From assembly GCF_004010195.1 (NCBI RefSeq), contig NC_057756.1, forward strand, positions 1,763,703-1,827,702: DNA of 64,000 nt. Reading direction: 5' to 3'. The stretch comes from Chiloscyllium plagiosum. Lineage: Eukaryota. This document shows positions 1 to 64,000 of this stretch, one piece after another (the first letter of the stretch is position 1; every line of letters starts with the position of its first letter). Position numbers and translations under genes: made by a program. The notes under the pieces were generated by a model. It ran no database searches and was not told where the DNA came from. It was given only the letters and a program-made list of their open reading frames with translations.

Positions 1-200
1 GGGATCATCGTCACGAACCTCCTCAGGACACATTCCAGACCTCTATGCTTCCTACCAAAATGCATGACCTCACAATTTCCCACGTTGCATTTCATCTGCA
101 ACAGTTTATCCAGTCTGCTCGAATGTCTAAATTTTTCTGCAGCCTCCCCGCCTCTTTGCTATTACCAACCCTGTTGTCTATCTTTGTACCATCTTTATGT
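1..200 (-). mobile_element. CR1-type LINE RT fragment, decayed
   Basis: ccaaaatgcatgacctcac... resembles the reverse complement of the other CR1 RT copies in this window. Confidence 0.6.
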
Positions 201-1619
201 CTAACTTCATTCAAAGTTAGACACAAAGAGCTGAATGACTCCATAGGATATAGCAAAAGCTAATATATGTGAAATTATCTCGGCTGCTTTTTTTGGAACA
301 TATGTGTTTGCCCACGACAATTGCAGGAAGCGATTCATCTGTCAACCTGGAGCAGTTTCCAGCTTTTCCCGTCTTAATTAAGTAAAGCAGAACTAATACA
401 ATCCAGCCACGTGGAACAATATAGTTAACTTATAGTCCCAAAAATAAAATTATGCAAAATATAATGTTAGTGCATGCCATTTTCTGACAATTAACACGTG
501 CAGCTAGATGTTGTTATGGAGTCTGAGGTGTGATTCATTCGAATTCTCACAATAACGTTTCTCAATCATGGCACATACAACAGATGTCATGACTGCACAT
601 AAGAGTGGATATAACTGACGTGAAACATTTTGTTATTGTCTGTAACTTCTGTATAGCCTAGAAAAAGAGAAGGTTGAACGGATAAAATAATAAACTTCAA
701 AAACTGTTGTTAACCCCAGTGAAAATAAACAAAAAAATTCTCTCTTACTTTATGCTAATATTTCCACGAACAAGAATTGCGTGATTGCTTTTCTCCAATC
801 CAAATTTCTTTAATTATTTCGATGTTCTATGCACCTCAGCTCCATTAAAAGAAAAATGTGTTATACACATGTAATTGCATAGTTTTCTCTATCATTCAGA
901 TTTGAAGGGCGGCAAATGAGAAAGACAAGACAATTAATCAGAGAAATTTTTCTTTGGTTTTCCTTTTTCCATTGCTGGCAATTTGCAGTATTTGCATGAT
1001 AGAAGGACATGCAGTTTGATAACTTAGCAAGATTAATGTCATTTTTGTTGGCACTATCACCAAGATGCACCATTAAACTCTTGATGTTTTAAATCAGAAG
1101 GAACTGAGCCAGACGAGTAAAACATAATCAAATGTCTCATTAACAAGAACGGTGGGTATTGGAGGCAGTTTTTGTCTAAAACTTCCCCGTTTGATTCTGC
1201 AGTCATACATTTGCTGGGAAGTCTCTGCCACATTTGGATCAGTAAAAAAGGTAGTCGTCTAAATAGGTGCACGGATTTCCCGATGTTTCCTTTCTTCTGA
1301 CTCTCCTCTGGCAGGGTGAGCTTTTCGATTCTTCAAAGCCTTTACAAACAATGAGTGCCCAAAGTTATGCTTTTCAGTGATTGTCTCTCAACTGTCATTG
1401 TAAATGTAAAGTAAGTCATAACTTGGAATCACTTGCCCAGATTGTGAGGAATGGATATGAGACAGGAATTGGTCTTGTAAAACTTTCACTATGTGGATAT
1501 ATGTTTGCGCACATGTGTCATCAATCCTATTAAAACGAATGGAACTATCCATTTTCATGGCAAGGATTGTGCAGCAATGGATCACCGACATTGAGACTTG
1601 CTGAGTTCAGATGTTCTTT

Positions 1620-2094
1620 TATCAGGACATGACTTTTATTTTATTCAAATAAGCAAATATGGAAATATTCTTTGCAATTTCCCAACATTGTTTATGTTGT
1701 AAGATTTCACTTAGCTGCAAGGATAGTTAACCTTGCAATCTGGTTTTCACAGTCTGGTTGTTTTAATTTCACACTTTCCTTTTATTCAACATGGACATAA
1801 AACCGCAGATGTTACAATGTGGCTTTTTCCGGAACAAAACATGATTAATTCAATTGTTGATGCATAGAAAGAAAAACATTATTCTCAAATCACCACTAAC
1901 ACTAGCCATGATGCTGCCAAAATGCAGGACAATGAATTAAATAACGCCAGGAGCTTAACTTGAACAATTGAGCCATGTTATCCAACTGTCAAGGTGAAAC
2001 CGTTGAAACAATAGACTCTGTCCTCTTTTGTTCATGGAAATCTGAATGCAGCTAGAGAACTGATAACATAATGTGATTTGTATATATTGTAATC
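1620..2094 (-). other. Candidate 3'UTR terminal exon with poly(A) signals
   Basis: Acceptor cttcttttttcag ending at 2095; minus-strand AATAAA at 1781-1786 and 1635-1645; 3' end approximate. Confidence 0.4.
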
Positions 2095-2180
2095 CTGAAA
2101 AAAGAAGTGGAATTGCCTTTGGTGTGTTTAGAAACCACCTACCCATATATAAAGCAAAAGTGAGATTTTGTTTTCAATAC

Positions 2181-2231
2181 CTTAAAAATGCTTATCTAAT
2201 TGTTTGCATTGTAACTGTCGGCTTTGTTTTC
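2181..2231 (-). CDS. Candidate last coding exon (51 nt); GKQSRQLQCKQLDKHF* in phase 1
   Basis: aattttgtag|GAAAAC...CATTTTTAAG|gtattg; stops in all three frames; an 86-nt intron follows to a strong acceptor. Link to exon 21 unproven. Confidence 0.45.
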
Positions 2232-4104
2232 CTACAAAATTAGACTGTTTCATCACACATGCAATGGCTCCCACTGGCAAAACAATAAACTCTGTGTAAA
2301 TGTTTCACGTGCACAGAGTATCCACTTCAGATGGATTTCACCAAAATGGGATCACCATCTGAACATTGCACATAACAAGTAGGTGCATGACTTGCACTCA
2401 CTTCCTGGTTGGAATTATTCTGGCAGCTTTTCCGTAGTGTTATATGTTGTTAGATACTCCTTGTTCCAGCATTTTTCTTCGGGCATGTCTCAAGGCAATA
2501 TTTTAACTTATGCCCTCAACAGTTTACTGTAGTCAGCAATAAATCAGCCGTGAGCTGATTGTTTAAGGTTGGAAAATTTCACAATCATGACAAATGATTG
2601 TCATACTTTCCTAAGTGCCTGAGCATTCCCTTAAATAATATCTTAATCTTGATTTAATGTCGCAGAGTAAAATAATTGGTAAATAGCCGTTAAGACGTTT
2701 AAATCTCTAATCACCTGCTGCATTCATTTTTGTCATCATCACTTCTTTCCTTTTGGTATTGATAATTGGCAAGTTGCTTCAATGACAAAACGCATCTTAA
2801 CAGCGTTAGATCTTCTCATTGTCTATCTTATATTTAAACAGGACAAATGTGCAGTAGAGTAAACACTTATGCTCAATTTTATCTATTCACTTTGAGAATT
2901 CAACTGATATTTCGTTCAGATGGTAGAGTTGTCAATCTTTTCGGAATAGGCAGCACAGCTGACATTGATAATTGTCGAGAATTTCTTATTCACAAGATGA
3001 AAACATTTTTGGGTGTTACTGACTGTATATCAGGAGTACTCTGGCACTGCCAGCATACTTGAGTCTGTATTTATAAAATGATCATTGAAATATCAAGCCT
3101 TTGGAGTGTAAGATGCAGTTCTTACTAATGTCCTCATCTTGGCTGTCTCTAAGTTACATGATTGCATGACAGAGTGTGAGAGAATGTTTTAGGTCCACCA
3201 TCACTTGTTCAGAAATATTCAAAATGCTGCTTTCATTTTATTCTCAGTTCCAAAGCCAGTAAAGACTGATGCATAAAGGGCATGATCGCTGTTATATCCT
3301 TTGTAGGTATATCGACTTCGAAGTTATACTGAGCGTAATTTAATATTTCTCAAAGAAGGATGTTTTTCCTTCTGTGATAAACATAAAATTGGACTATTCG
3401 TATTACTAATTATAAATATCACACTTTTGAAACACTTATTGAAAATTTCAAATTTTTAGCTGTGTAAACTCTAGCCTGCATGCATGCTGTATGTCTCTGC
3501 CAGGAAAACTCCCATCCACAACCAACAAAATATTATTTTTCTTTGCTTTCAGAGATCATATCTCCGCCAACCTTACTGCTTGCAGAGTTGCTACGTAATC
3601 CGCGGATTTAAAATTACTGTTTTGAAAACAGCATGTGTGATTTCGGCAGTTTGTAGGTCATCTGTGATGTTCAGTATGCGTTCTTCAAAAGCATGCTTAA
3701 TAATTGAATAAGTCCTATTCTTTTCTGTCAGTTAGATTTTTTTTTCCTTTTTGGGTAGAGACCCGAAACATGATACGTAAATGGGTTGCTTTAGAAACAT
3801 TTATTTCATGCAAGGTTACCCAGTATGAGGTTACCAGTTCCTGATCTGTCGAATGACATTATTTGTTGCTATTATAATATGCCCACAACAGTTCATCTCT
3901 ATACATACCAAATTTGAGTATTTTTTTCCCAACGTGACTGGTATTTTCTGTGTTCATTTAACGCACTGCATCAAAATTGAAGTTTCATTAGCACGTAGGA
4001 ATATGGGGTGGCAGATGCACGTTAGATTATGCAGACTCAGTTATATTCGTTCCCAATTTTGACCAGGAATGCACACCCAATTTGAACTTTTCTTTGCATC
4101 AGGG

Positions 4105-4605
4105 AGTCATAGAGAAGTATAGCACAGGCCGTTCAGTTTAACTCTTCCATGCAGACAAGATATCCTAAACAAATCTAGTCCTATTTTCCAGCACGCAGCT
4201 CAAATCCATTTAAACCCTTCCAATTGATATAACCATCCAGATTTCTTTCAATGTCTGTAATTGTACCAGCCTCTACCATTTCCTCTGCCAGCTGATTCCA
4301 TACTCGCAACATCCTCTGTGTGAAAACATTGTCCATTACATCTCTTTTATATATTTCCACAATTAACATAAATCTTCTTCCTCTAGTCCTGGACTCCCCC
4401 AAACCAGGGAAAAGACCCTGTCTCTTTATCCTACCCATGTACCTCATGATTTTACAAAACTCCAATAGATTTCCAGTCAGCTTCCGACGATCCAGAAAAA
4501 CAAAATAGCCCCAGCCTATGCTGCATCTCCCTATAGCTAAAATCCTCCAACCCTGGCAACATACATGTATATCTTTTCTGAACCTTTTAAATTTCACAGC
4601 ATTCT
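4105..4605 (-). mobile_element. CR1/HER1-type LINE 3' end
   Basis: ORF 4181-4705 contains LFP..GESRTRG..F..RDV..NVFTQR..VWN.L...VEAGTI, the CR1 ORF2 C-terminus; tail ends in tctatgact. Confidence 0.85.
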
Positions 4606-4959
4606 TCAGTTGGTAGAATAACGACGTATGTGCATGGTTTTGAGTACTACTTTTTATTGTGTCACCACATTTTACAACTGTAGACTGTAGTCTTCTGAAG
4701 TACAATGTGGGAACAGAAAAATTCTACCCTGGGTAAGTGTTTGGTTTAAGAATTGCCGGAGCTGTCACATCTGGTCGAAGTGAAAGCTACCTGTCTAGAT
4801 TACCAAGTCTACTCGAGTTCGTCTGAAATTGTAGGGAAATGTCTCTGATTGTTGCTACATATAAACAGATTGAGACCTCGTCAACGTAAGGGCGAGTACA
4901 TAGACCATTGAAACCATTTATTCAGACTTTATTTAGTAAGTGACGTGGGCAAAATTGAA

Positions 4960-6125
4960 TCACAATCCAATCTATTCTAATAGCCTGCTCCTCAATGTTC
5001 TCCTCGACAACATTGTCTTTTTTATGTAACTTTGACGAAAAATATTCATTTGCGCCCCTTCTATCTCCTCAGGCTCCACTGAAAACCTCCCACTACTGTC
5101 CTTGACTGGTGCTAAGCTTACTCTAGTCATTTACTTTTACTTCTGACATATCTGTAGAAAGATTTATGGTTTTCCTTGTTCCTTCCTGCCAAAGGTTTCT
5201 CATGTTCCATCCTGGTTGTTAGCTCTCTCCTTCAGTCCTTCCTGGCTAACTTGTGTAGATCAAGTGCCCCAACTGAGCCTTCACATCTCAAATTGATATA
5301 CGTCTCCTTCATCCTCTTGACAAGAGATTTAACTTCTTTAGTAAACCACGATTGTCTCGTTCGAACACATTATCTCTGCCTGACAGGTACATACGCATCA
5401 AGGGCATGCGGTAGCTCATCCACAAAAAAGGTCCGCACTTCAACTGTGCCTATACTCTGCAGTTTTTTTCCATATCATTTGCATTCTAAAGTTTTCTTAT
5501 TCATGTCATAATTGCGTTTACTCCAGGTACAACTCTTGCACTGCAGTATATGCCTATCCCGTTCCTTGGCTAAAGTTAATGTAACTTAATTCTGGTCACT
5601 ATCACAAAAGAGCTGTCCGCCCTCCAATCTGACACCTGAACTGATTCATTACCCAGAATCAAATCCAATGTGGCCTCGCCCCTTTTTGGCCTATCTACAT
5701 ACTTTGTCAGGAAACCCTCCTGCGCACATTTGACAAAAACTGACCAATATAATGTACTCAAACTATAGCATTTCCAGTCAATGTTTGGAAGGTTAAAATT
5801 CCTCATGCAACTAACTTGCTACTTTCACTCCTACCGAGAATCATCTTTGCAATCGGTTCCTCTATATCTCTGGAACCTGTGGAGACCTATAGAAAACTCC
5901 GAACAAGGTTACCTCTCCTTTCCTGTTTCTAGCCTCAGGACATACTACCTAAGTAAACAAATGCTCATCAAACGTCATTTATTGCCACCGTACTACTGCA
6001 CTTGACTAACAATGCCGCACGTTCCCCTTTTAAAAATCATTTTCCAAGTTTTTACTGAAACATCTGAATCTGGAAACTCAACAACCATTCCTTTCCCTGC
6101 TCTGAAATGACCGCAACATCGAAAT
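4960..6125 (-). mobile_element. CR1-type LINE endonuclease (APE) segment
   Basis: NFNLPNIDW...FVKCAQEGFLTKYVDRPKRGEATLDLILGNE (ORF 5576-5806). Confidence 0.85.
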
Positions 6126-7115
6126 TCCAGTGCTGGGACAATCCTGGTTGTTACCTGTTTCAACCGTTTGGATGAGAATCTATATGACATGACTTGGAAG
6201 ATTGCAGATAATGTTAAAATATGCTCTGTCGTGGACAGTGAGGAAGGTTATCAGAAATTGCAGCAGTACCTTGAGCAGCTGGGAAGTGAGACGAGAAATG
6301 GCAAACGGACTTTAATATTGGTAATTGTGGGGTCTTCCATTTTGTGCAATCCAATCAAGGTAAGAGTTCTGCAGTGAATGATAGGGCCTTAAGCAGTGTA
6401 GAGGATTGAAGATATTTTGCAGTTCAGGTGTACGGTTCATTGGAAGTGGTGTCCCTGTTAGACAGGTTAGTGAAGCAAGTTTTTGACACACTGGCCTTTC
6501 TCAGTGAAGGCATTGAATATAGAAGTCAGGAAGTTATGTCACATTTGTGTAGGAAGTTAGTGATCCGGCACTTGGAGAATTGTGTGCAGTTTTTGTCATC
6601 TTGCTACAGGGTGCACGTTATTAAACTGGAAATAGTGCAGCAGAATCTTCCGAGGATGTTGACAAGACTGCACAGTCTGAGTGAAAGAGAGAGATTGGAC
6701 AGATTAGATGTTTTACTTTCAAGCACCATAGACTGAGGGGAATCTTACATAATTGTATATGATCATGAGGTGCATGGATAGGTTGAATGTACTCAGTCTT
6801 TTTCCCAGTTCTGTGGATCGAAAACTAGAGGTCGTCAGTTTAACCTTACAGGACAAAGAATGAAACAGGACTTGAGGGGCAATTTGTTTACACAGACAGT
6901 GGTATGCAGATGAAATGAGCTGCCAGCCGAAGTGATTCACGTGGGTATATTCACATTATTTGAAACGTATTTGGACTAATACATGGATAGGAAAGGTTGG
7001 GAACGATTTGACCAAGTGTCAGTAAGTGGGGTTATTGTGGATGGACATCTTGTTTGGGGTGGACCAGTTGGACCAAATGACCTGTCTCCATGCTGCATGT
7101 TTGTATGATTTCATT
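6126..7115 (+). mobile_element. CR1-type LINE RT C-terminus and 3' tail
   Basis: KIADNVKICSVVDSEEGYQKLQ; GIEYRSQEV..LVIRHLENCVQF (ORFs 6168, 6428). Confidence 0.88.
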
Positions 7116-8038
7116 CTCTAATGGTAAGATGATGCTATTTGACAAATTAAGAAATAGAGGATAAATCCGGTAAGTAGGAAAAAAATGTAAAACAAACATC
7201 ACTGTTGCTATGACCAATGAACTGCAGATCCAGGAGCATTGTATTATATATCAATGGATAATAGACGTTGATTTCTCTCTGTTTTCTTGTGATAAGTCAT
7301 TCGCGATTTGTCTCTGGCATGGTTTCAGCATATGGGATGGCGTGATGAATATTGATGCTTTGAAGAGAAAATGTTGAAATGCGATATAATTTCGAGCAAA
7401 TATTATCCCTCATTCTTTTACTCTCTACAGCAGGAATCGTCCAGAATTCTGGTTGAAATGATGCTGATTTCTGTCGAGAACTAGGATCTTTGGAAGTTTG
7501 ATTGTTCAATGTTAATCTATCATAATGAATTATGCCGAATTGCGTTAAACATATCACAAAGTTTCACATTCTGGCACTGTAGTAAGGAGACGTTTTCTGT
7601 ATTTTAACGATTCTTAGAAATAGCACATTTCGTTTTCTGCAGTCTATTATTGCCATGGAATTGCAGTCAGTTTAGTAACTGACTTTTTAGTTAAAAAGTT
7701 AATTTTTTTGTTCAGTTGTTTTCTACGGTCTTCTGAAAGTGAGATCTATACATCTGTGTTTTCTCAACAGTACGGTCAAGATGTGAAGAGTAACGTTTTG
7801 TTTTAGACTTTGTTTTTCTAAGCAACGATATTCCTAAGGAGTAATATACTATAGCCATTTTAATGGTCCACGATATGAATTCATGAAAGAGAAAGCAAAT
7901 TCATTTTTTCCTTTCAAAAACTCGATCAACAATAATTGAAATAATTTCATTTTATCTGACATTGAAACAAATGTATCATATTATTACACCATTACTATGT
8001 ATATATAGAGGACACAGAAGAGGCTGAATTAGATTCAC

Positions 8039-8062
8039 CTGAATGGTCTTTTCCATCAAGTT
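8039..8062 (-). CDS. Micro-exon 21 (24 nt, type D); KLDGKDHS
   Basis: ctttcttgcag|AACTTGATGGAAAAGACCATTCAG|gtgaat. Confidence 0.85.
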
Positions 8063-9084
8063 CTGCAAGAAAGTTGGACAATGATTTGAATCCTTATTCT
8101 GAAATCAACGTAAGTTTCCTTCTTTAAAAAAATGAACATATTGCGAGAAAGTATCAATAAATTACTTAATACCAGGTTTATCATTGGGGTATTTGTCTTT
8201 GCAATGTGTGAAGGACTTTAATGAAAATAATCATTCGTGCATGTTTATTCGTCTATATACATCACGGGTTATTATTTCATTTTTAAAATGCGGCCTCCGT
8301 GGGATAAACGACTCTTATTTCCACATAACAATATGTAATGTTTTGATGAAATATGAAGATTGTGAGTTGCACTCACTGAGTCCTTTTTCACTAGTATACA
8401 TGCCTGATTTACTTAAAAGCATAATGCATTTCAGAGTGATTGTTGCTGCATCTTTGAACTGAAGTGAAGTTATTAATGTCTCTGCTAGTGTCAGTTTAGA
8501 TTGTCAACAATTGCTCAGTCGAAAACATATTCCCTAGATATGCTACCATGCACAGAGGGACTTCAGACATGTACATCTAATACTCATTCATCCATTCTGT
8601 CCAACCATGTTTTCCATGGGCCTCAGCTATTTCTGAGTCAATTTCATCACGTGAACCTACATAAATCCATATATTTTCCAGCAAACAATACAGTACGACA
8701 TATTCTCTCATTCCAATACATCAGTATATAATAAACGTATGTAATGAGTAAATCATCCTCCTCCCTTTTCACCAATTTCAGCAGGGCAGCGCCACTAAAT
8801 TAAACGACCCCTCTCCTCCACAGTCATTATTGTGCAGCAGTTGTCTCTGTGACGAAATACAGTTTCACTGCATCGTGATTCTAAAAATTTCCTCGTCCAA
8901 GCATCCCTGATGGATTCCAATGCAATTACAGAATGTTGACATTTTAATGTATCTATTCTAACTGTCCAAAATACACAACCACAAGTTTCAGGTGAAGCTG
9001 TGCTTCACTTTTTCTTTCCTTATAGTTCAGCGAATTTTCAGCTAACTATACGATCTGTATTGTAAGATTGAGGTCATATGCAGA

Positions 9085-10220
9085 CTAGGTGATTACCGAT
9101 GATTTTGGGATGGACATAAGAACACCAAGACATCAAGTGAATTGGAAAATTAGATCCAAAATTCCTGGATTGCAGGATGGAATGGGTAAATATGGGAACA
9201 TGCTTGTCAGACTAAAGGCTTCTAATTAGAGGAGTACCTTTGAATTCAGTGCTGGGCCCATTCCTGTTTTTCACCTATATCAATGAGTTGGTTGAGAATA
9301 AACAAAGCATGAATAGAATTGGATGACAGTAAAATAAATGGTAGCGTGAACAGTGAAAACGTTTATCAGAAATTGGAGAAGCACCTTGATCAGCTGCGGA
9401 AATAGACCGAGAAATGGTAAACAGTGTTTAATATAGATTAGTGGGAGGTTTTGCAATTTGCCAAGGGAAAAAATTCATGGTGAATGGTAAAGCCTTAAGA
9501 AGTTTAGTGGAGCAGAAGCAGCTTGGAGTTCAGCTTCACAGTTCTCTGGAATTGGAGTTACAGTTAGACAGGGCATTGGAGAAAGCTTTTGGCACACTGA
9601 CCTTCTTTGGTCATGGCAGAAGTTAGCCAGGATGTTGGTGAAGTCCCAATTGGATTATTGTCTTCAGTTTAGGTCACCATGTTATAATGAAGAATGCTAT
9701 TAAACTAGAAAGAGTGCAGAAGAAATTTTCAAGAATGTTTCCTGGATTCACTGGTCTGAGTGAAATTGAGAGATTGGACAAGCATTTTTTTTTCTTTAGA
9801 GCGCAGGAGAGTGAGGGGGGGTCCTTGGAGAATTGCATAAGATTATGACAGTTTTGAATACAGTGAATGCACGCTATCTTTTCCCCAGGTTTGGAGAGTT
9901 TGCGGTGGGGGGTGGGGGTGGGTGGGGGCCGGGAATCAGAATAATTTAGAGAGAATGAAGAAAAGGGAACCTGTGAGTCAATTTTATTTCAGAGAAGGTA
10001 GAACGCATATAGAATGTACTGCCAGTGGAAGTGGGGTTAGGTACTTTTTGAATACTTAAAATGCATTTGGATAAATGTTTGGATTCCAAAGGATTAGAAG
10101 GATATGGGCCATGTGCATGGAAATGGGGTTAGGATGGACAGATATTTTCCTCTGCAAGACCATGCTGAGCGAAAGGTCCGTTTTTCCGTGCTGTAGGAAA
10201 CTATGACTTCATGACTCTAC
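9085..10220 (+). mobile_element. CR1-type LINE 3' portion, decayed
   Basis: Collinear with 6126-7115; ends ctatgacttcatgactctac. Confidence 0.85.
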
Positions 10221-11455
10221 ATTTGTCGACATTCCAGGAAGCCATCGGCTTCCCATTCAAATATGTCCATTTTGGAGCTGCTACATTATTACAACAAATC
10301 TCATCGCAAGCTGTACTTGTTTACACTAACTTGTTTTTGTTGACACGTTTCAGCTTAGCGAACTCGGTGTTGAAATGAAAACTGTACAACTAGATCTCTA
10401 ACTTGCATCTTGATTGCAACACCCGTTCCCACAATACTTTTTTTTTGTGAACGTTGATCCTAGGTGAGCGGATTTGCTTTGTGCTTTTAATGCTTGTCTT
10501 TTTTTGTAATTTGCATATCTACAACCAATTTACAATGCTTAACATAACGTTTTTATCATTCACTTCAAGCAAAATCATCATTTATTCCACTTTCAATCCT
10601 CTTCCACTCGCGACAGCACAAAATAAAAGAAAGCAAAACTGCTTGTTTTAGAACTGAAAAAGAGTTATATCGTATTCCAAATCTTAGCTGAACTTGTTTG
10701 CACAGTTGCTGTTAAATATGATTATTGACCAGAATTTTGTTGTTTAACTTCAGATCTAATATCCACAGTATTATTGTTTTTATTTCTCACTCATCTTGTG
10801 AGGCAAAGAGTTCACATGAACCCTTCAAATGTTGGGGCATTTCCAGGTGGAATGTTCAGATATGGTGCGTTTCTTGTGCAAGCCATATGGAAGCTATACC
10901 TTTTTGTCGGACAATTGCAAACTTTATCTACTGAGAAGTAAGAACAAGCCTTCTTCTTTTGTTTAGCACCTATCCAAACACGACTGCATTGCACATCTGT
11001 CATTACTATTGCATTGATTTCATTTTTTTTGTGGGGGTGAAGGTTGAAGTCTAACTGATGCAGACCATGGTAAATACCAGCACGATCACCTATTTCACCA
11101 GATGACAGATATCTCTTGTGATTCTATTTGTTATACATTAATCAACGTGAGATAGAGCTACCTTGCTTATTCCCTTTCAGATAATTGTGTTTTCTCTGCA
11201 ATAACAGCAGCAATCCAAAATCTTAACGAACGATAACATCTGGAACTCTTGTGGTGAAACTTGCTTTCAGAAACATGGCTTCACGTTTGTAATAGCATAT
11301 AGAGGACGTAAACCGAGATTTTTTTAAAAAATCACATTCACATATACTGAAATTATTGATATAATTGAAGACAGAAAATTATGAACAAAGTGTTCATTCA
11401 TCCTTCTAGGCAGAAGCAAAAAATGATCACGATGTGAATATGCTTTTTTACTCAC

Positions 11456-11482
11456 TGCACTTCAGCTTAAGATCCTCAAGTT
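11456..11482 (-). CDS. Micro-exon 20 (27 nt, type C); ELEDLKLKC
   Basis: ttgttttccag|AACTTGAGGATCTTAAGCTGAAGTGCA|gtgagt. Confidence 0.92.
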
Positions 11483-11839
11483 CTGGAAAACAATTTACAC
11501 ACAATAACAAAATGTATAATTGTTTATATGCGTTTTGTCAACTTTAAATTTAAAACTAAATTCACTTCGGCAGTAAATGCGTAATACCCCAATGTTGGGT
11601 ATTAAAAATCATCCCCATTTCCATCATACTAAATTCCTACAACAGTTCCTGAATTAAGTAGCACCCTTCTTCAATTCGTCCTGCCATCGCTGACAGTGAG
11701 AATCATGTATATATTTTGTAAAAGCAAGTGTTCGCCACAATGTTGCAAACGATCGATATTTTCTTCAAATCACGATTAAAAATCTTTTGAATGACATTCT
11801 AGAAATGTTTGGGTTTGCATTACCATTCCTTTGAAATGT

Positions 11840-12070
11840 TCATTTTGTGCGTGTAGGTGTCGCTGGTTGACCAGAATTTATTGCCCGTCCCTTGCTGTCT
11901 TTGAGAAGGTAGCAATAATCTGTGTTCCTGAACCGTCCACCTACTGTCAGTTGACCCAGTATCCTATTAAGGAGGGATTTCCAGGATTTTGACAAAGCGA
12001 CACTGAAGAAAGGCCGATATATTTTCATGTCAGGATGGTGAGATACTTGAAGGAGAACTTGAAGCTGGTA
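11840..12070. repeat. Interspersed retroposon fragment
   Basis: gtcgctggttgaccagaatttattgcccgtccc..ttccaggattttgac resembles, from recall, a common shark LINE/SINE 3' region. Confidence 0.45.
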
Positions 12071-14251
12071 CTATTAAAGCTTGAAAGGACCAAAATCATT
12101 GGTGCATCAGATTATAATTGAGATAAAATCAAAATTCATATTCTTTGAGGTTATGAAGGATGTAAGTGAAGGTTTTATTTTCCTTGTAAGATACGTGAAT
12201 TGACTTACTTAAGAATTTTTCAAAGAAGCACAATAAAACACAAGGCATTAAGTTCGAGGATAGAATTAAAAAGTTATGATAAGATGCATTAAGTTCTACT
12301 GGATATGTGAAACCATGCTCTACATTTCCTAGTTAAAACTGAAGTGAGAAAACACCGTATAGGAGATGATGACTCAATTCATTGCATATTATAATAAGAA
12401 AAAAAAGTATTTGAAGGAGGTTAGTCAGAACACATACTTAAACATAAAAAAAAATTGAGCAGGCGATGAGAGGCCCCCTTTAATTCGTCAGAATTCAAAT
12501 AGCACTATTTACTAATGAATAACTGTGGTTGTCAGCTTTATGAAAGTCAAAATAGAGATTAATGACGTTGTGAAATTTTGAGTGAGATCAGATTTAAAAA
12601 ATTCAGTGAAGAATGAACTTGATCGTTAAATCTATCCATTTCGATTACAATGTTGGTTTGTTCTTGGAGAAGATATGGCGAGGGACATTTTCTTTAGTTT
12701 GAAAGTACTATGCTTTCTTTCTTTCTCTATCTTAACGATGCTCACGTTAAGAACGAATATTATGTCGTGTTCAGTCTTCTTGCCTTCAAAGTTTCGATCT
12801 TCAGAGAACAGTTATAAGGAATGCTTCCCTTGCAAGTAGTCAGCAATTATGATTATGCAAAACTGTTCTTAAAATTGAAATTGGCCTCGATTTTTTTAAG
12901 GCATTGAACAAGGGATAATTTACAATGAATTAATCAGAAACAGTGGAAGCAAACTGTTGGATCCGAAAATGGAATTAATGCCTGAATAAATTTTAAAAAA
13001 TGAATCAATGGACGAAAGAATTAATGCATCAGTTATTTAACGATCATTAATAGAAGAAAGAATTCATCAACAAACAGGAGCCAAGTGATTCATCAGTAAA
13101 TTGTGCAAATGCAAAGGTGTCGGCTTTCAACTTCTATATGTCCCTGTCATCACTTATCCACTGAGTAGTTGCAGGTTACTTGGACTGAAGTAATAAACAC
13201 AATAATAGGTCTCAGAATTCAACATTTTAGTGATTATTCATTCCTGGGAATGCAAGCTTCCTACGTTAAACCATAATTTACTGTGGAGGGAAGTGAAGAG
13301 TCAACTAACTTGCTTGGTTACTGGAATCATCTGTCCCCAAAGAAGACCAAACGAAGTAATGATAGCAGCTTCTTGCCATAGCACATGAATGAACCATATT
13401 TTTCTTTTAAAAATCCGTTAGTACTCACAATTATGTTGTATTTATCTGAAAATTGTTAGTTCCAGATTGATTGATTTTAAATGAGAACATCTGCCTAAGA
13501 CAGATTTTATCCCAGATCCTGACATCATCACTTGGGTCTTGGAATTGATAACCTAGAGATAACATCACTAGATAGTTGCTTCAAGGTAATGGTAAGCCAT
13601 CATATCCACTTGAGAGGAAATGAAATTATCTATATCACTCAATTAAGAACGGTAAAATAAAGTTAATATTCAATGTGAAGAGGATTGTTTGCAATCGGAC
13701 AGAGATCATTGATTCATACAGCACAGAAACAAACCATCATTTCAAACAGTCTATGCTGAGACAAATGACAAACCTACGCACTCCCACCAGCATGCTCCTG
13801 TCAAAGACCCCATAAAACCTTTTTCCTATTGCTGTACTTACCCAAGCGTCTTTTAAACGTCGAACTGTACCCAAATTTACCACTTTCTCAGGAAATTCTT
13901 AGGACAAAAGGACCGATGTCTGTTTTTAAAAATGTCCTATGTCCTTTATAAAATATTTCTCCCCTCACCTTAAATATAACCCCACTAGTGCTGACGTCTC
14001 CTACACTAAGCAGAGAGCAACGAGAATTAGCACTATTTGTAAACAACCTCACTCCTACTCCAGATTTTAACAAGCTCTACAAGATTCCGTGTCAATCTTC
14101 TATGCCCCAGTGAAATAAAATGCAAGTGTATCCAACTTTTTTTGATAACTCAAACATTCCATAACTGGCGACATTTTGTGGAAACTTTTCTAAACCTTCT
14201 ATAGCTTAATGATATCCTTCCTAATAATATCCTTAATGACACCCTTCCGTG

Positions 14252-14530
14252 GGGCGGCATGTTGGCTCACTGGTCAGCACTGCTGCCTCACAGTACCACG
14301 CAAGTGGTATCGATCCCAGCTTCTGGTAACCATCTATCTGCTCTGATTTCCTCCCACAAACCAAAAATGTGCAAGTTTTGTGGATTGGCCAAGCTAAATT
14401 GCCCATAGTGTTAGGTGCAATGGTCGGGGTAAATAAAGGTAAAGGGTCTGGTTGGGTTAATCTTCGGAGCATCGATGTGGACTTCTTGGGCCAAAAGGCC
14501 TAATTCCATACTGTAGGTAATCTATTCTAT
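14252..14530 (+). mobile_element. HE1-like tRNA-derived V-SINE with internal deletion
   Basis: ggcggcatgttggctcactggtcagcactgctgcctcacag head; ggattggccaagctaaattgccc; CR1-like tail. Confidence 0.85.
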
Positions 14531-14569
14531 TACAGTGCGACTAGAACTGGGCAGCGTACTCCGATAGAT

Positions 14570-14982
14570 TTTCAAAGTTTGTGAGATGATTTGTAACTCA
14601 GGTGCTCGTTGTTATGGTTCTGTTTGCCGAGCTGGGAATTTGTGTTGCAGACGTTTCGTTCCCTGTGTAGGTGGCATCCTCAGTGCTTGGGAGCCTCCTG
14701 TTGAAGCGCTTCTTTTCTGTTTCCTCCGGCATTTATAGTGGTTTTTCTCTGCCACTTCTGGTTGTCAGTTCCAGCTGTCCGCTGCAGTGGCCGGTATATT
14801 GGGTCCAGGTCGATGTGTTTGTTGATAGAATCTGTGGATGAGTGCCATGCCACTAGGAATTCCCAGGCTGTTCTCTGTTTGGCTTGTCCTATAATAGTAG
14901 TGTTGTCTCAGTCGAACTCATGTTGCTTGTCATCCGCGTGCGTGGCGACTAATGATAGCTGGTTGTGTCGTTTCGTGGCTGG
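14570..14982 (-). mobile_element. Penelope-like element 3' end (GIY-YIG C-terminus and pLTR)
   Basis: Near-identical to the reverse complement of 52770-53177. Confidence 0.9.
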
Positions 14983-16150
14983 TTATCCTGCCCAAACTGA
15001 GCAGGACTTCCCAATTCGTATACTCAAAAGACTGAACAATGAATGCAAGCACACTAAATGCCTTTTTAACTATCCTGTCTATATGAGCAACAATGAATTG
15101 TGTTGCTGAACCCCGAGGACCTACTGTTCTACAATTTTATCTAAAACCCTATTAATTATTACATATATCCTGCCCCTGTCTGTTGTATGAAAATACAAAA
15201 TCTCATTTTCCTTAAGACTGAACTCCACCTGACACTTTTCAGGCCAATGACCCGTTTGATTAAGATAACTTTGTAATCTTAAAAAAAAATCTTCAATGTC
15301 TACTATGCGATCAATTTTGGCATTTAAGCAAATTTACGAGACATGCCTTCTATATACTGATCCAAATCATTTGTACAAATGATAAATAAATCGTTCATTT
15401 ATGCAATTCCCTGGTGTAATGCCAACTGAAATGTTATCTCAAGCATTGGTTTCCTAAGAATGGAAAGCATGTAACTGCATTGTGGCTATTCATAGATGAT
15501 TCACAAGACAAATAGCAGAAATTATTACATTTTGTCATCTGAAAAACGTTGGCCGCACGAAGTGTGCATCCAGTTTTTGGAAGAATAAGTGGCGATACAA
15601 TTCAGGAAATTTCAAAATTAAGTAAAAATAAAACATTATGAGCACTTGGTACCAATGTCTGATCCTTGATTTTTTTCCACTTCCGATTTTCCAAAATTTG
15701 CATGGTCATTCTGACGATTCTAAATTCTAAAACCATATCCATAATTTAAGAATTGACATGCAAACTGCCGCTCAACCGGTCCTTGACGGGTACAATAAAA
15801 GTTTATCTTGCACAATTCAACGTAGGATTTCCTAACCCTCGAGAAATATCAAACGGTTGTTAAACAATTAAATTCCCACCACCTATTCAATTTAGATTAA
15901 TCGAGGCTAAGAAAATGAACGTTTAAGTGCAATGATTATATCGATATCTGCTTGTGAAATCTCACCCACCGTATGTTACACGTCCAGTAGAATCATCCGT
16001 AAGTGCCACAAATCTCCGGGATATAAAACTAAATAAAAGTAATCCTTCAGTTATATGAGTTATGTTTTCTTTAACTTTCACTCATACGTCGTTAAGTGGC
16101 AACATTATGCAAAAAAATAATAAAAATTACAAAGGAGAACTTGTTTGTAC

Positions 16151-16177
16151 CTTTTTCCCTGTTACTCAGTCTTTGTT
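16151..16177 (-). CDS. Micro-exon 19 (27 nt, type B); EQRLSNREK
   Basis: tattactacag|AACAAAGACTGAGTAACAGGGAAAAAG|gtacaa. Confidence 0.9.
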
Positions 16178-16487
16178 CTGTAGTAATATAACAAAATGTA
16201 AGTGTGGGTTAGAAATATGAGGCAGAAACACATTAGTGATGCCTCATATGTACAATGTTCATGCAGTGATAAGATGATAGCAGACCATAAAAGAAGTGAA
16301 AAGAACGCAGTTTCTAAGTATTAACCATCTATTTCAGTCGTTCTCTGTTTAGTTCAATTGCCATCAAACGTATTGAAACCGATCGATCCCGTTCAGCAGG
16401 CAAGATTGCGATACTTTACGTGCATTCAGGAACATAGCGTAAACAGAAATCAACTACTGAGTTGAATGACAATTATTTAATACTCAC

Positions 16488-16523
16488 CTGACCGGTCTAG
16501 AGCGCCAATCGCATTTTCCAGTT
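16488..16523 (-). CDS. Micro-exon 18 (36 nt, type A); ELENAIGALDRS
   Basis: ttttgtttag|AACTGGAAAATGCGATTGGCGCTCTAGACCGGTCAG|gtgagt. Confidence 0.93.
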
Positions 16524-17411
16524 CTAAACAAAACGTAGAAAATCAAAACACAAATGTAGCGGGCCATTGTACCTCCTAGTTTATAAGTAAAATACTAACA
16601 TAATGTCACTTGCGTGATCTCAGAAAACATAAGACCACTTGAAAATGAATCATCACATCCGGAAGTGTAGTGATCATGCGGTAATCGAAGGAACTTTCCG
16701 ATTGTGTATACAAATCAATTTACAAAAAAAAAAACAACAAAGAAATGTGCCATGCCAGAACTAGGAATTAAAGTGAGGTGCTTTGTGGATTCGTTTTGAG
16801 ATACTGCAATATGTTGCCTCGTTTTGTTTTCATAATATCGCTGTTTTCAATCCGCTGAGTACGTCGAGCTGAACATAAAGTGAAACAGTTCCAATAGCAA
16901 AAATCGGCCTTCAAATTGCATCGCCGTGTGAGATTTTATTCTTGTACTGCAATGTTTTGCGCATTCTTTCACAAGAACAATAGTCATACAGTATTGAAGC
17001 AGACCCTTGAGCCCATACAGTCTATGCTAAGCATAATCACAATGTAAACTAGTTCCACGTGCCTGTGTTGACCCATATACTTTTAAATATTGCTTTCTGA
17101 ATTCTTGGATCATTAGTAAGAAAGCTGCTTGTTGTTCGATGAGGTGTGACTTTCTGCAGATTGCCTATGTATTGATGATACGCTCATTATTTTTCCAGAC
17201 AAAAATCATTGATCTGGCACCTATCTCTCTTTCACATTATTTAATATTTTTTCGTTCCTGTATTATGACTGATGTTTCTGCCCCGCCTTGCTTGATTGAT
17301 GATTTAAAAACGATATGCTTCAAGCACAATTCCTGCTGGTATACTGTGAGGGGACATTATGTTGACAGAGGTGATGTCTTTCCTATCAAAGCGTTTATTT
17401 CATCTACATAC

Positions 17412-17438
17412 CTTTCTCCTTCCTGATCAGCTTCTGAT
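17412..17438 (-). CDS. Micro-exon 17 (27 nt, type B'); DQKLIRKEK
   Basis: gttatctcaatag|ATCAGAAGCTGATCAGGAAGGAGAAAG|gtatgt. Confidence 0.9.
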
Positions 17439-18466
17439 CTATTGAGATAACAGATGAAAACGTTGGGCTAAAAATAAAGCTGCAATAACGCACATGCACA
17501 AAAAAAAATCCATTGACACAGAGCCATGCTTTGATATGAACATCGTTTCTCTGATGGTATTGATGGTCAATGTAATCTTGACAAACTAAACTTAAAAATT
17601 AATGGAAAACACAAAAAATGCCATTAACTTAAATAATAGTGTGATATGTAATTAACTTCATTTATGCAAATTTGCTGACAACGTGATGCATTTAAGACAA
17701 TATTGAAGTTCTCTCAGAGAACCACGATTATGTGAACGTTTTAAATCATTTTTTGCGAGAACCGTTGGGACAAATTACAAAGAAAAAAGGCAAATCTATT
17801 CTCTAAGTGTTAGAAAGGCATAATAACGTTGCCTAGAATTTATAAAGATAGAATGTTATATACAGGTAGCTGAGTATTATTCCCTTGAAAGTCCAATTAG
17901 ATTAAGTTTAATGATAAATGATTCACAATTAATCCCACAATCGTACCCTTTTGGCTGGCTAAATTAACGGCATGCACAAAGAGACACAAAAATCGTGACC
18001 TGTCAAATGATATAGAGAGAGTAAGAGAAAGATAGATTTTAACAAATACTACATGCAAATGCAGATCAGAATCTGCTGTACTTCTGCCTTGAGTTAATGA
18101 TTTATGAAACATACAACTGGAATTCTCAGAGACACATTTCGTCTAAGTTTGTTTGACTAATTGAATCCTTTTATCCATATTGCTTGCTTGGTAAAAGTAG
18201 CAGCCGTGACTATTTAACATTAAATTACTTTGTCAAATATCGATGGGAGTTTCTTCAGAACCTATTTCCATTTTCGAGGTATCAAGATCATGAACTCTAT
18301 CCCACAAGTTAGAAATGATTGAACCCTTGACCAGCAACGCCGGAGACAACTAACTTGCATGAGTTGCATTTTGCTTTAAAAGCTCATTCATATATTAAGA
18401 CGTATATAAGCCATCAAGGCAGAGAACAGTTTCAGTCCTGCGATATCAGAAGGCAACCATTCTCAC

Positions 18467-18502
18467 CTGCACGCTTGAGTGCTTCTTTTAAGTACTCCAA
18501 TT
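18467..18502 (-). CDS. Micro-exon 16 (36 nt, type A'); ELEYLKEALKRA
   Basis: gtattttgcag|AATTGGAGTACTTAAAAGAAGCACTCAAGCGTGCAG|gtgaga. Confidence 0.92.
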
Positions 18503-19849
18503 CTGCAAAATACGTGTATAAGTGAATATGTAAATATTTTGCAAACGAATTAATGCACATGCATAAATGAGGAATTAACCAAACGAAAGAATCGCAGAAG
18601 TGACATGATATATAAATGAGATAGAGAGAGTAATATAATATAGACCGAAAAGAGTTTTTGTAGTCGGGTTAATACTTCTGTGAGAGTTTCCGCCTTCTGG
18701 TATTTTGCTTGCTGTGACTGGAAACAAAAAGCTACTTTCCCTGGCATCTGCTGCAGCATTACTTTTTCGAATAAGACCCCCTCTTGCTGTAATCAGGTGT
18801 AATCACACGTTGGATGCAGAATACCTAAATATTGATATTTCTTTTTCTTTCCAAGCACAACTCACATTGAATTTTTTTTCTCATATATTCATTCGATAGG
18901 TAACAGCATTGATTAATTCATTCATGTCGATTCGTATAAAAGATGGACAATTGTAAACCATGGGATCAAGATTTGCCCATTCAAACTGTTCAGTCTGCAA
19001 ATCGTTCAGCACAGTCATCGACAATGGACCACTTCAATGCCTTCTACCCAAATCAATGCCATGACGTTGTTACAGCATTAGTGATCAGAAAGTTACCAAT
19101 TTTAGCATTAGACTGCTCAATGACTAAATGATGAATCACACCTTAATAGCCGCCTCCTAAATCTATATTGTGTCACTGATTTCGAGATTTCCCATGAATA
19201 GAGATTTGTTACAAATAGAGATCTAGGCAGTGTATTCCTTTAAGTATTTTGCAGATATATAGAGATTTCTCTGTCTTCATTTGAAGCAATTATTTATTCT
19301 TCTTGAAATCAGTGTTCAAATCCTCTTGAAATAACATATATTGTGAAATTGACAGTGTGCTATCTTCCAGTGATTAATGACATGTACGACTCTATCTTTC
19401 CCTCCGCAGTTATGATTTCAAAAGTCTTAAAACATAGTAAGAACTGTGGAAGCGGAAATCGAATGCAAAAAGTAGAAAATGCTGTAAAATAAACTCAGAA
19501 GACTTCAATGTTTCCATCTCAATGATCTTTTTTTTTCAGAACAGTTATTCAGAGGTGAAAAGAAAAGTTCAATGGACCCGAATTGTTAACTCTGATTCTC
19601 TCCAAAGGTTATACCAGTCTATTTTTCCAGCAATTTCTGTTTTTACTTTAAAAATGTTATGAGAAATGACGTGCTACACATGTCAAAGTGGAAATCTTCA
19701 GACGTTTCCAAACAACATGTTATCTGCTTATTTACTTAACAACTCAATTTCCTCGTGTGTATGCTTTACGTCTTCATTACAATGCATCTTCCAATTAGAT
19801 TTATATTATTATTAATATTTTGGAAACGTTCCATTTGGTATCAACTTCC

Positions 19850-20020
19850 ATCTCAGTGGCTCCATTGTTGGCGCTGCTGCTTCATAGCGCCAGCGTCTCA
19901 GATTCGATTCCAGTCTCGCTTGACTGTCTGTGTGGAGTTTATACATCCTCCCCGTGTCTGCGTGGGGTTCCTAACACAATCGAAAGATGTGCAGGTCACG
20001 TGCATGGACCATGCTATCTA
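19850..20020 (+). mobile_element. HE1-like V-SINE, partial
   Basis: gactgtctgtgtggagttt..ccccgtgtctgcgtggg V-domain. Confidence 0.75.
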
Positions 20021-21640
20021 ATGTGTTTTCGTTCATTTTGTTAGGCCTTCAGTACAGGTCATAATTAAAAGACTTCTGGAAGTCTGAGTTTCTAGACATT
20101 TTGGCACTTATTTATCAATTATATTGACAACAAGTCCATGAAAACTAAAAATCTGCCAAAGTGTGCAAAAAAAAATCGCTTATAGAAGTTCGTTCTTCTT
20201 TTTCTTTTGTCCAATAGACTGCATTCCCACTTTTAAAGTGTTTCCTTTTTGTTCTTGTTCTTGTACAAATTATTTAAAAGAAGACTGCTAGCTGCTTTCC
20301 GGGATGAAAAACAGAGAAAAACTTGTCTGTGCTTGCATGAGGTCTACGTTTAATGCATGATCTAAACTAATACCTAATATTTCTGCATTCTGTGCCAAAC
20401 AATGGTATGCATCATCAGATTCAAAATAGTTCTGTTCATGAGGGTGTGCAAAGTGATCGTCTTGGGATGTAATGGGGACTAATAGGATATACAGTAAAAT
20501 CAAACTTTTGTTGCAGATGTTTTGTTTTGGTCTGTGAACAAAGCATGTTGAATATTTCATGTTATTCATAATGCAAGTTTAATGTTCAACATGGCTTTTG
20601 TCATCATATGGGTGATCCATCTCAAAGGGGAATCAATTATCATCCATTTTCAGAGTGAGTTCATAAGTGGCTGTCCAGAGTGCTACTGCGAGAGTACACT
20701 CTGTGAAACTTGGGACTGATGCCGGTTATGGGAAGCAATTGTTGGGGCACTGGTGTGGCATAATGTTCTTTTTTTTTCCACCTAGCTTTTTTTTTTCCCA
20801 ATGCTAATTCTGCAAATCCTCAATGCCTTCCTGGTTGCTCCTCGTCCACTTTGGGCTGCATTGGTCTGGTGATTCGCAGGTGTCTGTGGGAATGCAATAA
20901 TTCACTAGCAAGGCCTTCACTGATGCAAATCGTCTGTCCACAATTTGATGCTCTTTCTTTAACGAATAACAGGACAATAAGTGTTGATGCTTTGTTCCTA
21001 AATAGAAACATTGGCATAACTAACACCATGCTGAACAGAAATTATAGCCATATTTCTAGGATCTGTTAAGTACCATCATTTGTATGGTTTAAAAAAACTG
21101 GAAGGGACAGAACATATTCAACTTTAACAAGTTTATAATGACTAAAAAGAAGACGGAGGTGAACTCAGAAAGCATCAGACAAATTGTTCTCGTTATTATT
21201 CGGACATTGTTCCATACCATTATAAGTGAGCGCCAAATACATTAACAAATTCAAATGAAACAGATATTTCTATTCATAGATATCTTGTACTGCTTTCCAT
21301 TCTGTTTGTTCTTATTAATTTGAAGACAGAAGGGAGATTTGTGCTATTGAGAGGCTTTTCGGCCAGGGTTATTCCAGAAATATAGTGCCTATTTCAATCC
21401 TTACCGCTCATTTGCAGTCCAAATCAAATGCAGTAAATGAATCTGTAGTCACGTTTTCACAAGTGTATAAAGTGTGCACAACTATTCCAATCAAAATCTG
21501 CAACTGAAATTAAATATTAGGGTACCTGGTAGAACAGATAATAATGTGCCAATAAATTAACAGTGCAGCAAACTAAAAATAATTGCAAAAGTTTTGCTCT
21601 ACGTCGAGTGGGAAAGTACGTATTCTTCCTTACTTTGGAT

Positions 21641-22302
21641 TGTTGTGACTGCTTTCGCTTTAAGAGGTTATTTTGTTGTGTTTTGAACATATTTGAAGAG
21701 CAGTTCTAAGGCAGAGATTCGGAGATGTTTCGGAGAAGGTAACATATTGTGAGGCTTTGCTTTTTTCAAAAGTTGGAACAAGGGAAACAGTCTGGGTGTG
21801 ACCAGCTCTCATTGACTTGGTATTCTAGTTTTTTTTTGTTTAGTTATAGGTTTAGTTTTAAACGGGAGCATTTGGGTTCTCAATTCAGTTGTAACTTCAG
21901 TGAATGTCTCATTGTGACTATTCTATCTGAGTATTCACTTGATGTTTTCTTTTCCTCCGGAATAGGAGAACTGCCAGTGAGTCTGTACCTGAATTTGCTT
22001 TTTTTGCTAAGGGATGTATTTATTGGAACTTACTGCACTTGGACAGTTAATTGGTAACAGTTACTATTAAAATAATAATACATATTATTTGGTTAAGTTT
22101 TCCAATAGTTAAGGTATTCTAAAATCATTTATCTTTTGTTTGTATTTTAACTGTAGCTTTTAAATAAATTGTGTTTTGCCTAGCATCGTGTAGGTTGGCC
22201 AATCACACCGCATCAGTTCCAACACTTTACATCTATCTTCAAAATAAGAATCAATTAGGGTATAAGTTACTTTCTTGAGGGGCTCTGGCCTGCTTCATAA
22301 TA
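21641..22302 (+). mobile_element. Solo LTR (Gypsy-like)
   Basis: TGTTGTGA...TCATAATA termini, internal AATAAA, flanks GGAT/GTAT. Confidence 0.5.
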
Positions 22303-22385
22303 GTATTCAATTTTGATAACGAACAGCGTCTTGCTACACTTTTGTATAATATTTGTAAATATTTTGAACGATTAGTAGGTAATAC

Positions 22386-22415
22386 CGTTCGAGTGACTGT
22401 CTTTTTCGTCGAGTT
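22386..22415 (-). CDS. Micro-exon 15 (30 nt, type D); KLDEKDSHSN
   Basis: gcttttgcag|AACTCGACGAAAAAGACAGTCACTCGAACG|gtatta. Confidence 0.82.
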
Positions 22416-23181
22416 CTGCAAAAGCACAACAGAATAATCAGACATGTCATAAAAAAATGAATGATAGTGAAGGCAATAATAGAAACGATTGCATGTACCT
22501 AACAATGAGATACTTGCAATGGACCTTCGCCATCGGAGTAATTGTTTATTAATAATTTTAAGGATCATCGATTTTTTTTCATTCGACTCAGAAGATGAAA
22601 CAATTCATGTACTGTCAAATCAGTTCATAATTGCAGCTTTTAAAGCCAATACGTAGCATGTTAGAGGGATATCGGAGCAGAACTATGAGCCCAATATACA
22701 CCAGTATGATTCAGTTTGTTTATATCATCTTTCTTTTTTATACTGCAAAGTTAAAATCTCATTACGACTAAAGTATTGATTTCTAGATGAACGTGTGCGA
22801 TAGTGTTAAATTATCAATATTGATAAACTCTCATAAGTGACTCATTTACTGATTAAAACACGCAGGGGAATAAACTCATCAGAAGGTTTTCAGCACAGCA
22901 TTGTATCAGCATTAGGGCAAAGTTTAGATGAATTCTACTTTCCAAATATCGGAATACTTCTTATGTACTTGTTGATGAAAACGAAAACAATGCATTAATG
23001 TTACATGGCATAAAATGCCTATACGAAAGCATGTTATTAGGAAAAACACTGTATAATAGCGATGCAATATGAGAGAGGCACACGGACTGGAATTGGTAGA
23101 AATCGGCCTTGCAGAGATGAACGGTGATTGAATCGTAAATGGCGCAATTGTCAGAGGTGCATGACGAGAATTTCAACTTAC

Positions 23182-23208
23182 TGCACTTCTGCTGAAGGTC
23201 TTCCAGTT
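23182..23208 (-). CDS. Micro-exon 14 (27 nt, type C); ELEDLQQKC
   Basis: gttattctatag|AACTGGAAGACCTTCAGCAGAAGTGCA|gtaagt. Confidence 0.92.
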
Positions 23209-23289
23209 CTATAGAATAACAGTGAAATGGTAGCAGGTTAGGGATGCAAATGTGGCACCATATCGAAGGAACAGGGAACATTCTGAACT

Positions 23290-24590
23290 CTGCCTTTAAC
23301 TGGCGATCTCTTGTGTTAAATGGAACAAAATAATCTGTGATTCATGGCTCTAGACTCTCCCAAGAAGTGAGAGACCCTAGCTACACTCAATCAAATCTCG
23401 TACGAACTGCACATTGTAGAATTAAGTTATCTTTATTCTTCCAAAGTTCAAAGAGCACATGCCAGCCTGTGGAACCATTCTTGATAAGTCAACCTGTGCA
23501 TTCCATATGTGAGTGTGTTAAACGTTCTCTGAATTATTCAAAACTCATCACCGTGCATCATTTATTTCCTGTCCAAGGCTGTATACAGTATTCTAGTGCA
23601 ATGTGGTCTCACCAACGTCCAGTGTAACTGAAGCATAACCTCTCAACTCTTGCATTCAACTCACTTCACAGTGACATTAGAGCTCAGACTCTTTAAGTGT
23701 AAAAGTAGACTTTTCACTCCAAAGAGTCCACTCCAAACATAAACACAAACTAAATTAATGTTGTTAGCCTGCTTTTGGCCTATATGCATTCAAACATTTC
23801 TTCTTCACATACTTAGTGAAATATATGCTAAACTTTTTTAAAGCATTAACATCCACCATTTACTCTCAAAGTTCATTACACATGCAAACCACTCCATCGT
23901 AATAAATATCGGCCCTCGTGTTTTTTGTTTTACATGATTATCCTTATGCATTAAAATGTACCCCGAGTCTTGTAAAAAGGCACCCGTGTGAAAATATACA
24001 GAAATACACATTATCCGTACACCTCATGATTTATACACCTCTATTAGGTCACCCCTTGCCATCCTCCACTCCAGTGGAAATAAAAAGACTATTCAGTCTC
24101 TCCTTATAACTGAAACCCTCAATTCTCAGCAACATCTTGGTAATTCGTTTCTGAACCTTCTTAGGTTTAAAATATGCTTCATATAACAGAGCGACCAGAA
24201 CTAGAGAAGTCCAGAATAAGCCTCACCTAAACATGACCTAAATATGAAGTCCCAATTCATGTACACAAATGTCTGAACAATGAAGGCAAGTATGCTAAAC
24301 GTCTTCTTCAACACCCTATCTAGTTGTGATGCAAGATTCAGAGTCATGTACCTAATCTCCTGTTTTTCTCTGTTCTACAATACTACACAAGGATCTACTT
24401 TAATTGCATAAGTCCTGCCTTTGTATGAGTTATGAAAATGCAATACCTTGCAATTATCCCAATTAAACGTTATCTCCGACCCCTCAGACAAATGATCGAA
24501 TTGATTAAAAAATTTTCATAATCTTAGATGACCTTTCTTTTCACTGTTCACTATGCCACCACTTTTGTGTCATCTGAAAACATAATAAAC
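23290..24590 (-). mobile_element. Two adjacent CR1-type LINE fragments
   Basis: Reverse-complement similarity to the plus-strand CR1 copies. Confidence 0.7.
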
Positions 24591-25221
24591 ATGACTTCTA
24601 ACCCCATTAGCTTTCCAGATTATTTATAACTGTTTGCTAACATTCTGTGATTACTGCATGAGGACATTCTGATACTTTTCTTCTTGTATCTTGTAACATT
24701 TATACAATTGGGCAACATGTGTTATGTTATTCTTTGAGTAAAAATTGACAATTTCGCACTTAAATGCATATATGCAGAACTCATGAAGGTTTACATCTGA
24801 AACGCCAATTCTCCTGCTCCTCAGATGTTGGGATGTTTCCAAAGTCACATTTTTCGATTCTGACGCTCCAGCATCTGCAATCCCCCCATCTCCAAATACT
24901 CCAGTTACCCACCTTATTACTCCTCTCCTAACTTATGCCCATCGCGTTGAATATTCCTTCAGTCCTTTTCACAACTTACAATCTTAAATACCTTTGTTCA
25001 AGCAGCGTAATTAGTAACCATGACTTCAACACTGATTTTGATATGCAACATGAAATGGTAAAATCATACGAACGATCCAAATACAACCTTTGAAGATCAG
25101 TTAAACGGATATTATCAGGCAACTTTTTATATGGTGAGTGACGATCTGGCATCAACGTACTTAGACCAAGGTATTTGGTGTGGAAAAATAGAAACCTTTC
25201 TTTTGTGCGTGCCCAGACTAG

Positions 25222-25548
25222 CAATGGCATGGTGGCTCAGTGGTTAGCACATAGCGCCAATGTTCTGTGTTCGATTCGAACTTTGAGTGACTGTTGTCTG
25301 AACTTTGTGCATTGGCCCCGTGTTTGTGTGGGTTTCCACTGGGTGCTCCAGTTTTGTCCCACTGTCCAAAAATTTGAATTGGCCATGCTAAATTGGCCAC
25401 AGTGTCCAGGGATTCGTATGTTAGACGCATTAGTCAGCACTGAATATAGAATAATAGGGTTGGGGAATGAGTCTGGATGGGTAACTTTTTGGAGGATCAG
25501 CGTGGCCTTGTAGAGCCGAATGGCCTGTTCATTGTAGGGATTTTATGA
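25222..25548 (+). mobile_element. HE1-like V-SINE, near full length
   Basis: ggcatggtggctcagtggttagcac A-box head, V-domain, gccgaatggcctg..tgtagggatt tail. Confidence 0.85.
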
Positions 25549-26313
25549 AAACAGTAGCATATGCAATCATCATTCTGTGAACATCAGTGTTTCTCAAGCA
25601 GACATGACTTTATCAAGAATACTAAATTATTCTTTGTTATTCAAATCATTAAAGGGGCAGCAGATGTTGAGTGGGATCTTGAATAAGCCATAGCCTCATT
25701 GCATATCAGAATATGCAGAAGGGGGCATGTGATCTATTCTCATACTCTCGTATGAACTGTCCCTGGTGAGTATAATTTTAGAACGATTAGCCAAAGTAAA
25801 ATGAAATTTGATGGCAATAATAAAAGTCAAATTAAGTTAGATCTTTATCACAGCCGTTATATTTTCTCAAGGTTAAACTAACTATCGTCCAAAAACGTTA
25901 AAACGGTGGATTTGAAGCAGAACAGAACTCAAGAACAAGCCTCTCCTATTTGTGTGCATGCCTACAATTCCAGAGTTCTGTAAAGGAGTACAATTGTTTG
26001 CGACTTCGTTTGGAACTGACAATGTCAAAATAAGCAACTATATTTTTCACGTGTGTTCTCTTTTACTTTTCACGCATTCTGTCCATTTAACAGCCTAGAA
26101 CGTCGTTCCTTGCCATAAAAAAAAGCCTGCATTCTTCTGAACGATATGGTGATAATTGAAAAGTTGTGATTTAGGATATTATATCAAAGAAATTCATTCA
26201 AGGTGCCAGATCGGTTTGCATTTTAATTCAATAGGAATCGGTACTACTGCTGTATCTACCACGATTACAACTGTTCCAACTATAACTGCTACTATCACGG
26301 CCAGTTCTTATAA

Positions 26314-26343
26314 AATAATAATAATAATAATAATAACAATAAT
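26314..26343 (+). repeat. (AAT)n microsatellite
   Basis: Direct sequence. Confidence 0.9.
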
Positions 26344-26703
26344 TCACTGAATTCCACCTTGTACACGCATTTTATAATGAGGAGCAAACAATTATCCACG
26401 TCAACTGGATATCAGCCATTGCTGTAGAACACAATTCTTTTGGGAATCTTTTTTTTAGATTTGCTTAATTAAGTCAGGAATGCACTTATCACTTTGCAAA
26501 TCGGAAGGTCTATGACATTATGTGACTCAACGAATCTTCATTTTTCAGACAGAACTGTCGTATTTGGAAATATTTTTCGGAATGTAGCTCCTTGGAATGT
26601 TGATAAGCATATGCAATTTTTTCTTCCATTTGTGTTCTTGCAGTTAGGAAATTAACAAAATTGGAAAAACAATTAAAATGTTGAACCTTCTCCGTAATCC
26701 TAC

Positions 26704-26730
26704 CTTTCTCCCTATTACTCAGTCGTTGTT
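26704..26730 (-). CDS. Micro-exon 13 (27 nt, type B); EQRLSNREK
   Basis: ttttttatcaaag|AACAACGACTGAGTAATAGGGAGAAAG|gtagga. Confidence 0.9.
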
Positions 26731-27039
26731 CTTTGATAAAAAAAAAGCAGAAGAAGAAAAAACATTGTGTGAGGTTTTGAGGAAGCGTGCATTTTGACAG
26801 CAATTAAAATTGGGAACATATATTGACATTTTGTGATGGAACATAATTTCTAAAAGAATACAATTCATGGTTTCGATAGTTTCTGCTACTTCCCATCAGT
26901 GAATGAATTTGACTGACATTAACTTTAACAAAATACACAGCACATCTTTTAATGGGCTTCTTTTTTTGAATTTCACGCTGCCAGATTAATCAATTCTATC
27001 TTCCACAGTCTGACATTGATCAGTTAGTAAATTGAGCAG

Positions 27040-27400
27040 GGTAATGACACATCGAATTTAATTCATATAAGTGCGTGATGATGTATTTTGGTCCAATGAA
27101 GGGAGGACATACGCAACGATTGGCGGTTCTTTGGAAGAAGGTAGGAATAAAGGAACCTTACTATGTTAGTTCTTGGATCAATGAAAGAGTCAAAATCTGA
27201 AGGTAGGCTGATGAAAAAGGTATACACAATGCTTGCCCTCGTTATCCTGCGTAGAATATACGAGCAAGGAAAGCTTGTTTCAAATTTATCAGATATTGCT
27301 CAGGCCACAGATTGAATACTCTCTGCAATTCTGATCACCACAGACTCGAGAGGATGTGATGCATTAGAGAGATTGAAAAAGAGGTTTATCAGTTTGTTAA
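27040..27400 (+). mobile_element. CR1-type LINE RT fragment
   Basis: Similar to 6300-6660. Confidence 0.6.
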
Positions 27401-27419
27401 GGAGAAAATAAAAACATAA

Positions 27420-29950
27420 CTCAAAGAACGGCTGACAATTGAAATCAGAAAGGCAATTTGATATCACTGGAATACTCAGCAGGTTTGGTAACATCTCTGG
27501 TGAGGAAAGTGTCATCCTTTCGTGTCCAGCGACCATTCTTCAAACAGTTGACAAGAAAACAAATATTTGTATGTCTTCTGAGTTTGGTGGGATGAGAGCG
27601 GGAAAACTTGATATTTGAAAATGGAGCCCAAAGAGAGAGAGAGAGAGAGAACAATAAATTTGGACATACAAAGGTATGGGAAAGGTCAACCTGGAAGAGT
27701 TAATAGCTGCTTTTGTGGGCCATTTTTTGGTGACACTGAGTTCATTGTGATCGCAGCCAATGTCACGTCAATCCCTGGCGTGTTTGACTTTGTGCTAAGG
27801 ATATCGAAGAAAATGTTATGCCCATAAACTGATCAAACTTTATATTGAGTCATGAAAACTGAAGGATCACCAAATAGAAAGTTGAAAGTTGTTCTTCCAG
27901 CTGACTCTGACCACTTCTAGAGCACTGCAGTAAAACTGAAATTGAGATGTTAGCCAGGAAAACAGGTTGGGGGATTGAAGTAATAAGCAAAATGAAGTTG
28001 AGGACCAATTTTCTTGGAAAGTTTACATTTCGTCTCCACGATACAGAGGAGGTCACATCGTGAGTAGAGAATGCCATAGACACGATTCAATGGAGTGCAC
28101 ATAAATCATTGCTTCAACTGCTAGATGTATCTGAAGCTTGATTCAGAGAGGAGGAAGGAAGTAAAATACCATGTGTTAGCCTTTCTGCGATTGCATGGGA
28201 ATATGTCATGGGGATGTTGGGGGTTGCCTGTTGGGAGTGGAAGAGCATTGGAACATATGTCTTCAAGGGAATGATCCCTGTATAATGCTGACAAGAGAGA
28301 ATTGCGCAATATGTGTATGGTAGTGTTATTTCACCGGATTTGGCAGAAAAGGCAGCGAATTATCCATTGCATGCAGAAAGATGTGGGCTGTTAACTGAGG
28401 ATCAGGGATCCCTGTCTATATTGTGGGAAAGAATTCAAGGGTTGAGAGCAGAAATGCATGAGATAGGTCGGACCCAGCTAGTGGCTCTGTCAAACAATGG
28501 GAGCAGGGAAAGCGCCATTGCGGAAAATGGTAGACATTTCAGAGGCCCCTTGTAAAAGCTAGCATCATCTTAACAGAGGAAACAAAGAAAATAAACAATA
28601 AAAGTCAAATAGCGTTTTTAATGGAGGCAAATTGTCACAACGTGTGCAATATGGGTGTCTATCTGCATTTAGTTTAAATGTTTGGCAAACATATGTCTAG
28701 AAATGGAAACAAAGATTTCGAGGAAGTGAAGGGGTTAGTCAGAGATGGACAAGGTGAACATTGGAGCAGAACACATTCGATAAACCATTTCTAATTTTGA
28801 ACGAGAGCCAGTTGCAACATCAATGATGTTCTCACTGTACTGGAGAAAGATCTGAGGGGACCAGTATAAGTGCAAATGAACTGAGCATTCTCCACGCACC
28901 CCACGACATGACATGCATAATTGGAGCACATACGGGTAGCCTCTGACCAGAGCGAAATGAGAAGAGAACTTTTTCAATGTGCATGCATGTTCAGTCAGGC
29001 ATAAAATGCGCTTGTGTCTAGGTAAGTTTCATGCCTTTCCTCCATGGAGTATTGGAAAACCCTGACACCATCCTGATGAGGTATAAACGAGCAAATGGAT
29101 TGCACATTAATTATTAAGAATCAGTGTCTGGTGCCTGAGAAATTGAAATTTTGGAATTCAAATGCAGTGCCAGAACAATAACGGATTAAAATAGGAAGGC
29201 ACTGCAAAATAAAATAAAATATTGAGATGAGATACGAATAGATGATTTCTGAGTGACATGAACAGGTAGAAGCAATAAGTCTACAAAGCACCTTCTGGTT
29301 GTGATATTTCAGGAAAGAAGTAGACGTGCAGTGTAGAGGGATGGGCCTATGAGCATGGAGACAGCTGGTGAGAATACCAGATGAAATGAGAATACTGACC
29401 ATTGTGGAAAAAAAGCCTCATGTTCAATGATACACGCCAAAATATGAAGAAGGTGTTCCACAGTTAACTCTCAATGTGCATGATGCAGAGGTCAATACAG
29501 TCGCCATCAACGTCACCATCCGTGTTGCAATATTTGTTTGCAAATTCCAGTTTGCAAATTCCAGTTTGAATGTGAGAGATAACGTGCAGCCAGTTCAGAG
29601 GAAGATATGTTCAAATGGGAAAGTAGGTAGAGAGATTAAACCGATTAAATCTCAAAAATTATGTCAACTGCCAGTGAATGAAAACGAGGCCAGAAAGAGG
29701 ATTCAGATAGAGGGGCAATGTGGGAGGTGGTTGAAGATATCTGTTCAATAAGGAGAGAATTAGTGTTCAAATAAGTTAGCATCTTGGCGAAGGGGAAGGA
29801 AGAAAAGCTTGAAGTTATATATTGACTGAAATTCAATGAGGTGGTAGTGTAGAAGGATAAAACTAAGAACTGTGATGAGTACAGAACGTTCAACATCAGG
29901 CATTGGAAAGGTAGAAGGCATCGTCAATACACAATAGGCTGCCATGTAGC
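27420..29950 (-). mobile_element. Second-family Penelope-like element, decayed
   Basis: LYRDHSLED...IFPCNRRK and QLEEQLSTFYL motifs (ORFs 28121, 27850), typical of PLE linker and GIY-YIG end; boundaries approximate. Confidence 0.65.
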
Positions 29951-30019
29951 GGAGGGAATAAAATCAGAGGAAATGTGAAGGAAAGACGACTCCACAGGAG
30001 AGTGAGTATCACCTCATCA

Positions 30020-30830
30020 CAAATCATATAAAGACACAGTTATATTCAGCTATTTTATTTGCCTGCATCACATCAGCTCTCATGGAGCTAACATGTCCAA
30101 GGAAGCTACCGAACTCTCCTCATTCAAGAATTCACTACTAATGTATTGACAGGGCTTCAACTATGTCAGATACATCTCCCAATATTCTACCCTCAACCTT
30201 TCTCATTGCTCCAAAGCATCAATTGGGTTCGCTGTCGTCCTTTCCACTTCACTACAATGTGAATGTAAATAATCATTAGCTGTCATTCTCGCCATCTGCA
30301 ACAAAATGGCACCACCAAGCAAATATTCCCCTCCTCTCCCTTCTCAGCAGCCTACAGGGAACATTCTCTTGGGGCATCTTATCCTAGTGTCAACACGTTT
30401 GCACATACCCACGGCACTATCTCGTGCAATCGACACATTTTCCCAAATGCCCATTTATTTACTTTATCCTCACTAGTCAGGGTTCCAGACATTGCTTCTG
30501 GGTGAAGCAGTGATTTGCCTGCACTTCACTCAGCCCAGTACACTGCATTCACTGCTGTCAGTGTGGTGCACTCGACGCTGGTGAAACAAAATACCGACAG
30601 GGCAATTGTTTTGTAAAACACTAGAGTACTAACCACAAAAATTCCATCGAACTTTCCACGGCCAATCACTTCTCTAGTATATTCATTGGTCACAATCAAC
30701 CTCATGTTTAAGACAAAGTGACAGTGAAGATCTTCGCAAGCTGGAAAAAAAAGAGACATATTGTCAAAGTATGGGAGCATCCAGCCTTCTGAACTGGAAT
30801 TCCACAATTTCTTGGCCTGAACATATTCCC
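30020..30830 (+). mobile_element. Second-family Penelope-like GIY-YIG segment
   Basis: Degenerate FPSSPFSA..., GTISCNR, VKQ*FACTS..VHCIHCCQCGALDAGETK. Confidence 0.7.
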
Positions 30831-32022
30831 TCTTGCCTATTCACTAACACCCTCGTATCAAACTTACGCGGGACTTCAACCATCTCAGTATCAGATAGGA
30901 ATGGCTGATATTCACCCTTGTTTTATTTTTCTTCCCAACTGCAATGATCTCGCTCTCTCTCTTTCTCCGGGTTCTATCTCCACAACTTACTCGAATCTCC
31001 ACCACACCATTTTCATCCATAGTGTGATAGAAATATGGAATGTCTTGCCCGAGGGTAGGAAGAGATAAAATCTGCAACATTTCGAAGCATCTGAACGATT
31101 ATTCAAAACATAGCAGGCTATGGATCAAGCCTAGATGAATGAGATTAATATGTCAGGTTGATTCTTAGTCAGCAGAGAATGATTATGTTTCTGTATTGTA
31201 TGACTCTACGACTATCACTCTGTGGCATGCATGTGATCACATAACTTATTTTCAGGTGTTTGATATTAGTCAATATATTTCTTCTGCACCATTCAATAAC
31301 TTCATTATGGAAATTATAATGGATCTAATCTCACACTCCCTGTTACCTCCTGCAATTCTAGTGAACACAGTAGGCAGGTAATTTTATGACAGCGTTAAAA
31401 AAAAAGTATTGTGCAGTGAGTCTGCCCAATTCATGTACTGGAAAGGTGCGGTAAGTTGTGCAAAGGATTGAGTAAGTATTAAGTAAATATGCAGAATTCC
31501 TTTCAAAGAGAGCAAGAGGACAATTGATAAGCACAACTCCATTTTGAATGGGAGTTTTCGTTTCACTTAGACAGCCCCTATCTCCTGCATTATTCCTCGC
31601 CAGCAGCACCTCGAAAATGTTTTCAATATCCTGCACAATATGTTTGAAACAGTAGGTAACAGCGCATTACTCACAACGTGCCAAGAAATCAAAAGCAACT
31701 CCAACTCAGGGAAGTGCTGAGAATAGGCGAGAGCTGATACTCTCCATTTTTAAAGTAATCTTAAAGTAGTCATTCAAAACTCATTTTGAAGTTGATGGTT
31801 GCAGTGGACCAGATTCAGCTTATTAGTTTTTTTCATGTGCAACACATCTGTTTGCGTAGCATATCTGTCTGTTTACACGACCTTGAACTGTTGGCGAGTT
31901 AGCTGTGACAGGCAAATAAATTGAAGAGTTTTAGAGAAATGATTGCAATGAGTGGGTATATTTTACCCAAAAGTCAAGTAGAGGTTCAACTTATCATCAC
32001 AAAGCTGCATGTTGGCTCTTAC

Positions 32023-32058
32023 CTGAACGTTCCAGTGCTCCTTTCACATTTTCCAGTT
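32023..32058 (-). CDS. Micro-exon 12 (36 nt, type A); ELENVKGALERS
   Basis: tttttttcag|AACTGGAAAATGTGAAAGGAGCACTGGAACGTTCAG|gtaaga. Confidence 0.93.
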
Positions 32059-33543
32059 CTGAAAAAAATGAATGGAAAAACAAACAGCGGTATGTGTACA
32101 GATTAAATCTAAGGTATACAATACTGTTAAACAATCTATGAAATTCAAACTTTTATACAGCAAAAGTTGAACTGTATTCAAAACGAAGATTCGAATCAAA
32201 CTTCCAAAGTCTCAGTTGTGAATTCTGAAATCAAAAATTATCTTTATTCTTTATTTCATCACACATCAAGTCGCCAGTAACACAACTTTTTAAAAAATAT
32301 ATATCATGTGGATAAACTATTTTGTCCATTCCAGGACAACAGCACCATAAGTCTGAATCCAGTCGGACATATCAAATTAAACATACTTGCACCTCCAAAT
32401 AACAAACATCTCTACCCTTCATCTGCTGTTCAATTAAAGGTATAATTCTATATATGCAGAGAATTGTTGAGGCCAAATTAATATTTGGCACTTAATTGCA
32501 TTTTGCTTTGTAATCTATGCATTGTTCCAACTGGATTGAACAGAATGTCTTTTTTTTAACAAGTTCTCAAATTATTTTCCTGTTTTAGTTGATTTATGAG
32601 TTCAAAACTCTAGTTCCCCTTGCACTTGCATCAGACGCTGAGAGTATTCTTCATTTTATGGTGTTTTTCATGTATTCTAAAGACATCAATCGTTTCAAGG
32701 AACTCTGTATTTCATTTCAGCAGTCACTTTAAGATAATTGCTGTTGTCTTCCTCACAGTAACGTTACCTTCTTCAAATATGACATTATTCCGCAATTTAT
32801 TTTTAAAAGTACACCCGAACATTCAAATCAAGTTAGCGATTGGAAACTGATTCAGGAAGTAAACTGAACCAAACACTTCTCCCAGGATTATCCATTCACT
32901 TTTCTTTTCCATTGAAGAGGCATTTGCTTGTTCAATAAGATTTATTTTCTGTGACTACTGCAGAATTGAATCTATGATCGTAAGTTTACTTATTTCATTT
33001 CATTTACTGTCAGTTTCTTGATCAGCCTGCAACAATAGACTTTGATTAAGGAATTATATTAAATACATGATCAGATCTTTAATTACAATTGACAGATAAA
33101 CTTCATTTTCCGTTGATAAATGCTGAACAAATCTGAACAAGTTAACCAGTCTTGAGAAGACTTTTAAGTCACGCTGATGGTCTGGATGTAGATTTGCTCG
33201 CTGAGCTGAAAGACGTTTTGTCACCATGCTCAGTAACATCATCAGTGAACCTGTGGATGAAGCTCTCGTGGTATAGCCCGCTTTCTGTTTATGTGTTTAA
33301 GTTTCCTTGCGTTGGTGACTTGTATACAATGCAGATGAAATATTATCCGCATTAATTATAAATATGTTCAGCAACCTGTGCCAAGTATATATTTTTCTTT
33401 ATATGCATGTTTATATTTATGCACGCTTACTTGGAAGACAGAATGTAGAAGTTAAAATTTCTCCTACACTTGTACAGGAGGATAAAAGTTAATTCACTGA
33501 ATCAGACGCACAATATCACACTTCATATTGGTAGAAGCCCCAC

Positions 33544-33570
33544 CTCTTTCCTTGCTACTGAGTCTTTTTT
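33544..33570 (-). CDS. Micro-exon 11 (27 nt, type B'); EKRLSSKER
   Basis: tttaattgcag|AAAAAAGACTCAGTAGCAAGGAAAGAG|gtgggg. Confidence 0.9.
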
Positions 33571-33714
33571 CTGCAATTAAATACGAAGAGATATGTGGTG
33601 TCAATGATTGAGAAACATGATTATTGGAAAATTTTCGTTTCTAGCAGGAAATAATAATAATTTTTAGAACGACATCCTTTTCTCGAATATTTAATAGATG
33701 TGAATGTTACCCAG

Positions 33715-34085
33715 TGATGGGGACAATGTCTTCATGGTATTATCTGAATGTTCTGTTGACCTGGGTTCGAATCCCAACACTTCAAATGGTGAAATTTAAA
33801 TTAAATAGTTCTTCACCCTGAATTAAAAATTCATTTATGACCATGAATTCATATGCATTCTCGAAGGTCATTCATGGAAAGAGCTCGGCCACCCACCCAG
33901 TCTGGCCAATATGTGATTGCAATATGATTGACTCACAGCTGCCCTTAAACGCAAGCCATTCAGTTGTGTCAGTCGACTACAGCTGTTTAAGAAACTGCTC
34001 ACCACCCCCTGTCGAACAAGAACGAGGAAAGTTCAATATAATGCTGACTGCACAGTGTATTTAACTCCATGAATGAAAAATGAAA
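33715..34085 (+). mobile_element. tRNA-derived SINE, second family (related copies near 13235-13580, 37540-37860, 42400-42720)
   Basis: gacctgggttcgaatccc B-box-like head; ccatgaatgaaaaa tail. Confidence 0.55.
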
Positions 34086-34161
34086 ACGAAATCTGTGATT
34101 GAAGCTGCAGTTCCATAGACTTCTACACTACCTTTGTCGCCATGTTAAAGTATTAAGTACT

Positions 34162-34238
34162 GGAAATGTGTTGCTGGAAAAGCGCAGCAACACATTTCCA
34201 GCTCTGATCTCCAGCATCTGCAGACCTCACTTTCTCCC
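34162..34238. mobile_element. 77-bp fold-back PLE-derived element with 16-bp TSD
   Basis: TAAAGTATTAAGTACT at 34146-34161 and 34239-34254. Confidence 0.85.
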
Positions 34239-34707
34239 TAAAGTATTAAGTACTCATCTATGAGTACTATGGACGTTTCCAGTTCAAAAATATTTTTATT
34301 CAGTTAGTATCTGCTGAACTAATGTCACATATTAGTCTATGCATAGGACTTCCCTCGATAAAAGAAGGAGCCATACCACGACCGTCTCAAGCATAAGGAG
34401 GTATTGACAGTAAATGGCAGTCTTTCCATGGCTGTGTTTATCATGTAACACGATATTGGCACACCGTCCTCTATATTAGTGATTAAGAACGATGTATAAA
34501 TATTAGAACCATTTAAGAACTTTGACCCGATTGCTTTAACATAATTAAATGTTTGCTTATCTTTTTTCTCCTCTTGTGATGCTTAAGGCAACACTTAAGC
34601 AATAAAATAAAGTAAAACGTTGCCAATTGCACATTACTCTGGCGCAGAAATGCAAAAATTCAAAATGTTGAGAAGGATGTTTGTGTTGCCCAAAAGAAGA
34701 GGCTCAC

Positions 34708-34743
34708 CTGATCGATCCAAAGCACCCCTTAAAAACTCCACTT
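34708..34743 (-). CDS. Micro-exon 10 (36 nt, type A'); EVEFLRGALDRS
   Basis: tttttttcatag|AAGTGGAGTTTTTAAGGGGTGCTTTGGATCGATCAG|gtgagc. Confidence 0.92.
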
Positions 34744-34924
34744 CTATGAAAAAAAGCAAAATTCAACTATGAAATGACTACAACCATAGTTATTACCTCT
34801 ACAATGTACGAAATATGAAAGTCTGAGATTGCAAATACTTAAATTCGACGCTACCCAGAATTTGCAGGTCATGCAGAGGAAAAGATTATTTCTGGGGAAT
34901 ATTGACTGAACTGTTAATAAATAG

Positions 34925-35114
34925 GCAAACGTGAGGACTGCAGATGCAGTAAACCAGTGTTCAGACCAGAGTGGTGTTGGAAAAGCACAGCAGGTCAGGC
35001 AGCATCCGAGGAGCAGGAAAATTGACATTTAGTGGCTTTTGCCTGAAACCTCGATTTTCCTGCTCCCCGGATGCTGCCTGACCTGCTGTGCTTTTCCAGC
35101 ACCATTCTGATCTA
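34925..35114. mobile_element. Fold-back PLE-derived element with about 16-bp TSD
   Basis: Inverted arms; AACT(G/A)TTAATAAATAG on both flanks. Confidence 0.85.
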
Positions 35115-37264
35115 AACTATTAATAAATAGTCCAGATTGCATTTGGTTGAATTGGAATGTAGTTAATTAAGTGGCTGTTGAAAAGCTGCTCTCGAAGGAA
35201 TCATAACGACAGAACAATCTTTGACTGTTGTAAATTTTAAGACCGATATGCTTTCGAAAAAGGGATATGAATGCATTCCTCTCGTTGCCAAACTTTCAAT
35301 GAATAAAACTCCACGAGGTAATTTTTATTCTTCATACACTTTGAAATGGTTTAACAGACCAATCAATTCAAAGGCATTCAATGGAGATCAACAAGGTGTG
35401 GTCTTACTTGTGATGCGCATGTTCCAAGAAAAATTCTTCAAACTCGTGACAGTCTCTCACTTTTAGCATGTCCATTGCTGAATTGCTTTGTCCCCTGGTG
35501 TCAAGTCCCACCTGGTGTAGAGGTGTCTAATTGCATCTTTCAATAGACTGAAAGAAAACATACTGCTTTTTTTTTGCATGATCCCAAAGTTACAAATTCA
35601 GAAGACACAATAGCCATGGATGTTACGTGAGAAACTTCAAGAACAATACTTTTCATCATGGAGGTACATGCCCTCGACAAGATAATTTGTTTTAAAAATT
35701 ATAGAATAAAAAAGTATATTTGCCACCGATATGAAGATGGAACTGCGGTTTGGACGTCATTTGAAAACAAGTATTCTGAACAGCTGTAGATGTTTGTCAG
35801 CAATGAGAATATCCATTTTACAATAATTGCATTTTTATTAGGTCATTTGAAAATTGAACTGTATTTAGTTAACAATAATTGATGTTTAATGGACAATCAT
35901 ATACCTATAATATTTTGATATTTATGTAGATGAATAAGCTCAACAGGTAATCTTATTTATTCACTTGATGTTAATTTAACAATTAAATTTGTGCCAGCAT
36001 ATAATTTTCACATTAATATTTTGTTCTATTTGTCTCATTTGCTTGATTGGCTATGCATGTACTTCATCACATCTAAACACTTTAAACATAATTGGCCTGG
36101 AGACCAAAGCAGTGAATCACACCTCAGGATCTGGCTCACACCCTTCCCCCCAAAAAAAAAATAAATGAGTAGCCAGCAAAAGCGAAAGTCTATGGTTCAG
36201 TTATTCAAAGGTAGTTTGTATTCTATAATTGATTAGAATTTTCTGGATAAAGGAAGTGTGTTCTCACATAATATTTTACAGGAAAAATGTTGGATTTAAG
36301 TTTAAGACTAAGATCAAATTACCCTTCTCACATAAATGTGCAAATATACATTGACTATGAATAATGCTATAACATTATTATGAATCTTGCGGAAAGTCCA
36401 AATCAAGATGCCTATAATAGTTGATGAATGAACTATGATAATGTGTTGCATAAACCATGGCTAATATCATTAAACAGTTATAATTTAAAGAAGTGTGAAA
36501 ACCTGTTCGTTAGCTTTGTTTACAGATTTTAATAAGTTTATTCTTATGTTTTTGAAACATGCCAGATATTTTCATTTAAAAAATTAATCAAAGTTACTTT
36601 ATGTCTTAAGTATACTTAGCCACGTTAACACTTTTTTTATTCGTATTGATATTGAGGAAATTTGGATTTATGATTTCGAATGATTTGTTCTAATTAAAGT
36701 GACTGTGTTTTTCCATGCATTGTATGAAGCCGACAGAACACTTGCCCATAACTTCCCGCCATTTTGCCTATGGCAAAGAAAGGTTCTGCGCTCCAAGTAG
36801 GAAGATGTTCAGAGTGACGTTTTTAGGAGTAAGAAATTCCATGACAGGTATCTCCAGCAGCTAATTCGAAAAAAATAGATTGACATCCGGACAAAACACT
36901 CATCTTTCTAACTTTAAGGTACAGTTCATGGAGAACTGCTCAAATGGACTAGTTTCCTCCTATTGATTGTTGTATTGTCTTCTCTTTCAGGTAAGATCCG
37001 CAACAATACCCTCTCCCGGTTGGACAGTACGGACTTGGCACCACTTAGTTATAGTCGAATGTTCAGTGCTCGAAAAGCATTGCAGGTCATGCAGCATCCA
37101 AGGAGTGGGAGAATCGATGTTTCCGGCGAAAGCCCTTCATCAGGACTTCGTTCTAAACTGCTGTGCCTCGTGATATCAATGTGTGTCACAGCGCAATCTT
37201 CTCGACATGCAATTCAGAGCTAATGTACTGAAGACCATAAGAATTTTTGTTTCACTGTGCTTAC

Positions 37265-37291
37265 CTTTATCAAGTTTACTGTGGTCTTTGT
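37265..37291 (-). CDS. Micro-exon 9 (27 nt); DKDHSKLDK
   Basis: catccttgcag|ACAAAGACCACAGTAAACTTGATAAAG|gtaagc. Confidence 0.8.
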
Positions 37292-38039
37292 CTGCAAGGA
37301 TGAATGTGAGTTGCAAATTTGAATTTGGACGATATAATGATCTAAAAAGTCTCAGTTAATAATCAAAAAGAAAGGAGAACTGGCTTTAACTTGACCAATT
37401 CCAGAAGATAATATCAAGATATATTACATCATGCCATATTTTCGTTCCTGCATGCTCCGATGTTTCTGCTGCTGACAGCAATTGTTTATTCATGTTCAAA
37501 AATGGAGCTCCTGAGAGTTGTATGATGACATTTGGGGGTAGAGTGATAATGAATTATCATTCAGAAACATGGACACCCGTATCAGAAAATACGTACAGAA
37601 TCCCCCAAAGGGTCTTCAATAAGCTGAATTTAAAATGTAGTTGATTAAACCAGTCAGGAAACCGCTGTCAATAATTCAAACAAGATAAATCCGTCTGTGT
37701 AGTATTTCTAGTGAATATATGACGTTCCTAGTCCGTACTGGCATGATTTCAGAGCAAGAGCATTGAGTTTAATTACTGAGAAGTCTGGCAAGTTATTAAA
37801 TTGCAGCATAGAATTCCGAAATTGCCAGAAAACATTGGCCAGCAAGCAGTACCTACTTTATAAGAGTAGTTGAAAGAAAACGTCATGAGCGCCTCGACGT
37901 TGATCAACCTGCTTAATATCAATAATGTGTAAAGGAATATTTGGACTATGTCGCTGGATCTTCAATGTCCAGTCAATGAGGTAACGCATAGTGAGAGACA
38001 GCCTTATCATTTAGATAGTGATTACTTGTGAAATAACTG

Positions 38040-41000
38040 CACAAAGTCTGATATCCCATCACAAAGTCACCCTCTAGTTACTTGTGTATAATATACTGGT
38101 TGTGGCCGGTCAGCTCGGAGTCAGTCCCCTCATCTGACGAGATTCCAAATCTCTGTTCATAGCAATCAGTCAGACCTTCTTGAATGAAGTTGGAAAGCTA
38201 TAACAAAAAAAATCTCATCGACAATGAGCTCAACCTGATGCCAAACACGATATTCTAAGCAACCATTCGCCTATGCCCAGAAATGCAGACTGAATCATTC
38301 TATTCTAGTTTCGACAATGCTGTTTTCTCCCCAGGTCCGAATCCTCTGACTTAGACTGTGATATGGGAGGCATGTAATGGACGGTAGCCCGTCTGTTACG
38401 TCTGGAGCATCTCAGGAAGCTTTCCTCCTCTTCATCCTCTGGCGGTAATGGTATCGAGGCTGTGTCCACTTCTGACTCTGAGGTTTTCTTGACAATAGAC
38501 AGCGTCGGATAACCTTCAGTTTCTGTCCGACCAGCTGGTTTTTCTGAGGGTCCAGGTAAGTTTTGGTCTCATCCCGTTCGCCAGATGGCAGATTTCAGAT
38601 GATCCACATCTGGACTGTGTCACCAACCCGTAGTTTCTAAGTCACGGGACATGAGCTCATGTCAAACTCGACTCTTGCTCCTACAGGGCCATTCTGAAGT
38701 TTCCAATCCCAAATTTTGTCGCCTGAATTAAATTGTCTCTCTCGATTAAAGGAGTCCTGTGGCAGACATTTGCATTCCTATTGCTGTATCATCCTACCTG
38801 CTAAATGTGGAAATACCAGGTTTAATCAGGTGTAGAAACATACCCCATCTGAAACACTACTGGAGCTATCATTGTTGCATGAGTGGTCGACTGATACTCG
38901 ATAAGGAACTGGGACATTTTGGCTGCTTCTTCAAGCTCACCTTAAAAGTGTGGACCGTTCTTTCTGCCAGACTATTTTATGGTGGATGGTATGGAGCTGT
39001 CTTCATGTGCCAAATGCTATTTGACTTCCGGAAATACTCAAATTCCCGGATTGTATACGACGTTACATTGTCTGTGACTAATATTCCTGGGAGTCACTGT
39101 ATCGTGAATAATGCTCACAGCTTCGTATTCAATCTCCCTGACTTTGCTAAATCAGCTTTATGAATGTCTAATCATTTTGAATGGGTGTCCACAATAACCA
39201 GTAAAATTGACATCAGGAATGGACGTCGCAATCAACACACAAAACAGAATCTAGTGATTAACGACTATTCCCATGAACGTCGGTCCACTGCAAGTTTGAA
39301 TTTTTTGCCTTGACGGGACGCCAAGCATTGATCACCAACCCAAAAGGTCGGCATCCAACCTTGACGACCAGGCATAATTTCCTGCTTGCATATTCATCTT
39401 GCAACCTCCTGGATCACCCTGGTGGAATTTATTATCTGCTGTCAACCTTTAATTGGGACAATCAGCCTTGCTCCAAATGATAATATGCCAATCTCTAAGG
39501 TGATCCGGACTCTCCAGCTCCACAAAGTTTGCAATCCTGTTTGTGACGGCCCCTCAGTTTACCACAATACCACCAGATGTTTTAGTTTTGCTTGGACAAC
39601 ATGTTTTTTGCGTCCACAGTCAGATATTTTGCCCCATGACTGGAATGGTATCCACGAAGATTAAAACCAGAATTGAATCTTCCAGAAGAAGCATCACCAG
39701 TGGAGCATCTTCTAGTGGGAGGCAACTCAATGCATCCACATTAGCCAATTAGCTTCGTGGACAGTGTTCTGAAAGTTCTGTGCTGAGAATAAGGGCCTAC
39801 TGCTGAATTCTACCAGAAACTATCAGCGGCCATGCTTTGTCTACTTTAGTGGCACTAGCAAGGATTGTTATCTATTTCTAAGACATATTCCCATCCGGAA
39901 AGGTACTGGTGGACCTTCTTCACACCACCGATGACCACCAAAACTCTCTGGGTATATTTGTGTTTGGCATCAGCCAAAATCCGGAGCATATTGAGCATTC
40001 ATCTCGCTAGGACCCCAGTGAGTCAAGACTACCAGAACACTAAACTTAGAGACCACTCCTAGGTTTTGAGCCACAGTGGGCCAACACATAAGATGACCAT
40101 AGCTTTTTTTTTCCATTTCACTAATGGCTGCTTCTTCGCTATGTGATCATTACCAAGGATTAACTTTTTCAATATCAGTTGGAAGGGCGACAAGGCAGAG
40201 GCCAGGTTACTGACAAATTTTGCATAATGATGCACTGACTCAGGGGAAGACCTATGTTCTGGTACAGATGTGTGAGCCAGGGCTAAAATCATCTTCTAGA
40301 GATTATTTTGCAAATGTTGTAATCCGGTTCTGTCGACTCTGTAAACTGGTTTTGTCGATTCTGAAACACAAGTAGATTACTTGGAGTGCCTGGACTGCAC
40401 ACTGTTCACTCCTGACGCATATGCCCACATGGGAGAAACATTTAAATGCGATGTCCAAATTCTCAAAGTGTTTTTTGTTGGTCTTCTCGGTTATTAACAC
40501 GTCATGCGGTTAAGTGACAATTCGAAAAGAGAGCAGCCCGATGATACGCTGAATAGCCGTTATGCTCACTGGTATAAACACATTTGGGGGTAAATTGTGG
40601 CCAAATTCTAGGTCTGCTTTTTCAGTCATAATTGCAGATGGTTCCTGTCCAGCTTTAAAAAGGACAGCCACCCCACCAACTTTGCGTTCAAATCTTCTAT
40701 GCGAGGGATTCATTATTTACCTAGCTACAAGAAGCGTTTTGCTACTTATTTAAAATGCCAACAATTGTGAACTGAGCCATCAGGCTTAATACCCATTTTG
40801 ATCAGTGCAGTCCATTCTGCAAACCACACTGGTTTGATTATTTGGTCACTCTCCAGGCACGTGATTTCACGTGTAGTTTTGCCGCAGTGCAAATGAACAG
40901 CGTGAGACTTGTCAAATTGATGAATTGCTTCCTAGTCAACATGTAAATTGGCTTGGACGCCTTTAATAGTCCAAAGACCTTATGTAAAAAAAAACTTCGC

Positions 41001-42100
41001 TTCTCCACGAGGTCTTCATTAATGCATCCATTATCAATTGACATATATTGAACCAATTTGATAGAATATTTTGCAAATAATTCTGACCCAGTAGGCTTGG
41101 GCACGTGTATTTTAATACCAACGGTGGTAACCGCAGCAACATCTTCTCATGGGCGACCGGGAACGAGTTCGGACACCGCTTGCAACAGTTCCACAGTGCA
41201 TTTTCTTATTCTGCCTGAGGTCTTGCGCAAAGTTAAGGGTTGGAGATCTAAGCAATCTTGTTAAAGACAGGTTCTACAACCATAGATGCAGCTCAACCGG
41301 AATCAACCGCCATGGAAACTGCGTGAACATTTAACAAAACATAATTTTGATCTATTCTAAATTGAGCATCGCCAAACAACTTAATTGTTCCAACACATAT
41401 ATATGGGGACTTTCTAGGCTGTGTACTGTCCCACGTATTGACCTACACATTTTCAGACTCAAGTCAGGCCTCGTAGGACTACTTTGCTCTTTCCAATCCG
41501 CATAACAGCAGCAGCTACAATGGCTTGCCGGCACAGATTCTGAAGAACCTTTTAGCCACTAGCTGATGCTCGGCGTTTTTGTGCGTTTCTGCTGTGGGCT
41601 AGCCTAGACTCCCTCTGCTCAGGATATGTGCTTTGTGAGGCTTTGCAATTGTACACACTCATATGCTTTTCTCCAATCTAAGTTGGACAGGTGAGGGTAT
41701 CCACTGACAGTTGTACACCTTGTCGCTCCCATGCTCCACGTACTGAATTTTCTCATGAAAAATCCCGTAAGAAATGGATCCTCATTGCTTTTCATACGCC
41801 ACCATGTCTTTCCCTGAGAAAATAGCGCATTCTTTTCAAATATTGGGCTATGTGTTTGTCACTATCAGCGAATGAGTCAAGTTTCCCAAATAAACGCATA
41901 ATACCATAAAATATTTACCCCAACTCCAAGATGACTGTTATGAGTTGTTCATGCATTTCTTGTTGTCTTTCTTCAACACTGTGCAAAGTCCAATATCCTG
42001 TCAAGACGTCACCTCTTATTTATTAGGGCACAGTAGTTAAATTCATTATGGTATCTTGTTGATTGATTGGTGTAATCTGGAGGCAAGGCATAACAGCTGC
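38040..42100 (-). mobile_element. Decayed Gypsy LTR retrotransposon (Mag/K02A2.6-like)
   Basis: gag start MRLFGKLDSF..AQYLKRMRYF near 41900; integrase LVIVDTHSK*LDI near 39190; similar LTR-edge sequence near 38050 and 41990. Confidence 0.8.
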
Positions 42101-43662
42101 AACATTACCAATATACGGAATTCTTCCCTCAAATACGGACTGAGAATTTTAAAGTGATTTAGGAAATTCTAAAACTTATTTGGACTGTGATTTTTTTTAT
42201 CATTGTGTTTCATTTCTCAGATGCAATGAAAAATCGTGACAAGTTGACAGGCATTTTTGCTTGGATCAGATTTTAGAAACACATGGGAGGAGTTTTCACG
42301 TTTTAATCATGTTCATGACACAAAGTGTTCTTTGTGCTGTACTCCTAAAAGAAACTGGAAATGTAAAGTACTTATTTTCTGATAAACATTCCGAGGAAAG
42401 TACCTTGGTCCCTGGCTCATAGATTATGCCAATCCCAAATTTCCCAGATGGATGTTAAGAGCCAACTGCATTTTGTTTTCTGGTCATATGTCAGCTAGGT
42501 CAGATAAGGATGATAATTTCCTTGTGTAAAGGCATTTGCTGCACCAAGTGGACTTTTCCTGTCGTATAATGATGGTCATCTGTGGACTCTTACTTACAAA
42601 ATCTTTCTTTTTTATTTCAAATTCTTCCATAGTTGGATTCTAAACTGCATCACCAGAACATTTCCTTAGCCTCTGGATTAACATTTCAGCAACAATGTCA
42701 GGAGGAAGTCATCTGCCCTGAAGATTTCTAATTATTACGAATTAATTAATATGTTACGACCATAAAATAGTACGATTTGAGGGCTCTCAAAATAAGTGTT
42801 TGATTTGTATAGATTTGAAACGTGATATTACATCCAAATATTATTCTGGTGTGACAAAAACCTGGCATCATTTGGGACAACATTGTTAGATTATTGTAAA
42901 CAATTTGATTTTTCGTTGATTGTTGTACTAGCCAAATCCTCAGTCTGAAACATTTAAACGATGACTAACAAAGGGTCTGCATCACCTTTGACAATCGCAG
43001 ATTTGACGGTTCAAAGGCGAAGCAATAACATTTTTCTAAAGGATTTAAGCAAAAATATAGAATTGTACAAAAGAACCCCTAGAGAATGTAACTCCCGTTT
43101 CCTTTTTATGCGCTGAAATGTCAATTGTTATCTATTTCAATCCACTTCCATGTTGCAGATAGACATGATACATCTGGTATTAAATGCAAAGCTCAGAAGA
43201 ACACTGCATTCAGTCGCCTGTGAATTAAATAGAAAATAAGATTGAGCAATTGTGGCATATGTTATTTTTATCAAGTTGAAAGAACAATGCACTGTGTGCA
43301 AGAGGCAAGTATGTTTTTTTTCTGCTGTACTTTAAGTATAATTTTAATTGACTTTACTGTGGCCTACTTGAACGAGCAGAAATCAGCCCCATCATTTAAT
43401 AACCATTGGGCGTTGGGTAGAAAATACAAGATATCGTTTGTAATAAAAAAAATATGAAACAAAACCTGAATTAGGACGTTACCATGACCTATTTGTTAGC
43501 TACACGCACAGGTTCATTACCTTTCTTCAGCTTGCAAATTGCGTGTTGATGTTGGTGGTCCATTATGTTACTTGAAAAATTGTTCTGGATCTAAATTACA
43601 ATCGAAACTTGCAGATTTCTTTTTTTTTAAATACGTTTTTGTTTCATTTTGTTTATTTTTAC

Positions 43663-43689
43663 CTGATTCATTTTCACTTGAATCGAGCT
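43663..43689 (-). CDS. Micro-exon 8 (27 nt, type D); KLDSSENES
   Basis: atttccaccaacag|AGCTCGATTCAAGTGAAAATGAATCAG|gtaaaa; KLD start shared with 22386 and 8039 exons. Confidence 0.8.
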
Positions 43690-44352
43690 CTGTTGGTGGA
43701 AATGCATTTGAGATAGTTCTTTTGAGGAATATTCAAAAACCAGCAGAAATGTTCATCAAATTGAAAATTAGAATCAACAGGAACTTATTGTTTCCATTGA
43801 CCATCCGAACCAAACTGAAATAGTGGGATATACTGATTTCTGGAATCTTTAAATGATTTAAAGATGTATGACGTACTTTCAGAATGTGTGGAAAAGAGTA
43901 TAGTCTAGAGATATGCAGTATTTGGAATGAATGTCTTGTTTCCGGGTTGTTGATGAAAACAGTTTTACTAAAACACATTGTATAATGTTCATTGCCAATT
44001 TGAATCATTTGGTCATACTGCAGTTCAATTAAATTTCTTATTATCTCATTGCTTGTGAATGAGGAAGCCAGAATTTTTTTCCCACCCCAGGAAAACAGAG
44101 AAGTACTCTATAATTCAGATTGGACTTGTTCAAATGGTGTAGTTGGTGGGCTTTCAATGGAAACATTGCGATGCTTTCTGAGCATGTGATTTTTAGCGGA
44201 TAAAATATGCATGTAATCTTACTTATTTTAAGTGTTATTTTGAGGCAGAAGACAAAAGAGTGCATAGTCTCAAGCTTTGCTCAGTAAACCACAAAGTTAA
44301 AAGAGTGAGAAGAGACCTTGACAGTCATTTGTGTGAGTCTTTCACTACTTAC

Positions 44353-44379
44353 TGCATTTAAGCTGCAGATCTTTCAACT
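44353..44379 (-). CDS. Micro-exon 7 (27 nt, type C); ELKDLQLKC
   Basis: ttgctattcag|AGTTGAAAGATCTGCAGCTTAAATGCA|gtaagt; paralogous to 23182 and 11456 exons. Confidence 0.92.
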
Positions 44380-45789
44380 CTGAATAGCAATAACAACAAT
44401 AAAACGTGATGTATCAGGCGACTACTTGAGATGATAAGCACAGAAATTGACTTATTTGACCTTAATTCCTTTACTGCCAGACAAGGTAACAATATAATTG
44501 ACAGGATGCCTCAGCAAAGAAGGAGCAGCTGGTTCTCTTTTTTATTGTTGCTTCAATGTTTGGGGTATACTAGGGTATGACATTTTATGTTTTAAATTCT
44601 CATGAAGTTCCAGCATGGCCAACATTGTTATAGAAAGTCTAAGTTGATTTAATGACAATAATAACAAAACATCACTTGTCATGCATTTTCAATAATTCGA
44701 GTCAAGAACATAACCAGGTTGAAAACATTTAACCTGTATGCAAGATGCTCAAATGTTGATGCTGTAAACAGTTTCTGCGAAAATACGATGTAGCTGTACC
44801 TGCAATAAACCTGATGCCTTATCTGGAGACTGATCACCGGGATTGGCCGTACCAAAGCAGTGCTTATGAACCTGCATACAACCATGGCATGGTGGGCAAT
44901 ATTCCATTGACTCCTGCCATGCATATCTTCCAAGAGTGAAGATTAAGGGAGTCAGGGACATAATTACTTGTCGCAGGATCACACACCTCAGTTGCTTTGA
45001 TATGCTGTGATAATCCGTACAAGGCCGTTTGAGTTCATGTGGAGCACAATGGAGCTCACTGTGTGTGAATTCTGTTGGTAGCAGTCACTTGCTCCTCCAG
45101 TTGGAGCTCATCAATTGTCCTTTTAACGCAAATGAAGACTTTGGGCGAAAATAATTCAGTGGTATTCGAGCTAACCCGTTATCCTCGAGACCTACATCGG
45201 GTTTCAGTTCATTGACTTCAATTCATGCCATGGCAAATGTTAAAATTTGATTTTTTTACGTAATCCTGAGCTTTACAGTCTAATGTTGACTATGAAACGG
45301 TTGGGGTAAAGGGCGAAGGGCTTATCGTGAGAAACCAATCTTTTATTCCCTATCATTCTTTGAAGAAGTAAGAAAAAAACATATCTAGTCAGGTGTGCAT
45401 ATGAAAACAATGAGTTTCTGTGGCAGTTAATAGTTAAAGGAAAAGGAAAGTCATGGTGATTTTGCGGTAGGACAGAAGGTTGTGTGTAGGGAACACTTCC
45501 AGATTTTAAATAGAAATAGTAAATTTGTGGTGCATTCATAGTACTCCTTTGCTTGGGTCCGGAAGTCTGGACACATGTTCAACCAGCTCCACAGTTGCGT
45601 CATAACATTTCTGTGCAACTTTGTAACCTGTCGTACAAAGGAGAACAGGGTGTTAATTTACATTACTGTTTGTCCTGTAGTGGGTCTAGCCTGGGCAATT
45701 CTTGGGGAAAACAAGGTCTATTTTGCATATCATCAAAAAGTGATGTTCATTTCCCGTTGGTTTCCTAAGTTATGATGTTGGTGAGAAGC

Positions 45790-46270
45790 ATCAAGTATTG
45801 TTTCTGAAAAACCTTGCATTTATTTGAACCCGGTCAGGTCATGGCAATGAAAGTATTTCTGTGAGGCAAACTGGATACAAGATGATCGCCGACAAAATGG
45901 TCATACATTTGACTGCATGTGTGGCTCTGAGTTTCAACCTCATAAGAAGTAAACATGCCTGCCAACCCAGGAGTTAAAATCCTTCGATGATATGATAGAC
46001 ATTGAAATAGGAAACTGTCACACAGCACCATATGTTATATCGTAAAGTTACAGATTTAACATAGCACAGGTTTCCTTAGAAGAAATTACTGAATTCATGA
46101 CAAGTCTGCATAAGTTGAGGTGATTCTGTGAGTAGAGTTCAGCAATTTTTGAAAAGTTAAGGGATTGCTTAACTTTCAGGATTGAAAATATCGTGATCCA
46201 ATGGAAGCTACTGACTGAACCAGATCTGAACCTCAAGAAAACCATAGAATTGTCGCCTTTCTTTTACAGA
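45790..46270 (+). mobile_element. Gypsy (Mag-type) gag fragment
   Basis: VIHLTACVALSFNLIRS..KSFDDM..EITEFMTSLHKL..LRDCL..IQWKLLTEPDLNLKKTIEL. Confidence 0.8.
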
Positions 46271-46339
46271 ATGATAGCAGATCAGGCATCCATAATCAGT
46301 GGAGAAGTTAATCTTTGGTGAAACCCATACTGAAGAGCT

Positions 46340-48300
46340 ACGTCCCATTTGGATAATACTCGCAGCTCCTGTTTGTAGTCAATGTAGCGTGATTGGAGAC
46401 AAAGGTAGCAATGTTAAATGAATGGATCAGATGCAGATTCACAACACTGTGATGGAGAAATTCCTCTCGAAAAATCTAATAAGGTTACTGAAACTTACGG
46501 AATGGAAATCACTCAGATGAAATGCTGAAACTACATCAGGACGTGACTTTGCAAATTAATCACTTGGTGAATGAGGACTTGTTAAAAGAAAACGAACTGG
46601 ATTACTGCACAGAACATAGCCGTAGTTAAGATAACTAGTCACCCTTGAGACACAGAAGAAGGCAGAGGTGTTGTTGAAACCCACTCGGAAACTCTAGTGA
46701 TGTGTTTTCCCTTTAAGGCTGAAGGCACTTTGGTTCGATTGCTCATTTACATTGGCGAATGGGTACGCTTTATTGACCAACTGTATTGGCAATTATACAT
46801 TACAATGGACGGTCTAACTCACCTGAATGGTACTACAAAGGTTAGGGCCTAAAGATTTTGGAACGAACAGAATGCAGAAAATTCTCCCAGATTGACAGCA
46901 AATCTTTAAAATCGTTACTGACAGTTTACATGACCTCATTGGCGAGGACACAAAACATTTCTAACAGGGTCTCGGGAGAACACGTGGCTCTAGCATTTAT
47001 GCAGTCCGAGAAGACCGACCCAAATGTATCATGCATTGGCGTACCTTTAAGCCCTACGTAAGAAAGAATAAACCAAATGGGAACTGACTGTAATTTAAGG
47101 GATCGTATGGTTGCGCCTGGAATGTTGAGCCAGCCTACATATTCTAACACGAACCAGTCTACATCGGATGAACTAATGCCAACCAACCAAGATGATGTTA
47201 AACTTCATGGGGACGCCTCTGACACTGATAATCTGTTACGTCGGAATTTGGTTTTCTGTATGACGTGGACTCTCAACTCTGGTCTAATTCTGCAGTTCAA
47301 AATTGTTTGTCTGATGATCTTTGCGCAATTCATTATGGTGCCTGAACTGTTACTGACTTACCTCTGAACACCTGGTGGCACCCCCACCTGCGGTTTATTG
47401 GTTCAAAAGGATAGTGACCATTTATTGATCTGTCAGGAGCATAATCCCAGCAACGACGTTGCCTGTGATCAGACGAAAAATACCTTGCGCCTGACTGCTC
47501 TTCTGAGATACTCCAAATGTACTACATTGGGTTGAGTAAGTGCTAATACTATAAATATGCTTTAGTTATTGTTGACGTTTTTTCGAAGTGAATTGAAACC
47601 GACCTGACTGTTCACACTACTGCTGAGACTTCGATGAAGATCTTGCTTAGGGAAATTAATCCCCGCTTCAGTTTACCTGCGTGCATTAGCCGGACAGTGA
47701 AATGTACTTTGTGGGTTATTTTAATAAATAACTTTGTTCCCAGCTTTCTATTCATCGGCAACTGCATTTTGCTTACCGTCGTCAGGCTGCCAGCCTTGTT
47801 GAACGCTTTAACCAGACTCTGAAGACCTAATTTGCCAATTTAATGGCTTAGACTGGCCTTTCCTGGGTGAAGTCACTCCCTGTGTCCTTATTCCAGATAC
47901 GATCTATGCCTGCGGGCCTGACACAACTCTCTCCAGCTGCGATTATCCACTATCGCCCGCTCTGTACTCCTTGGAATAATTCAAAACCCTCCTCGGTCCG
48001 CTTCCACCACATGACAGAAGAAATGATTGGTTATGTTCTTTCTCTAACTAACGTGATGTGTGCCTTTCACTCCCAGGTGTGCATGGCCTTAGACGGTGTC
48101 CCCTTCTATCAGCCTCGTCACGGGTAGAGCCTGGTTCGTTTGTGCCCTTCAAGAACTGGATTCACAAGGGTCTCCAATCTCGTTTGGATGGCCCCTTTCA
48201 GTTTTTACTTACCATCCCTACGGCGGTCAAAATCGCTGGTCGCTCAGCTTGGGTCCACCTGCACCATTGCAAATTGATTGGCCACGTAAAACATAAAGGG
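46340..48300 (+). pseudogene. pol: Epsilon-like ERV pol remnant: protease, 2H-like segment, integrase; RT/RNase H not seen
   Basis: NEDLLK (GRDLL-like); WWHPHL in the zinc-binding region; LQMYYIGLSKC*YYKYALVIVDVFSK; GPY/F motif DGPFQFLLTIPTAVKIAGRSAWVHLHHCK. Confidence 0.85.
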
Positions 48301-48389
48301 GGAGAGGAGGAGAGAATAATGGAATCCTGGGAAACAGAGATCGTGTCCATTTAGAATTTTGTATTTTGTAGTTGTCAGTTAAACTAAGA

Positions 48390-50616
48390 GGAAAAACATG
48401 TGAGGGATCGCTTACTTACTGTCCTGCTTGACCACATGCAACATCCTGATGGGGAAAGCCACCAAGCATTGAAAAGATCCAGAATAAGTGGAGATTATCA
48501 AATATATATGCCAAAAAGATGTCATCCAGTGCACCGGACAGAGGATTTTGAAGTGTAGAGTGTGACCAAGATTGATTATTGCATGGACTCTTACATCAAG
48601 CAGACCGCATGGCCCATCTGGATAGTAGAAATCAGTGGAAATTACCAGGTCGGTACCAAACCTGTCTTTTTGATTTTACTTGCAGATGTAAGCCTCGAGA
48701 GGATGAAAGTTAACAACCCCATTACTATGGTAAACGTGTTAAGGAGGCCCGGAACACCATCCCTTTTTGCAGGATGGATCTACTCGAAAAAAGAGAAGCC
48801 TAATAGGGTAAACTCCTCAATCCACAAACGACTTATTTATACAGTCTAACAGAACACTCTTCACTCAGAGTCAGTATAGTGTTACTCCTCCCTGTTGATA
48901 GATGACTTGCCTTCCCCGTCCCCAGTCCCTGATCCCATTCTATTTGTTAGACTTCCTTCTTCCGACCCTCCAAAGAGAGATATTTCTTTCCAGTGGTGTA
49001 TATCTCTCCTGCCACCTCTTTTCTGGCGCATTTTAACTCTTCTGTAAGGTCGTATGAGAATTGCTGTAATGGAACTGGCTATGGGTGTGCAATTGTTCAT
49101 ATTCCACATAACATCTCCTGCTTATCAGAGACTTGTCTTGTCCACTCCTGTAAGACAAAGTGGCATTAAATCTCCTGCCAGTGTAACCAAATAGCTGGCA
49201 TTCCTTCGGCTGGGGGACAACAGACCTTATGCAGCACTAGTAATTATACCCATCTCTCTGTAGGACCTGAAAGGAACTCTTCGCTTGCGCATTTATAAGT
49301 CTTTTCTCTTTCCAGAATCTGATACTGTCGCCAAGACCATGTACGATAGGGAGCCTAATGGGAACAGAATTTCGGGCTGTCTACCATACATTTCAAACGC
49401 TCAACAGTCACTTTGCCCATTTCTTATGGCGCTCAAACAACACTGCTTGTAAAATGTCGGCTATGTACTCCTGTAGACCTGGCCAGAACCCCTGCTGAAA
49501 CATTTTAATAAGCTATTTTAACAAACTTTCCCTCATATACACCAAATCTGGCTCTTATTTATTCATGGAAATGTGTTGATGGAAAAGCGCAGCAGGTCAG
49601 GCAGCATCTAGGGAACAGGAGAATCGACGTTTCGGGCATTAGCCCTTCTTCAGGGCTAATGCCCGAAACGTCGATTCTCCTGTTCCCTAGATGCTGCCTG
49701 ACCTGCTGCGCTTTTCCAGCAACACATTTCCATCTCTGATCTCCAGCATCTGCAGACCTCACTTTCTCCTCTTATTTATTCAGCCAAGGTAAAGCTACCA
49801 TTTTCTTTGTTCTTGATGGCAAAGATGTTCCCCATAAGGTCGCTTATAAGAGCCCTTGTTCCAACGACAGTACCTTTTCCTGGTCAGTGGACAAGTTTAT
49901 GTAACCTTCATCTGAAGAGAATGCAATAGTCGGTCTCAGTTGACTTTTGCTCTAAGGATCTGAAGGGACTGCGTGACAATGGAGGGCACTCGATAGGCTG
50001 GCGAATCCTGAGTACCATGAGTTTGGGAGAATTGGCAGGGGTAATAAGTCAAAAGTACCTCAATACCCTCATCTGAGGCCTGACCATTCGAATCAATAAG
50101 ACCAAAGAGGCTCGGAAACAGATTACACTGGGGTTATCAGATCTGTGTCTTTACTCGATGAAGAATCAGTATGTCTTAGACTATGTACTAACCTGGGAAG
50201 ACGGTATCTGTACAACTGTCCAAGTCAAATGCATTATGAGCATTTCTGATCGCACTGGCAATATAACTAAGATGGAATACAAGATCCAGGTGTACCATGA
50301 TGGAATGACTGAAGGGATCAGTTGGGGAGACTGGGGATCGGGTTCTTGGTACAATTAGCTTATCTATTCAGATATGTATATCGGAATAATTCTCCTCTGT
50401 CTGCTTGTTGTTATTGCTATTGTTAAGTGTTTAATTGTTAGACTTATGAGCTCCCTTAGTGATTCGTCCCAAAAGATATTCCTTTTGCAATCTATTGGCT
50501 CTCCCGCATGTGTTGATTGCAATAATCAATATGACCAGGTGAGCTGCGAATATGGTTTTGCTTCTCTAGACGATATTGACGGCTGGCATGCTTTGAAGGG
50601 CATACATTTGGAATAG
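48390..50616 (+). pseudogene. env: ERV env remnant (gamma/epsilon-type TM)
   Basis: ISD-like KNQYVLDYVLTWEDGIC-X6-C..GNIT and TM helix YIGIILLCLLVVIAIVKCLI. Confidence 0.85.
49566..49768. mobile_element. Near-perfect fold-back PLE-derived element inserted in env, 14-bp TSD, hammerhead core
   Basis: About 80-bp inverted arms; CTCTTATTTATTCA on both flanks. Confidence 0.9.
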
Positions 50617-50645
50617 CCTTCCCTTTTAGTAATCGCAGTACGATC

Positions 50646-50900
50646 AAAGCAGGGATTGAAGATGTGGCCACCTGGGAGGTGGGACAAAATGGCAGCAGGA
50701 ACTGCACAAAATGGCTTATGCATTGTTAAATTGCAGTGAACTGGACAGAAAAAAGCAACCACAGACTGATACAGATCCGATAAATTGCAGAAGTAAATTT
50801 TTAACCCAACCACAAGGCAGGAAAAGTACGATTCCAAGAACAGGTTGTTTTCAAGAAATTTTGATATGCTAAGGCGAAAGTGCACGAGGCTTTTGCGTGA
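50646..50900 (+). mobile_element. ERV polypurine tract and start of 3' LTR
   Basis: aaagcagggat|TGAAGATGTGG just after env; LTR end not determined. Confidence 0.5.
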
Positions 50901-51169
50901 GTTGATTGATTGCTAATATGTGGTCATGCTCCATGTCTTTCTAGGAACAATGTATATAAACCAATGCAATCTCAGTAAGTCGTCGGACTCTTTTGGTGCT
51001 CTAGCAGTACTCATACTTCTGCGTCGATCAAAGTCAACTGATATGGCCATGTCGAAAAACAAACGATTTCTTGTGAGATTGACGAAGAGTCATTTACAGC
51101 TGTGTTTATTGACCGATCATGGAAGCAAGAGATTCACTCCCCCCTTCCCCCGCCAGCGGTCCAGATCTT

Positions 51170-51418
51170 CAGGTTGACAGCGGGAAGATTTAAGTGAGAC
51201 CTAGATGCAACGTTTTCACGCAGTTTGTCGTGAATTAATGGAATGAGCTGCTAGATTAAGTGTGGAAGGATGGTATTACTACAACTTTTTTAATGGCATC
51301 TTTAATGGTCAGCAAATAGGATAGTTTTAGACAGATCATGACCAAGTGCTGGCTAATTCAACTAGGTTAATTCAGGATATCTGGTACGCATGTATGATTT
51401 GGTCTGAAGGGTCTGTTG
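51170..51418 (+). mobile_element. CR1 3' tail, continuing at 53178-53215, split by a Penelope insertion
   Basis: ...ctgaagggtctgtt | ggggtctgtttctgtgctgtaactctctatgattctat. Confidence 0.75.
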
Positions 51419-52030
51419 TTATGGTTCTGTTCGCCGAGCTGGGAATTTGTGTTGAGACGTTTCGTCCCCTGTCTAGATGACATCCTCAGTGCTTGGGAGC
51501 CTCCTTTGAAGCCTTCTGTGATCTTTCCTCCGGCATTTGTAGTGGTTTGAATCTGCCGCTTCCATTTGTCAGTTCCAGCTGTCCGTTGCAGTGGTCGGTA
51601 TATTGTTTGTCTTATGTAGTGTTTTGTGCAGTCCTTGCATGGGATTTTGTACACTACATTGGTTTTACTCATGCTGGGTATTGGGTCCTTCGTTTTGGTG
51701 AGTTGTTGTCTGAGATGGTTGCTGGTTTGTGTACTGTTATAAGTCCTAGTGGTCGCAGTAGTTTGGCTCAGTTCGGAAATACTCTTAATGTATGGTAGTG
51801 TGGCTAGTCTTTTGGGTTGCGGCATGTCCTCGTTCCGTTGTCTTTCCCTTAGGCATCTGTTGATGAAATTGTGTGGGTATCCATTTTTGGCGAATACATT
51901 GTTCTTCTTCCTCTTTTTGCAATTCTGGTGTACTGCCGTTTGTTGAGGCCTTTTTGAATAGTGCCGTTGGTTTGTTCAAATATTTGGTTGTTGAATGTGA
52001 AGTGTGTTGTGAGGCACAAGTCCAGTAGCT
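51419..52030 (-). mobile_element. Penelope-like element, inverted and internally deleted arm
   Basis: ATLPYIKSISE..NVVYKIPCKDCTKHYIRQT (ORF 51367-51825). Confidence 0.9.
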
Positions 52031-53177
52031 TGAGTGCAACACACTTCACTTTCAACAACCAAATATATCAACAAATCAACGGCACACTCATGGGCTCACC
52101 CATTTCTGGACTCATAGCAGAAGCGGTTACACGAAGATTAGAACAAACAGTCTCACCACAAATTCAACCCAAACTCTGGGTCAGATATGGGGATGACACC
52201 TTTGTAATCGTTTAAAAAAAAAACAGAAGTAGAGAACACACACCGGATCATTAACGCCACACTCACAGGAATCCGATTCACTAGAGAGGAAGAACAGGAC
52301 AACCAACTCCCATTCCTAGACGTGATGGTACAGAGAACACCTAACGGAGAATTCACCACAAAGGTATACAGGAAAGCCACACACACAGACCAAGTCCTAA
52401 ACTACGAAAGCAACCACCAGAAAACACACACAAAAGAAGTTGCATCAAGACACTACTGAAAAGGACCACAACACCAGAACCTGAAAAAGAGGAAGAACAC
52501 GTATACAATGTATTCACCAAAAACGGATACCCGCGCAATTTCATCAACAGATGCCTAAGGGAAAGACAACGGAACNNNNNNNNNNNNNNNNNNNNNNNNN
52601 NNNNNNNNNNNNCAGCCACTCTCAGACAACAACTCACCAGAACGAAGGACCCAATACCCAGCATGAGCAAAAGCAGTGTAGTGTACGAAATCTCATGCAA
52701 GGACTGCACAAAACTCTGCATAGGACAAACAGGAAGACAGCTAACGATCCGCATCCATGAACACCAAGTAGCCACGAAACGACACGACCAGCTATCCTTA
52801 GTAGCCACACACGCAGATGACAAGCAACATGAATTCGACTGGGACAACACTATTATTATACGACAAGCCAAGCAGAGAACAGCCTGGGAATTCCTAGAGG
52901 CATGACACTCATCCACACATTCAATCAATAAGCACATCGACCTGGACCCAATATACCGACCATTGCAACGGACAGCTGGAACTGACAACTGGAAGCGGCA
53001 GATTCAAACCACTACAAATGCCGGAGGAAAGATCACAGAAGCGCTTCACAGGAGGCTACCAAGCACTGAGGTTGTCACCGACACAGTGGACGAAACGTCT
53101 ACAACACAAATTCCCAGCTCGGCGAACAGAACCAGAACAATGAGCACTCGAGCTACAAATCTTCTCCCAAACTTTGA
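52031..53177 (+). mobile_element. Penelope-like element RT C-terminal half, GIY-YIG and pLTR (N gap 52576-52612)
   Basis: GTLMGSPISGLIAE..WVRYGDDTFV; VVYEISCKDCTKLCIGQTGRQL..HEHQ..EFLEA. Confidence 0.92.
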
Positions 53178-53274
53178 GGGGTCTGTTTCTGTGCTGTAAC
53201 TCTCTATGATTCTATAACCTCTATCGTTACCCACTTGTACACACAAACAGACAGAGGTGATTTCATGTACATAC

Positions 53275-53301
53275 CTTTTTCCTTGTTGCTTAGCCGCTGT
53301 T
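53275..53301 (-). CDS. Micro-exon 6 (27 nt, type B); EQRLSNKEK
   Basis: ggcttgcacag|AACAGCGGCTAAGCAACAAGGAAAAAG|gtatgt; paralogous to 26704 and 16151 exons. Confidence 0.92.
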
Positions 53302-53333
53302 CTGTGCAAGCCAGAAAAAATACATAGATACTT

Positions 53334-55224
53334 GTTACGAATATTAATTTCGACATTGTATTGGACCTGGACGGACCCATGAAAAAATTTGAAAAAAGGC
53401 AACCCACACCTTAATTTTTATATTTGTTTTTAGCAGATGAATAATAGCTGGGAACCGGGCGATGTTGTTGGGGACCCAAACGAAAAGCAGTTCCATGCTG
53501 ATACTCTCTCTCTGGCATCTATCCTGTCAGAAACTATACTTGACTTCTTTTCGTATTTGCCAAGGGGGTGTCAATGAAGATCTTGCAGTTATTTGTAACA
53601 GCCTAATTACGTTACGAGAGTATCGATTTAACATGAATAATTTTATTTTATATTCTGCTGTCTTTAATTCTTCCGTTAAGAAATTCTGTTTTCCTGTATA
53701 CCAACATGGTCATTGGTAACTGCATTTGTTTAGCCAACTTTTCAACTGCGGTTGAAAAGGCTTCCATATCCTTCTCATAAAATTTAGGCAATGCTGGAGT
53801 ATAGTTAAACAGATTCTCACCTGGCCTACGGCTACGATGAGATTGCTCATCATCATTCTCTTCCTGAATGAGCTTACGTTCAGCCTTCATGCCCATCCTT
53901 TAAAGCTTACTTTTCTGTCTAAGTGTCAATTTCTGGAAATCAAACGCCCTCTCTTTCGTCCTTTCCCTATCTTCTTTTCTCTCTTTTCTCTCTCTTTTTC
54001 TTTTTCATTCTGAAAAAACGATCTGTTGTTTTTTCTGTCTAAGTGTCAATTTCTGGAAATCAAACGCCCTCTCTTTCATCCTTTCCCTATCTACTTTTCT
54101 CTCTCTTCTCTCTCTTTTTCTTTTTCATTCTGAAAAAAACGATCTGTTGTTTTTCTTCCTCGGTTTTTAATCGAATATCAAACTGTTTCATTTCTTTGGC
54201 CTTTTTCTTTGTCTTTTGCCTCTACCTCAAACTGCTTCGATTTAAATTTTATGTTACCCATCTCTCAAAATTCTGATGACATTTCCAGAAAATTCAAATG
54301 CTGGGTTTGTGCTGTAATTCTCTCTCAGTTGCTTATGAAAGGAGGCAGCTCCAACCCCAGCTTGTCTGCTAATTTCACCACTTGGCCTTAAAACAATCGA
54401 AGTCACTTCTTCCCCACCCTCCCACAGAAAACTCTTACTTACTCAAAGAGCCATTGATCTCCCAAGTACTGTTTACTCCAACCGAACTCAACATGCAGAA
54501 AAAACAGACACCGGCACTTGCTACTTGTATCCTTTTATTCCAACGACCTTAATTTCAATTTGGAACCACTGAACAAATACCATAAATAGTCTTCAATGCA
54601 TTATTGATCAAGGCAGACCCCCTCAACCCATTTCAAGAAAGTAATCGGTACCCAACCTTTCCTCGTTATTTTAAACAAGTGCACAGTAGATATTCTGGGA
54701 GTGATGCAGCTGACAAACTTAGGTTTAACTAAAACAATTTATTTTCAGGATAAGCAAATGAAATACAATCAAAAGAGAACTGAATTTAAATGAACTTTAC
54801 CGGTAAAAAAAATACAACAGATTACTTCAATTTATCGATGCTTATTCAAATCCTTGCAGCAATCCCAATAAACGTTGGACAAAAATTGAAACATTCAACT
54901 CATTTTCTTACAGAAGAGATGTCAGATTCAGCAAGGAGTACATTCTTCCATGTAGCTGTTTATTTGACTAGATATGACAAAACTGATTGTTTGCCAAAAC
55001 CAAATCAAAGCTTGTGTCGAGCCGAACTATTTGATTAGGCTATTCCCATTCCATTGTACAGATATTATTTAACGTCAACCTTTTTGACTGAGGTGACATC
55101 TGTTAGCTCTACTCAAAGGCCCTCAAAACATTCAAATCTCGACTTCCGGGAGCGTCAGTGTTTACCAACCTCTAAATACAAAATCAAAGACAACTCAACC
55201 TTGTTCAAGAGACGGCATCATCAC
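53334..55224 (-). mobile_element. Truncated Gypsy element: LTR about 54600-55224 plus gag 5' part
   Basis: LPKFYEKDMEAFSTAVEKLAKQMQLP (ORF 53648-53896), a typical vertebrate Gypsy gag motif. Confidence 0.7.
53911..54153 (+). repeat. 120-bp tandem duplication within Gypsy gag
   Basis: ttttctgtctaagtgtcaatttctggaaatcaaacgccc at 53911 and 54031. Confidence 0.95.
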
Positions 55225-55389
55225 AATATGATATTAATAACATCTTAGGTGAAGGGTAAGGCATGAAATTAAGTTAATTGCTTGCAATTCCTGCCAAAGT
55301 AAAGCAATATCCCCATGATCCAACAATAATCTTCCTGCAATTACACACAAACAGAGCACATATTCAATGCAATGGCCATTTCAGCTATC

Positions 55390-55638
55390 TGTTGTGGTTC
55401 TGTTGGCCGAGCTGGGAATTTGTGTTGCAGACGTTTCATCCCCTGTCAACCAGAAGCAGCAGATTCAAACCACTTCAAATGCCGGAGGAAAGATCACAGA
55501 AGCACTTCACAGGAGGCTCCCAAGCACTGAGGATGTCACCTAGACAGGGGACGAAACGTCTGTAACACAAATTCCCAGCTCGGCCAACAGAACCACAACA
55601 ACGAGCACCCGAGCTACAAATCTTCTCACAAACTTTGA
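55390..55638 (+). mobile_element. Short Penelope pLTR element with 5' inverted piece and 12-bp TSD
   Basis: ATTTCAGCTATC at 55378-55389 and 55639-55650. Confidence 0.9.
55524..55563 (+). ncRNA. Minimal hammerhead ribozyme motif in Penelope pLTR
   Basis: GCA-CUGAGGA-UGUC..GAC-GAAAC-GUC-UGU. Confidence 0.7.
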
Positions 55639-56023
55639 ATTTCAGCTATCATTTAATTGAAATGTGTTAACAACCGTTGATATGACATTCCAGTACATTC
55701 GTGTCTAAACCACCCGGAATCATTTTCAATATCGCCTTACTGACAAGTGATATTGAAAAAAAAACACATCCTTCTATATCGATTTCACTGAAGAAAAGTT
55801 CTAAGTTAGAGCAACATGTGGATACACCTCAAGGGTGAGCAAACTCGTCTGACAGAATTTGAATCATTTACCAAATATTCTTAAGTAAAATGAAGTAGAA
55901 CAGTGTTAGACTACGAAAATGGCAGATCAGAATGAACAACTTACAAGGGTCTTAAAAGAAGATTCGAAATAATTAATACATGAACATCCAGAGATTATGA
56001 AATAGCAGAACTTTTATACTCAC

Positions 56024-56059
56024 CACAACGCTCCAGAGCACCTTTGACATTTTCCAGTT
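56024..56059 (-). CDS. Micro-exon 5 (36 nt, type A); ELENVKGALERC
   Basis: gtattgtag|AACTGGAAAATGTCAAAGGTGCTCTGGAGCGTTGTG|gtgagt; paralogous to 32023 and 16488 exons. Confidence 0.92.
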
Positions 56060-56569
56060 CTACAATACATTGTCAAGTTCTTCAATAGACAGGTTATTAT
56101 CTTGAATACATCGATCTATCACGTTTTATTCATGATTGAGTAGATTTTTGTTCGTCCAAAACATTTCCCTGGGACCTAATATTATATTTATTTGATTGTG
56201 TATATCACATTTTCTTCACCAATCTCCTTTCTTAATTTATAATAGCAAAAATGACAGCCTTTTATCACTTTAAATTTAGCCAGCGATTACCCGACGATAA
56301 ATATGTGGATTGTTTTGATGTAACGATATTTGGACTGCTTCTGCACACATTCTATTTGTTAAAGAGACATAACGGCACGCACATTGTTTCATAAAACGTG
56401 TCCAGATTGAATATTTTGTCCAATGTTGGCGCTTGGTTGGCAAGTAATTACAATATAAATTCAATTCGAATTTCCCCTGGGAATCATTTACGTAGGCTGA
56501 ACATATTCGCGTTTCAGAATAAAACAGGCAAAAGATTAAAAAAAGAGTGTCGTCCTTTGCAGTTCATAC

Positions 56570-56596
56570 CTCTTGTTAGTTGTTTGATATCTTCGC
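56570..56596 (-). CDS. Micro-exon 4 (27 nt); REDIKQLTR
   Basis: ttatttctccag|GCGAAGATATCAAACAACTAACAAGAG|gtatga. Confidence 0.85.
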
Positions 56597-56702
56597 CTGG
56601 AGAAATAAGCATGACTTACATCTATCAGTTTTATTCTGGCAGATATTATATAGAGGGAAATACCCAAGTGCAAAACAACTTTTTTCACAAATGCTGAAAT
56701 AC

Positions 56703-56729
56703 GTTTTGCAATTTCATGCTTTGTATCTG
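56703..56729 (-). CDS. Micro-exon 3 (27 nt); ADTKHEIAK
   Basis: ttatcttcccag|CAGATACAAAGCATGAAATTGCAAAAC|gtattt; weaker donor. Confidence 0.65.
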
Positions 56730-57039
56730 CTGGGAAGATAAATTCCAAAATGTCGACGTGGACAGGTTACAATTTTTTCCCCAGTGTACAATAGATAACA
56801 GAGGTCATGAAAAACATTTCATACAGCTGGAGAAATATAAATAGGAACATTGGGGAGGCAAATGGATAAGAAGCATGGGTGTGTGGGCTGGACAGGTTGA
56901 GGTGATCAATGTCACAGCTGCAGTTAAAAAAGTAGTGATTGAGGACGGTATAAGAACAGCATGAGGTGTCCAAGTGATTGGAGTGTGTTGGAGGCGGGAG
57001 AGGGGATCGGCACAGGGTGGGAAGGAGTCCTGCTTGAAA

Positions 57040-57530
57040 AAGTAAGAACAGAGGAAGAGGTGGTGAAAGAAAATGTCAATGTCGCAACATCTGCTGAATT
57101 CATTGATCTTGGAGCGTAGGCGGGGGGGGGGGGGGGAGTAGTGACTTTTACTGAGGAGTAATCATTCATTGTCATTGAGGTGGAGGTCAGAGAGAGTTGG
57201 TAAAATTACGATAGGCCTGCGAGCGAAGACATAGTGTCACCCAGGGGCTGAATTGCGGGTAGGGTGGAGACTCTCTCTGCAGGGCGTATGTTTATGGAAT
57301 CTGTTCCCTCCCTGCATTGTTCCAAGGCTTGGATTACTTGTAATGTGCTTGGTTTTGGCATTTCTTTTCTCCATATCCATGTTAACCTGGCAATATTACC
57401 ATGATCTGATCCCCCAAGGAGGCTGCCACATACTGTGTTCTTCATGTCAACAGGCTCCCATTTTCACCCCGGTTCTTCATTCTACCACGGTCTAACTCTG
57501 TCTGTGTTCCTATCAAGGATATACATATCC
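57040..57530 (-). mobile_element. Probable Penelope-like 5' fragment, decayed
   Basis: Purine-rich plus strand like 29650-29950; no clean motif. Confidence 0.35.
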
Positions 57531-58024
57531 AACTGTTCACACCTGCCATTGATATCAAAACGAGCTACAATTTACTACTGCATTTCCGAAAGACATTTAT
57601 GAAACAGATGTCACAATTGCAAATTACATGTTTTAATTACAATATTGTATACGTTTTGGGAATGTGTATGAACATAATAACTGGTGCATTTATCAAAGAA
57701 TTACATATGCCTTTTGCCTTTCTGAATACTTGCATTTTGGAACTTAATATGAAAGGAATGTTTTCATGTCAGAAAAGCCATGCTACAGCCGACATTGATC
57801 GTATGCAGGTCTGAAGTGGGGAGAGCTGTGATTGCGAAAGTACAGAATAACAAAAAAAACCTAATTTGGCACGTCAAATATGACATAATCAGGCCGCATA
57901 GAAAACAGTTGAAAACTGAAGTGTTATCTCCAGTGCGCCACACGTTGGATCTTTCAATTCTGATTGGATAATTCAAAATTGCCTTTTTCAAGTTACCGTT
58001 TGATGTATTAAATAGCAGTATGAA

Positions 58025-58610
58025 ATTAATATTAATTGAATGGAATTGAATTGAATTAATCGTCACGTGTACTGAGGCACAGTGAAAAGTTTTGTCTTGC
58101 TAGCGATACAGGCAGTTCACAGAGTTAAGTAGCATAGATAAGTAAATAATAAGTAAACAGCAGAAAACAAAAACAAAAACACAGGTACAGATGAATGTTA
58201 AGGATTTGTGGGTCCATTCAGTATTCTAACAACAGTACGGTAGAAATTGTTTTGAAACCGGCTGGTGCAAGTATGCAGGCTTCTGTACTTTCTCCCTGAT
58301 GGTTGTAGGAAAGAAGCATTGCCAGGGTGAGATAGATCTTTGAGAATTCTGGCGGCATTTCCTTGAAAGGGGGCCGGGTAGATGAATTATATAGATGGGA
58401 AGTTGACCTTTGAGATTGTCTAGGCCGAGATCGCCACTCTCTTTAAGCGTATCCGAATATGAATAGTACAGTTTCCATACTAGGTAGTGATGGATCCAGA
58501 TAGAATGCTCTCGATGGCACACCTATAAATGTTGCGAAGGGTATTCGCCATCATGCCAAATTTCCTCAGCTGCCTGATGAAGAAGAGACATTGTTGGCCT
58601 TCTTAACCAT
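58025..58610 (-). mobile_element. Rex1/Babar-like LINE 3' end
   Basis: Minus strand reads YRCAIESILSGSITT*YGNCT; (aattg)n tail. Confidence 0.75.
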
Positions 58611-59065
58611 GGATCAGTAAAGGATACAGGCATCGCAGACGAGTTGCTTAACATTCCACAAATGGTGCTAATGATCACATTGCGATGGATACTTAATGGA
58701 TACATAGATTATAGCAGTTTCTAATTATTTGCAGTTAAGCAATTATTCATAACTTGCTTCTTCTAAATCCTTAGAATTAACCATAGTGAGGAGCACGATC
58801 TCAATCATTGCAAAAATCAGCTGCGATCAGGATATTCAGACAGGGTCATTGAGACTATAAAACTGTTTGTTTTCGTTTGTGGTTGAAAGCTACTAATCAT
58901 TGAAAACATGGATATCAAGGGTTAAATAAATTTTAAAAATGATGTGCTTCATATCAGGCGTAACATATTGCTTTTCTGGTGTGTTATCGTCTCAATGATT
59001 TAAAAAGAGCCTAATAATTGGCAGTGTAGAAAATCGCTTATGGCTTCACAATAGTTCATACATAC

Positions 59066-59101
59066 CTGAATCCACTGGACCTTCACGAAGAGCTTTTTCT
59101 T
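59066..59101 (-). CDS. Micro-exon 2 (36 nt); KEKALREGPVDS
   Basis: tttatttcacag|AAGAAAAAGCTCTTCGTGAAGGTCCAGTGGATTCAG|gtatgt. Confidence 0.85.
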
Positions 59102-60050
59102 CTGTGAAATAAACATAACACAAAAAGTTTGAGTTAGCTACGTTCTTCATTTCAGAGTGTTAGCCAGTTCAGCGGGTTTATTTTAATAGTCGTGCCTTAA
59201 TATTTATCGAAACTTTTTTTTTTGCATCATAAAGTATGGTTGCCAGCTTCCCTATTTGAACTATAACTATCCTGCGGCGAAATCAAACTAATTTATTCAT
59301 AGGTTAAAAAGAAATTCCCCCAATAGTCGTTCTGTGAAAGCAGATTTAGTGCAAATTGAACACTGGATTTCTATTGTGGAAAACTTAATAAATCTGTGGG
59401 GTGATGTGGGACGTCAGCTGTAGCAATCTCTGGAAGACTGGAACGAGAGAATGCCCAATATCTTGGAACAACAGATGAAATAAGAGAAATGAAAATATGA
59501 AAAGTGACAGAGAACGGATTGCTGGAGGTGCTGGATATTAAAAGAAAACAATAGTGGATTCGATGGAAGGATACATCAGTTTTGCATTACACACTAAGTT
59601 CGAATCAAGCTGATGCAAACAAAAAGCGTCAGCCTCCACAAAAGATTCATACTAATTCCAGTGTATATTTGAACATGCTCATTCCGTAGAACTGCAATTG
59701 TGTTCCTTTCATTATCTCTAATCGTTGTTACTTGTGAAAAAGATCCCCCATTTTGATGTCGTGATTAGGGATATTTAACTTCTAATAATGTCGTCTATAT
59801 AATTCCCAAATGCGAGCGAATTCAACAGTCTGTAACTTTTGCAACAATGTACTGTAGATAGCATAAGACAACATTAATTATTTGGTATATTTCGGTATGC
59901 ACGCAAAACAAAAAAAAAACTTTGGCTGCAATACATTGTTGTTTTTTTTTCTTTAATATCTTATGAAGATTTGGGTAGACTTTACTTTTAAGGGAGTTAA
60001 AAACTAACAGAACGACATGACAGTACCAGGTGTACTGATTAAGGAAATAA

Positions 60051-60675
60051 TGTAACACTTGGTTGATAGCTAGTTTGGCTGGAATGCCTGGAAATGGCAA
60101 AACATATTCGAATTAGGCCAGTCAGCTTAAATTAAAACTCGAAAAATACAAAACTCCAATCAAGTTTGAATTTAGTATATTGAAAATCTTAAAAAAAAAA
60201 CAATGACACTATCCGATGTTTTGGGGTATTACACCAGGGAAATTTTAACAGTTGGGAGGAGAACTCTCAAACCAATGGCATCTGCAAACTGCTCGGAGAA
60301 TAGCCCTCTTCAATGTACGTTTATTAATCAGTAACCTGTGAAGCAGAAATCCCTAAGAAGAACAAAAGAAAATTCCACGTTTGGCTTTTTTTAAAAGTTG
60401 CATTTTGGTCAATATTATTTGCGTGTTTTTTTAGCGAATTAGTGTTATAGAAGGGAAAGTAGAAGATAGGGGCAGGAACGATTTGAAAATAGTTGTTAGA
60501 ATGGATTAGATTAGCTGTTGGTTAGTTATTTTTTGTTATGCTTTGAGAAGTGAAGTTGTTATTTTTTACTTAAATAGTTCTGGCCTCTCGAATTTTCAAA
60601 GTTTACCGCACTGGATAAATCTTTACCGTATTGTTGGTTTAAATTAACCAGGAGGGTTTACCCCATGTCGTAGCA
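60051..60675. mobile_element. Solo LTR (Gypsy-like)
   Basis: TGTAAC...GTAGCA termini; flanks AATAA/AATAT. Confidence 0.5.
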
Positions 60676-61329
60676 AATATTATTAATGGAATATAAATTT
60701 TAAAATGTATATGTACTTATTATATAACATGTGTTTTCACGTTATCTCAATCCGCCTCAACAGGCAGTCGCATGAAGTACATTATTAGATGAAAGAAAAT
60801 AATTGCGACAAATAAGTATCCGGTATAACATGTCTGATGTAATTTGCTGATATATTTTCCAATGAAACAAATATATCTTCTTCAAAACAGTGTCAGAAGA
60901 TTTTTTTTTTTGAAATTGACCACGTTGCCTCAGTCAAGCTACGAATCATCTATGACTGCATTATATCTGTTTATTGAATAATGACAATGTGATATGTACA
61001 CTGTGGTTCTGCATTAATTCTAATGCTTATGCTCCTAAAATTTTAATTTGCCTTGAAAAATGACGGACCAACCTCCGTGTTGCTCTCATATATTCCAAAC
61101 TCGAAATGTTAACACTAGTAAGGCTGCTACAATTCGGAGTATAGTACAATTAGCACTGTCGAGATATTTCTGCAGTTTCATTTTTTGAGATCCTCCAGTG
61201 AATCAAGCATACATCATCTGCTGTACGAAGCATAGAATGTAACACATGTTTCAACGGAAATAGAAGAAGTAAATTGCAGCTTCCTTGTTAACAAAAAACG
61301 TGCACAATGGACTGGTAGTCATCCACAAT

Positions 61330-62585
61330 TTATTCAAAATGTTTCACAAGTTGGAGTTATTTGTTGGATTGACCAGAAAGTTTGATAAGGGCCAGGCAGT
61401 CGATCCAGTGTATGTGGATTTCAGTAAGGCCTTTCTTTAAGTTTCCACATGGGAGGCGACTCTAGGAGGATAGATTGCATGGATTCCAGTGGGTGTTGCC
61501 AAATTGGATACAGAATTGGTTTGATAGAAGGAAGCAGAGCTTAGTAGTGGAAAGATGCTTATTGGAATTGAGGCCTGCGACTAGTGGAGTTACTCAGGGT
61601 TCGGTGCTGTTCCGGGTGCTGTTTGCTATCCATATCAAGGATTTGAATGAAAACGCACAAGACACAATTAGTACGTTTGATGGTATTAGTGAGGAAGGTT
61701 ACCATAAATTGCACCGTACCCTTGATTAGCTGGGCAAGTGGGTCAAGAAATGGCAAAAGGTATTTAGTATAAGTAAGTGTGAGATCTTGCATTTTTGCAT
61801 GTCAAATCAAGGTAGCAATTTCATGGTGAATGTTGGGCCTTTAACAGTGTAGTTAAATAGAGGGACATTGGACTTCAGGTACACAGTTTTCTGAAAGTGG
61901 AGTCACAAGTAGACAGAGCAGTGAAAAAGGCTGTTGGAAAACTGGCCTTCATCACTCAGGGCATTGAGTATCGCAGCTGAGAATGTATGTTGCAGTTATA
62001 CACGACATCGGTGAGACCACAGTTGGAATATTGGGTTCAGATTTTGTCACCTTGCTACAGGAAGGATGTTAGTAAACTGGAATGAGTGCAGAAGACATTT
62101 ACACGGATGTAACAAGGACGCAATGGACTGAGTTATTGGGTGATTTTGGAGAAACGGGAGCTTATTTTTCTTTAGAGTGCATGAGACTGAGGGAGATCTT
62201 ATACAAGGACAAATCGTCATAAGAGACATGGACAGGGCGAATGCACTCATGCCTTTTCCTATGGTTGGGGAGTCGACGCCGAGATAGCATCAATTTAATT
62301 TTAGAGGGGAAAAAGTAAATTGAACTTGAGGGTCAAACTTTTTTACAGGAAGGGTTGTATGCATTGACAATGACCTGCTTGCAGAAGTTGCTGAGTAGAG
62401 TACATTGAGAGAATTTCAAAAGCATTTGGACAAATACATGGATATGAATTGTTCAGAAGTAAATGGGCCAAGTGTAAGGAAGTCGGGTTAGCGTTGATGG
62501 ATGTTTTGGTTTTTGTGGGCCAGTTTGAATAAAAGAACATGCCTCGATGCTGTCCGTTTCTACCACTCAATGCCTCTTATGACGT
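61330..62585 (+). mobile_element. CR1-type LINE RT and 3' tail
   Basis: YVDFSKAF, WIQNWF..RKQ..SGVTQGSVL..LFAIHIKDL (ORF 61475). Confidence 0.9.
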
Positions 62586-62784
62586 GTACGCATACAACAT
62601 AAAATATAAAATCCATACATTGTCTTTGCATAAGCTTAATTGTTACAGGTTACTTCATTCCTTGTTGTCTACCACATGTATTAGGATTTCTATCCACTAA
62701 GTTCTAAGTTCACTGAGCTCGGACAATTAGACAAGTTAACGAAGTAAGGCAAACATAATGAAGTTTATCGTTTGTAAGACTCAC

Positions 62785-62820
62785 TTAATTCTCGAATTTT
62801 CTCTTGCAAGGTTTCTATTG
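62785..62820 (-). CDS. Micro-exon 1 (36 nt) of coiled-coil micro-exon gene; xIETLQEKIREL
   Basis: Minus strand: cttcacattccag|CAATAGAAACCTTGCAAGAGAAAATTCGAGAATTAA|gtgagt; open in phase 1. Confidence 0.85.
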
Positions 62821-64000
62821 CTGGAATGTGAAGTAACATCATTCAGACTCATTGATAGAATCATCGGGTATAAGTAAGCATCCAAATTGAAAGAAAAATT
62901 TAATTTCACCACGAAAAGTTTTGATTAGTTGTAATGATGCATCTACGAATCAATATTGTTGAAACTGAATGGAGTATATCCCAGTGTAAGCGGCAACCAA
63001 ATTTAGTTTTAGTTGAATTTAATTAGGATGTTGCCAAGAATGCACAAAAGTAGAAAGTACGCTTCACTAACCTTCCCTTAATTTCTGTAAATTACTGAAT
63101 CTAGTCCACCTTCCTAGTCTGCTCCTCATGAATGCTGATTTATGAAATTTCCAACAATCTGTCTTGTTCTGCATAATTAAATTCAATCATTGACTATACA
63201 CAACGTCCAGCTGTGTGCTACTCAAAGTGTGTAATTTTTACATCAATTGCAATCATAACATCCGACCCAAATGTGAACAATACCTCTTCATGTCTTGTAG
63301 TCTGTTGTTATGAGATTTACCTTTTACCGTTTACATTGGTAATTCCCTTGCAGATTTCGATAGAGCACACTGTGACAAAATAATTTCGTCTAAATTTCAA
63401 AAATGTATACAGCAGGTTTATAATCAGCTCACTACTGGATCAAGTTTATGTTAACTGAGTTAAACTGGTGTTCAATTGTTGTACCATCTTCAGTACAATC
63501 CGATTCTCCCACTTTTATACATACTAAAAATTGTAAAAATAATCCCAGTCTTATACATCCTATAATTGGTCTCCCGCATCTAATAACCACTCTGCAACTT
63601 TGTGCATATTGCTTCTCATCCACATTTTATTAATCTGCAAAGCAGCACAAAAAATGCATATTGATATCTCTTTTCTACCGTCACTTGTAAACATTAGCTT
63701 CTAACTAAACGAGTGAAGTACATTAATTGTCAAGATTTTTGCACAGCATCTATACTATTTAATGAATAAATATATAACAGTTTCTTCTGACGGTGTCTTT
63801 TGTGGCGTTGAATCTACAGAAGCACGCCATAGCTAAGTTTGTGACCATGTCTAGTTTGAAATGTATTTCTGAAGGAGAAAACATCAAAACACGTAACTGC
63901 TCCTCTGTGAGTTCATACGAAAACAAATTTGACATCTTATTTCCACACAGCTATATTTCTTTCGATATACACGTATAAATCAAACTTGTCAGAGAAATTG

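Follow-up and report, generated by a model that had tools for sequence, protein, structure and literature searches.

A probable giant minus-strand micro-exon gene encoding a segmented leucine zipper in a shark

Elastin and non-fibrillar collagen genes contain many small exons in a row (27, 36, 45 ... nt), with all codons split alike in elastin, and the micro-exon genes (MEGs) of schistosomes consist mostly of symmetric micro-exons with lengths that are multiples of three, in-frame skipping being possible. Exons of 27 bp are reportedly mentioned in one paper on the latter genes. In CD23 (FCER2), the neck preceding the C-type lectin domain contains three or four 21-residue repeats, each encoded by one 63-nt exon. 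The BG genes of the chicken are compact. According to a published description, these MHC-linked relatives of the butyrophilins encode a heptad coiled-coil cytoplasmic tail by 13-36 split-codon exons per paralogue, the exons being 21 (24) nt long and encoding one heptad each (PMC4046983). The chicken BG tail of 21-nt exons is the closest known analogue of the locus described here. A gene composed almost exclusively of 27- and 36-nt exons for consecutive leucine zippers is a rare design.

The whole stretch of DNA that was analyzed (the window) is 64 kb long; coordinates refer to its first letter as position 1, and values with + or - lie beyond the window ends. The original prediction had described 21 minus-strand exons bounded by AG and GT, with lengths that are multiples of three, which join in phase 1 without a stop. 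All 21 were present at their predicted positions and lengths (seven of 36 nt, twelve of 27 nt, one of 30 nt, and one of 24 nt, 630 nt in sum), each with AG before and GT after, and the joined 630 nt are open in only one of the three frames, giving 209 codons. The features of the window are the following:

62785..62820, minus strand: micro-exon 1, 36 nt, phase 1/1, A-like helix block; AG/GT borders, open in the common phase
59066..59101, minus strand: micro-exon 2, 36 nt, linker, carries the sole Pro
56703..56729, minus strand: micro-exon 3, 27 nt
56570..56596, minus strand: micro-exon 4, 27 nt; preceding intron 106 nt
56024..56059, minus strand: micro-exon 5, 36 nt, class A, 12 residues
53275..53301, minus strand: micro-exon 6, 27 nt, class B, 9 residues
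44353..44379, minus strand: micro-exon 7, 27 nt, class C, final Cys
43663..43689, minus strand: micro-exon 8, 27 nt, class D, polar linker
37265..37291, minus strand: micro-exon 9, 27 nt, second linker block
34708..34743, minus strand: micro-exon 10, 36 nt, class A
33544..33570, minus strand: micro-exon 11, 27 nt, class B
32023..32058, minus strand: micro-exon 12, 36 nt, class A
26704..26730, minus strand: micro-exon 13, 27 nt, class B
23182..23208, minus strand: micro-exon 14, 27 nt, class C, final Cys
22386..22415, minus strand: micro-exon 15, 30 nt, class D linker
18467..18502, minus strand: micro-exon 16, 36 nt, class A
17412..17438, minus strand: micro-exon 17, 27 nt, class B
16488..16523, minus strand: micro-exon 18, 36 nt, class A
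16151..16177, minus strand: micro-exon 19, 27 nt, class B
11456..11482, minus strand: micro-exon 20, 27 nt, class C, final Cys
8039..8062, minus strand: micro-exon 21, 24 nt, class D linker
1..64000, minus strand: putative transcription unit containing the whole window; the next like exons lie just outside both ends, at +65170..+65196 (locus L002) and -2728..-2702 (locus L007)

Donors read GT[AG] in 21/21 window exons, with G at +5 in 16/21, and the pyrimidine share at positions -15 to -3 is at least 0.58 in 20 of them. The purine content of exons is 0.667 compared to 0.498 for introns, which have a median length of 2.5 kb and reach up to 9 kb. As the window minus strand alone contains 1050 candidates of 21-45 nt, the exons might be regarded as chance open segments between AG and GT in AT-rich DNA. 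This explanation is refuted by their strand and phase specificity, by paralogy with synonymous-biased substitutions and by the exact 7-residue Leu spacing over exon joints. Over 274 kb, a count of charged, open, AG..GT-bounded segments of 24-36 nt, which is independent of the exon family, yielded 40 on the minus strand in the coding phase and 5-11 for each of the five other strand/phase combinations. Splice matrices derived from the 21 window exons and run on the flanks alone detected 12 minus-strand candidates of 27/36 nt, with the coding phase open in 12/12 and the other phases in 7/12 and 5/12; on the plus strand of the flanks, the same scan gave two candidates.

The exons behave as coding sequence under strong protein-level purifying selection. 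Exons 56024 and 32023, claimed in the original prediction to differ largely at synonymous sites, differ at 6/36 bases, four of which are indeed synonymous third positions, with the other two in the last codon. Pairwise comparisons of the 90-nt triplets E5-7, E12-14, and E18-20 gave differences at codon positions 1/2/3 of 2/3/16, 4/4/17, and 2/3/11, corresponding to pN values of 0.063, 0.120, and 0.078 vs pS values of 0.868, 0.853, and 0.534. The suggestion of purifying selection was borne out by the dN/dS between paralogous exons proposed as a check at that time, which is 0.09 for the sole triplet pair with unsaturated dS. Exons +153644 and +131701 encode an identical peptide and differ at 6/27 bases, all six differences being synonymous. 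The mean pairwise differences at codon positions 3, 2, and 1 were 0.626, 0.344, and 0.592 for class A (19 exons), 0.578, 0.341, and 0.336 for class B (18 exons), and 0.511, 0.348, and 0.400 for class C (6 exons). Position 1 of class A is nearly as variable as position 3. Paralogous exons share 53-89% identity in ungapped alignments, and the introns flanking them align no better than shuffled sequence. Strand/phase counts, the flanks-only matrix test and the synonymous-biased substitution between paralogues together place the exons beyond chance. Protein searches found no annotated relative, which would fit a relic that was formerly under selection and is now silent or decaying. Such a relic is very unlikely, because frames and splice sites would not have survived in a silent array this old, whereas the 54 exons of the extended model (see below) contain no stop and have kept AG/GT throughout, with synonymous sites saturated.

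The exons encode a segmented leucine zipper, in which six to seven Leu at exact 7-residue spacing are followed by a Cys and then a polar linker. Class A exons encode 12 residues of the pattern E-L-x-x-[VL]-K-x-x-L-x-x-[ST], class B exons nine residues (E-[QEK]-x-L-x-x-K-[ED]-K), class C exons nine residues with a final Cys, closing the rod, and class D exons a linker of 8-10 polar residues. A and B add up to 21 residues (63 nt), i.e., exactly three heptads, and the hydrophobic seam is therefore unbroken across exon joints. For the three rods of the window, the columns of every seventh residue read E-I-L-L-L-L-C, V-L-L-L-L-L-L-C, and L-L-L-L-L-L-L-C, that is 4, 6, and 7 Leu and then Cys, with the Leu spacing exact across exon joints. 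The register is held over A-B-A-B-C, constant within rods and shifted at linkers. The earlier reading as a leucine-zipper coiled coil stands: the motif is defined by Leu at each seventh residue over four or more heptads of an amphipathic helix, and Leu here occupies this column for 6-7 heptads per segment. Zipper stability and oligomer state are uncertain because polar residues occupy part of the second core position (L,S,K,V,S,R,L). A bZIP transcription factor, in which a basic DNA-binding region lies immediately N-terminal to a single zipper, was considered and rejected, as neither the 209 nor the 548 residues include a basic region and the repeated zippers are split by acidic/polar linkers.

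Extracellular modules are often encoded by phase-1 symmetric exons, and the array shares with the CD23 neck a coiled-coil stalk of 21-residue units (A 12 + B 9) with a repeat number changed by exon duplication. Together with the regular spacing of Cys, this might point to a type II lectin-like receptor, similar to CD23 or scavenger receptors, whose extracellular neck would be the array and which would carry a globular domain at its C-terminus; the CD23 stalk is described as a heptad repeat (PMC6791321). We nevertheless regard such a neck as highly improbable, since N-glycosylation sequons occur at chance level (3 observed vs 2.9 +/- 1.6 in shuffles) and no domain was detected in the 58 kb downstream of the last exon. 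Moreover, unlike in CD23 with its downstream C-type lectin exons, 0/43 Lectin_C matches of the genome are located on contig C47, which contains the window (133/133 candidates scored).

The window probably covers only the middle of a minus-strand gene of at least ~296 kb and ~50 exons, which would form a single unit and consist nearly exclusively of symmetric 27- and 36-nt exons of phase 1/1. Phase-1/phase-1 micro-exons continue in the flanks from window +223,836 to -72,418, and a model combining the 21 window exons with 33 flank exons, some of which are weak (-19351, -2728, -55749, and +139493), comprises 54 exons with 1647 nt and 548 codons, 0 stops and a span of 296,255 nt. With ~50 exons over ~296 kb plus paralogous arrays, the "at least 21" exons of the original prediction were an understatement. 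Below about -72 kb, candidates drop to the plus-strand background level. The exon order is A-B-C-D inside the window and mostly A-B downstream; upstream of the window, blocks of other sequence types are present, including a duplicated block pair at +122..+154 kb. Exon types that vary along the array, large exon-free gaps (e.g., +157..+212 kb) and a family that duplicates as whole arrays would be compatible with two or more tandem paralogous genes sharing the ~300 kb, one of them containing the 21 window exons. This arrangement is conceivable but not what we expect, given that one strand and phase are kept throughout and that neither a start, a stop, a promoter-like island nor a non-micro exon was seen between the parts.

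The search for gene ends covered ORFs of at least 40 aa in -70..-50 kb, at least 62 aa in -130..-72 kb, at least 55 aa in +156..+204 kb, and at least 60 aa in +204..+224 kb, and in these stretches no start exon, signal/membrane segment, terminal exon, promoter-like CpG island or Pfam domain was detected. CpG-rich spots were rejected as promoter islands, being retroelement pieces. Pfam scans of minus-strand ORFs in +156..+224 kb yielded no Ig family; the array continues at +223.8 kb, with its 5' end beyond. Poly(A) single-cell RNA reads from this species, checked over a 19-kb stretch, fell on repeats only and none on unique sequence, a result that does not bear on transcription of the array. 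A third RNA run resembles low-coverage DNA.

In contrast to elastin and collagen genes, which code for Gly/Pro-rich sequence, the joined shark exons show no Gly periodicity in any frame, and schistosome MEGs differ as small flatworm genes for small secreted proteins lacking heptad structure. With chicken BG, the array has in common that many micro-exons follow one another, with lengths divisible by three and a split codon at either border (21/21 window exons and the 54-exon model), and that they encode a heptad coiled coil; both are also clustered and grow by duplication, the exon number varying between BG paralogues. However, BG exons encode one heptad each, whereas only pairs of the 27/36-nt shark exons (63 nt) correspond to whole heptads, the array extends over ~300 kb, its rods are split by Cys-plus-linker modules, and the Ig-V and membrane exons with which BG starts were not found in the scanned shark stretches. 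Very short in-frame exons coding for heptads are likewise shared with butyrophilins, a vertebrate gene family, which have only a few such 'heptad' exons per gene, between the membrane segment and B30.2 (PMC6790196). No such B30.2 (PRY-SPRY) exon was found within 58 kb downstream of the shark array, SPRY being absent from 146 ORFs of at least 62 aa in -130..-72 kb.

Based on these similarities (PMC4046983; PMC6790196), the array could represent the cytoplasmic tail of a BG/butyrophilin-like Ig-superfamily receptor with enlarged 'heptad' exons and with Ig-V and membrane exons further upstream. Contig C47 bears 11/67 of the CD80-like C2-set matches of the genome, one V-set match adjoining a C2-set match and, at 4.58 Mb, a B30.2 exon that is the sole SPRY match there; the V-set and SPRY searches scored 150/1319 and 150/293 candidates, respectively, and are weak negatives. 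Still, a receptor tail of this kind appears unlikely: the nearest C2-set match is ~3.7 Mb off, the B30.2 exon is located 125 kb past another array and has distant TRIM relatives only, Ig, membrane and B30.2 exons are absent from all stretches scanned around the array, and the exons are 27/36 rather than 21/24 nt long and separated by kilobase introns.

A degenerate class-B exon pattern gave 83 matches genome-wide, 24 of them on contig C47 (10.7 Mb; 0.25 expected by size), where they form four strand-consistent clusters, and contig C37 contains six more within 1.25 Mb. This pattern is not enriched genome-wide over the reversed control (83 vs 124), and only the clustering is significant. The clustered matches on both contigs show that the array belongs to a gene family. 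Quite tentatively, sharks may carry an undescribed clustered family of giant genes, with at least five arrays of 100-300 kb each, in which symmetric 27/36-nt micro-exons make up nearly the whole gene and encode disulfide-capped zipper chains, and in which combinatorial cassette splicing determines the number and length of the rods; this would be an independent and much larger counterpart of the BG tail on a chromosome rich in B7/butyrophilin-type genes.

Overall, we consider one giant minus-strand micro-exon gene for a leucine zipper, including the protein, origin and splicing proposed here, to be the probable explanation of the locus. In its product, leucine-zipper rods of 7-8 heptads would follow one another, with a Cys in the Leu column at the end of each and short polar hinges in between; its likeliest form would be a stalk or spacer made of a parallel, in-register dimer stapled by disulfides. 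The array may have grown by old tandem duplications of cassettes of 2-6 exons, after which the exons would have been held by purifying selection while introns diverged beyond recognition. Because all exons share one phase and have lengths divisible by three, any exon subset joins in frame, and cassette splicing could vary rod length. The purine-rich exons would act as built-in splicing enhancers for tiny exons in kilobase introns.

ORF-based and many evidence-poor gene finders will hardly detect a gene of this type, and neither will standard spliced aligners, which need anchors longer than these micro-exons; the whole family may for these reasons be missing from elasmobranch gene sets. The locus puts exon definition to an extreme test, with exons of ~30 nt and introns of up to 9 kb, and is also a clean example of modular protein growth through exon-cassette duplication, in which exon lengths of 36 and 27 nt are jointly constrained to preserve the heptad register. 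If the family proves to be linked with the B7/butyrophilin-rich chromosome region, it would be relevant to how the BG/BTN 'heptad' exons arose.

The 21 exons of the original prediction, which had proposed a hidden micro-exon gene for a coiled coil at 8039..62820, were all found on the minus strand exactly where predicted (21/21), each bounded by AG and GT; they are numbered here from 62820 down to 8039. Their lengths (seven of 36 nt, twelve of 27 nt, one of 30 nt, and one of 24 nt, 630 nt in total) also agreed with the prediction, as did the claim that they join without a stop, giving a single open frame of 209 codons with stops abundant in the other two frames. All 21 donor sites read GT[AG], and 16 of them have G at +5. 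Since exons start with AA in 14 cases and end with G in 16, most junction codons are GAA. Introns measure 106-8895 nt, with a median of 2521, and the purine share is 66.7% in exons versus 49.8% in introns. The window (positions 1763703-1827702 of contig C47 in the 3.56-Gb genome G000) consists of AT-rich vertebrate DNA with a GC content of 0.36-0.44. The 8.9-kb intron that separates exons 6 and 7 contains a run of 37 N (52576-52612), which touches no exon. Between 52001 and 56000, GC skew is strongly negative (-0.175) and AT skew positive (0.098) relative to the remaining window.

The exons fall into class A (36 nt, 12 residues), class B (27 nt, 9 residues), class C (27 nt, 9 residues, with terminal Cys), and class D (24-30 nt, polar linker), which follow one another in the window as A-B-C-D-D' and then twice as A-B-A-B-C-D; a run of A and B exons closed by C is called a rod. 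As A and B together measure 63 nt, i.e., three heptads, the register is preserved across exon joints, and it shifts at the D linkers only. Taking every seventh residue gives the columns E-I-L-L-L-L-C, V-L-L-L-L-L-L-C, and L-L-L-L-L-L-L-C for the three window rods, and the second core column of the zipper is partly polar. Read from these columns, the window product, composed to a large part of E (17.7%), L (15.3%), K (15.3%), R (8.6%), and D (8.1%), is predicted to be a segmented, Cys-capped leucine zipper. A collagen-like reading was rejected given the absence of Gly periodicity in every frame, and an ER/K single alpha-helix given the clear Leu seam. N-glycosylation sequons occur at chance level (3 observed versus 2.9), therefore nothing points to an extracellular location, and an extracellular glycoprotein argued from the sequons was rejected as well.

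Three tests set the exons apart from chance: two counts and the substitution pattern between paralogs. A family-independent count over 274 kb considered open, charged segments of 24-36 nt that are bounded by AG and GT[AG] and follow a pyrimidine tract. It yielded 40 segments in the minus strand and the predicted phase versus 7, 11, 9, 11, and 5 in the other five strand/phase combinations, these counts including a few overlapping variants. Splice matrices trained on the 21 window exons and applied outside the window only gave 12 candidates of 27/36 nt on the minus strand versus 2 on the plus strand, and all 12 minus-strand candidates were open in the coding phase versus 7/12 and 5/12 in the other phases.

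Comparison of the paralogous 90-nt triplets (exons 5-7, 12-14, and 18-20) revealed pairwise differences at codon positions 1/2/3 of 2/3/16, 4/4/17, and 2/3/11, with pN values of 0.063, 0.120, and 0.078 and pS values of 0.868, 0.853, and 0.534. For the third pair dN/dS was 0.09, synonymous sites being saturated in the other two. Within exon classes, variation at codon position 3 versus position 2 was 0.626 versus 0.344 for A, 0.578 versus 0.341 for B, and 0.511 versus 0.348 for C; position 1 varied by 0.592, 0.336, and 0.400, respectively, and in class A nearly matches position 3. Outside the window, the exons at +153644 (L020:9644-9670) and +131701 (L013:7701-7727), both in the C47 flanks, code for the same eight residues and differ in 6 of 27 bases, all six differences being synonymous. 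Paralogous exons are 53-89% identical and gap-free, and their flanking introns (150 nt per side) align at the level of shuffled sequence. As the exons are unalike mainly at synonymous sites and the flanking introns cannot be aligned, the duplications are old and the exons are held by selection on this frame. The purifying selection that had been suggested is thus upheld by the synonymous bias and by the dN/dS of the unsaturated pair. Judged from sequence, the micro-exon array is real, under selection, and protein-coding.

The expectation of at least 21 exons proved right, as the array extends well beyond the window. In the 290 kb of C47 flanks examined, further exons of this type occur from +223,836 to -72,418 (window coordinates). 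A 54-exon model, to which the flanks contribute 33 exons, some of them weak, comprises 1647 nt and 548 codons with 0 stops and spans 296,255 nt. Below about -72 kb candidates drop to plus-strand background; upstream, the array is still running at the end of the examined flank. Two exon pairs upstream of the window, approximately 16-22 kb apart (+153644/+131701 and +138664 (L019:4664-4690)/+122364 (L012:8364-8390)), reveal an additional cassette duplication.

A search of the array and its flanks yielded no convincing longer exon of the same phase (phase 1). Pfam scans of 441 minus-strand ORFs (119, 134, 146, and 42) at both ends had no matches apart from retroelement domains, a C2H2 zinc-finger ORF, and a SCAN-like gag. 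The SCAN-domain-like ORF (E 1.9e-5) on the minus strand at L023:5450-8241, roughly -104.5 to -101.8 kb in window coordinates, closely precedes ORFs for reverse transcriptase and RNase H; rather than a host SCAN gene, it appears to be part of a Gypsy-type retroelement whose capsid is SCAN-like. The zinc-finger frame (243 residues, minus strand, L025:6177-6905, window -123823..-123095, E 4.6e-32) contains several fingers and is probably a separate gene between the window array and the next family array at C47:1.50-1.57 Mb. CpG-island scans around the array found retroelement fragments only; GC-/CpG-rich islands in L006 (+108.4..+110.0 kb), L013 (+127.2..+127.9 kb), and L011 (-48.3..-46.0 kb) were rejected as promoters, for they give reverse-transcriptase-like ORFs on either strand.

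Window positions 16001-35000 were compared with a DNA run (X1), a run of guessed kind (X7), and poly(A) RNA from single cells in two runs (X5, X6). X5 reads lay on high-copy repeats only, X6 gave none, X7 resembled thin DNA, and exon-border joints numbered 0, a comparison that constitutes no test of expression. High-copy repeats lie in introns at 33753-35000, 24877-25510, 19805-20438, and 21707-22340, where word depth in the DNA run reaches approximately 3e5 versus approximately 15 elsewhere; the few RNA reads map to these stretches only.

A degenerate 32-nt class-B pattern, covering the exon plus its splice sites, had 83 matches genome-wide versus 124 for a reversed control and is therefore not enriched across the genome. 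On the 10.7-Mb contig C47 it matched 24 times versus 0.25 expected by size, in four strand-consistent clusters; a fifth cluster lies on contig C37.

Clusters of class-B pattern matches (location, strand, matches)
C47 0.707-0.963 Mb, plus strand, 7 matches
C47 1.496-1.566 Mb, minus strand, 3 matches
C47 1.713-1.817 Mb, minus strand, 9 matches (window gene)
C47 4.338-4.453 Mb, plus strand, 5 matches
C37 21.08-22.32 Mb, minus strand, 6 matches

The clustered matches translate to a common E-[EQ]-K-L-x-x-K-[ED]-K block, and by this pattern the window array is part of a clustered gene family. A class-A pattern occurred at 341 places genome-wide.

With a class-A exon profile, its first row being an unaltered longer ORF translation, 8000 candidates were scored and none reached E <= 1, the 12-residue motif having little power. 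The sole match of an exhaustive representative search with a padded single-exon alignment, the Cys-rich Kunitz-like repeat protein P0004, was spurious because it ran through intron-derived padding columns. Given the low power of the motif, these outcomes do not show an absence of relatives. Genome searches for Lectin_C, SPRY, C2-set_2, and V-set (150 candidates scored each for SPRY and V-set) gave nothing near the array; Lectin_C had no match on C47 and SPRY only one among the 150 scored, 2.7 Mb away. An intact PRY-SPRY-like (B30.2) frame of 177 residues is located on the plus strand at L031:486-1019 (C47:4577486-4578019), 125 kb beyond a plus-strand micro-exon array. Its best longer relatives are TRIM/bloodthirsty proteins with only 27-35% identity; no tie of this B30.2 exon at 4.58 Mb to the neighboring array was found. 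CD80-like C2-set Ig matches are enriched on C47 (11 of 67 in the genome), at 5.69-10.21 Mb and at least 3.7 Mb from the array, and one of them adjoins a V-set match at 10.206 Mb; going by these domains, B7/butyrophilin-type genes are abundant in the region. SPRY matches, among the 150 scored, lie mostly on C37 at 9-34 Mb, the contig that also carries the fifth micro-exon cluster; by domain content, this concentration represents a B30.2 (TRIM-like) gene expansion of very large size.

Literature searches retrieved papers on BG and BTN and none in which a coiled coil is coded by an array of 27/36-nt exons. The neck of CD23 has a 21-residue unit like A plus B of the window gene; unlike in CD23, no lectin domain is present near the window array. 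Of the designs on record, the cytoplasmic tail of chicken BG comes closest, followed by the 'heptad' exons of butyrophilins, and the window gene works alike in design. In the published account, BG tails comprise 13-36 exons measuring 21 (24) nt, whose codons are split and which code for heptads, within a clustered, fast-duplicating family (PMC4046983); butyrophilins carry a few 'heptad' exons per gene (PMC6790196). The exons here measure 27/36 nt, in contrast to the 21 (24) nt in this account of BG; unlike in butyrophilins, no B30.2 exon was found in the downstream flank scanned, and nearby Ig exons were not found as far as the array flanks reached, the upstream end of the array lying beyond them.

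In the proposed mechanism, exons of approximately 30 nt could be defined through the purine richness of their bodies and through splice sites close to the consensus. Rods of 7-8 heptads would pair in parallel and in register, Cys in place of the last Leu could staple the paired rods, and the polar linkers would supply hinges. The uniform phase, finally, may permit in-frame skipping of any exon or cassette.

Follow-up and report, generated by a model that had tools for sequence, protein, structure and literature searches.

Paired micro-exons that very probably encode a segmented coiled-coil rod in the shark Chiloscyllium plagiosum

Tiny exons of 27 and 36 bases line up on the minus strand of the Chiloscyllium plagiosum genome and very probably specify a coiled-coil rod, with each 36+27 pair contributing exactly three heptads. 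The window, meaning the whole stretch of 64,000 nucleotides analyzed here, would be the middle of a very large gene from a chondrichthyan family in which long coiled-coil rods are combined with a terminal divergent B30.2 (PRY-SPRY) domain. We give this reading a probability of roughly 0.6.

Exon calls and coding character

The minus strand carries, between 56059 and 8039, all 16 exons implied by an earlier note on this DNA. They are bounded by AG and GT and have phase 1-1, with A exons of 36 nt, B and C exons of 27 nt and D exons of 27, 30 or 24 nt. The list itself was incomplete (Table 1): exon E between D1 and A'2 had been overlooked, and three further exons lie ahead of A1, the second and third of which make up a divergent 36+27 pair that fills the A'B' slot. 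Past D3, beyond the edge of the window, lies a second extra polar exon of 27 nt (window coordinate -2702).

Table 1. Exons called in the window, in 5' to 3' order on the minus strand
Exon	Position	Strand	Description	Score or rank
X1	62785..62820	-	36 nt, A class, outside the coordinates of the earlier note	18.7
X2	59066..59101	-	36 nt, divergent, Pro at stripe position, A' slot before module 1	20.9
X3	56570..56596	-	27 nt, B class, B' slot	19.6
A1	56024..56059	-	36 nt, 83% identical to A2	19.1
B1	53275..53301	-	27 nt	24.0
C1	44353..44379	-	27 nt, final Cys on leucine stripe	19.1
D1	43663..43689	-	27 nt, polar	18.8
E	37265..37291	-	27 nt, polar, second hinge exon after D1	rank 6/266; untrained score 23.1
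A'2	34708..34743	-	36 nt	17.9
B'2	33544..33570	-	27 nt	20.9
A2	32023..32058	-	36 nt	27.7
B2	26704..26730	-	27 nt	25.4
C2	23182..23208	-	27 nt, final residue Cys51	23.0
D2	22386..22415	-	30 nt, polar, weak donor, weakest call	16.4
A'3	18467..18502	-	36 nt	27.9
B'3	17412..17438	-	27 nt	21.5
A3	16488..16523	-	36 nt	22.0
B3	16151..16177	-	27 nt	26.9
C3	11456..11482	-	27 nt, final Cys	20.9
D3	8039..8062	-	24 nt, polar	20.7

A model of splice signals and composition, trained on 35 exons outside the window, placed 20/20 window exons within the top 21 of 266 minus-strand candidates, a ranking that is not fully independent because the training exons were originally found with window seeds. Among 313 plus-strand decoys the best scored 18.7, and four outscored D2. 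With splice signals only, matches on the minus strand peaked at lengths of 27 nt (11) and 36 nt (8), compared with at most two matches at any length on the plus strand. A plus-strand reading of the exons was rejected, a coherent set being absent.

The array extends past both 8039 and 56059 and comprises 55 candidate exons (18 of 36 nt, 35 of 27 nt and one each of 30 and 24 nt), that is 1,647 nt over 242 kb; several calls above window coordinate 100,000 are uncertain, and alternative shorter forms of called exons were left out of the count. At least 19 exons lie below the window, beyond D3, the last at window coordinate -85810, and the longest intron inside the array measures 15 kb. Candidate 154812-154786 was dropped as part of a LINE reading frame, and 162559-162524, 98840-98820, 24369-24352, -10472, -39374, -106172 and -115580 were dropped for low scores or repeat context.

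Joined together, the exons give 549 codons with no stop and three prolines. Differences between exons of the same type fall at codon position 3 in 122 of 237 cases, versus 47 and 49 at positions 1 and 2, and 77 of 157 differing codons are synonymous in the predicted frame, versus 7-10% in four other frames and 42% in the antisense shadow frame; these counts come from 23 mutually non-independent exon pairs. B2 and B3 differ by three synonymous codons and no replacement. The predicted frame is under coding selection. The open frame with its scarce prolines, the third-position excess, the confinement of the length peaks to one strand and the intact AG and GT in 20/20 window exons speak against remnants of a defunct gene or splice-like strings arising by chance, an explanation that is highly improbable even though no transcript evidence was seen and a few decoys match the weakest exon scores.

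An Rfam search of the window returned no matches. Over 17400-37350, sequence set X19 gave no match, X18 and X20 matched essentially on repeats, and none of the 15 joints listed, out of a larger number, connects exons, matches of 27-36 nt being possibly too short to register. DNA contigs of a second organism span much of the same interval at roughly 90-95% identity; they conserve the introns too, so the exons are not singled out by conservation.

Heptad register and the history of the exons

Every exon is symmetric (phase 1-1), so adding, losing or skipping any of them leaves the frame intact. The heptad register is kept only by the pair of 12 and 9 residues (36+27 nt), which bears out the earlier proposal that A+B, with its 63 nt and three heptads, is the register-keeping unit. 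Exon A carries Leu at positions 2 and 9, with position 5 also hydrophobic, exon B carries Leu at 4, and exon C prolongs the stripe and closes it with Cys. The predicted stripe V2, L9, L16, L23, L30, L37, L44 and C51 is exact in module 2, where none of 100,000 residue shuffles was as good, and module 3 repeats it at 8/8 positions (P 1e-5).

The order of exons along the array is far from random. A B-type exon follows 15 of the 18 36-nt exons (shuffle mean 7.2), and an in-register A or C follows 19 of the 21 B-type exons (shuffle mean 10.0), neither count being reached in 50,000 shuffles; this test is partly circular, as the classes are defined by the same hydrophobic positions. By length only, adjacent 36-36 pairs occur once versus 5.6 expected (P 0.004). 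Exon order keeps 66 hydrophobic pairs at i,i+7 versus 50.4 +/- 3.5, a value not attained in 20,000 order shuffles; for the window exons only, the figures are 24 versus 20.2 (P 0.045).

Polar D exons of 27, 30 and 24 nt had been likened to hinges, and the shift of register at each C/D boundary fits this description: after C, one or two polar D-type exons set a new register. Segments of 30, 51, 51 and about 100 residues, each in register, are thus strung together by polar links of 10-18 residues to make the rod, and because the register breaks, 3.5-residue periodicity over the whole chain is weak (0.87). Heptad position a is Leu or Cys in 8/8 heptads and position d is mixed, the second core stripe being hydrophobic in only about one heptad of three. 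The chain would dimerize through Leu/Cys at a and L/V-S/A-K/R at d, and with the established coiled-coil rise of 0.148 nm per residue its 549 residues would measure about 80 nm in length. In two relatives, the RefSeq isoforms are told apart by exact 9-residue blocks; such losses of single blocks imply that 36+27 pairing is not obligatory everywhere.

The earlier note had further seen three higher-order modules, produced by duplication of an exon pair and then of a module. A triplication of the four-exon ABCD unit is retained from this scheme. The A-B-C blocks in the window are 72-82% identical in nucleotides to each other and 47-66% identical to three blocks downstream, which supports an old local triplication of A-B-C(-D), as judged from sequence comparison; D exons are mutually only about 50% alike. 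The six-exon A'B'ABCD module fares worse as a duplicated unit. A'2B'2 and A'3B'3 are 60% identical, the second lowest of 10 comparisons among five window pairs, and with 33% at third positions and 74% at positions 1+2 they are no closer to one another than to ordinary AB pairs. B'2 is nearest to B3 (81%) and A'3 to A2 (69%). In the exon tree, a check suggested at the outset, the A'B' pairs are not sisters in the best topology, but a sister relation is not rejected (p-AU 0.46; 0.12 with X2X3 included).

A single duplication of the A-B pair followed by duplication of the six-exon module, with fast A'B' divergence hiding the sisterhood, is therefore doubtful in the light of these identities, despite the tree tests. 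It would agree with the order of classes, which, once X2-X3 and the additional polar exons are included, becomes A B A B C D D / A B A B C D / A B A B C D D, and with the aromatic residue at position 4 and Leu at 5 common to A'2 and A'3; it concerns history only and is compatible with the reading of the gene given above. Flanking introns retain no similarity, flanks of same-type exons being no more alike than those of different types, and third-position identity among copies (29-62%) is near saturation, so the order of events is unrecoverable from one genome and the proposed succession of pair and module duplication is unsupported. Extra A-B pairs would have been added to the triplicated blocks in some sequence, and the three-module story adds little beyond the register constraint.

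A family with a terminal B30.2 domain

Most likely the array encodes a member of a chondrichthyan family of proteins with a coiled coil and B30.2. Genome-wide, the C-type pattern has 14 matches versus one in the reversed control, 11 of them on the 10.7-Mb contig of the array and six of those outside the array. For the B-type pattern, which is not enriched genome-wide (39 versus 35 in the control), 18 of the 39 matches lie on this contig, 11 outside the array. Off-array matches mostly precede B30.2 exons of a single group and share their strand, and A/B/C exon types are common to three other arrays on the contig and to an A-B-C block in a skate gene model.

Three different queries retrieved the same five members of the B30.2 group (109-150 of 258-274 candidates scored), one on the minus strand of the contig. 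Together with seven relatives from skate, ray, catshark, chimaera and basking-shark models, three B30.2 exons of the contig form a branch separate from sampled TRIM/BTN domains (SH-aLRT 100, 10 vs 30 rows) in a quick, unrooted tree of 40 rows that applies to the array only if the B30.2 linkage holds. In databases the relatives are labeled 'TRIM69-like', 'TRIM39-like', 'TRIM58' or 'zinc-binding protein A33-like', and Pfam finds SPRY/PRY only in six of them, whose models are probably 5'-truncated. In the skate protein XP_055510696, residues 76-105 form a 12+9+9 A-B-C block immediately ahead of the B30.2 domain. Ungapped scoring ranks this match first among 168 proteins (46.8; next 38.8); by HMM it is weak (E 0.08). 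A structure model shows one helix (67-106) that ends just after the Cys of the block; a dimer prediction was uninterpretable (score 0.04) and is not taken as evidence.

Word-index searches against longer proteins gave no hit at E 1e-20 for the B30.2 exon (255 candidates), ten ordinary TRIM/BTN-type proteins for the catshark B30.2 domain and, for exon A2 with its flanking open frame, none among four candidates; no full-length orthologue was found in these searches. Nor did we find a paper describing the shark family in the literature searched, which omits most subscription journals.

How the array reaches a B30.2 exon is a further question. The sole same-strand exon of the group lies at C47:1,296,623-1,297,146, 381 kb below the last array exon, and joining of heptad exons to B30.2 is present in one relative's gene model, that of the skate. 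The transcript would pass a GC-rich, gappy zinc-finger block, then the next same-strand array and finally the B30.2 exon, in a gene of about 620 kb. The 36/27 alternation does resume on this strand at C47:1,583,493-1,565,566, including one exon 81% identical to B2, after a step of 94 kb, compared with 15 kb for the longest intron of the array, that contains C2H2 zinc-finger coding sequence (GC 0.43-0.51) and seven gaps, with 29 kb of it unseen.

This break, with its zinc-finger genes and different base composition, could instead mark the end of a separate gene with the same exons and rod, whose 3' B30.2 exon was lost in an assembly gap or which is B30.2-free like chicken BG genes. The seven gaps could conceal an exon, and where two paralogues have a C-type exon 20-27 kb before their B30.2 exon, this locus has the gappy block. 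Still, we regard a separate gene as less likely: the array resumes in the same style, no convincing terminal exon was found between -85,800 and -123,000, and no spare B30.2 of the group turned up on small contigs among the candidates scored. What counts against the reading with a linked B30.2 exon is that, in the 354 kb examined, 168 queries, all of which matched a control locus, detected no B30.2, RING, B-box or Ig exon, only repeat-derived matches.

At the upstream side, searching for a first or a transmembrane exon produced no signal above control, and the 5' end of the array was not found. The array might encode the cytoplasmic tail or the extracellular stalk (butyrophilin/BG-like, or in the manner of a lectin-type neck) of a membrane protein with Ig and transmembrane exons further upstream, in which case the segment-ending Cys could be acylated or disulfide-linked. 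Heptad exons of BG and butyrophilin genes sit after a transmembrane exon (PMC4046983, PMC5938342), and the skate model starts with a hydrophobic stretch. Neither the 28 kb ahead of the first exon nor the rest of the 334 kb scanned yielded an Ig or transmembrane exon, and the Pfam content of the six relatives, truncated as they probably are, also tells against a membrane protein, which we consider unlikely.

If the rod is joined to B30.2, the protein would most likely be an intracellular spacer or scaffold that holds B30.2 binding domains in pairs, in the manner of TRIM and butyrophilin coiled coils; alternatively it may bind along the cytoskeleton, like a BG-derived zipper protein. Only tentatively do we extend this to chondrichthyan-only, membrane-free giant rods (>100 micro-exons, >1,000 residues, at least half a megabase per gene) with a divergent B30.2 tip, where the coiled-coil unit is written across two exons, frame is free and register is not, and coupled micro-exon splicing would tune length and flexibility. 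In gene evolution and alternative splicing alike, the 36- and 27-nt exons would then be gained or lost together inside zipper segments and singly only at polar links.

Comparison with known systems and implications

The array is a variation on the tiny-exon heptad tails of chicken BG and butyrophilin genes. Chicken BG has a long coiled-coil tail from dozens (27-37, variable) of tiny split-codon exons, with a hydrophobic stripe running across exon borders and one conserved Cys; the exons measure 21 nt and hold a single heptad apiece, with a few of 18 or 24 nt, and follow Ig-V and transmembrane exons, with B30.2 absent (PMC5938342, PMC4046983). The shark array likewise very probably encodes a long coiled coil in many tiny split-codon exons. 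Unlike in BG, no shark exon equals whole heptads, and the array is longer, segmented by polar exons and without an Ig or transmembrane exon in the sequence scanned. The butyrophilins BTN1A1, BTN2A and BTN3A have very short heptad exons, sometimes skipped singly, and then a terminal B30.2 exon (PMC6790196, PMC4046983). Their heptad exons are few and preceded by IgV, IgC and a transmembrane helix, compared with 55 candidates here, and the shark B30.2 group sits on a long branch apart from sampled BTN and TRIM domains.

TRIM and TRIM-like proteins share the succession of coiled coil and B30.2 with the shark family; RING and B-box are missing from both the relatives' models and the locus sequence examined. 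To our knowledge, the TRIM coiled coil is short and not made of dozens of micro-exons. Guinea pig enterophilins, with a very long leucine zipper and a C-terminal B30.2 domain, resemble the proposed shark product. The CD23/FCER2 stalk, in a type II lectin, has 21-residue three-heptad repeats, each on one 63-nt exon, where the shark array splits the 21 residues 12+9 and a lectin domain was not found. Micro-exon genes of the triadin, elastin and casein type were also compared and set aside on composition or phase.

The shark locus separates reading frame, which every exon keeps, from heptad register, which only the pair keeps; in the 21-nt BG exons both coincide. The strongly non-random exon order is thus a clean sign that exon duplication has been under selection for protein register, and it predicts paired skipping inside segments and single skipping at links. 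The locus also points to very large shark genes that annotation shrinks to short 'TRIM-like' 3' fragments (175-378 aa), a gene family that bears on how the butyrophilin, BG and TRIM architectures arose.

Symmetric micro-exons on the minus strand

The exon array is a real feature, and what the earlier note had observed is confirmed in part. Independent scans recovered, at matching coordinates and all on the minus strand, the 16 exons it had ordered into three modules of A and A' (36 nt), B, B' and C (27 nt) and D (polar, 24/27/30 nt). Four further window exons join them: three before A1, here X1 to X3, and E. Each of the 20 has AG..GT borders, a length that is a multiple of three and phase 1-1. 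A model whose training set was 35 exons from beyond the window places all 20 among its 21 best of 266 minus-strand candidates; this control is only partly independent because the training exons were first located via window seeds. Plus-strand decoys reach a top score of 18.7, and four exceed D2, the weakest exon. Length peaks of splice-signal hits, which owe nothing to the trained score, occur at 27 nt (11 hits) and 36 nt (8) and are confined to the minus strand. Across 23 non-independent pairs of same-type exons, differences amount to 122/237 at codon position 3 vs 47 and 49 at the first two positions; in the same non-independent pairs, the predicted frame makes 77/157 differing codons synonymous, the antisense shadow frame 66/159.

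The window occupies C47:1,763,703-1,827,702 of a 3.56-Gb assembly. Within the 334 kb scanned around it, between C47:1,613,702 and 1,947,702, the array comprises 55 candidate exons (1,647 nt) over 242 kb, from window coordinate 156,175 to -85,810, those beyond about 100,000 being less certain members of the count. Joined, they read as 549 codons with zero stops and three prolines.

Features in and around the array (window coordinates, extended beyond its ends, unless C47, the window's contig, or another piece is named)
Feature	Position	Strand	Remark
X1, X3	62785-62820; 56570-56596	minus	before A1
X2, A'2, further exon	59066-59101; 34708-34743; -2702	minus	in-frame tandem acceptors three bases apart (33/36-nt, 24/27-nt alternatives); alternative use would move the heptad register by one residue
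E	37265-37291	minus	polar; between D1 and A'2
Link after module 2	22386-22415	minus	10 residues
Link after module 3	8039-8062 and -2702	minus	17 residues
Degraded retrovirus-like or LTR-element remnant	46300-50600	plus	in B1-C1 intron; many stops
Open frame in remnant	48052-48354	plus	matches MLV integrase C-terminal domain (Pfam PF18697, E 1.4e-9)
Hydrophobic, envelope-anchor-like stretch in remnant	near 50372-50538
One repeat family	51416-53177; 14571-14980; 55390-55638	both	88-94% identity; look like non-LTR retroelement pieces; surround the window's only assembly gap (52576-52612)
Palindromic elements	49565-49733; 34959-35117; 34161-34237		about 160-170 nt; self-complementarity 96% and 84%; highly abundant among DNA and RNA runs
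Old LINE fragments	6123-7095; 9243-9888; 61688-62552		67-69% alike
Tandem duplication	53911-54154		120 nt; 96% identical; pyrimidine-rich
GC-rich block	C47 about 1,613,700-1,668,000		pieces L024, L025, L029-L031; separates two same-strand micro-exon arrays
C2H2 zinc-finger coding sequence	L029:6174-6905	minus	inside GC-rich block; Pfam E 4.6e-32
Restarted 36/27 alternation	C47:1,583,493-1,565,566	minus	AT-rich DNA
Divergent-group B30.2 exons	C47:994,524; 1,296,638; 4,577,501	plus; minus; plus	two more on contig C37

Heptad register and duplication history

The stripe V2, L9, L16, L23, L30, L37, L44 and C51 described for module 2 is exact, none of 100,000 shuffles being as good; its equivalent in module 3 is also complete (1/100,000). 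Three residues after the main stripe runs a partner stripe with L/V, S/A and K/R in rotation, and the residue four after is charged. By standard heptad rules, Leu/Cys would occupy position a and the mixed residues position d. The proposal that the 36+27 pair keeps the register holds along the whole array: a B-type exon comes next after 15/18 of the 36-nt exons and an in-register A or C after 19/21 of the B-type exons, a partly circular test. Side by side, 36-nt exons occur once vs 5.6 expected, and i,i+7 hydrophobic pairs number 66 in the true exon order vs 50.4 +/- 3.5. The register holds longest, for about 100 residues, between -21,991 and -51,397, beyond the window. Every C exon closes a segment, after which the register moves, so that whole-chain 3.5-residue periodicity is weak. 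Counting E and the exon at -2702, the polar link after module 1 has 18 residues; those after modules 2 and 3 differ by exactly one heptad and therefore shift the register equally.

Local triplication of A-B-C(-D) is supported by block identities, 72-82% among the three window A-B-C blocks vs 47-66% to three downstream blocks, and by a tree of 17 A-B pairs in which a branch sets the five window pairs apart (72/96, not starred). The proposed six-exon module is not supported: A'2B'2 and A'3B'3 share 60% identity and 33% at third positions. At positions 1+2 they agree at 74%, vs 71-74% with ordinary pairs and 88-95% among AB1-3 themselves; their sisterhood is not rejected (p-AU 0.46). Introns of same-type exons retain no similarity and third codon positions are near saturation, which makes the duplications old and means that the likeness of AB1-3 may owe as much to selection as to recency. 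For the same reasons, the suggested order of pair first and module second cannot be established. The earlier interpretation is thus supported in part, for the register unit and the local triplication but not for the six-exon module or the order of events.

The end of the array and its probable B30.2 relatives

Below -85,810 the array gives way to a higher-GC block (0.43-0.51) with seven gaps and zinc-finger coding sequence, possibly mis-scaffolded or holding nested genes. Beyond it the 36/27 alternation restarts on the same strand with eight candidate exons, all but one of them strong; one of the eight shares 81% identity with B2. Three queries (109-150 of 258-274 candidates scored) each picked out the same five B30.2 exons, all from a single divergent group, two of them confirmed as SPRY by Pfam. 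Matches to the array's B- and C-type patterns lie mainly upstream of these exons and share their strand: 14 vs 1 control for the C-type (11 on C47, 5 of these inside the array) and 39 vs 35 for the B-type (18 on C47, 7 inside the array). C37, a very large B30.2 cluster with the majority of 150 scored SPRY matches, also carries four B-type matches beside its two divergent-group exons.

We found the nearest single-domain relatives, by HMMER full-library search and cluster look-up, in skate, electric ray, catshark, chimaera and basking-shark models that carry TRIM-like or A33-like labels; six have SPRY/PRY as sole Pfam domains. A quick, unrooted tree of 40 hand-picked rows, the short P0014 excluded, unites these relatives with the three C47 B30.2 domains on a single branch (SH-aLRT 100, 10 vs 30 rows). 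Directly ahead of its B30.2, skate XP_055510696 has 12+9+9 residues that follow the A-B-C pattern and close with Cys. Of 168 proteins it has the highest ungapped score, but its HMM match is weak (E 0.08). AlphaFold2 models this stretch as a single helix, 67-106 (pLDDT 73-80 in the helix, 68.4 overall). Annotated RefSeq isoforms of the chimaera and ray models differ by exact 9-residue blocks (one of 6) within polar stretches. Residues 1-118 of the catshark model P0021 match LINE-derived intron sequence of the array locus, so its 5' end appears mis-annotated.

For the array itself, 354 kb of sequence yielded no exon of B30.2, RING, B-box or Ig type, and the sole same-strand B30.2 exon lies 381 kb past the last array exon. 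A separate gene, its end lost or different, is the main rival reading; more likely, there is a single gene spanning about 620 kb, within which a block has been inserted or mis-scaffolded.

Known systems and proposed role

Chicken BG tails build their heptad repeats from many exons of 21 nt, which follow Ig-V and transmembrane exons, and lack B30.2 (PMC5938342, PMC4046983); butyrophilins have a few heptad exons, then B30.2 (PMC6790196). Like both, the shark array makes a coiled coil out of split-codon micro-exons; unlike chicken BG, it departs from the 21-nt exon length. Because of this departure, and since the array sequence scanned revealed neither Ig or transmembrane nor RING or B-box parts, we do not class it as BG, BTN or TRIM. 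Full-text literature searches listed no account of a shark micro-exon coiled-coil B30.2 family. Enterophilins and the CD23 stalk are parallels to its design.

Symmetric exons, pair-wise register, a segment-and-link layout and an old local triplication are the established properties of the array. The chain would dimerise as a coiled coil, its visible part forming a rod of about 80 nm that may end in a B30.2 domain, and Cys, at position a where each segment ends, could serve as a cap or cross-link of the putative dimer. Such a protein would probably serve as an intracellular spacer or scaffold.

Follow-up and report, generated by a model that had tools for sequence, protein, structure and literature searches.

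Microexons within the window

The window is the whole stretch of 64,000 nucleotides of Chiloscyllium plagiosum DNA that was analyzed. Nineteen exon-like segments lie on its minus strand from 62820 to 8039, comprising 7 segments of 36 nt, 11 of 27 nt, and 1 of 24 nt. All 19 have AG…GT flanks, a length that is a multiple of 3, phase 1-1, and one open frame. The array of tiny exons in the preliminary description is confirmed, and its statement that every exon is frame-symmetric holds as well. The segments are as follows, from 5' to 3' on the minus strand:

62785..62820, minus strand, microexon of A type, 36 nt, first in the window; the array goes on upstream
59066..59101, minus strand, microexon of A type, 36 nt, divergent, with Gly-Pro inside
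56570..56596, minus strand, microexon of B type, 27 nt
56024..56059, minus strand, microexon of A type, 36 nt, with Cys at the end
53275..53301, minus strand, microexon of B type, 27 nt
44353..44379, minus strand, microexon of the Cys-ending subtype, 27 nt
43663..43689, minus strand, microexon of the polar subtype, 27 nt
37265..37291, minus strand, microexon of B type, 27 nt
34708..34743, minus strand, microexon of A type, 36 nt
33544..33570, minus strand, microexon of B type, 27 nt
32023..32058, minus strand, microexon of A type, 36 nt
26704..26730, minus strand, microexon of B type, 27 nt
23182..23208, minus strand, microexon of the Cys-ending subtype, 27 nt
18467..18502, minus strand, microexon of A type, 36 nt
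17412..17438, minus strand, microexon of B type, 27 nt
16488..16523, minus strand, microexon of A type, 36 nt
16151..16177, minus strand, microexon of B type, 27 nt
11456..11482, minus strand, microexon of the Cys-ending subtype, 27 nt
8039..8062, minus strand, microexon, 24 nt, last in the window; the array goes on downstream

The order is AABABBBBABABBABABBx, and the alternation of A and B is not strict. As stated before, no Ig exon and no TM exon were seen when the window was scanned again.

The exon calls were verified with splice models whose training exons came from beyond the window. On the minus strand, intron-only models gave 9 matches of 27 nt and 8 of 36 nt, where all remaining lengths between 15 and 60 nt had a mean of 1.11 and a maximum of 3. 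The plus strand gave 3 matches at 27 nt and 0 at 36 nt (mean 1.18, maximum 4). Full models recovered 18/18 of the 27- and 36-nt window exons with two weak extra matches (7117 and 56729), and found 2 matches on the plus strand; the test is not fully independent because the outside exons were initially located by window-seeded models.

The array beyond the window

The window exons are the middle of a same-strand array of at least 151 exons, which covers about 790 kb and runs far past both window ends. Its upstream limit was found at G000:C47:2086275 (extended coordinate +322573) and its downstream limit at extended coordinate -462604, with a 69-kb foreign segment interrupting it. The set of 151 was obtained by dropping the 3 of 154 candidates with stops and adding by hand at most 13 lower-scoring or odd-length exons. 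Among the 151, there are 92 exons of 27 nt, 53 of 36 nt, and 1 of 21 nt, and the pair order is AB 48, BA 49, BB 39, and AA 2. Recurrent 54-nt "exons" are present on both strands and were set aside as likely LINE-derived.

Stops occur in 3/154 candidates when these are read in the coding frame and in 93 and 77 when they are read in the two others, a count that is partly circular because the seeds were picked as open. The last exon base is G in 136, A in 12, C in 3, and T in none of the 151 exons, which rules out a stop at any junction codon. Among 17 close exon pairs, which are not independent of each other, the differences by codon position are 9/24/57, and the single-change codons are 37 synonymous and 23 non-synonymous.

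The predicted product of the array is a heptad coiled coil of about 1,500 aa. Together, one 36-nt and one 27-nt exon make three heptads with a hydrophobic residue at each seventh position. The period-3.5 power is 6.7 vs 2.38±0.44 when the exon order is shuffled, and 0/200 shuffles attain 6.7. A Cys at a core position ends 7 exons of the array.

The terminal B30.2 exon

The array is followed by one further exon:

G000:C47:1296626-1297144 (L074:2924-3442), terminal SPRY/B30.2 exon after the array, 173 aa, PF00622, E 3e-15

Its phase matches that of the array exons, and its linkage to the window passes over scaffold gaps. RNA runs compared with the window at 11000-27500 (X5, X6, and X7) and with the B30.2 region (X5, X6, X7, and X1) showed repeat-derived RNA signal and no exon junction, at a coverage of about 2% of X5 and 6% of X6 that is too low to speak for or against expression. 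No signal came from X6, and X1, which is DNA-like, reproduced most of the B30.2 region. The PRY part of the B30.2 was not detected by Pfam, and the gene was absent from a PRY genome search in which 150 of 292 candidates were scored. Among solved structures, BTN3A1 is the best match to the B30.2 profile (E 1e-33), with TRIM21 nearly equal (E 4e-30).

A quick, midpoint-rooted tree was calculated with 89 of 192 B30.2 domains (103 left out), the family being picked by query similarity. The family forms one side of a branch with SH-aLRT 100, separate from the BTN-type and TRIM-type B30.2 of the shark. It contains five genes of the shark genome and models from chimaera, skate, ray, and catshark. The clade may have originated from BTN or from TRIM.

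Paralogs and relatives

Four paralogous B30.2 exons were found in the shark genome, each with the same 27/36 array. An opposite-strand paralogous array, in which 21-nt exons are in use, starts about 145-150 kb upstream of the present one.

Eight unstudied predicted chondrichthyan coiled-coil plus SPRY proteins (P0164, P0176, P0007, P0167, P0170, P0037, P0174, and P0171) share the B30.2 clade and the 9/12-aa units of the present gene, which itself carries both a 27/36-nt phase-1 array and a family-clade B30.2. SPRY is the sole Pfam domain in 8/8, with no Ig, RING, or B-box. The models are 230-1,697 aa long and have stand-in database names ("TRIM39/58/69-like" or "A33-like"); they are members of the same family, none established as an ortholog or model of the gene. 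A protein atlas search with P0176 returned SPRY clusters only, and the P0164 N-terminus gave no match there; a search with the P0164 rod returned only chimaera models. In an initial homolog search, 0/255 candidates passed. The family is undescribed in the literature searched, which covered titles and the starts of abstracts, with few subscription papers among them.

A proposed soluble coiled-coil rod with a B30.2 tip

We see about an even chance that the locus is one gene whose product is soluble and likely secreted, a coiled-coil rod about 1,500 residues long with a B30.2/SPRY binding domain at its tip, and that it belongs to a cartilaginous-fish family in which no Ig, membrane, or RING part was found. 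The three heptads of an A and B exon pair are read directly from the sequence. The chains may pair in parallel along the rod, and, in an extracellular protein, the core-position Cys of the recurring 27-nt subtype could form cross-links between them. Reaching up to about 220 nm, such a rod might serve as a spacer or as a fibrous scaffold on which B30.2 heads are clustered and offered to a ligand. B30.2 is normally a cytosolic domain, and its secretion on so large a rod, if true, would be unusual.

The secreted part of this reading comes from two relatives. A hydrophobic signal-like start, judged by eye, is present in skate P0176 and chimaera P0164, and missing in the other 6/8 scanned relatives. 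The first or signal exon of the present gene was not found in six scans, and the ATG and signal candidates as well as the paralog-to-paralog 5' comparisons stayed at background level. A candidate signal exon at +353637 was rejected because of its stop-riddled surroundings, which we take to be a Gypsy integrase tail.

The B30.2 of BTN and TRIM proteins is cytosolic. The same gene may be read as a cytosolic rod without signal peptide, which would serve as a scaffold for the cytoskeleton or for trafficking and bear a B30.2 head, comparable to zipper protein or enterophilin. The undetected signal exon, the in-frame ATG in the first detected exon of the array, and the six relatives without signal-like start favor it, as does the paralog array C37a, which starts near the start of a catshark ortholog model that has no signal. 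Chicken zipper protein, as described in the excerpted text of PMC4046983, is a precedent. However, the two signal-like starts are from skate and chimaera, are alike (BLOSUM 18 over 13 residues), and belong to proteins in the sub-branch that also holds the present gene, although its support is only 91. The recurrent Cys at core positions also argues against a cytosolic rod. Met occurs at the ATG-equivalent position in other array exons too, and many database models of the relatives are probably 5'-incomplete. We consider the cytosolic rod unlikely, though a serious contender.

One gene or two halves

We infer one gene across a 69-kb foreign contig at C47 1.597-1.667 Mb that interrupts the array, and both the exon order and the single-gene status depend on the scaffolding, since the array crosses 500-N gaps. 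The half that holds the window (77 exons, +322 to -86 kb) might instead be a separate gene, a mis-scaffolded piece that is not spliced to the B30.2, or a relic. The zinc-finger ORFs of the interrupting segment and the two 500-N gaps between the halves would fit this, and so would the nearest neighbors of upstream exons, which lie in the upstream half in 59/75. On the other hand, 16/75 upstream exons have theirs in the downstream half, the segment is compositionally foreign, with GC of 0.43-0.50 vs 0.385±0.019, and no terminal or B30.2 exon precedes the gap. The array continues on the same strand on both sides, with the first downstream exon at 3.8 kb from the gap. Exon subtypes are common to both sides (one window exon has 81% identity), and the family B30.2 exons detected on C47 are only three, equal in number to the arrays there, with 150 of 270 candidates scored. 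The relic version is disfavored by the open frames and the synonymous bias. A separate, mis-scaffolded, or relic half is improbable in our judgment, and the single-gene rod is kept as the preferred reading.

Searches for Ig, TM, and RING parts

The sequence past position 64000 was inspected for signal, Ig, and TM exons, and none was found. A tblastn scan of 1.16 Mb of the locus with 16 Ig-bearing queries gave 0 Ig matches, and the same scan detected IgC in 6/6 stretches of true shark butyrophilins. With 48 RING-bearing queries, 0 RING matches were found in the 1.16 Mb, by a scan whose positive controls were for IgC. A motif scan of the locus detected no RING or B-box, and 0/144 upstream ORFs matched Ig, RING, or B-box families in Pfam. 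No TM-like phase-1 exon was found upstream of the array by a scan that recovered 2/5 BTN controls and missed 3/5. Its sole match in the locus, inside the array, was a read-through over a low-complexity stretch and was considered spurious. Altogether 340 kb upstream of the array, with small sequence gaps, contained no detected Ig or TM exon.

Synteny with MHC/BTN loci was seen for two paralogs, which on the MHC-I scaffold C37 are flanked by BTN clusters, but not for the present gene, which is on C47, where 0/37 BTN IgC (PF22705) and 0/37 MHC-I matches fall. An MHC class II search of the genome gave no match anywhere.

A BG/butyrophilin-like type I receptor, as the preliminary description had suggested, with its Ig and TM exons further upstream, in a gap, or too divergent, is very improbable: the phase-1 21/27-nt tails before B30.2 in shark BTN, the BTN3A1 match, and the two C37 paralogs speak for it, but the upstream scans with controls, the opposite-strand array in the upstream region, the C47 counts, the separate clade, Ig in 0/8 relatives, and the nearly as good TRIM21 match speak against it. 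At the sequence level, membership of the gene in the butyrophilins is not supported.

Comparison with known systems

The proposed likeness to butyrophilin and BG heptad-exon tails stands for the architecture of the array, with its phase-1 microexons, three heptads per 36+27 pair, and B30.2 end. Butyrophilins (BTN/BTNL), including the true shark ones on C37 and C3, likewise have phase-1 heptad microexons and then a terminal B30.2 exon, and the shark BTN tails consist of about 3-6 exons, mostly 21 or 27 nt. The present gene differs by its exon number (at least 151, against a handful), its 36/27 code, Ig and TM parts that were not found, its own B30.2 clade, and a PRY undetected by Pfam. In the excerpted text of PMC4046983 and PMC5938342, mammalian butyrophilins have "a few heptad repeats" and then B30.2.

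The chicken BG tail is given in the same portion of PMC4046983 as a coiled coil from 13-36 exons of 21 or 24 nt, and its length differs between genes and through alternative splicing in that of PMC5938342. These excerpts describe BG with one IgV and a TM segment, in contrast to B30.2-ending BTNs, and its splicing variation as intron read-through that truncates the tail. Compared with BG and zipper protein as so described, the long coiled coil in many tiny exons is shared, whereas the present array is 4-10 times longer, has 9+12-aa units, and keeps a B30.2. The single IgV and TM of BG were not found here, and 21-nt one-heptad exons are 1/151.

TRIM (PRY-SPRY) proteins have a coiled coil and then B30.2, as here, but TRIM coiled coils are short, and RING and B-box are absent from the locus scans and from 8/8 relatives. 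The zipper protein of chicken is a soluble BG tail. Enterophilins are cytosolic, Ig-less mammalian proteins with a long leucine zipper and B30.2, much shorter than the shark rod; the combination of an Ig-less long heptad rod with B30.2 is a likeness of general architecture only. The exons of TSBP1/C6orf10 are tiny, and it is not known to contain a B30.2; its many exons make it similar by description only. In partial texts, TSBP1/C6orf10 is MHC-linked with a 26-exon transcript (PMC6607989), and enterophilin-1/SNX1 is referred to in PMC13749957.

Microexon tails are established for BTN and BG. The shark gene likely belongs to an undescribed, possibly secreted family of cartilaginous fish, with a rod length that is likely varied by exon skipping.

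Length variation of the proposed rod

A one-gene secreted rod, if correct, would make this locus an extreme case of a microexon gene, with more than 150 exons of 27/36 nt, a coding sequence of about 5 kb spread over about 790 kb, and a family of five or more genes, mostly unseen by annotation. It would provide a natural test of the ordered spliceosomal inclusion of long microexon runs, of splicing-tuned coiled-coil length, and of BTN/BG tail evolution. A broader and doubtful proposal is that the family is older than the shark-chimaera split and makes secreted B30.2-tipped filaments of up to about 220 nm, which would derive from a butyrophilin-like tail minus Ig/TM, with a 9/12-residue code of at least 150 microexons whose combinatorial skipping sets length and register as a spliceable molecular ruler.

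Rod length shifts between paralogs by exon duplication, and within a gene it likely shifts by in-frame exon skipping, as annotated in relatives. The claim that any subset of exons can be skipped is correct for the reading frame, which is always kept, but not for the heptad register, as exon shuffling destroys the periodicity and single 9-aa skips break the register. Length tuning by splicing is plausible, based on database isoforms of relatives that differ by exon-sized units. The annotated skips are mostly of single 9-aa exons, as opposed to 36+27 pairs. Isoform sets differing by internal 9-aa units are predicted in 4/4 species that have such sets. Two chimaera models, which may be annotation versions, are 13 indels apart, and in 8 of these the length is exactly 9 or 12 aa. 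One isoform unit corresponds to a 27-nt exon called independently at C37:20726913.

A microexon array extending far beyond the window

The exon-like segments of the window are probably part of a real, very large predicted gene encoding a microexon coiled coil and a B30.2 domain. The window, C47:1763703-1827702, consists of AT-rich vertebrate DNA with many repeats. In a splice-site scan, minus-strand AG…GT segments of 27 nt (n=7) and 36 nt (n=8) stood out against 1-3 at other lengths, and intron-only splice models gave the identical length peak, confined to the minus strand. Splice models trained outside the window recovered 18/18 of its 27- and 36-nt exons, with two weak extras and two plus-strand matches; this test is not fully independent, since the training exons were originally located with window seeds. 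The scan was extended to 1.16 Mb (window and flanks). Extended coordinates below are contig positions minus 1,763,702, with values rising upstream along the array.

Main features of the locus
Window 62820 to 8039, minus strand: final set of 19 microexons (7 of 36 nt, 11 of 27 nt, one of 24 nt)
Extended +322,573 to -462,604, minus strand: whole microexon array
Extended -466556 to -467079, minus strand: terminal phase-1 exon, 173 codons, SPRY match
Extended -166112 to -96571 (C47 ~1,597,600-1,667,100; L064-L070, L021): 69-kb segment flanked by two 500-N gaps
Extended +465951 to +661350 (L091-L110), plus strand: first part of a paralogous array, starting near +465 to +473 kb

At identical thresholds, the plus strand of the 1.16 Mb gave four matches. 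Stop codons occurred in 3/154 candidates in the phase-1 frame vs 93 and 77 in the other two. After removal of the three stop-bearing candidates, 151 exons encode 1,509 residues (17% Glu, 16% Lys, 15% Leu). Close exon pairs differ 9/24/57 times by codon position, most commonly at the third, with 37 synonymous vs 23 non-synonymous differences. Three 27-nt exon-like segments that score well yet contain in-frame stops lie at 320543, 162369 and -449140 (extended, minus strand); they are chance matches, dead copies or possibly truncating exons.

The terminal B30.2 exon and continuity of the gene

The SPRY-matching exon lies 4 kb beyond the last microexon. The array has no exons between -86 and -170 kb, an interval mostly filled by the 69-kb segment, which has a GC content of 0.43-0.50 vs 0.385±0.019 and carries four C2H2 zinc-finger ORFs. 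We read this segment as a contig probably misplaced by the assembly into the middle of the gene. There are 77 exons upstream of the exon-free interval and 74 downstream, all on one strand with subtypes common to both halves, and no B30.2 exon was found upstream of the interval. The nearest neighbour of 59/75 upstream exons is another upstream exon. We infer that both halves form one gene, joining the window to the B30.2 exon.

The coiled-coil code and exon skipping

The 36-nt (A) exons encode hydrophobic residues at position 2 in 89%, position 5 in 91% and position 9 in 96%, and the 27-nt (B) exons at position 4 in 74%; an A+B pair therefore places a hydrophobic residue at each seventh position. 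Period-3.5 power was 6.7 vs 2.38±0.44 with exon order shuffled (0/200 shuffles match). Among 316 Leu/Ile/Met residues, 141 have a partner of the same set at i+7, 44 at i+5 and 56 at i+9. These data indicate that exon order is constrained and the heptad register kept. Alternation is not strict, with 39 BB junctions. Seven B exons end in a core-position Cys, exons in two paralogs do likewise, and so does a matching stretch of the skate relative P0176.

The preliminary description proposed that any exon subset can be skipped in frame, that A+B skips keep register, and that splicing could tune length. The last base of the exons is never T, so any skip is free of stop codons, but the register survives only skips totalling multiples of seven residues. 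Predicted database isoforms in ray, catshark, bamboo shark and chimaera are separated by internal 9-residue deletions (in ray also one 6-residue deletion); several further pairs differ only N-terminally. The bamboo-shark deletion corresponds to a 27-nt exon already called at C37:20726913. Between two chimaera models there are 13 indels: lengths of 9 and 12 account for four each, one is 18 long, and the remaining four have other sizes. These 9/12 units suggest that the code predates the shark-chimaera split and make microexon skipping likely. On these predicted models length tuning is plausible, though the skips annotated in them concern single exons and not A+B pairs.

An undescribed cartilaginous-fish family

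The gene belongs to an undescribed cartilaginous-fish family; no account of a microexon coiled-coil and SPRY family in these fishes appeared in titles and abstract openings of the literature searched. Among the matches listed, the closest genomic relatives of the B30.2 exon are at C47:994524, C47:4577507, C37:22229896 and C37:20720094, each preceded by a similar array. Database relatives, under stand-in names, come from chimaera, skate, electric ray, catshark and bamboo shark (P0171, almost identical to the C37:20.72 Mb paralog), with SPRY the sole domain in 8/8 scanned. In a quick, midpoint-rooted tree of 89/192 B30.2 domains, a branch with SH-aLRT 100 splits off 14/14 labelled family members, as a group of their own, from the BTN- and RING-associated domains.

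Two paralogs lie between butyrophilin clusters at C37:20.72-20.78 Mb and 22.23-22.36 Mb (L111-L122, L151-L158), the latter with an array of ~30 exons that covers 130 kb. Three near-identical 21-nt exons directly precede the B30.2 exon near C47:994524 (L126:3820-6004, C47 ~989.8-992.0 kb). The opposite-strand array has a few 27/36-nt exons, then a 21-nt one-heptad run from ~+537 kb.

Comparison with butyrophilins

The gene represents a novel version of the design seen in BTN/BG tails and is not a butyrophilin receptor. According to PMC4046983, BTNs have a few heptads before B30.2, the BG tail is encoded by 13-36 exons, each 21 or 24 nt long, and zipper protein is a soluble form of the BG tail. 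Other reports describe BG tail length varied by intron read-through (PMC5938342) and a 26-exon C6orf10 transcript (PMC6607989), and cite enterophilin-1 (PMC13749957). The proposed likeness to heptad-exon tails holds, as the array works like a BTN/BG tail; the proposed BG/butyrophilin-like receptor fails on Ig, TM and B30.2 clade.

True shark butyrophilins (C37:28831501-28899500, L131, L137, L138, L142, L144, L145, on the scaffold that carries MHC class I, with one gene on C3, L134) have IgC exons, B30.2 and tails of ~3-6 exons, mostly 21/27 nt, with a clear 120-nt TM exon in two cases. Applied to the 1.16 Mb, the methods that detect their IgC revealed nothing resembling Ig or RING. Beyond position 64000, the region proposed for a check for Ig and TM exons, no relevant Pfam family occurred among 144 upstream ORFs, and no TM exon was found by a scan that finds 2/5 butyrophilin controls. 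MHC class I matches occur on C37 and small contigs and none on C47; MHC/BTN linkage thus applies to the two C37 paralogs but not to the window gene.

The N-terminal region

Repeated upstream scans found no first exon. The start of the opposite-strand array bounds the likely 5' region upstream, and the array of the C37:22229896 paralog starts near the start of its catshark ortholog's model. Skate P0176 and chimaera P0164, both in the gene's sub-branch (support 91), have a hydrophobic, signal-like start by eye; the other six relatives do not. We give secretion of the product roughly an even chance, and a cytosolic product appears rather improbable.

Decayed retroelement pieces, presumably Gypsy-like, lie inside or upstream of the gene (window 53911-54154 and L039:9500-9990), and one resembles a signal-peptide exon. 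In P0164, residues 1-70 comprise the signal-like start and then two basic clusters, furin-site-like by eye, and the mid-rod carries a tandem repeat rich in Thr/Asp.
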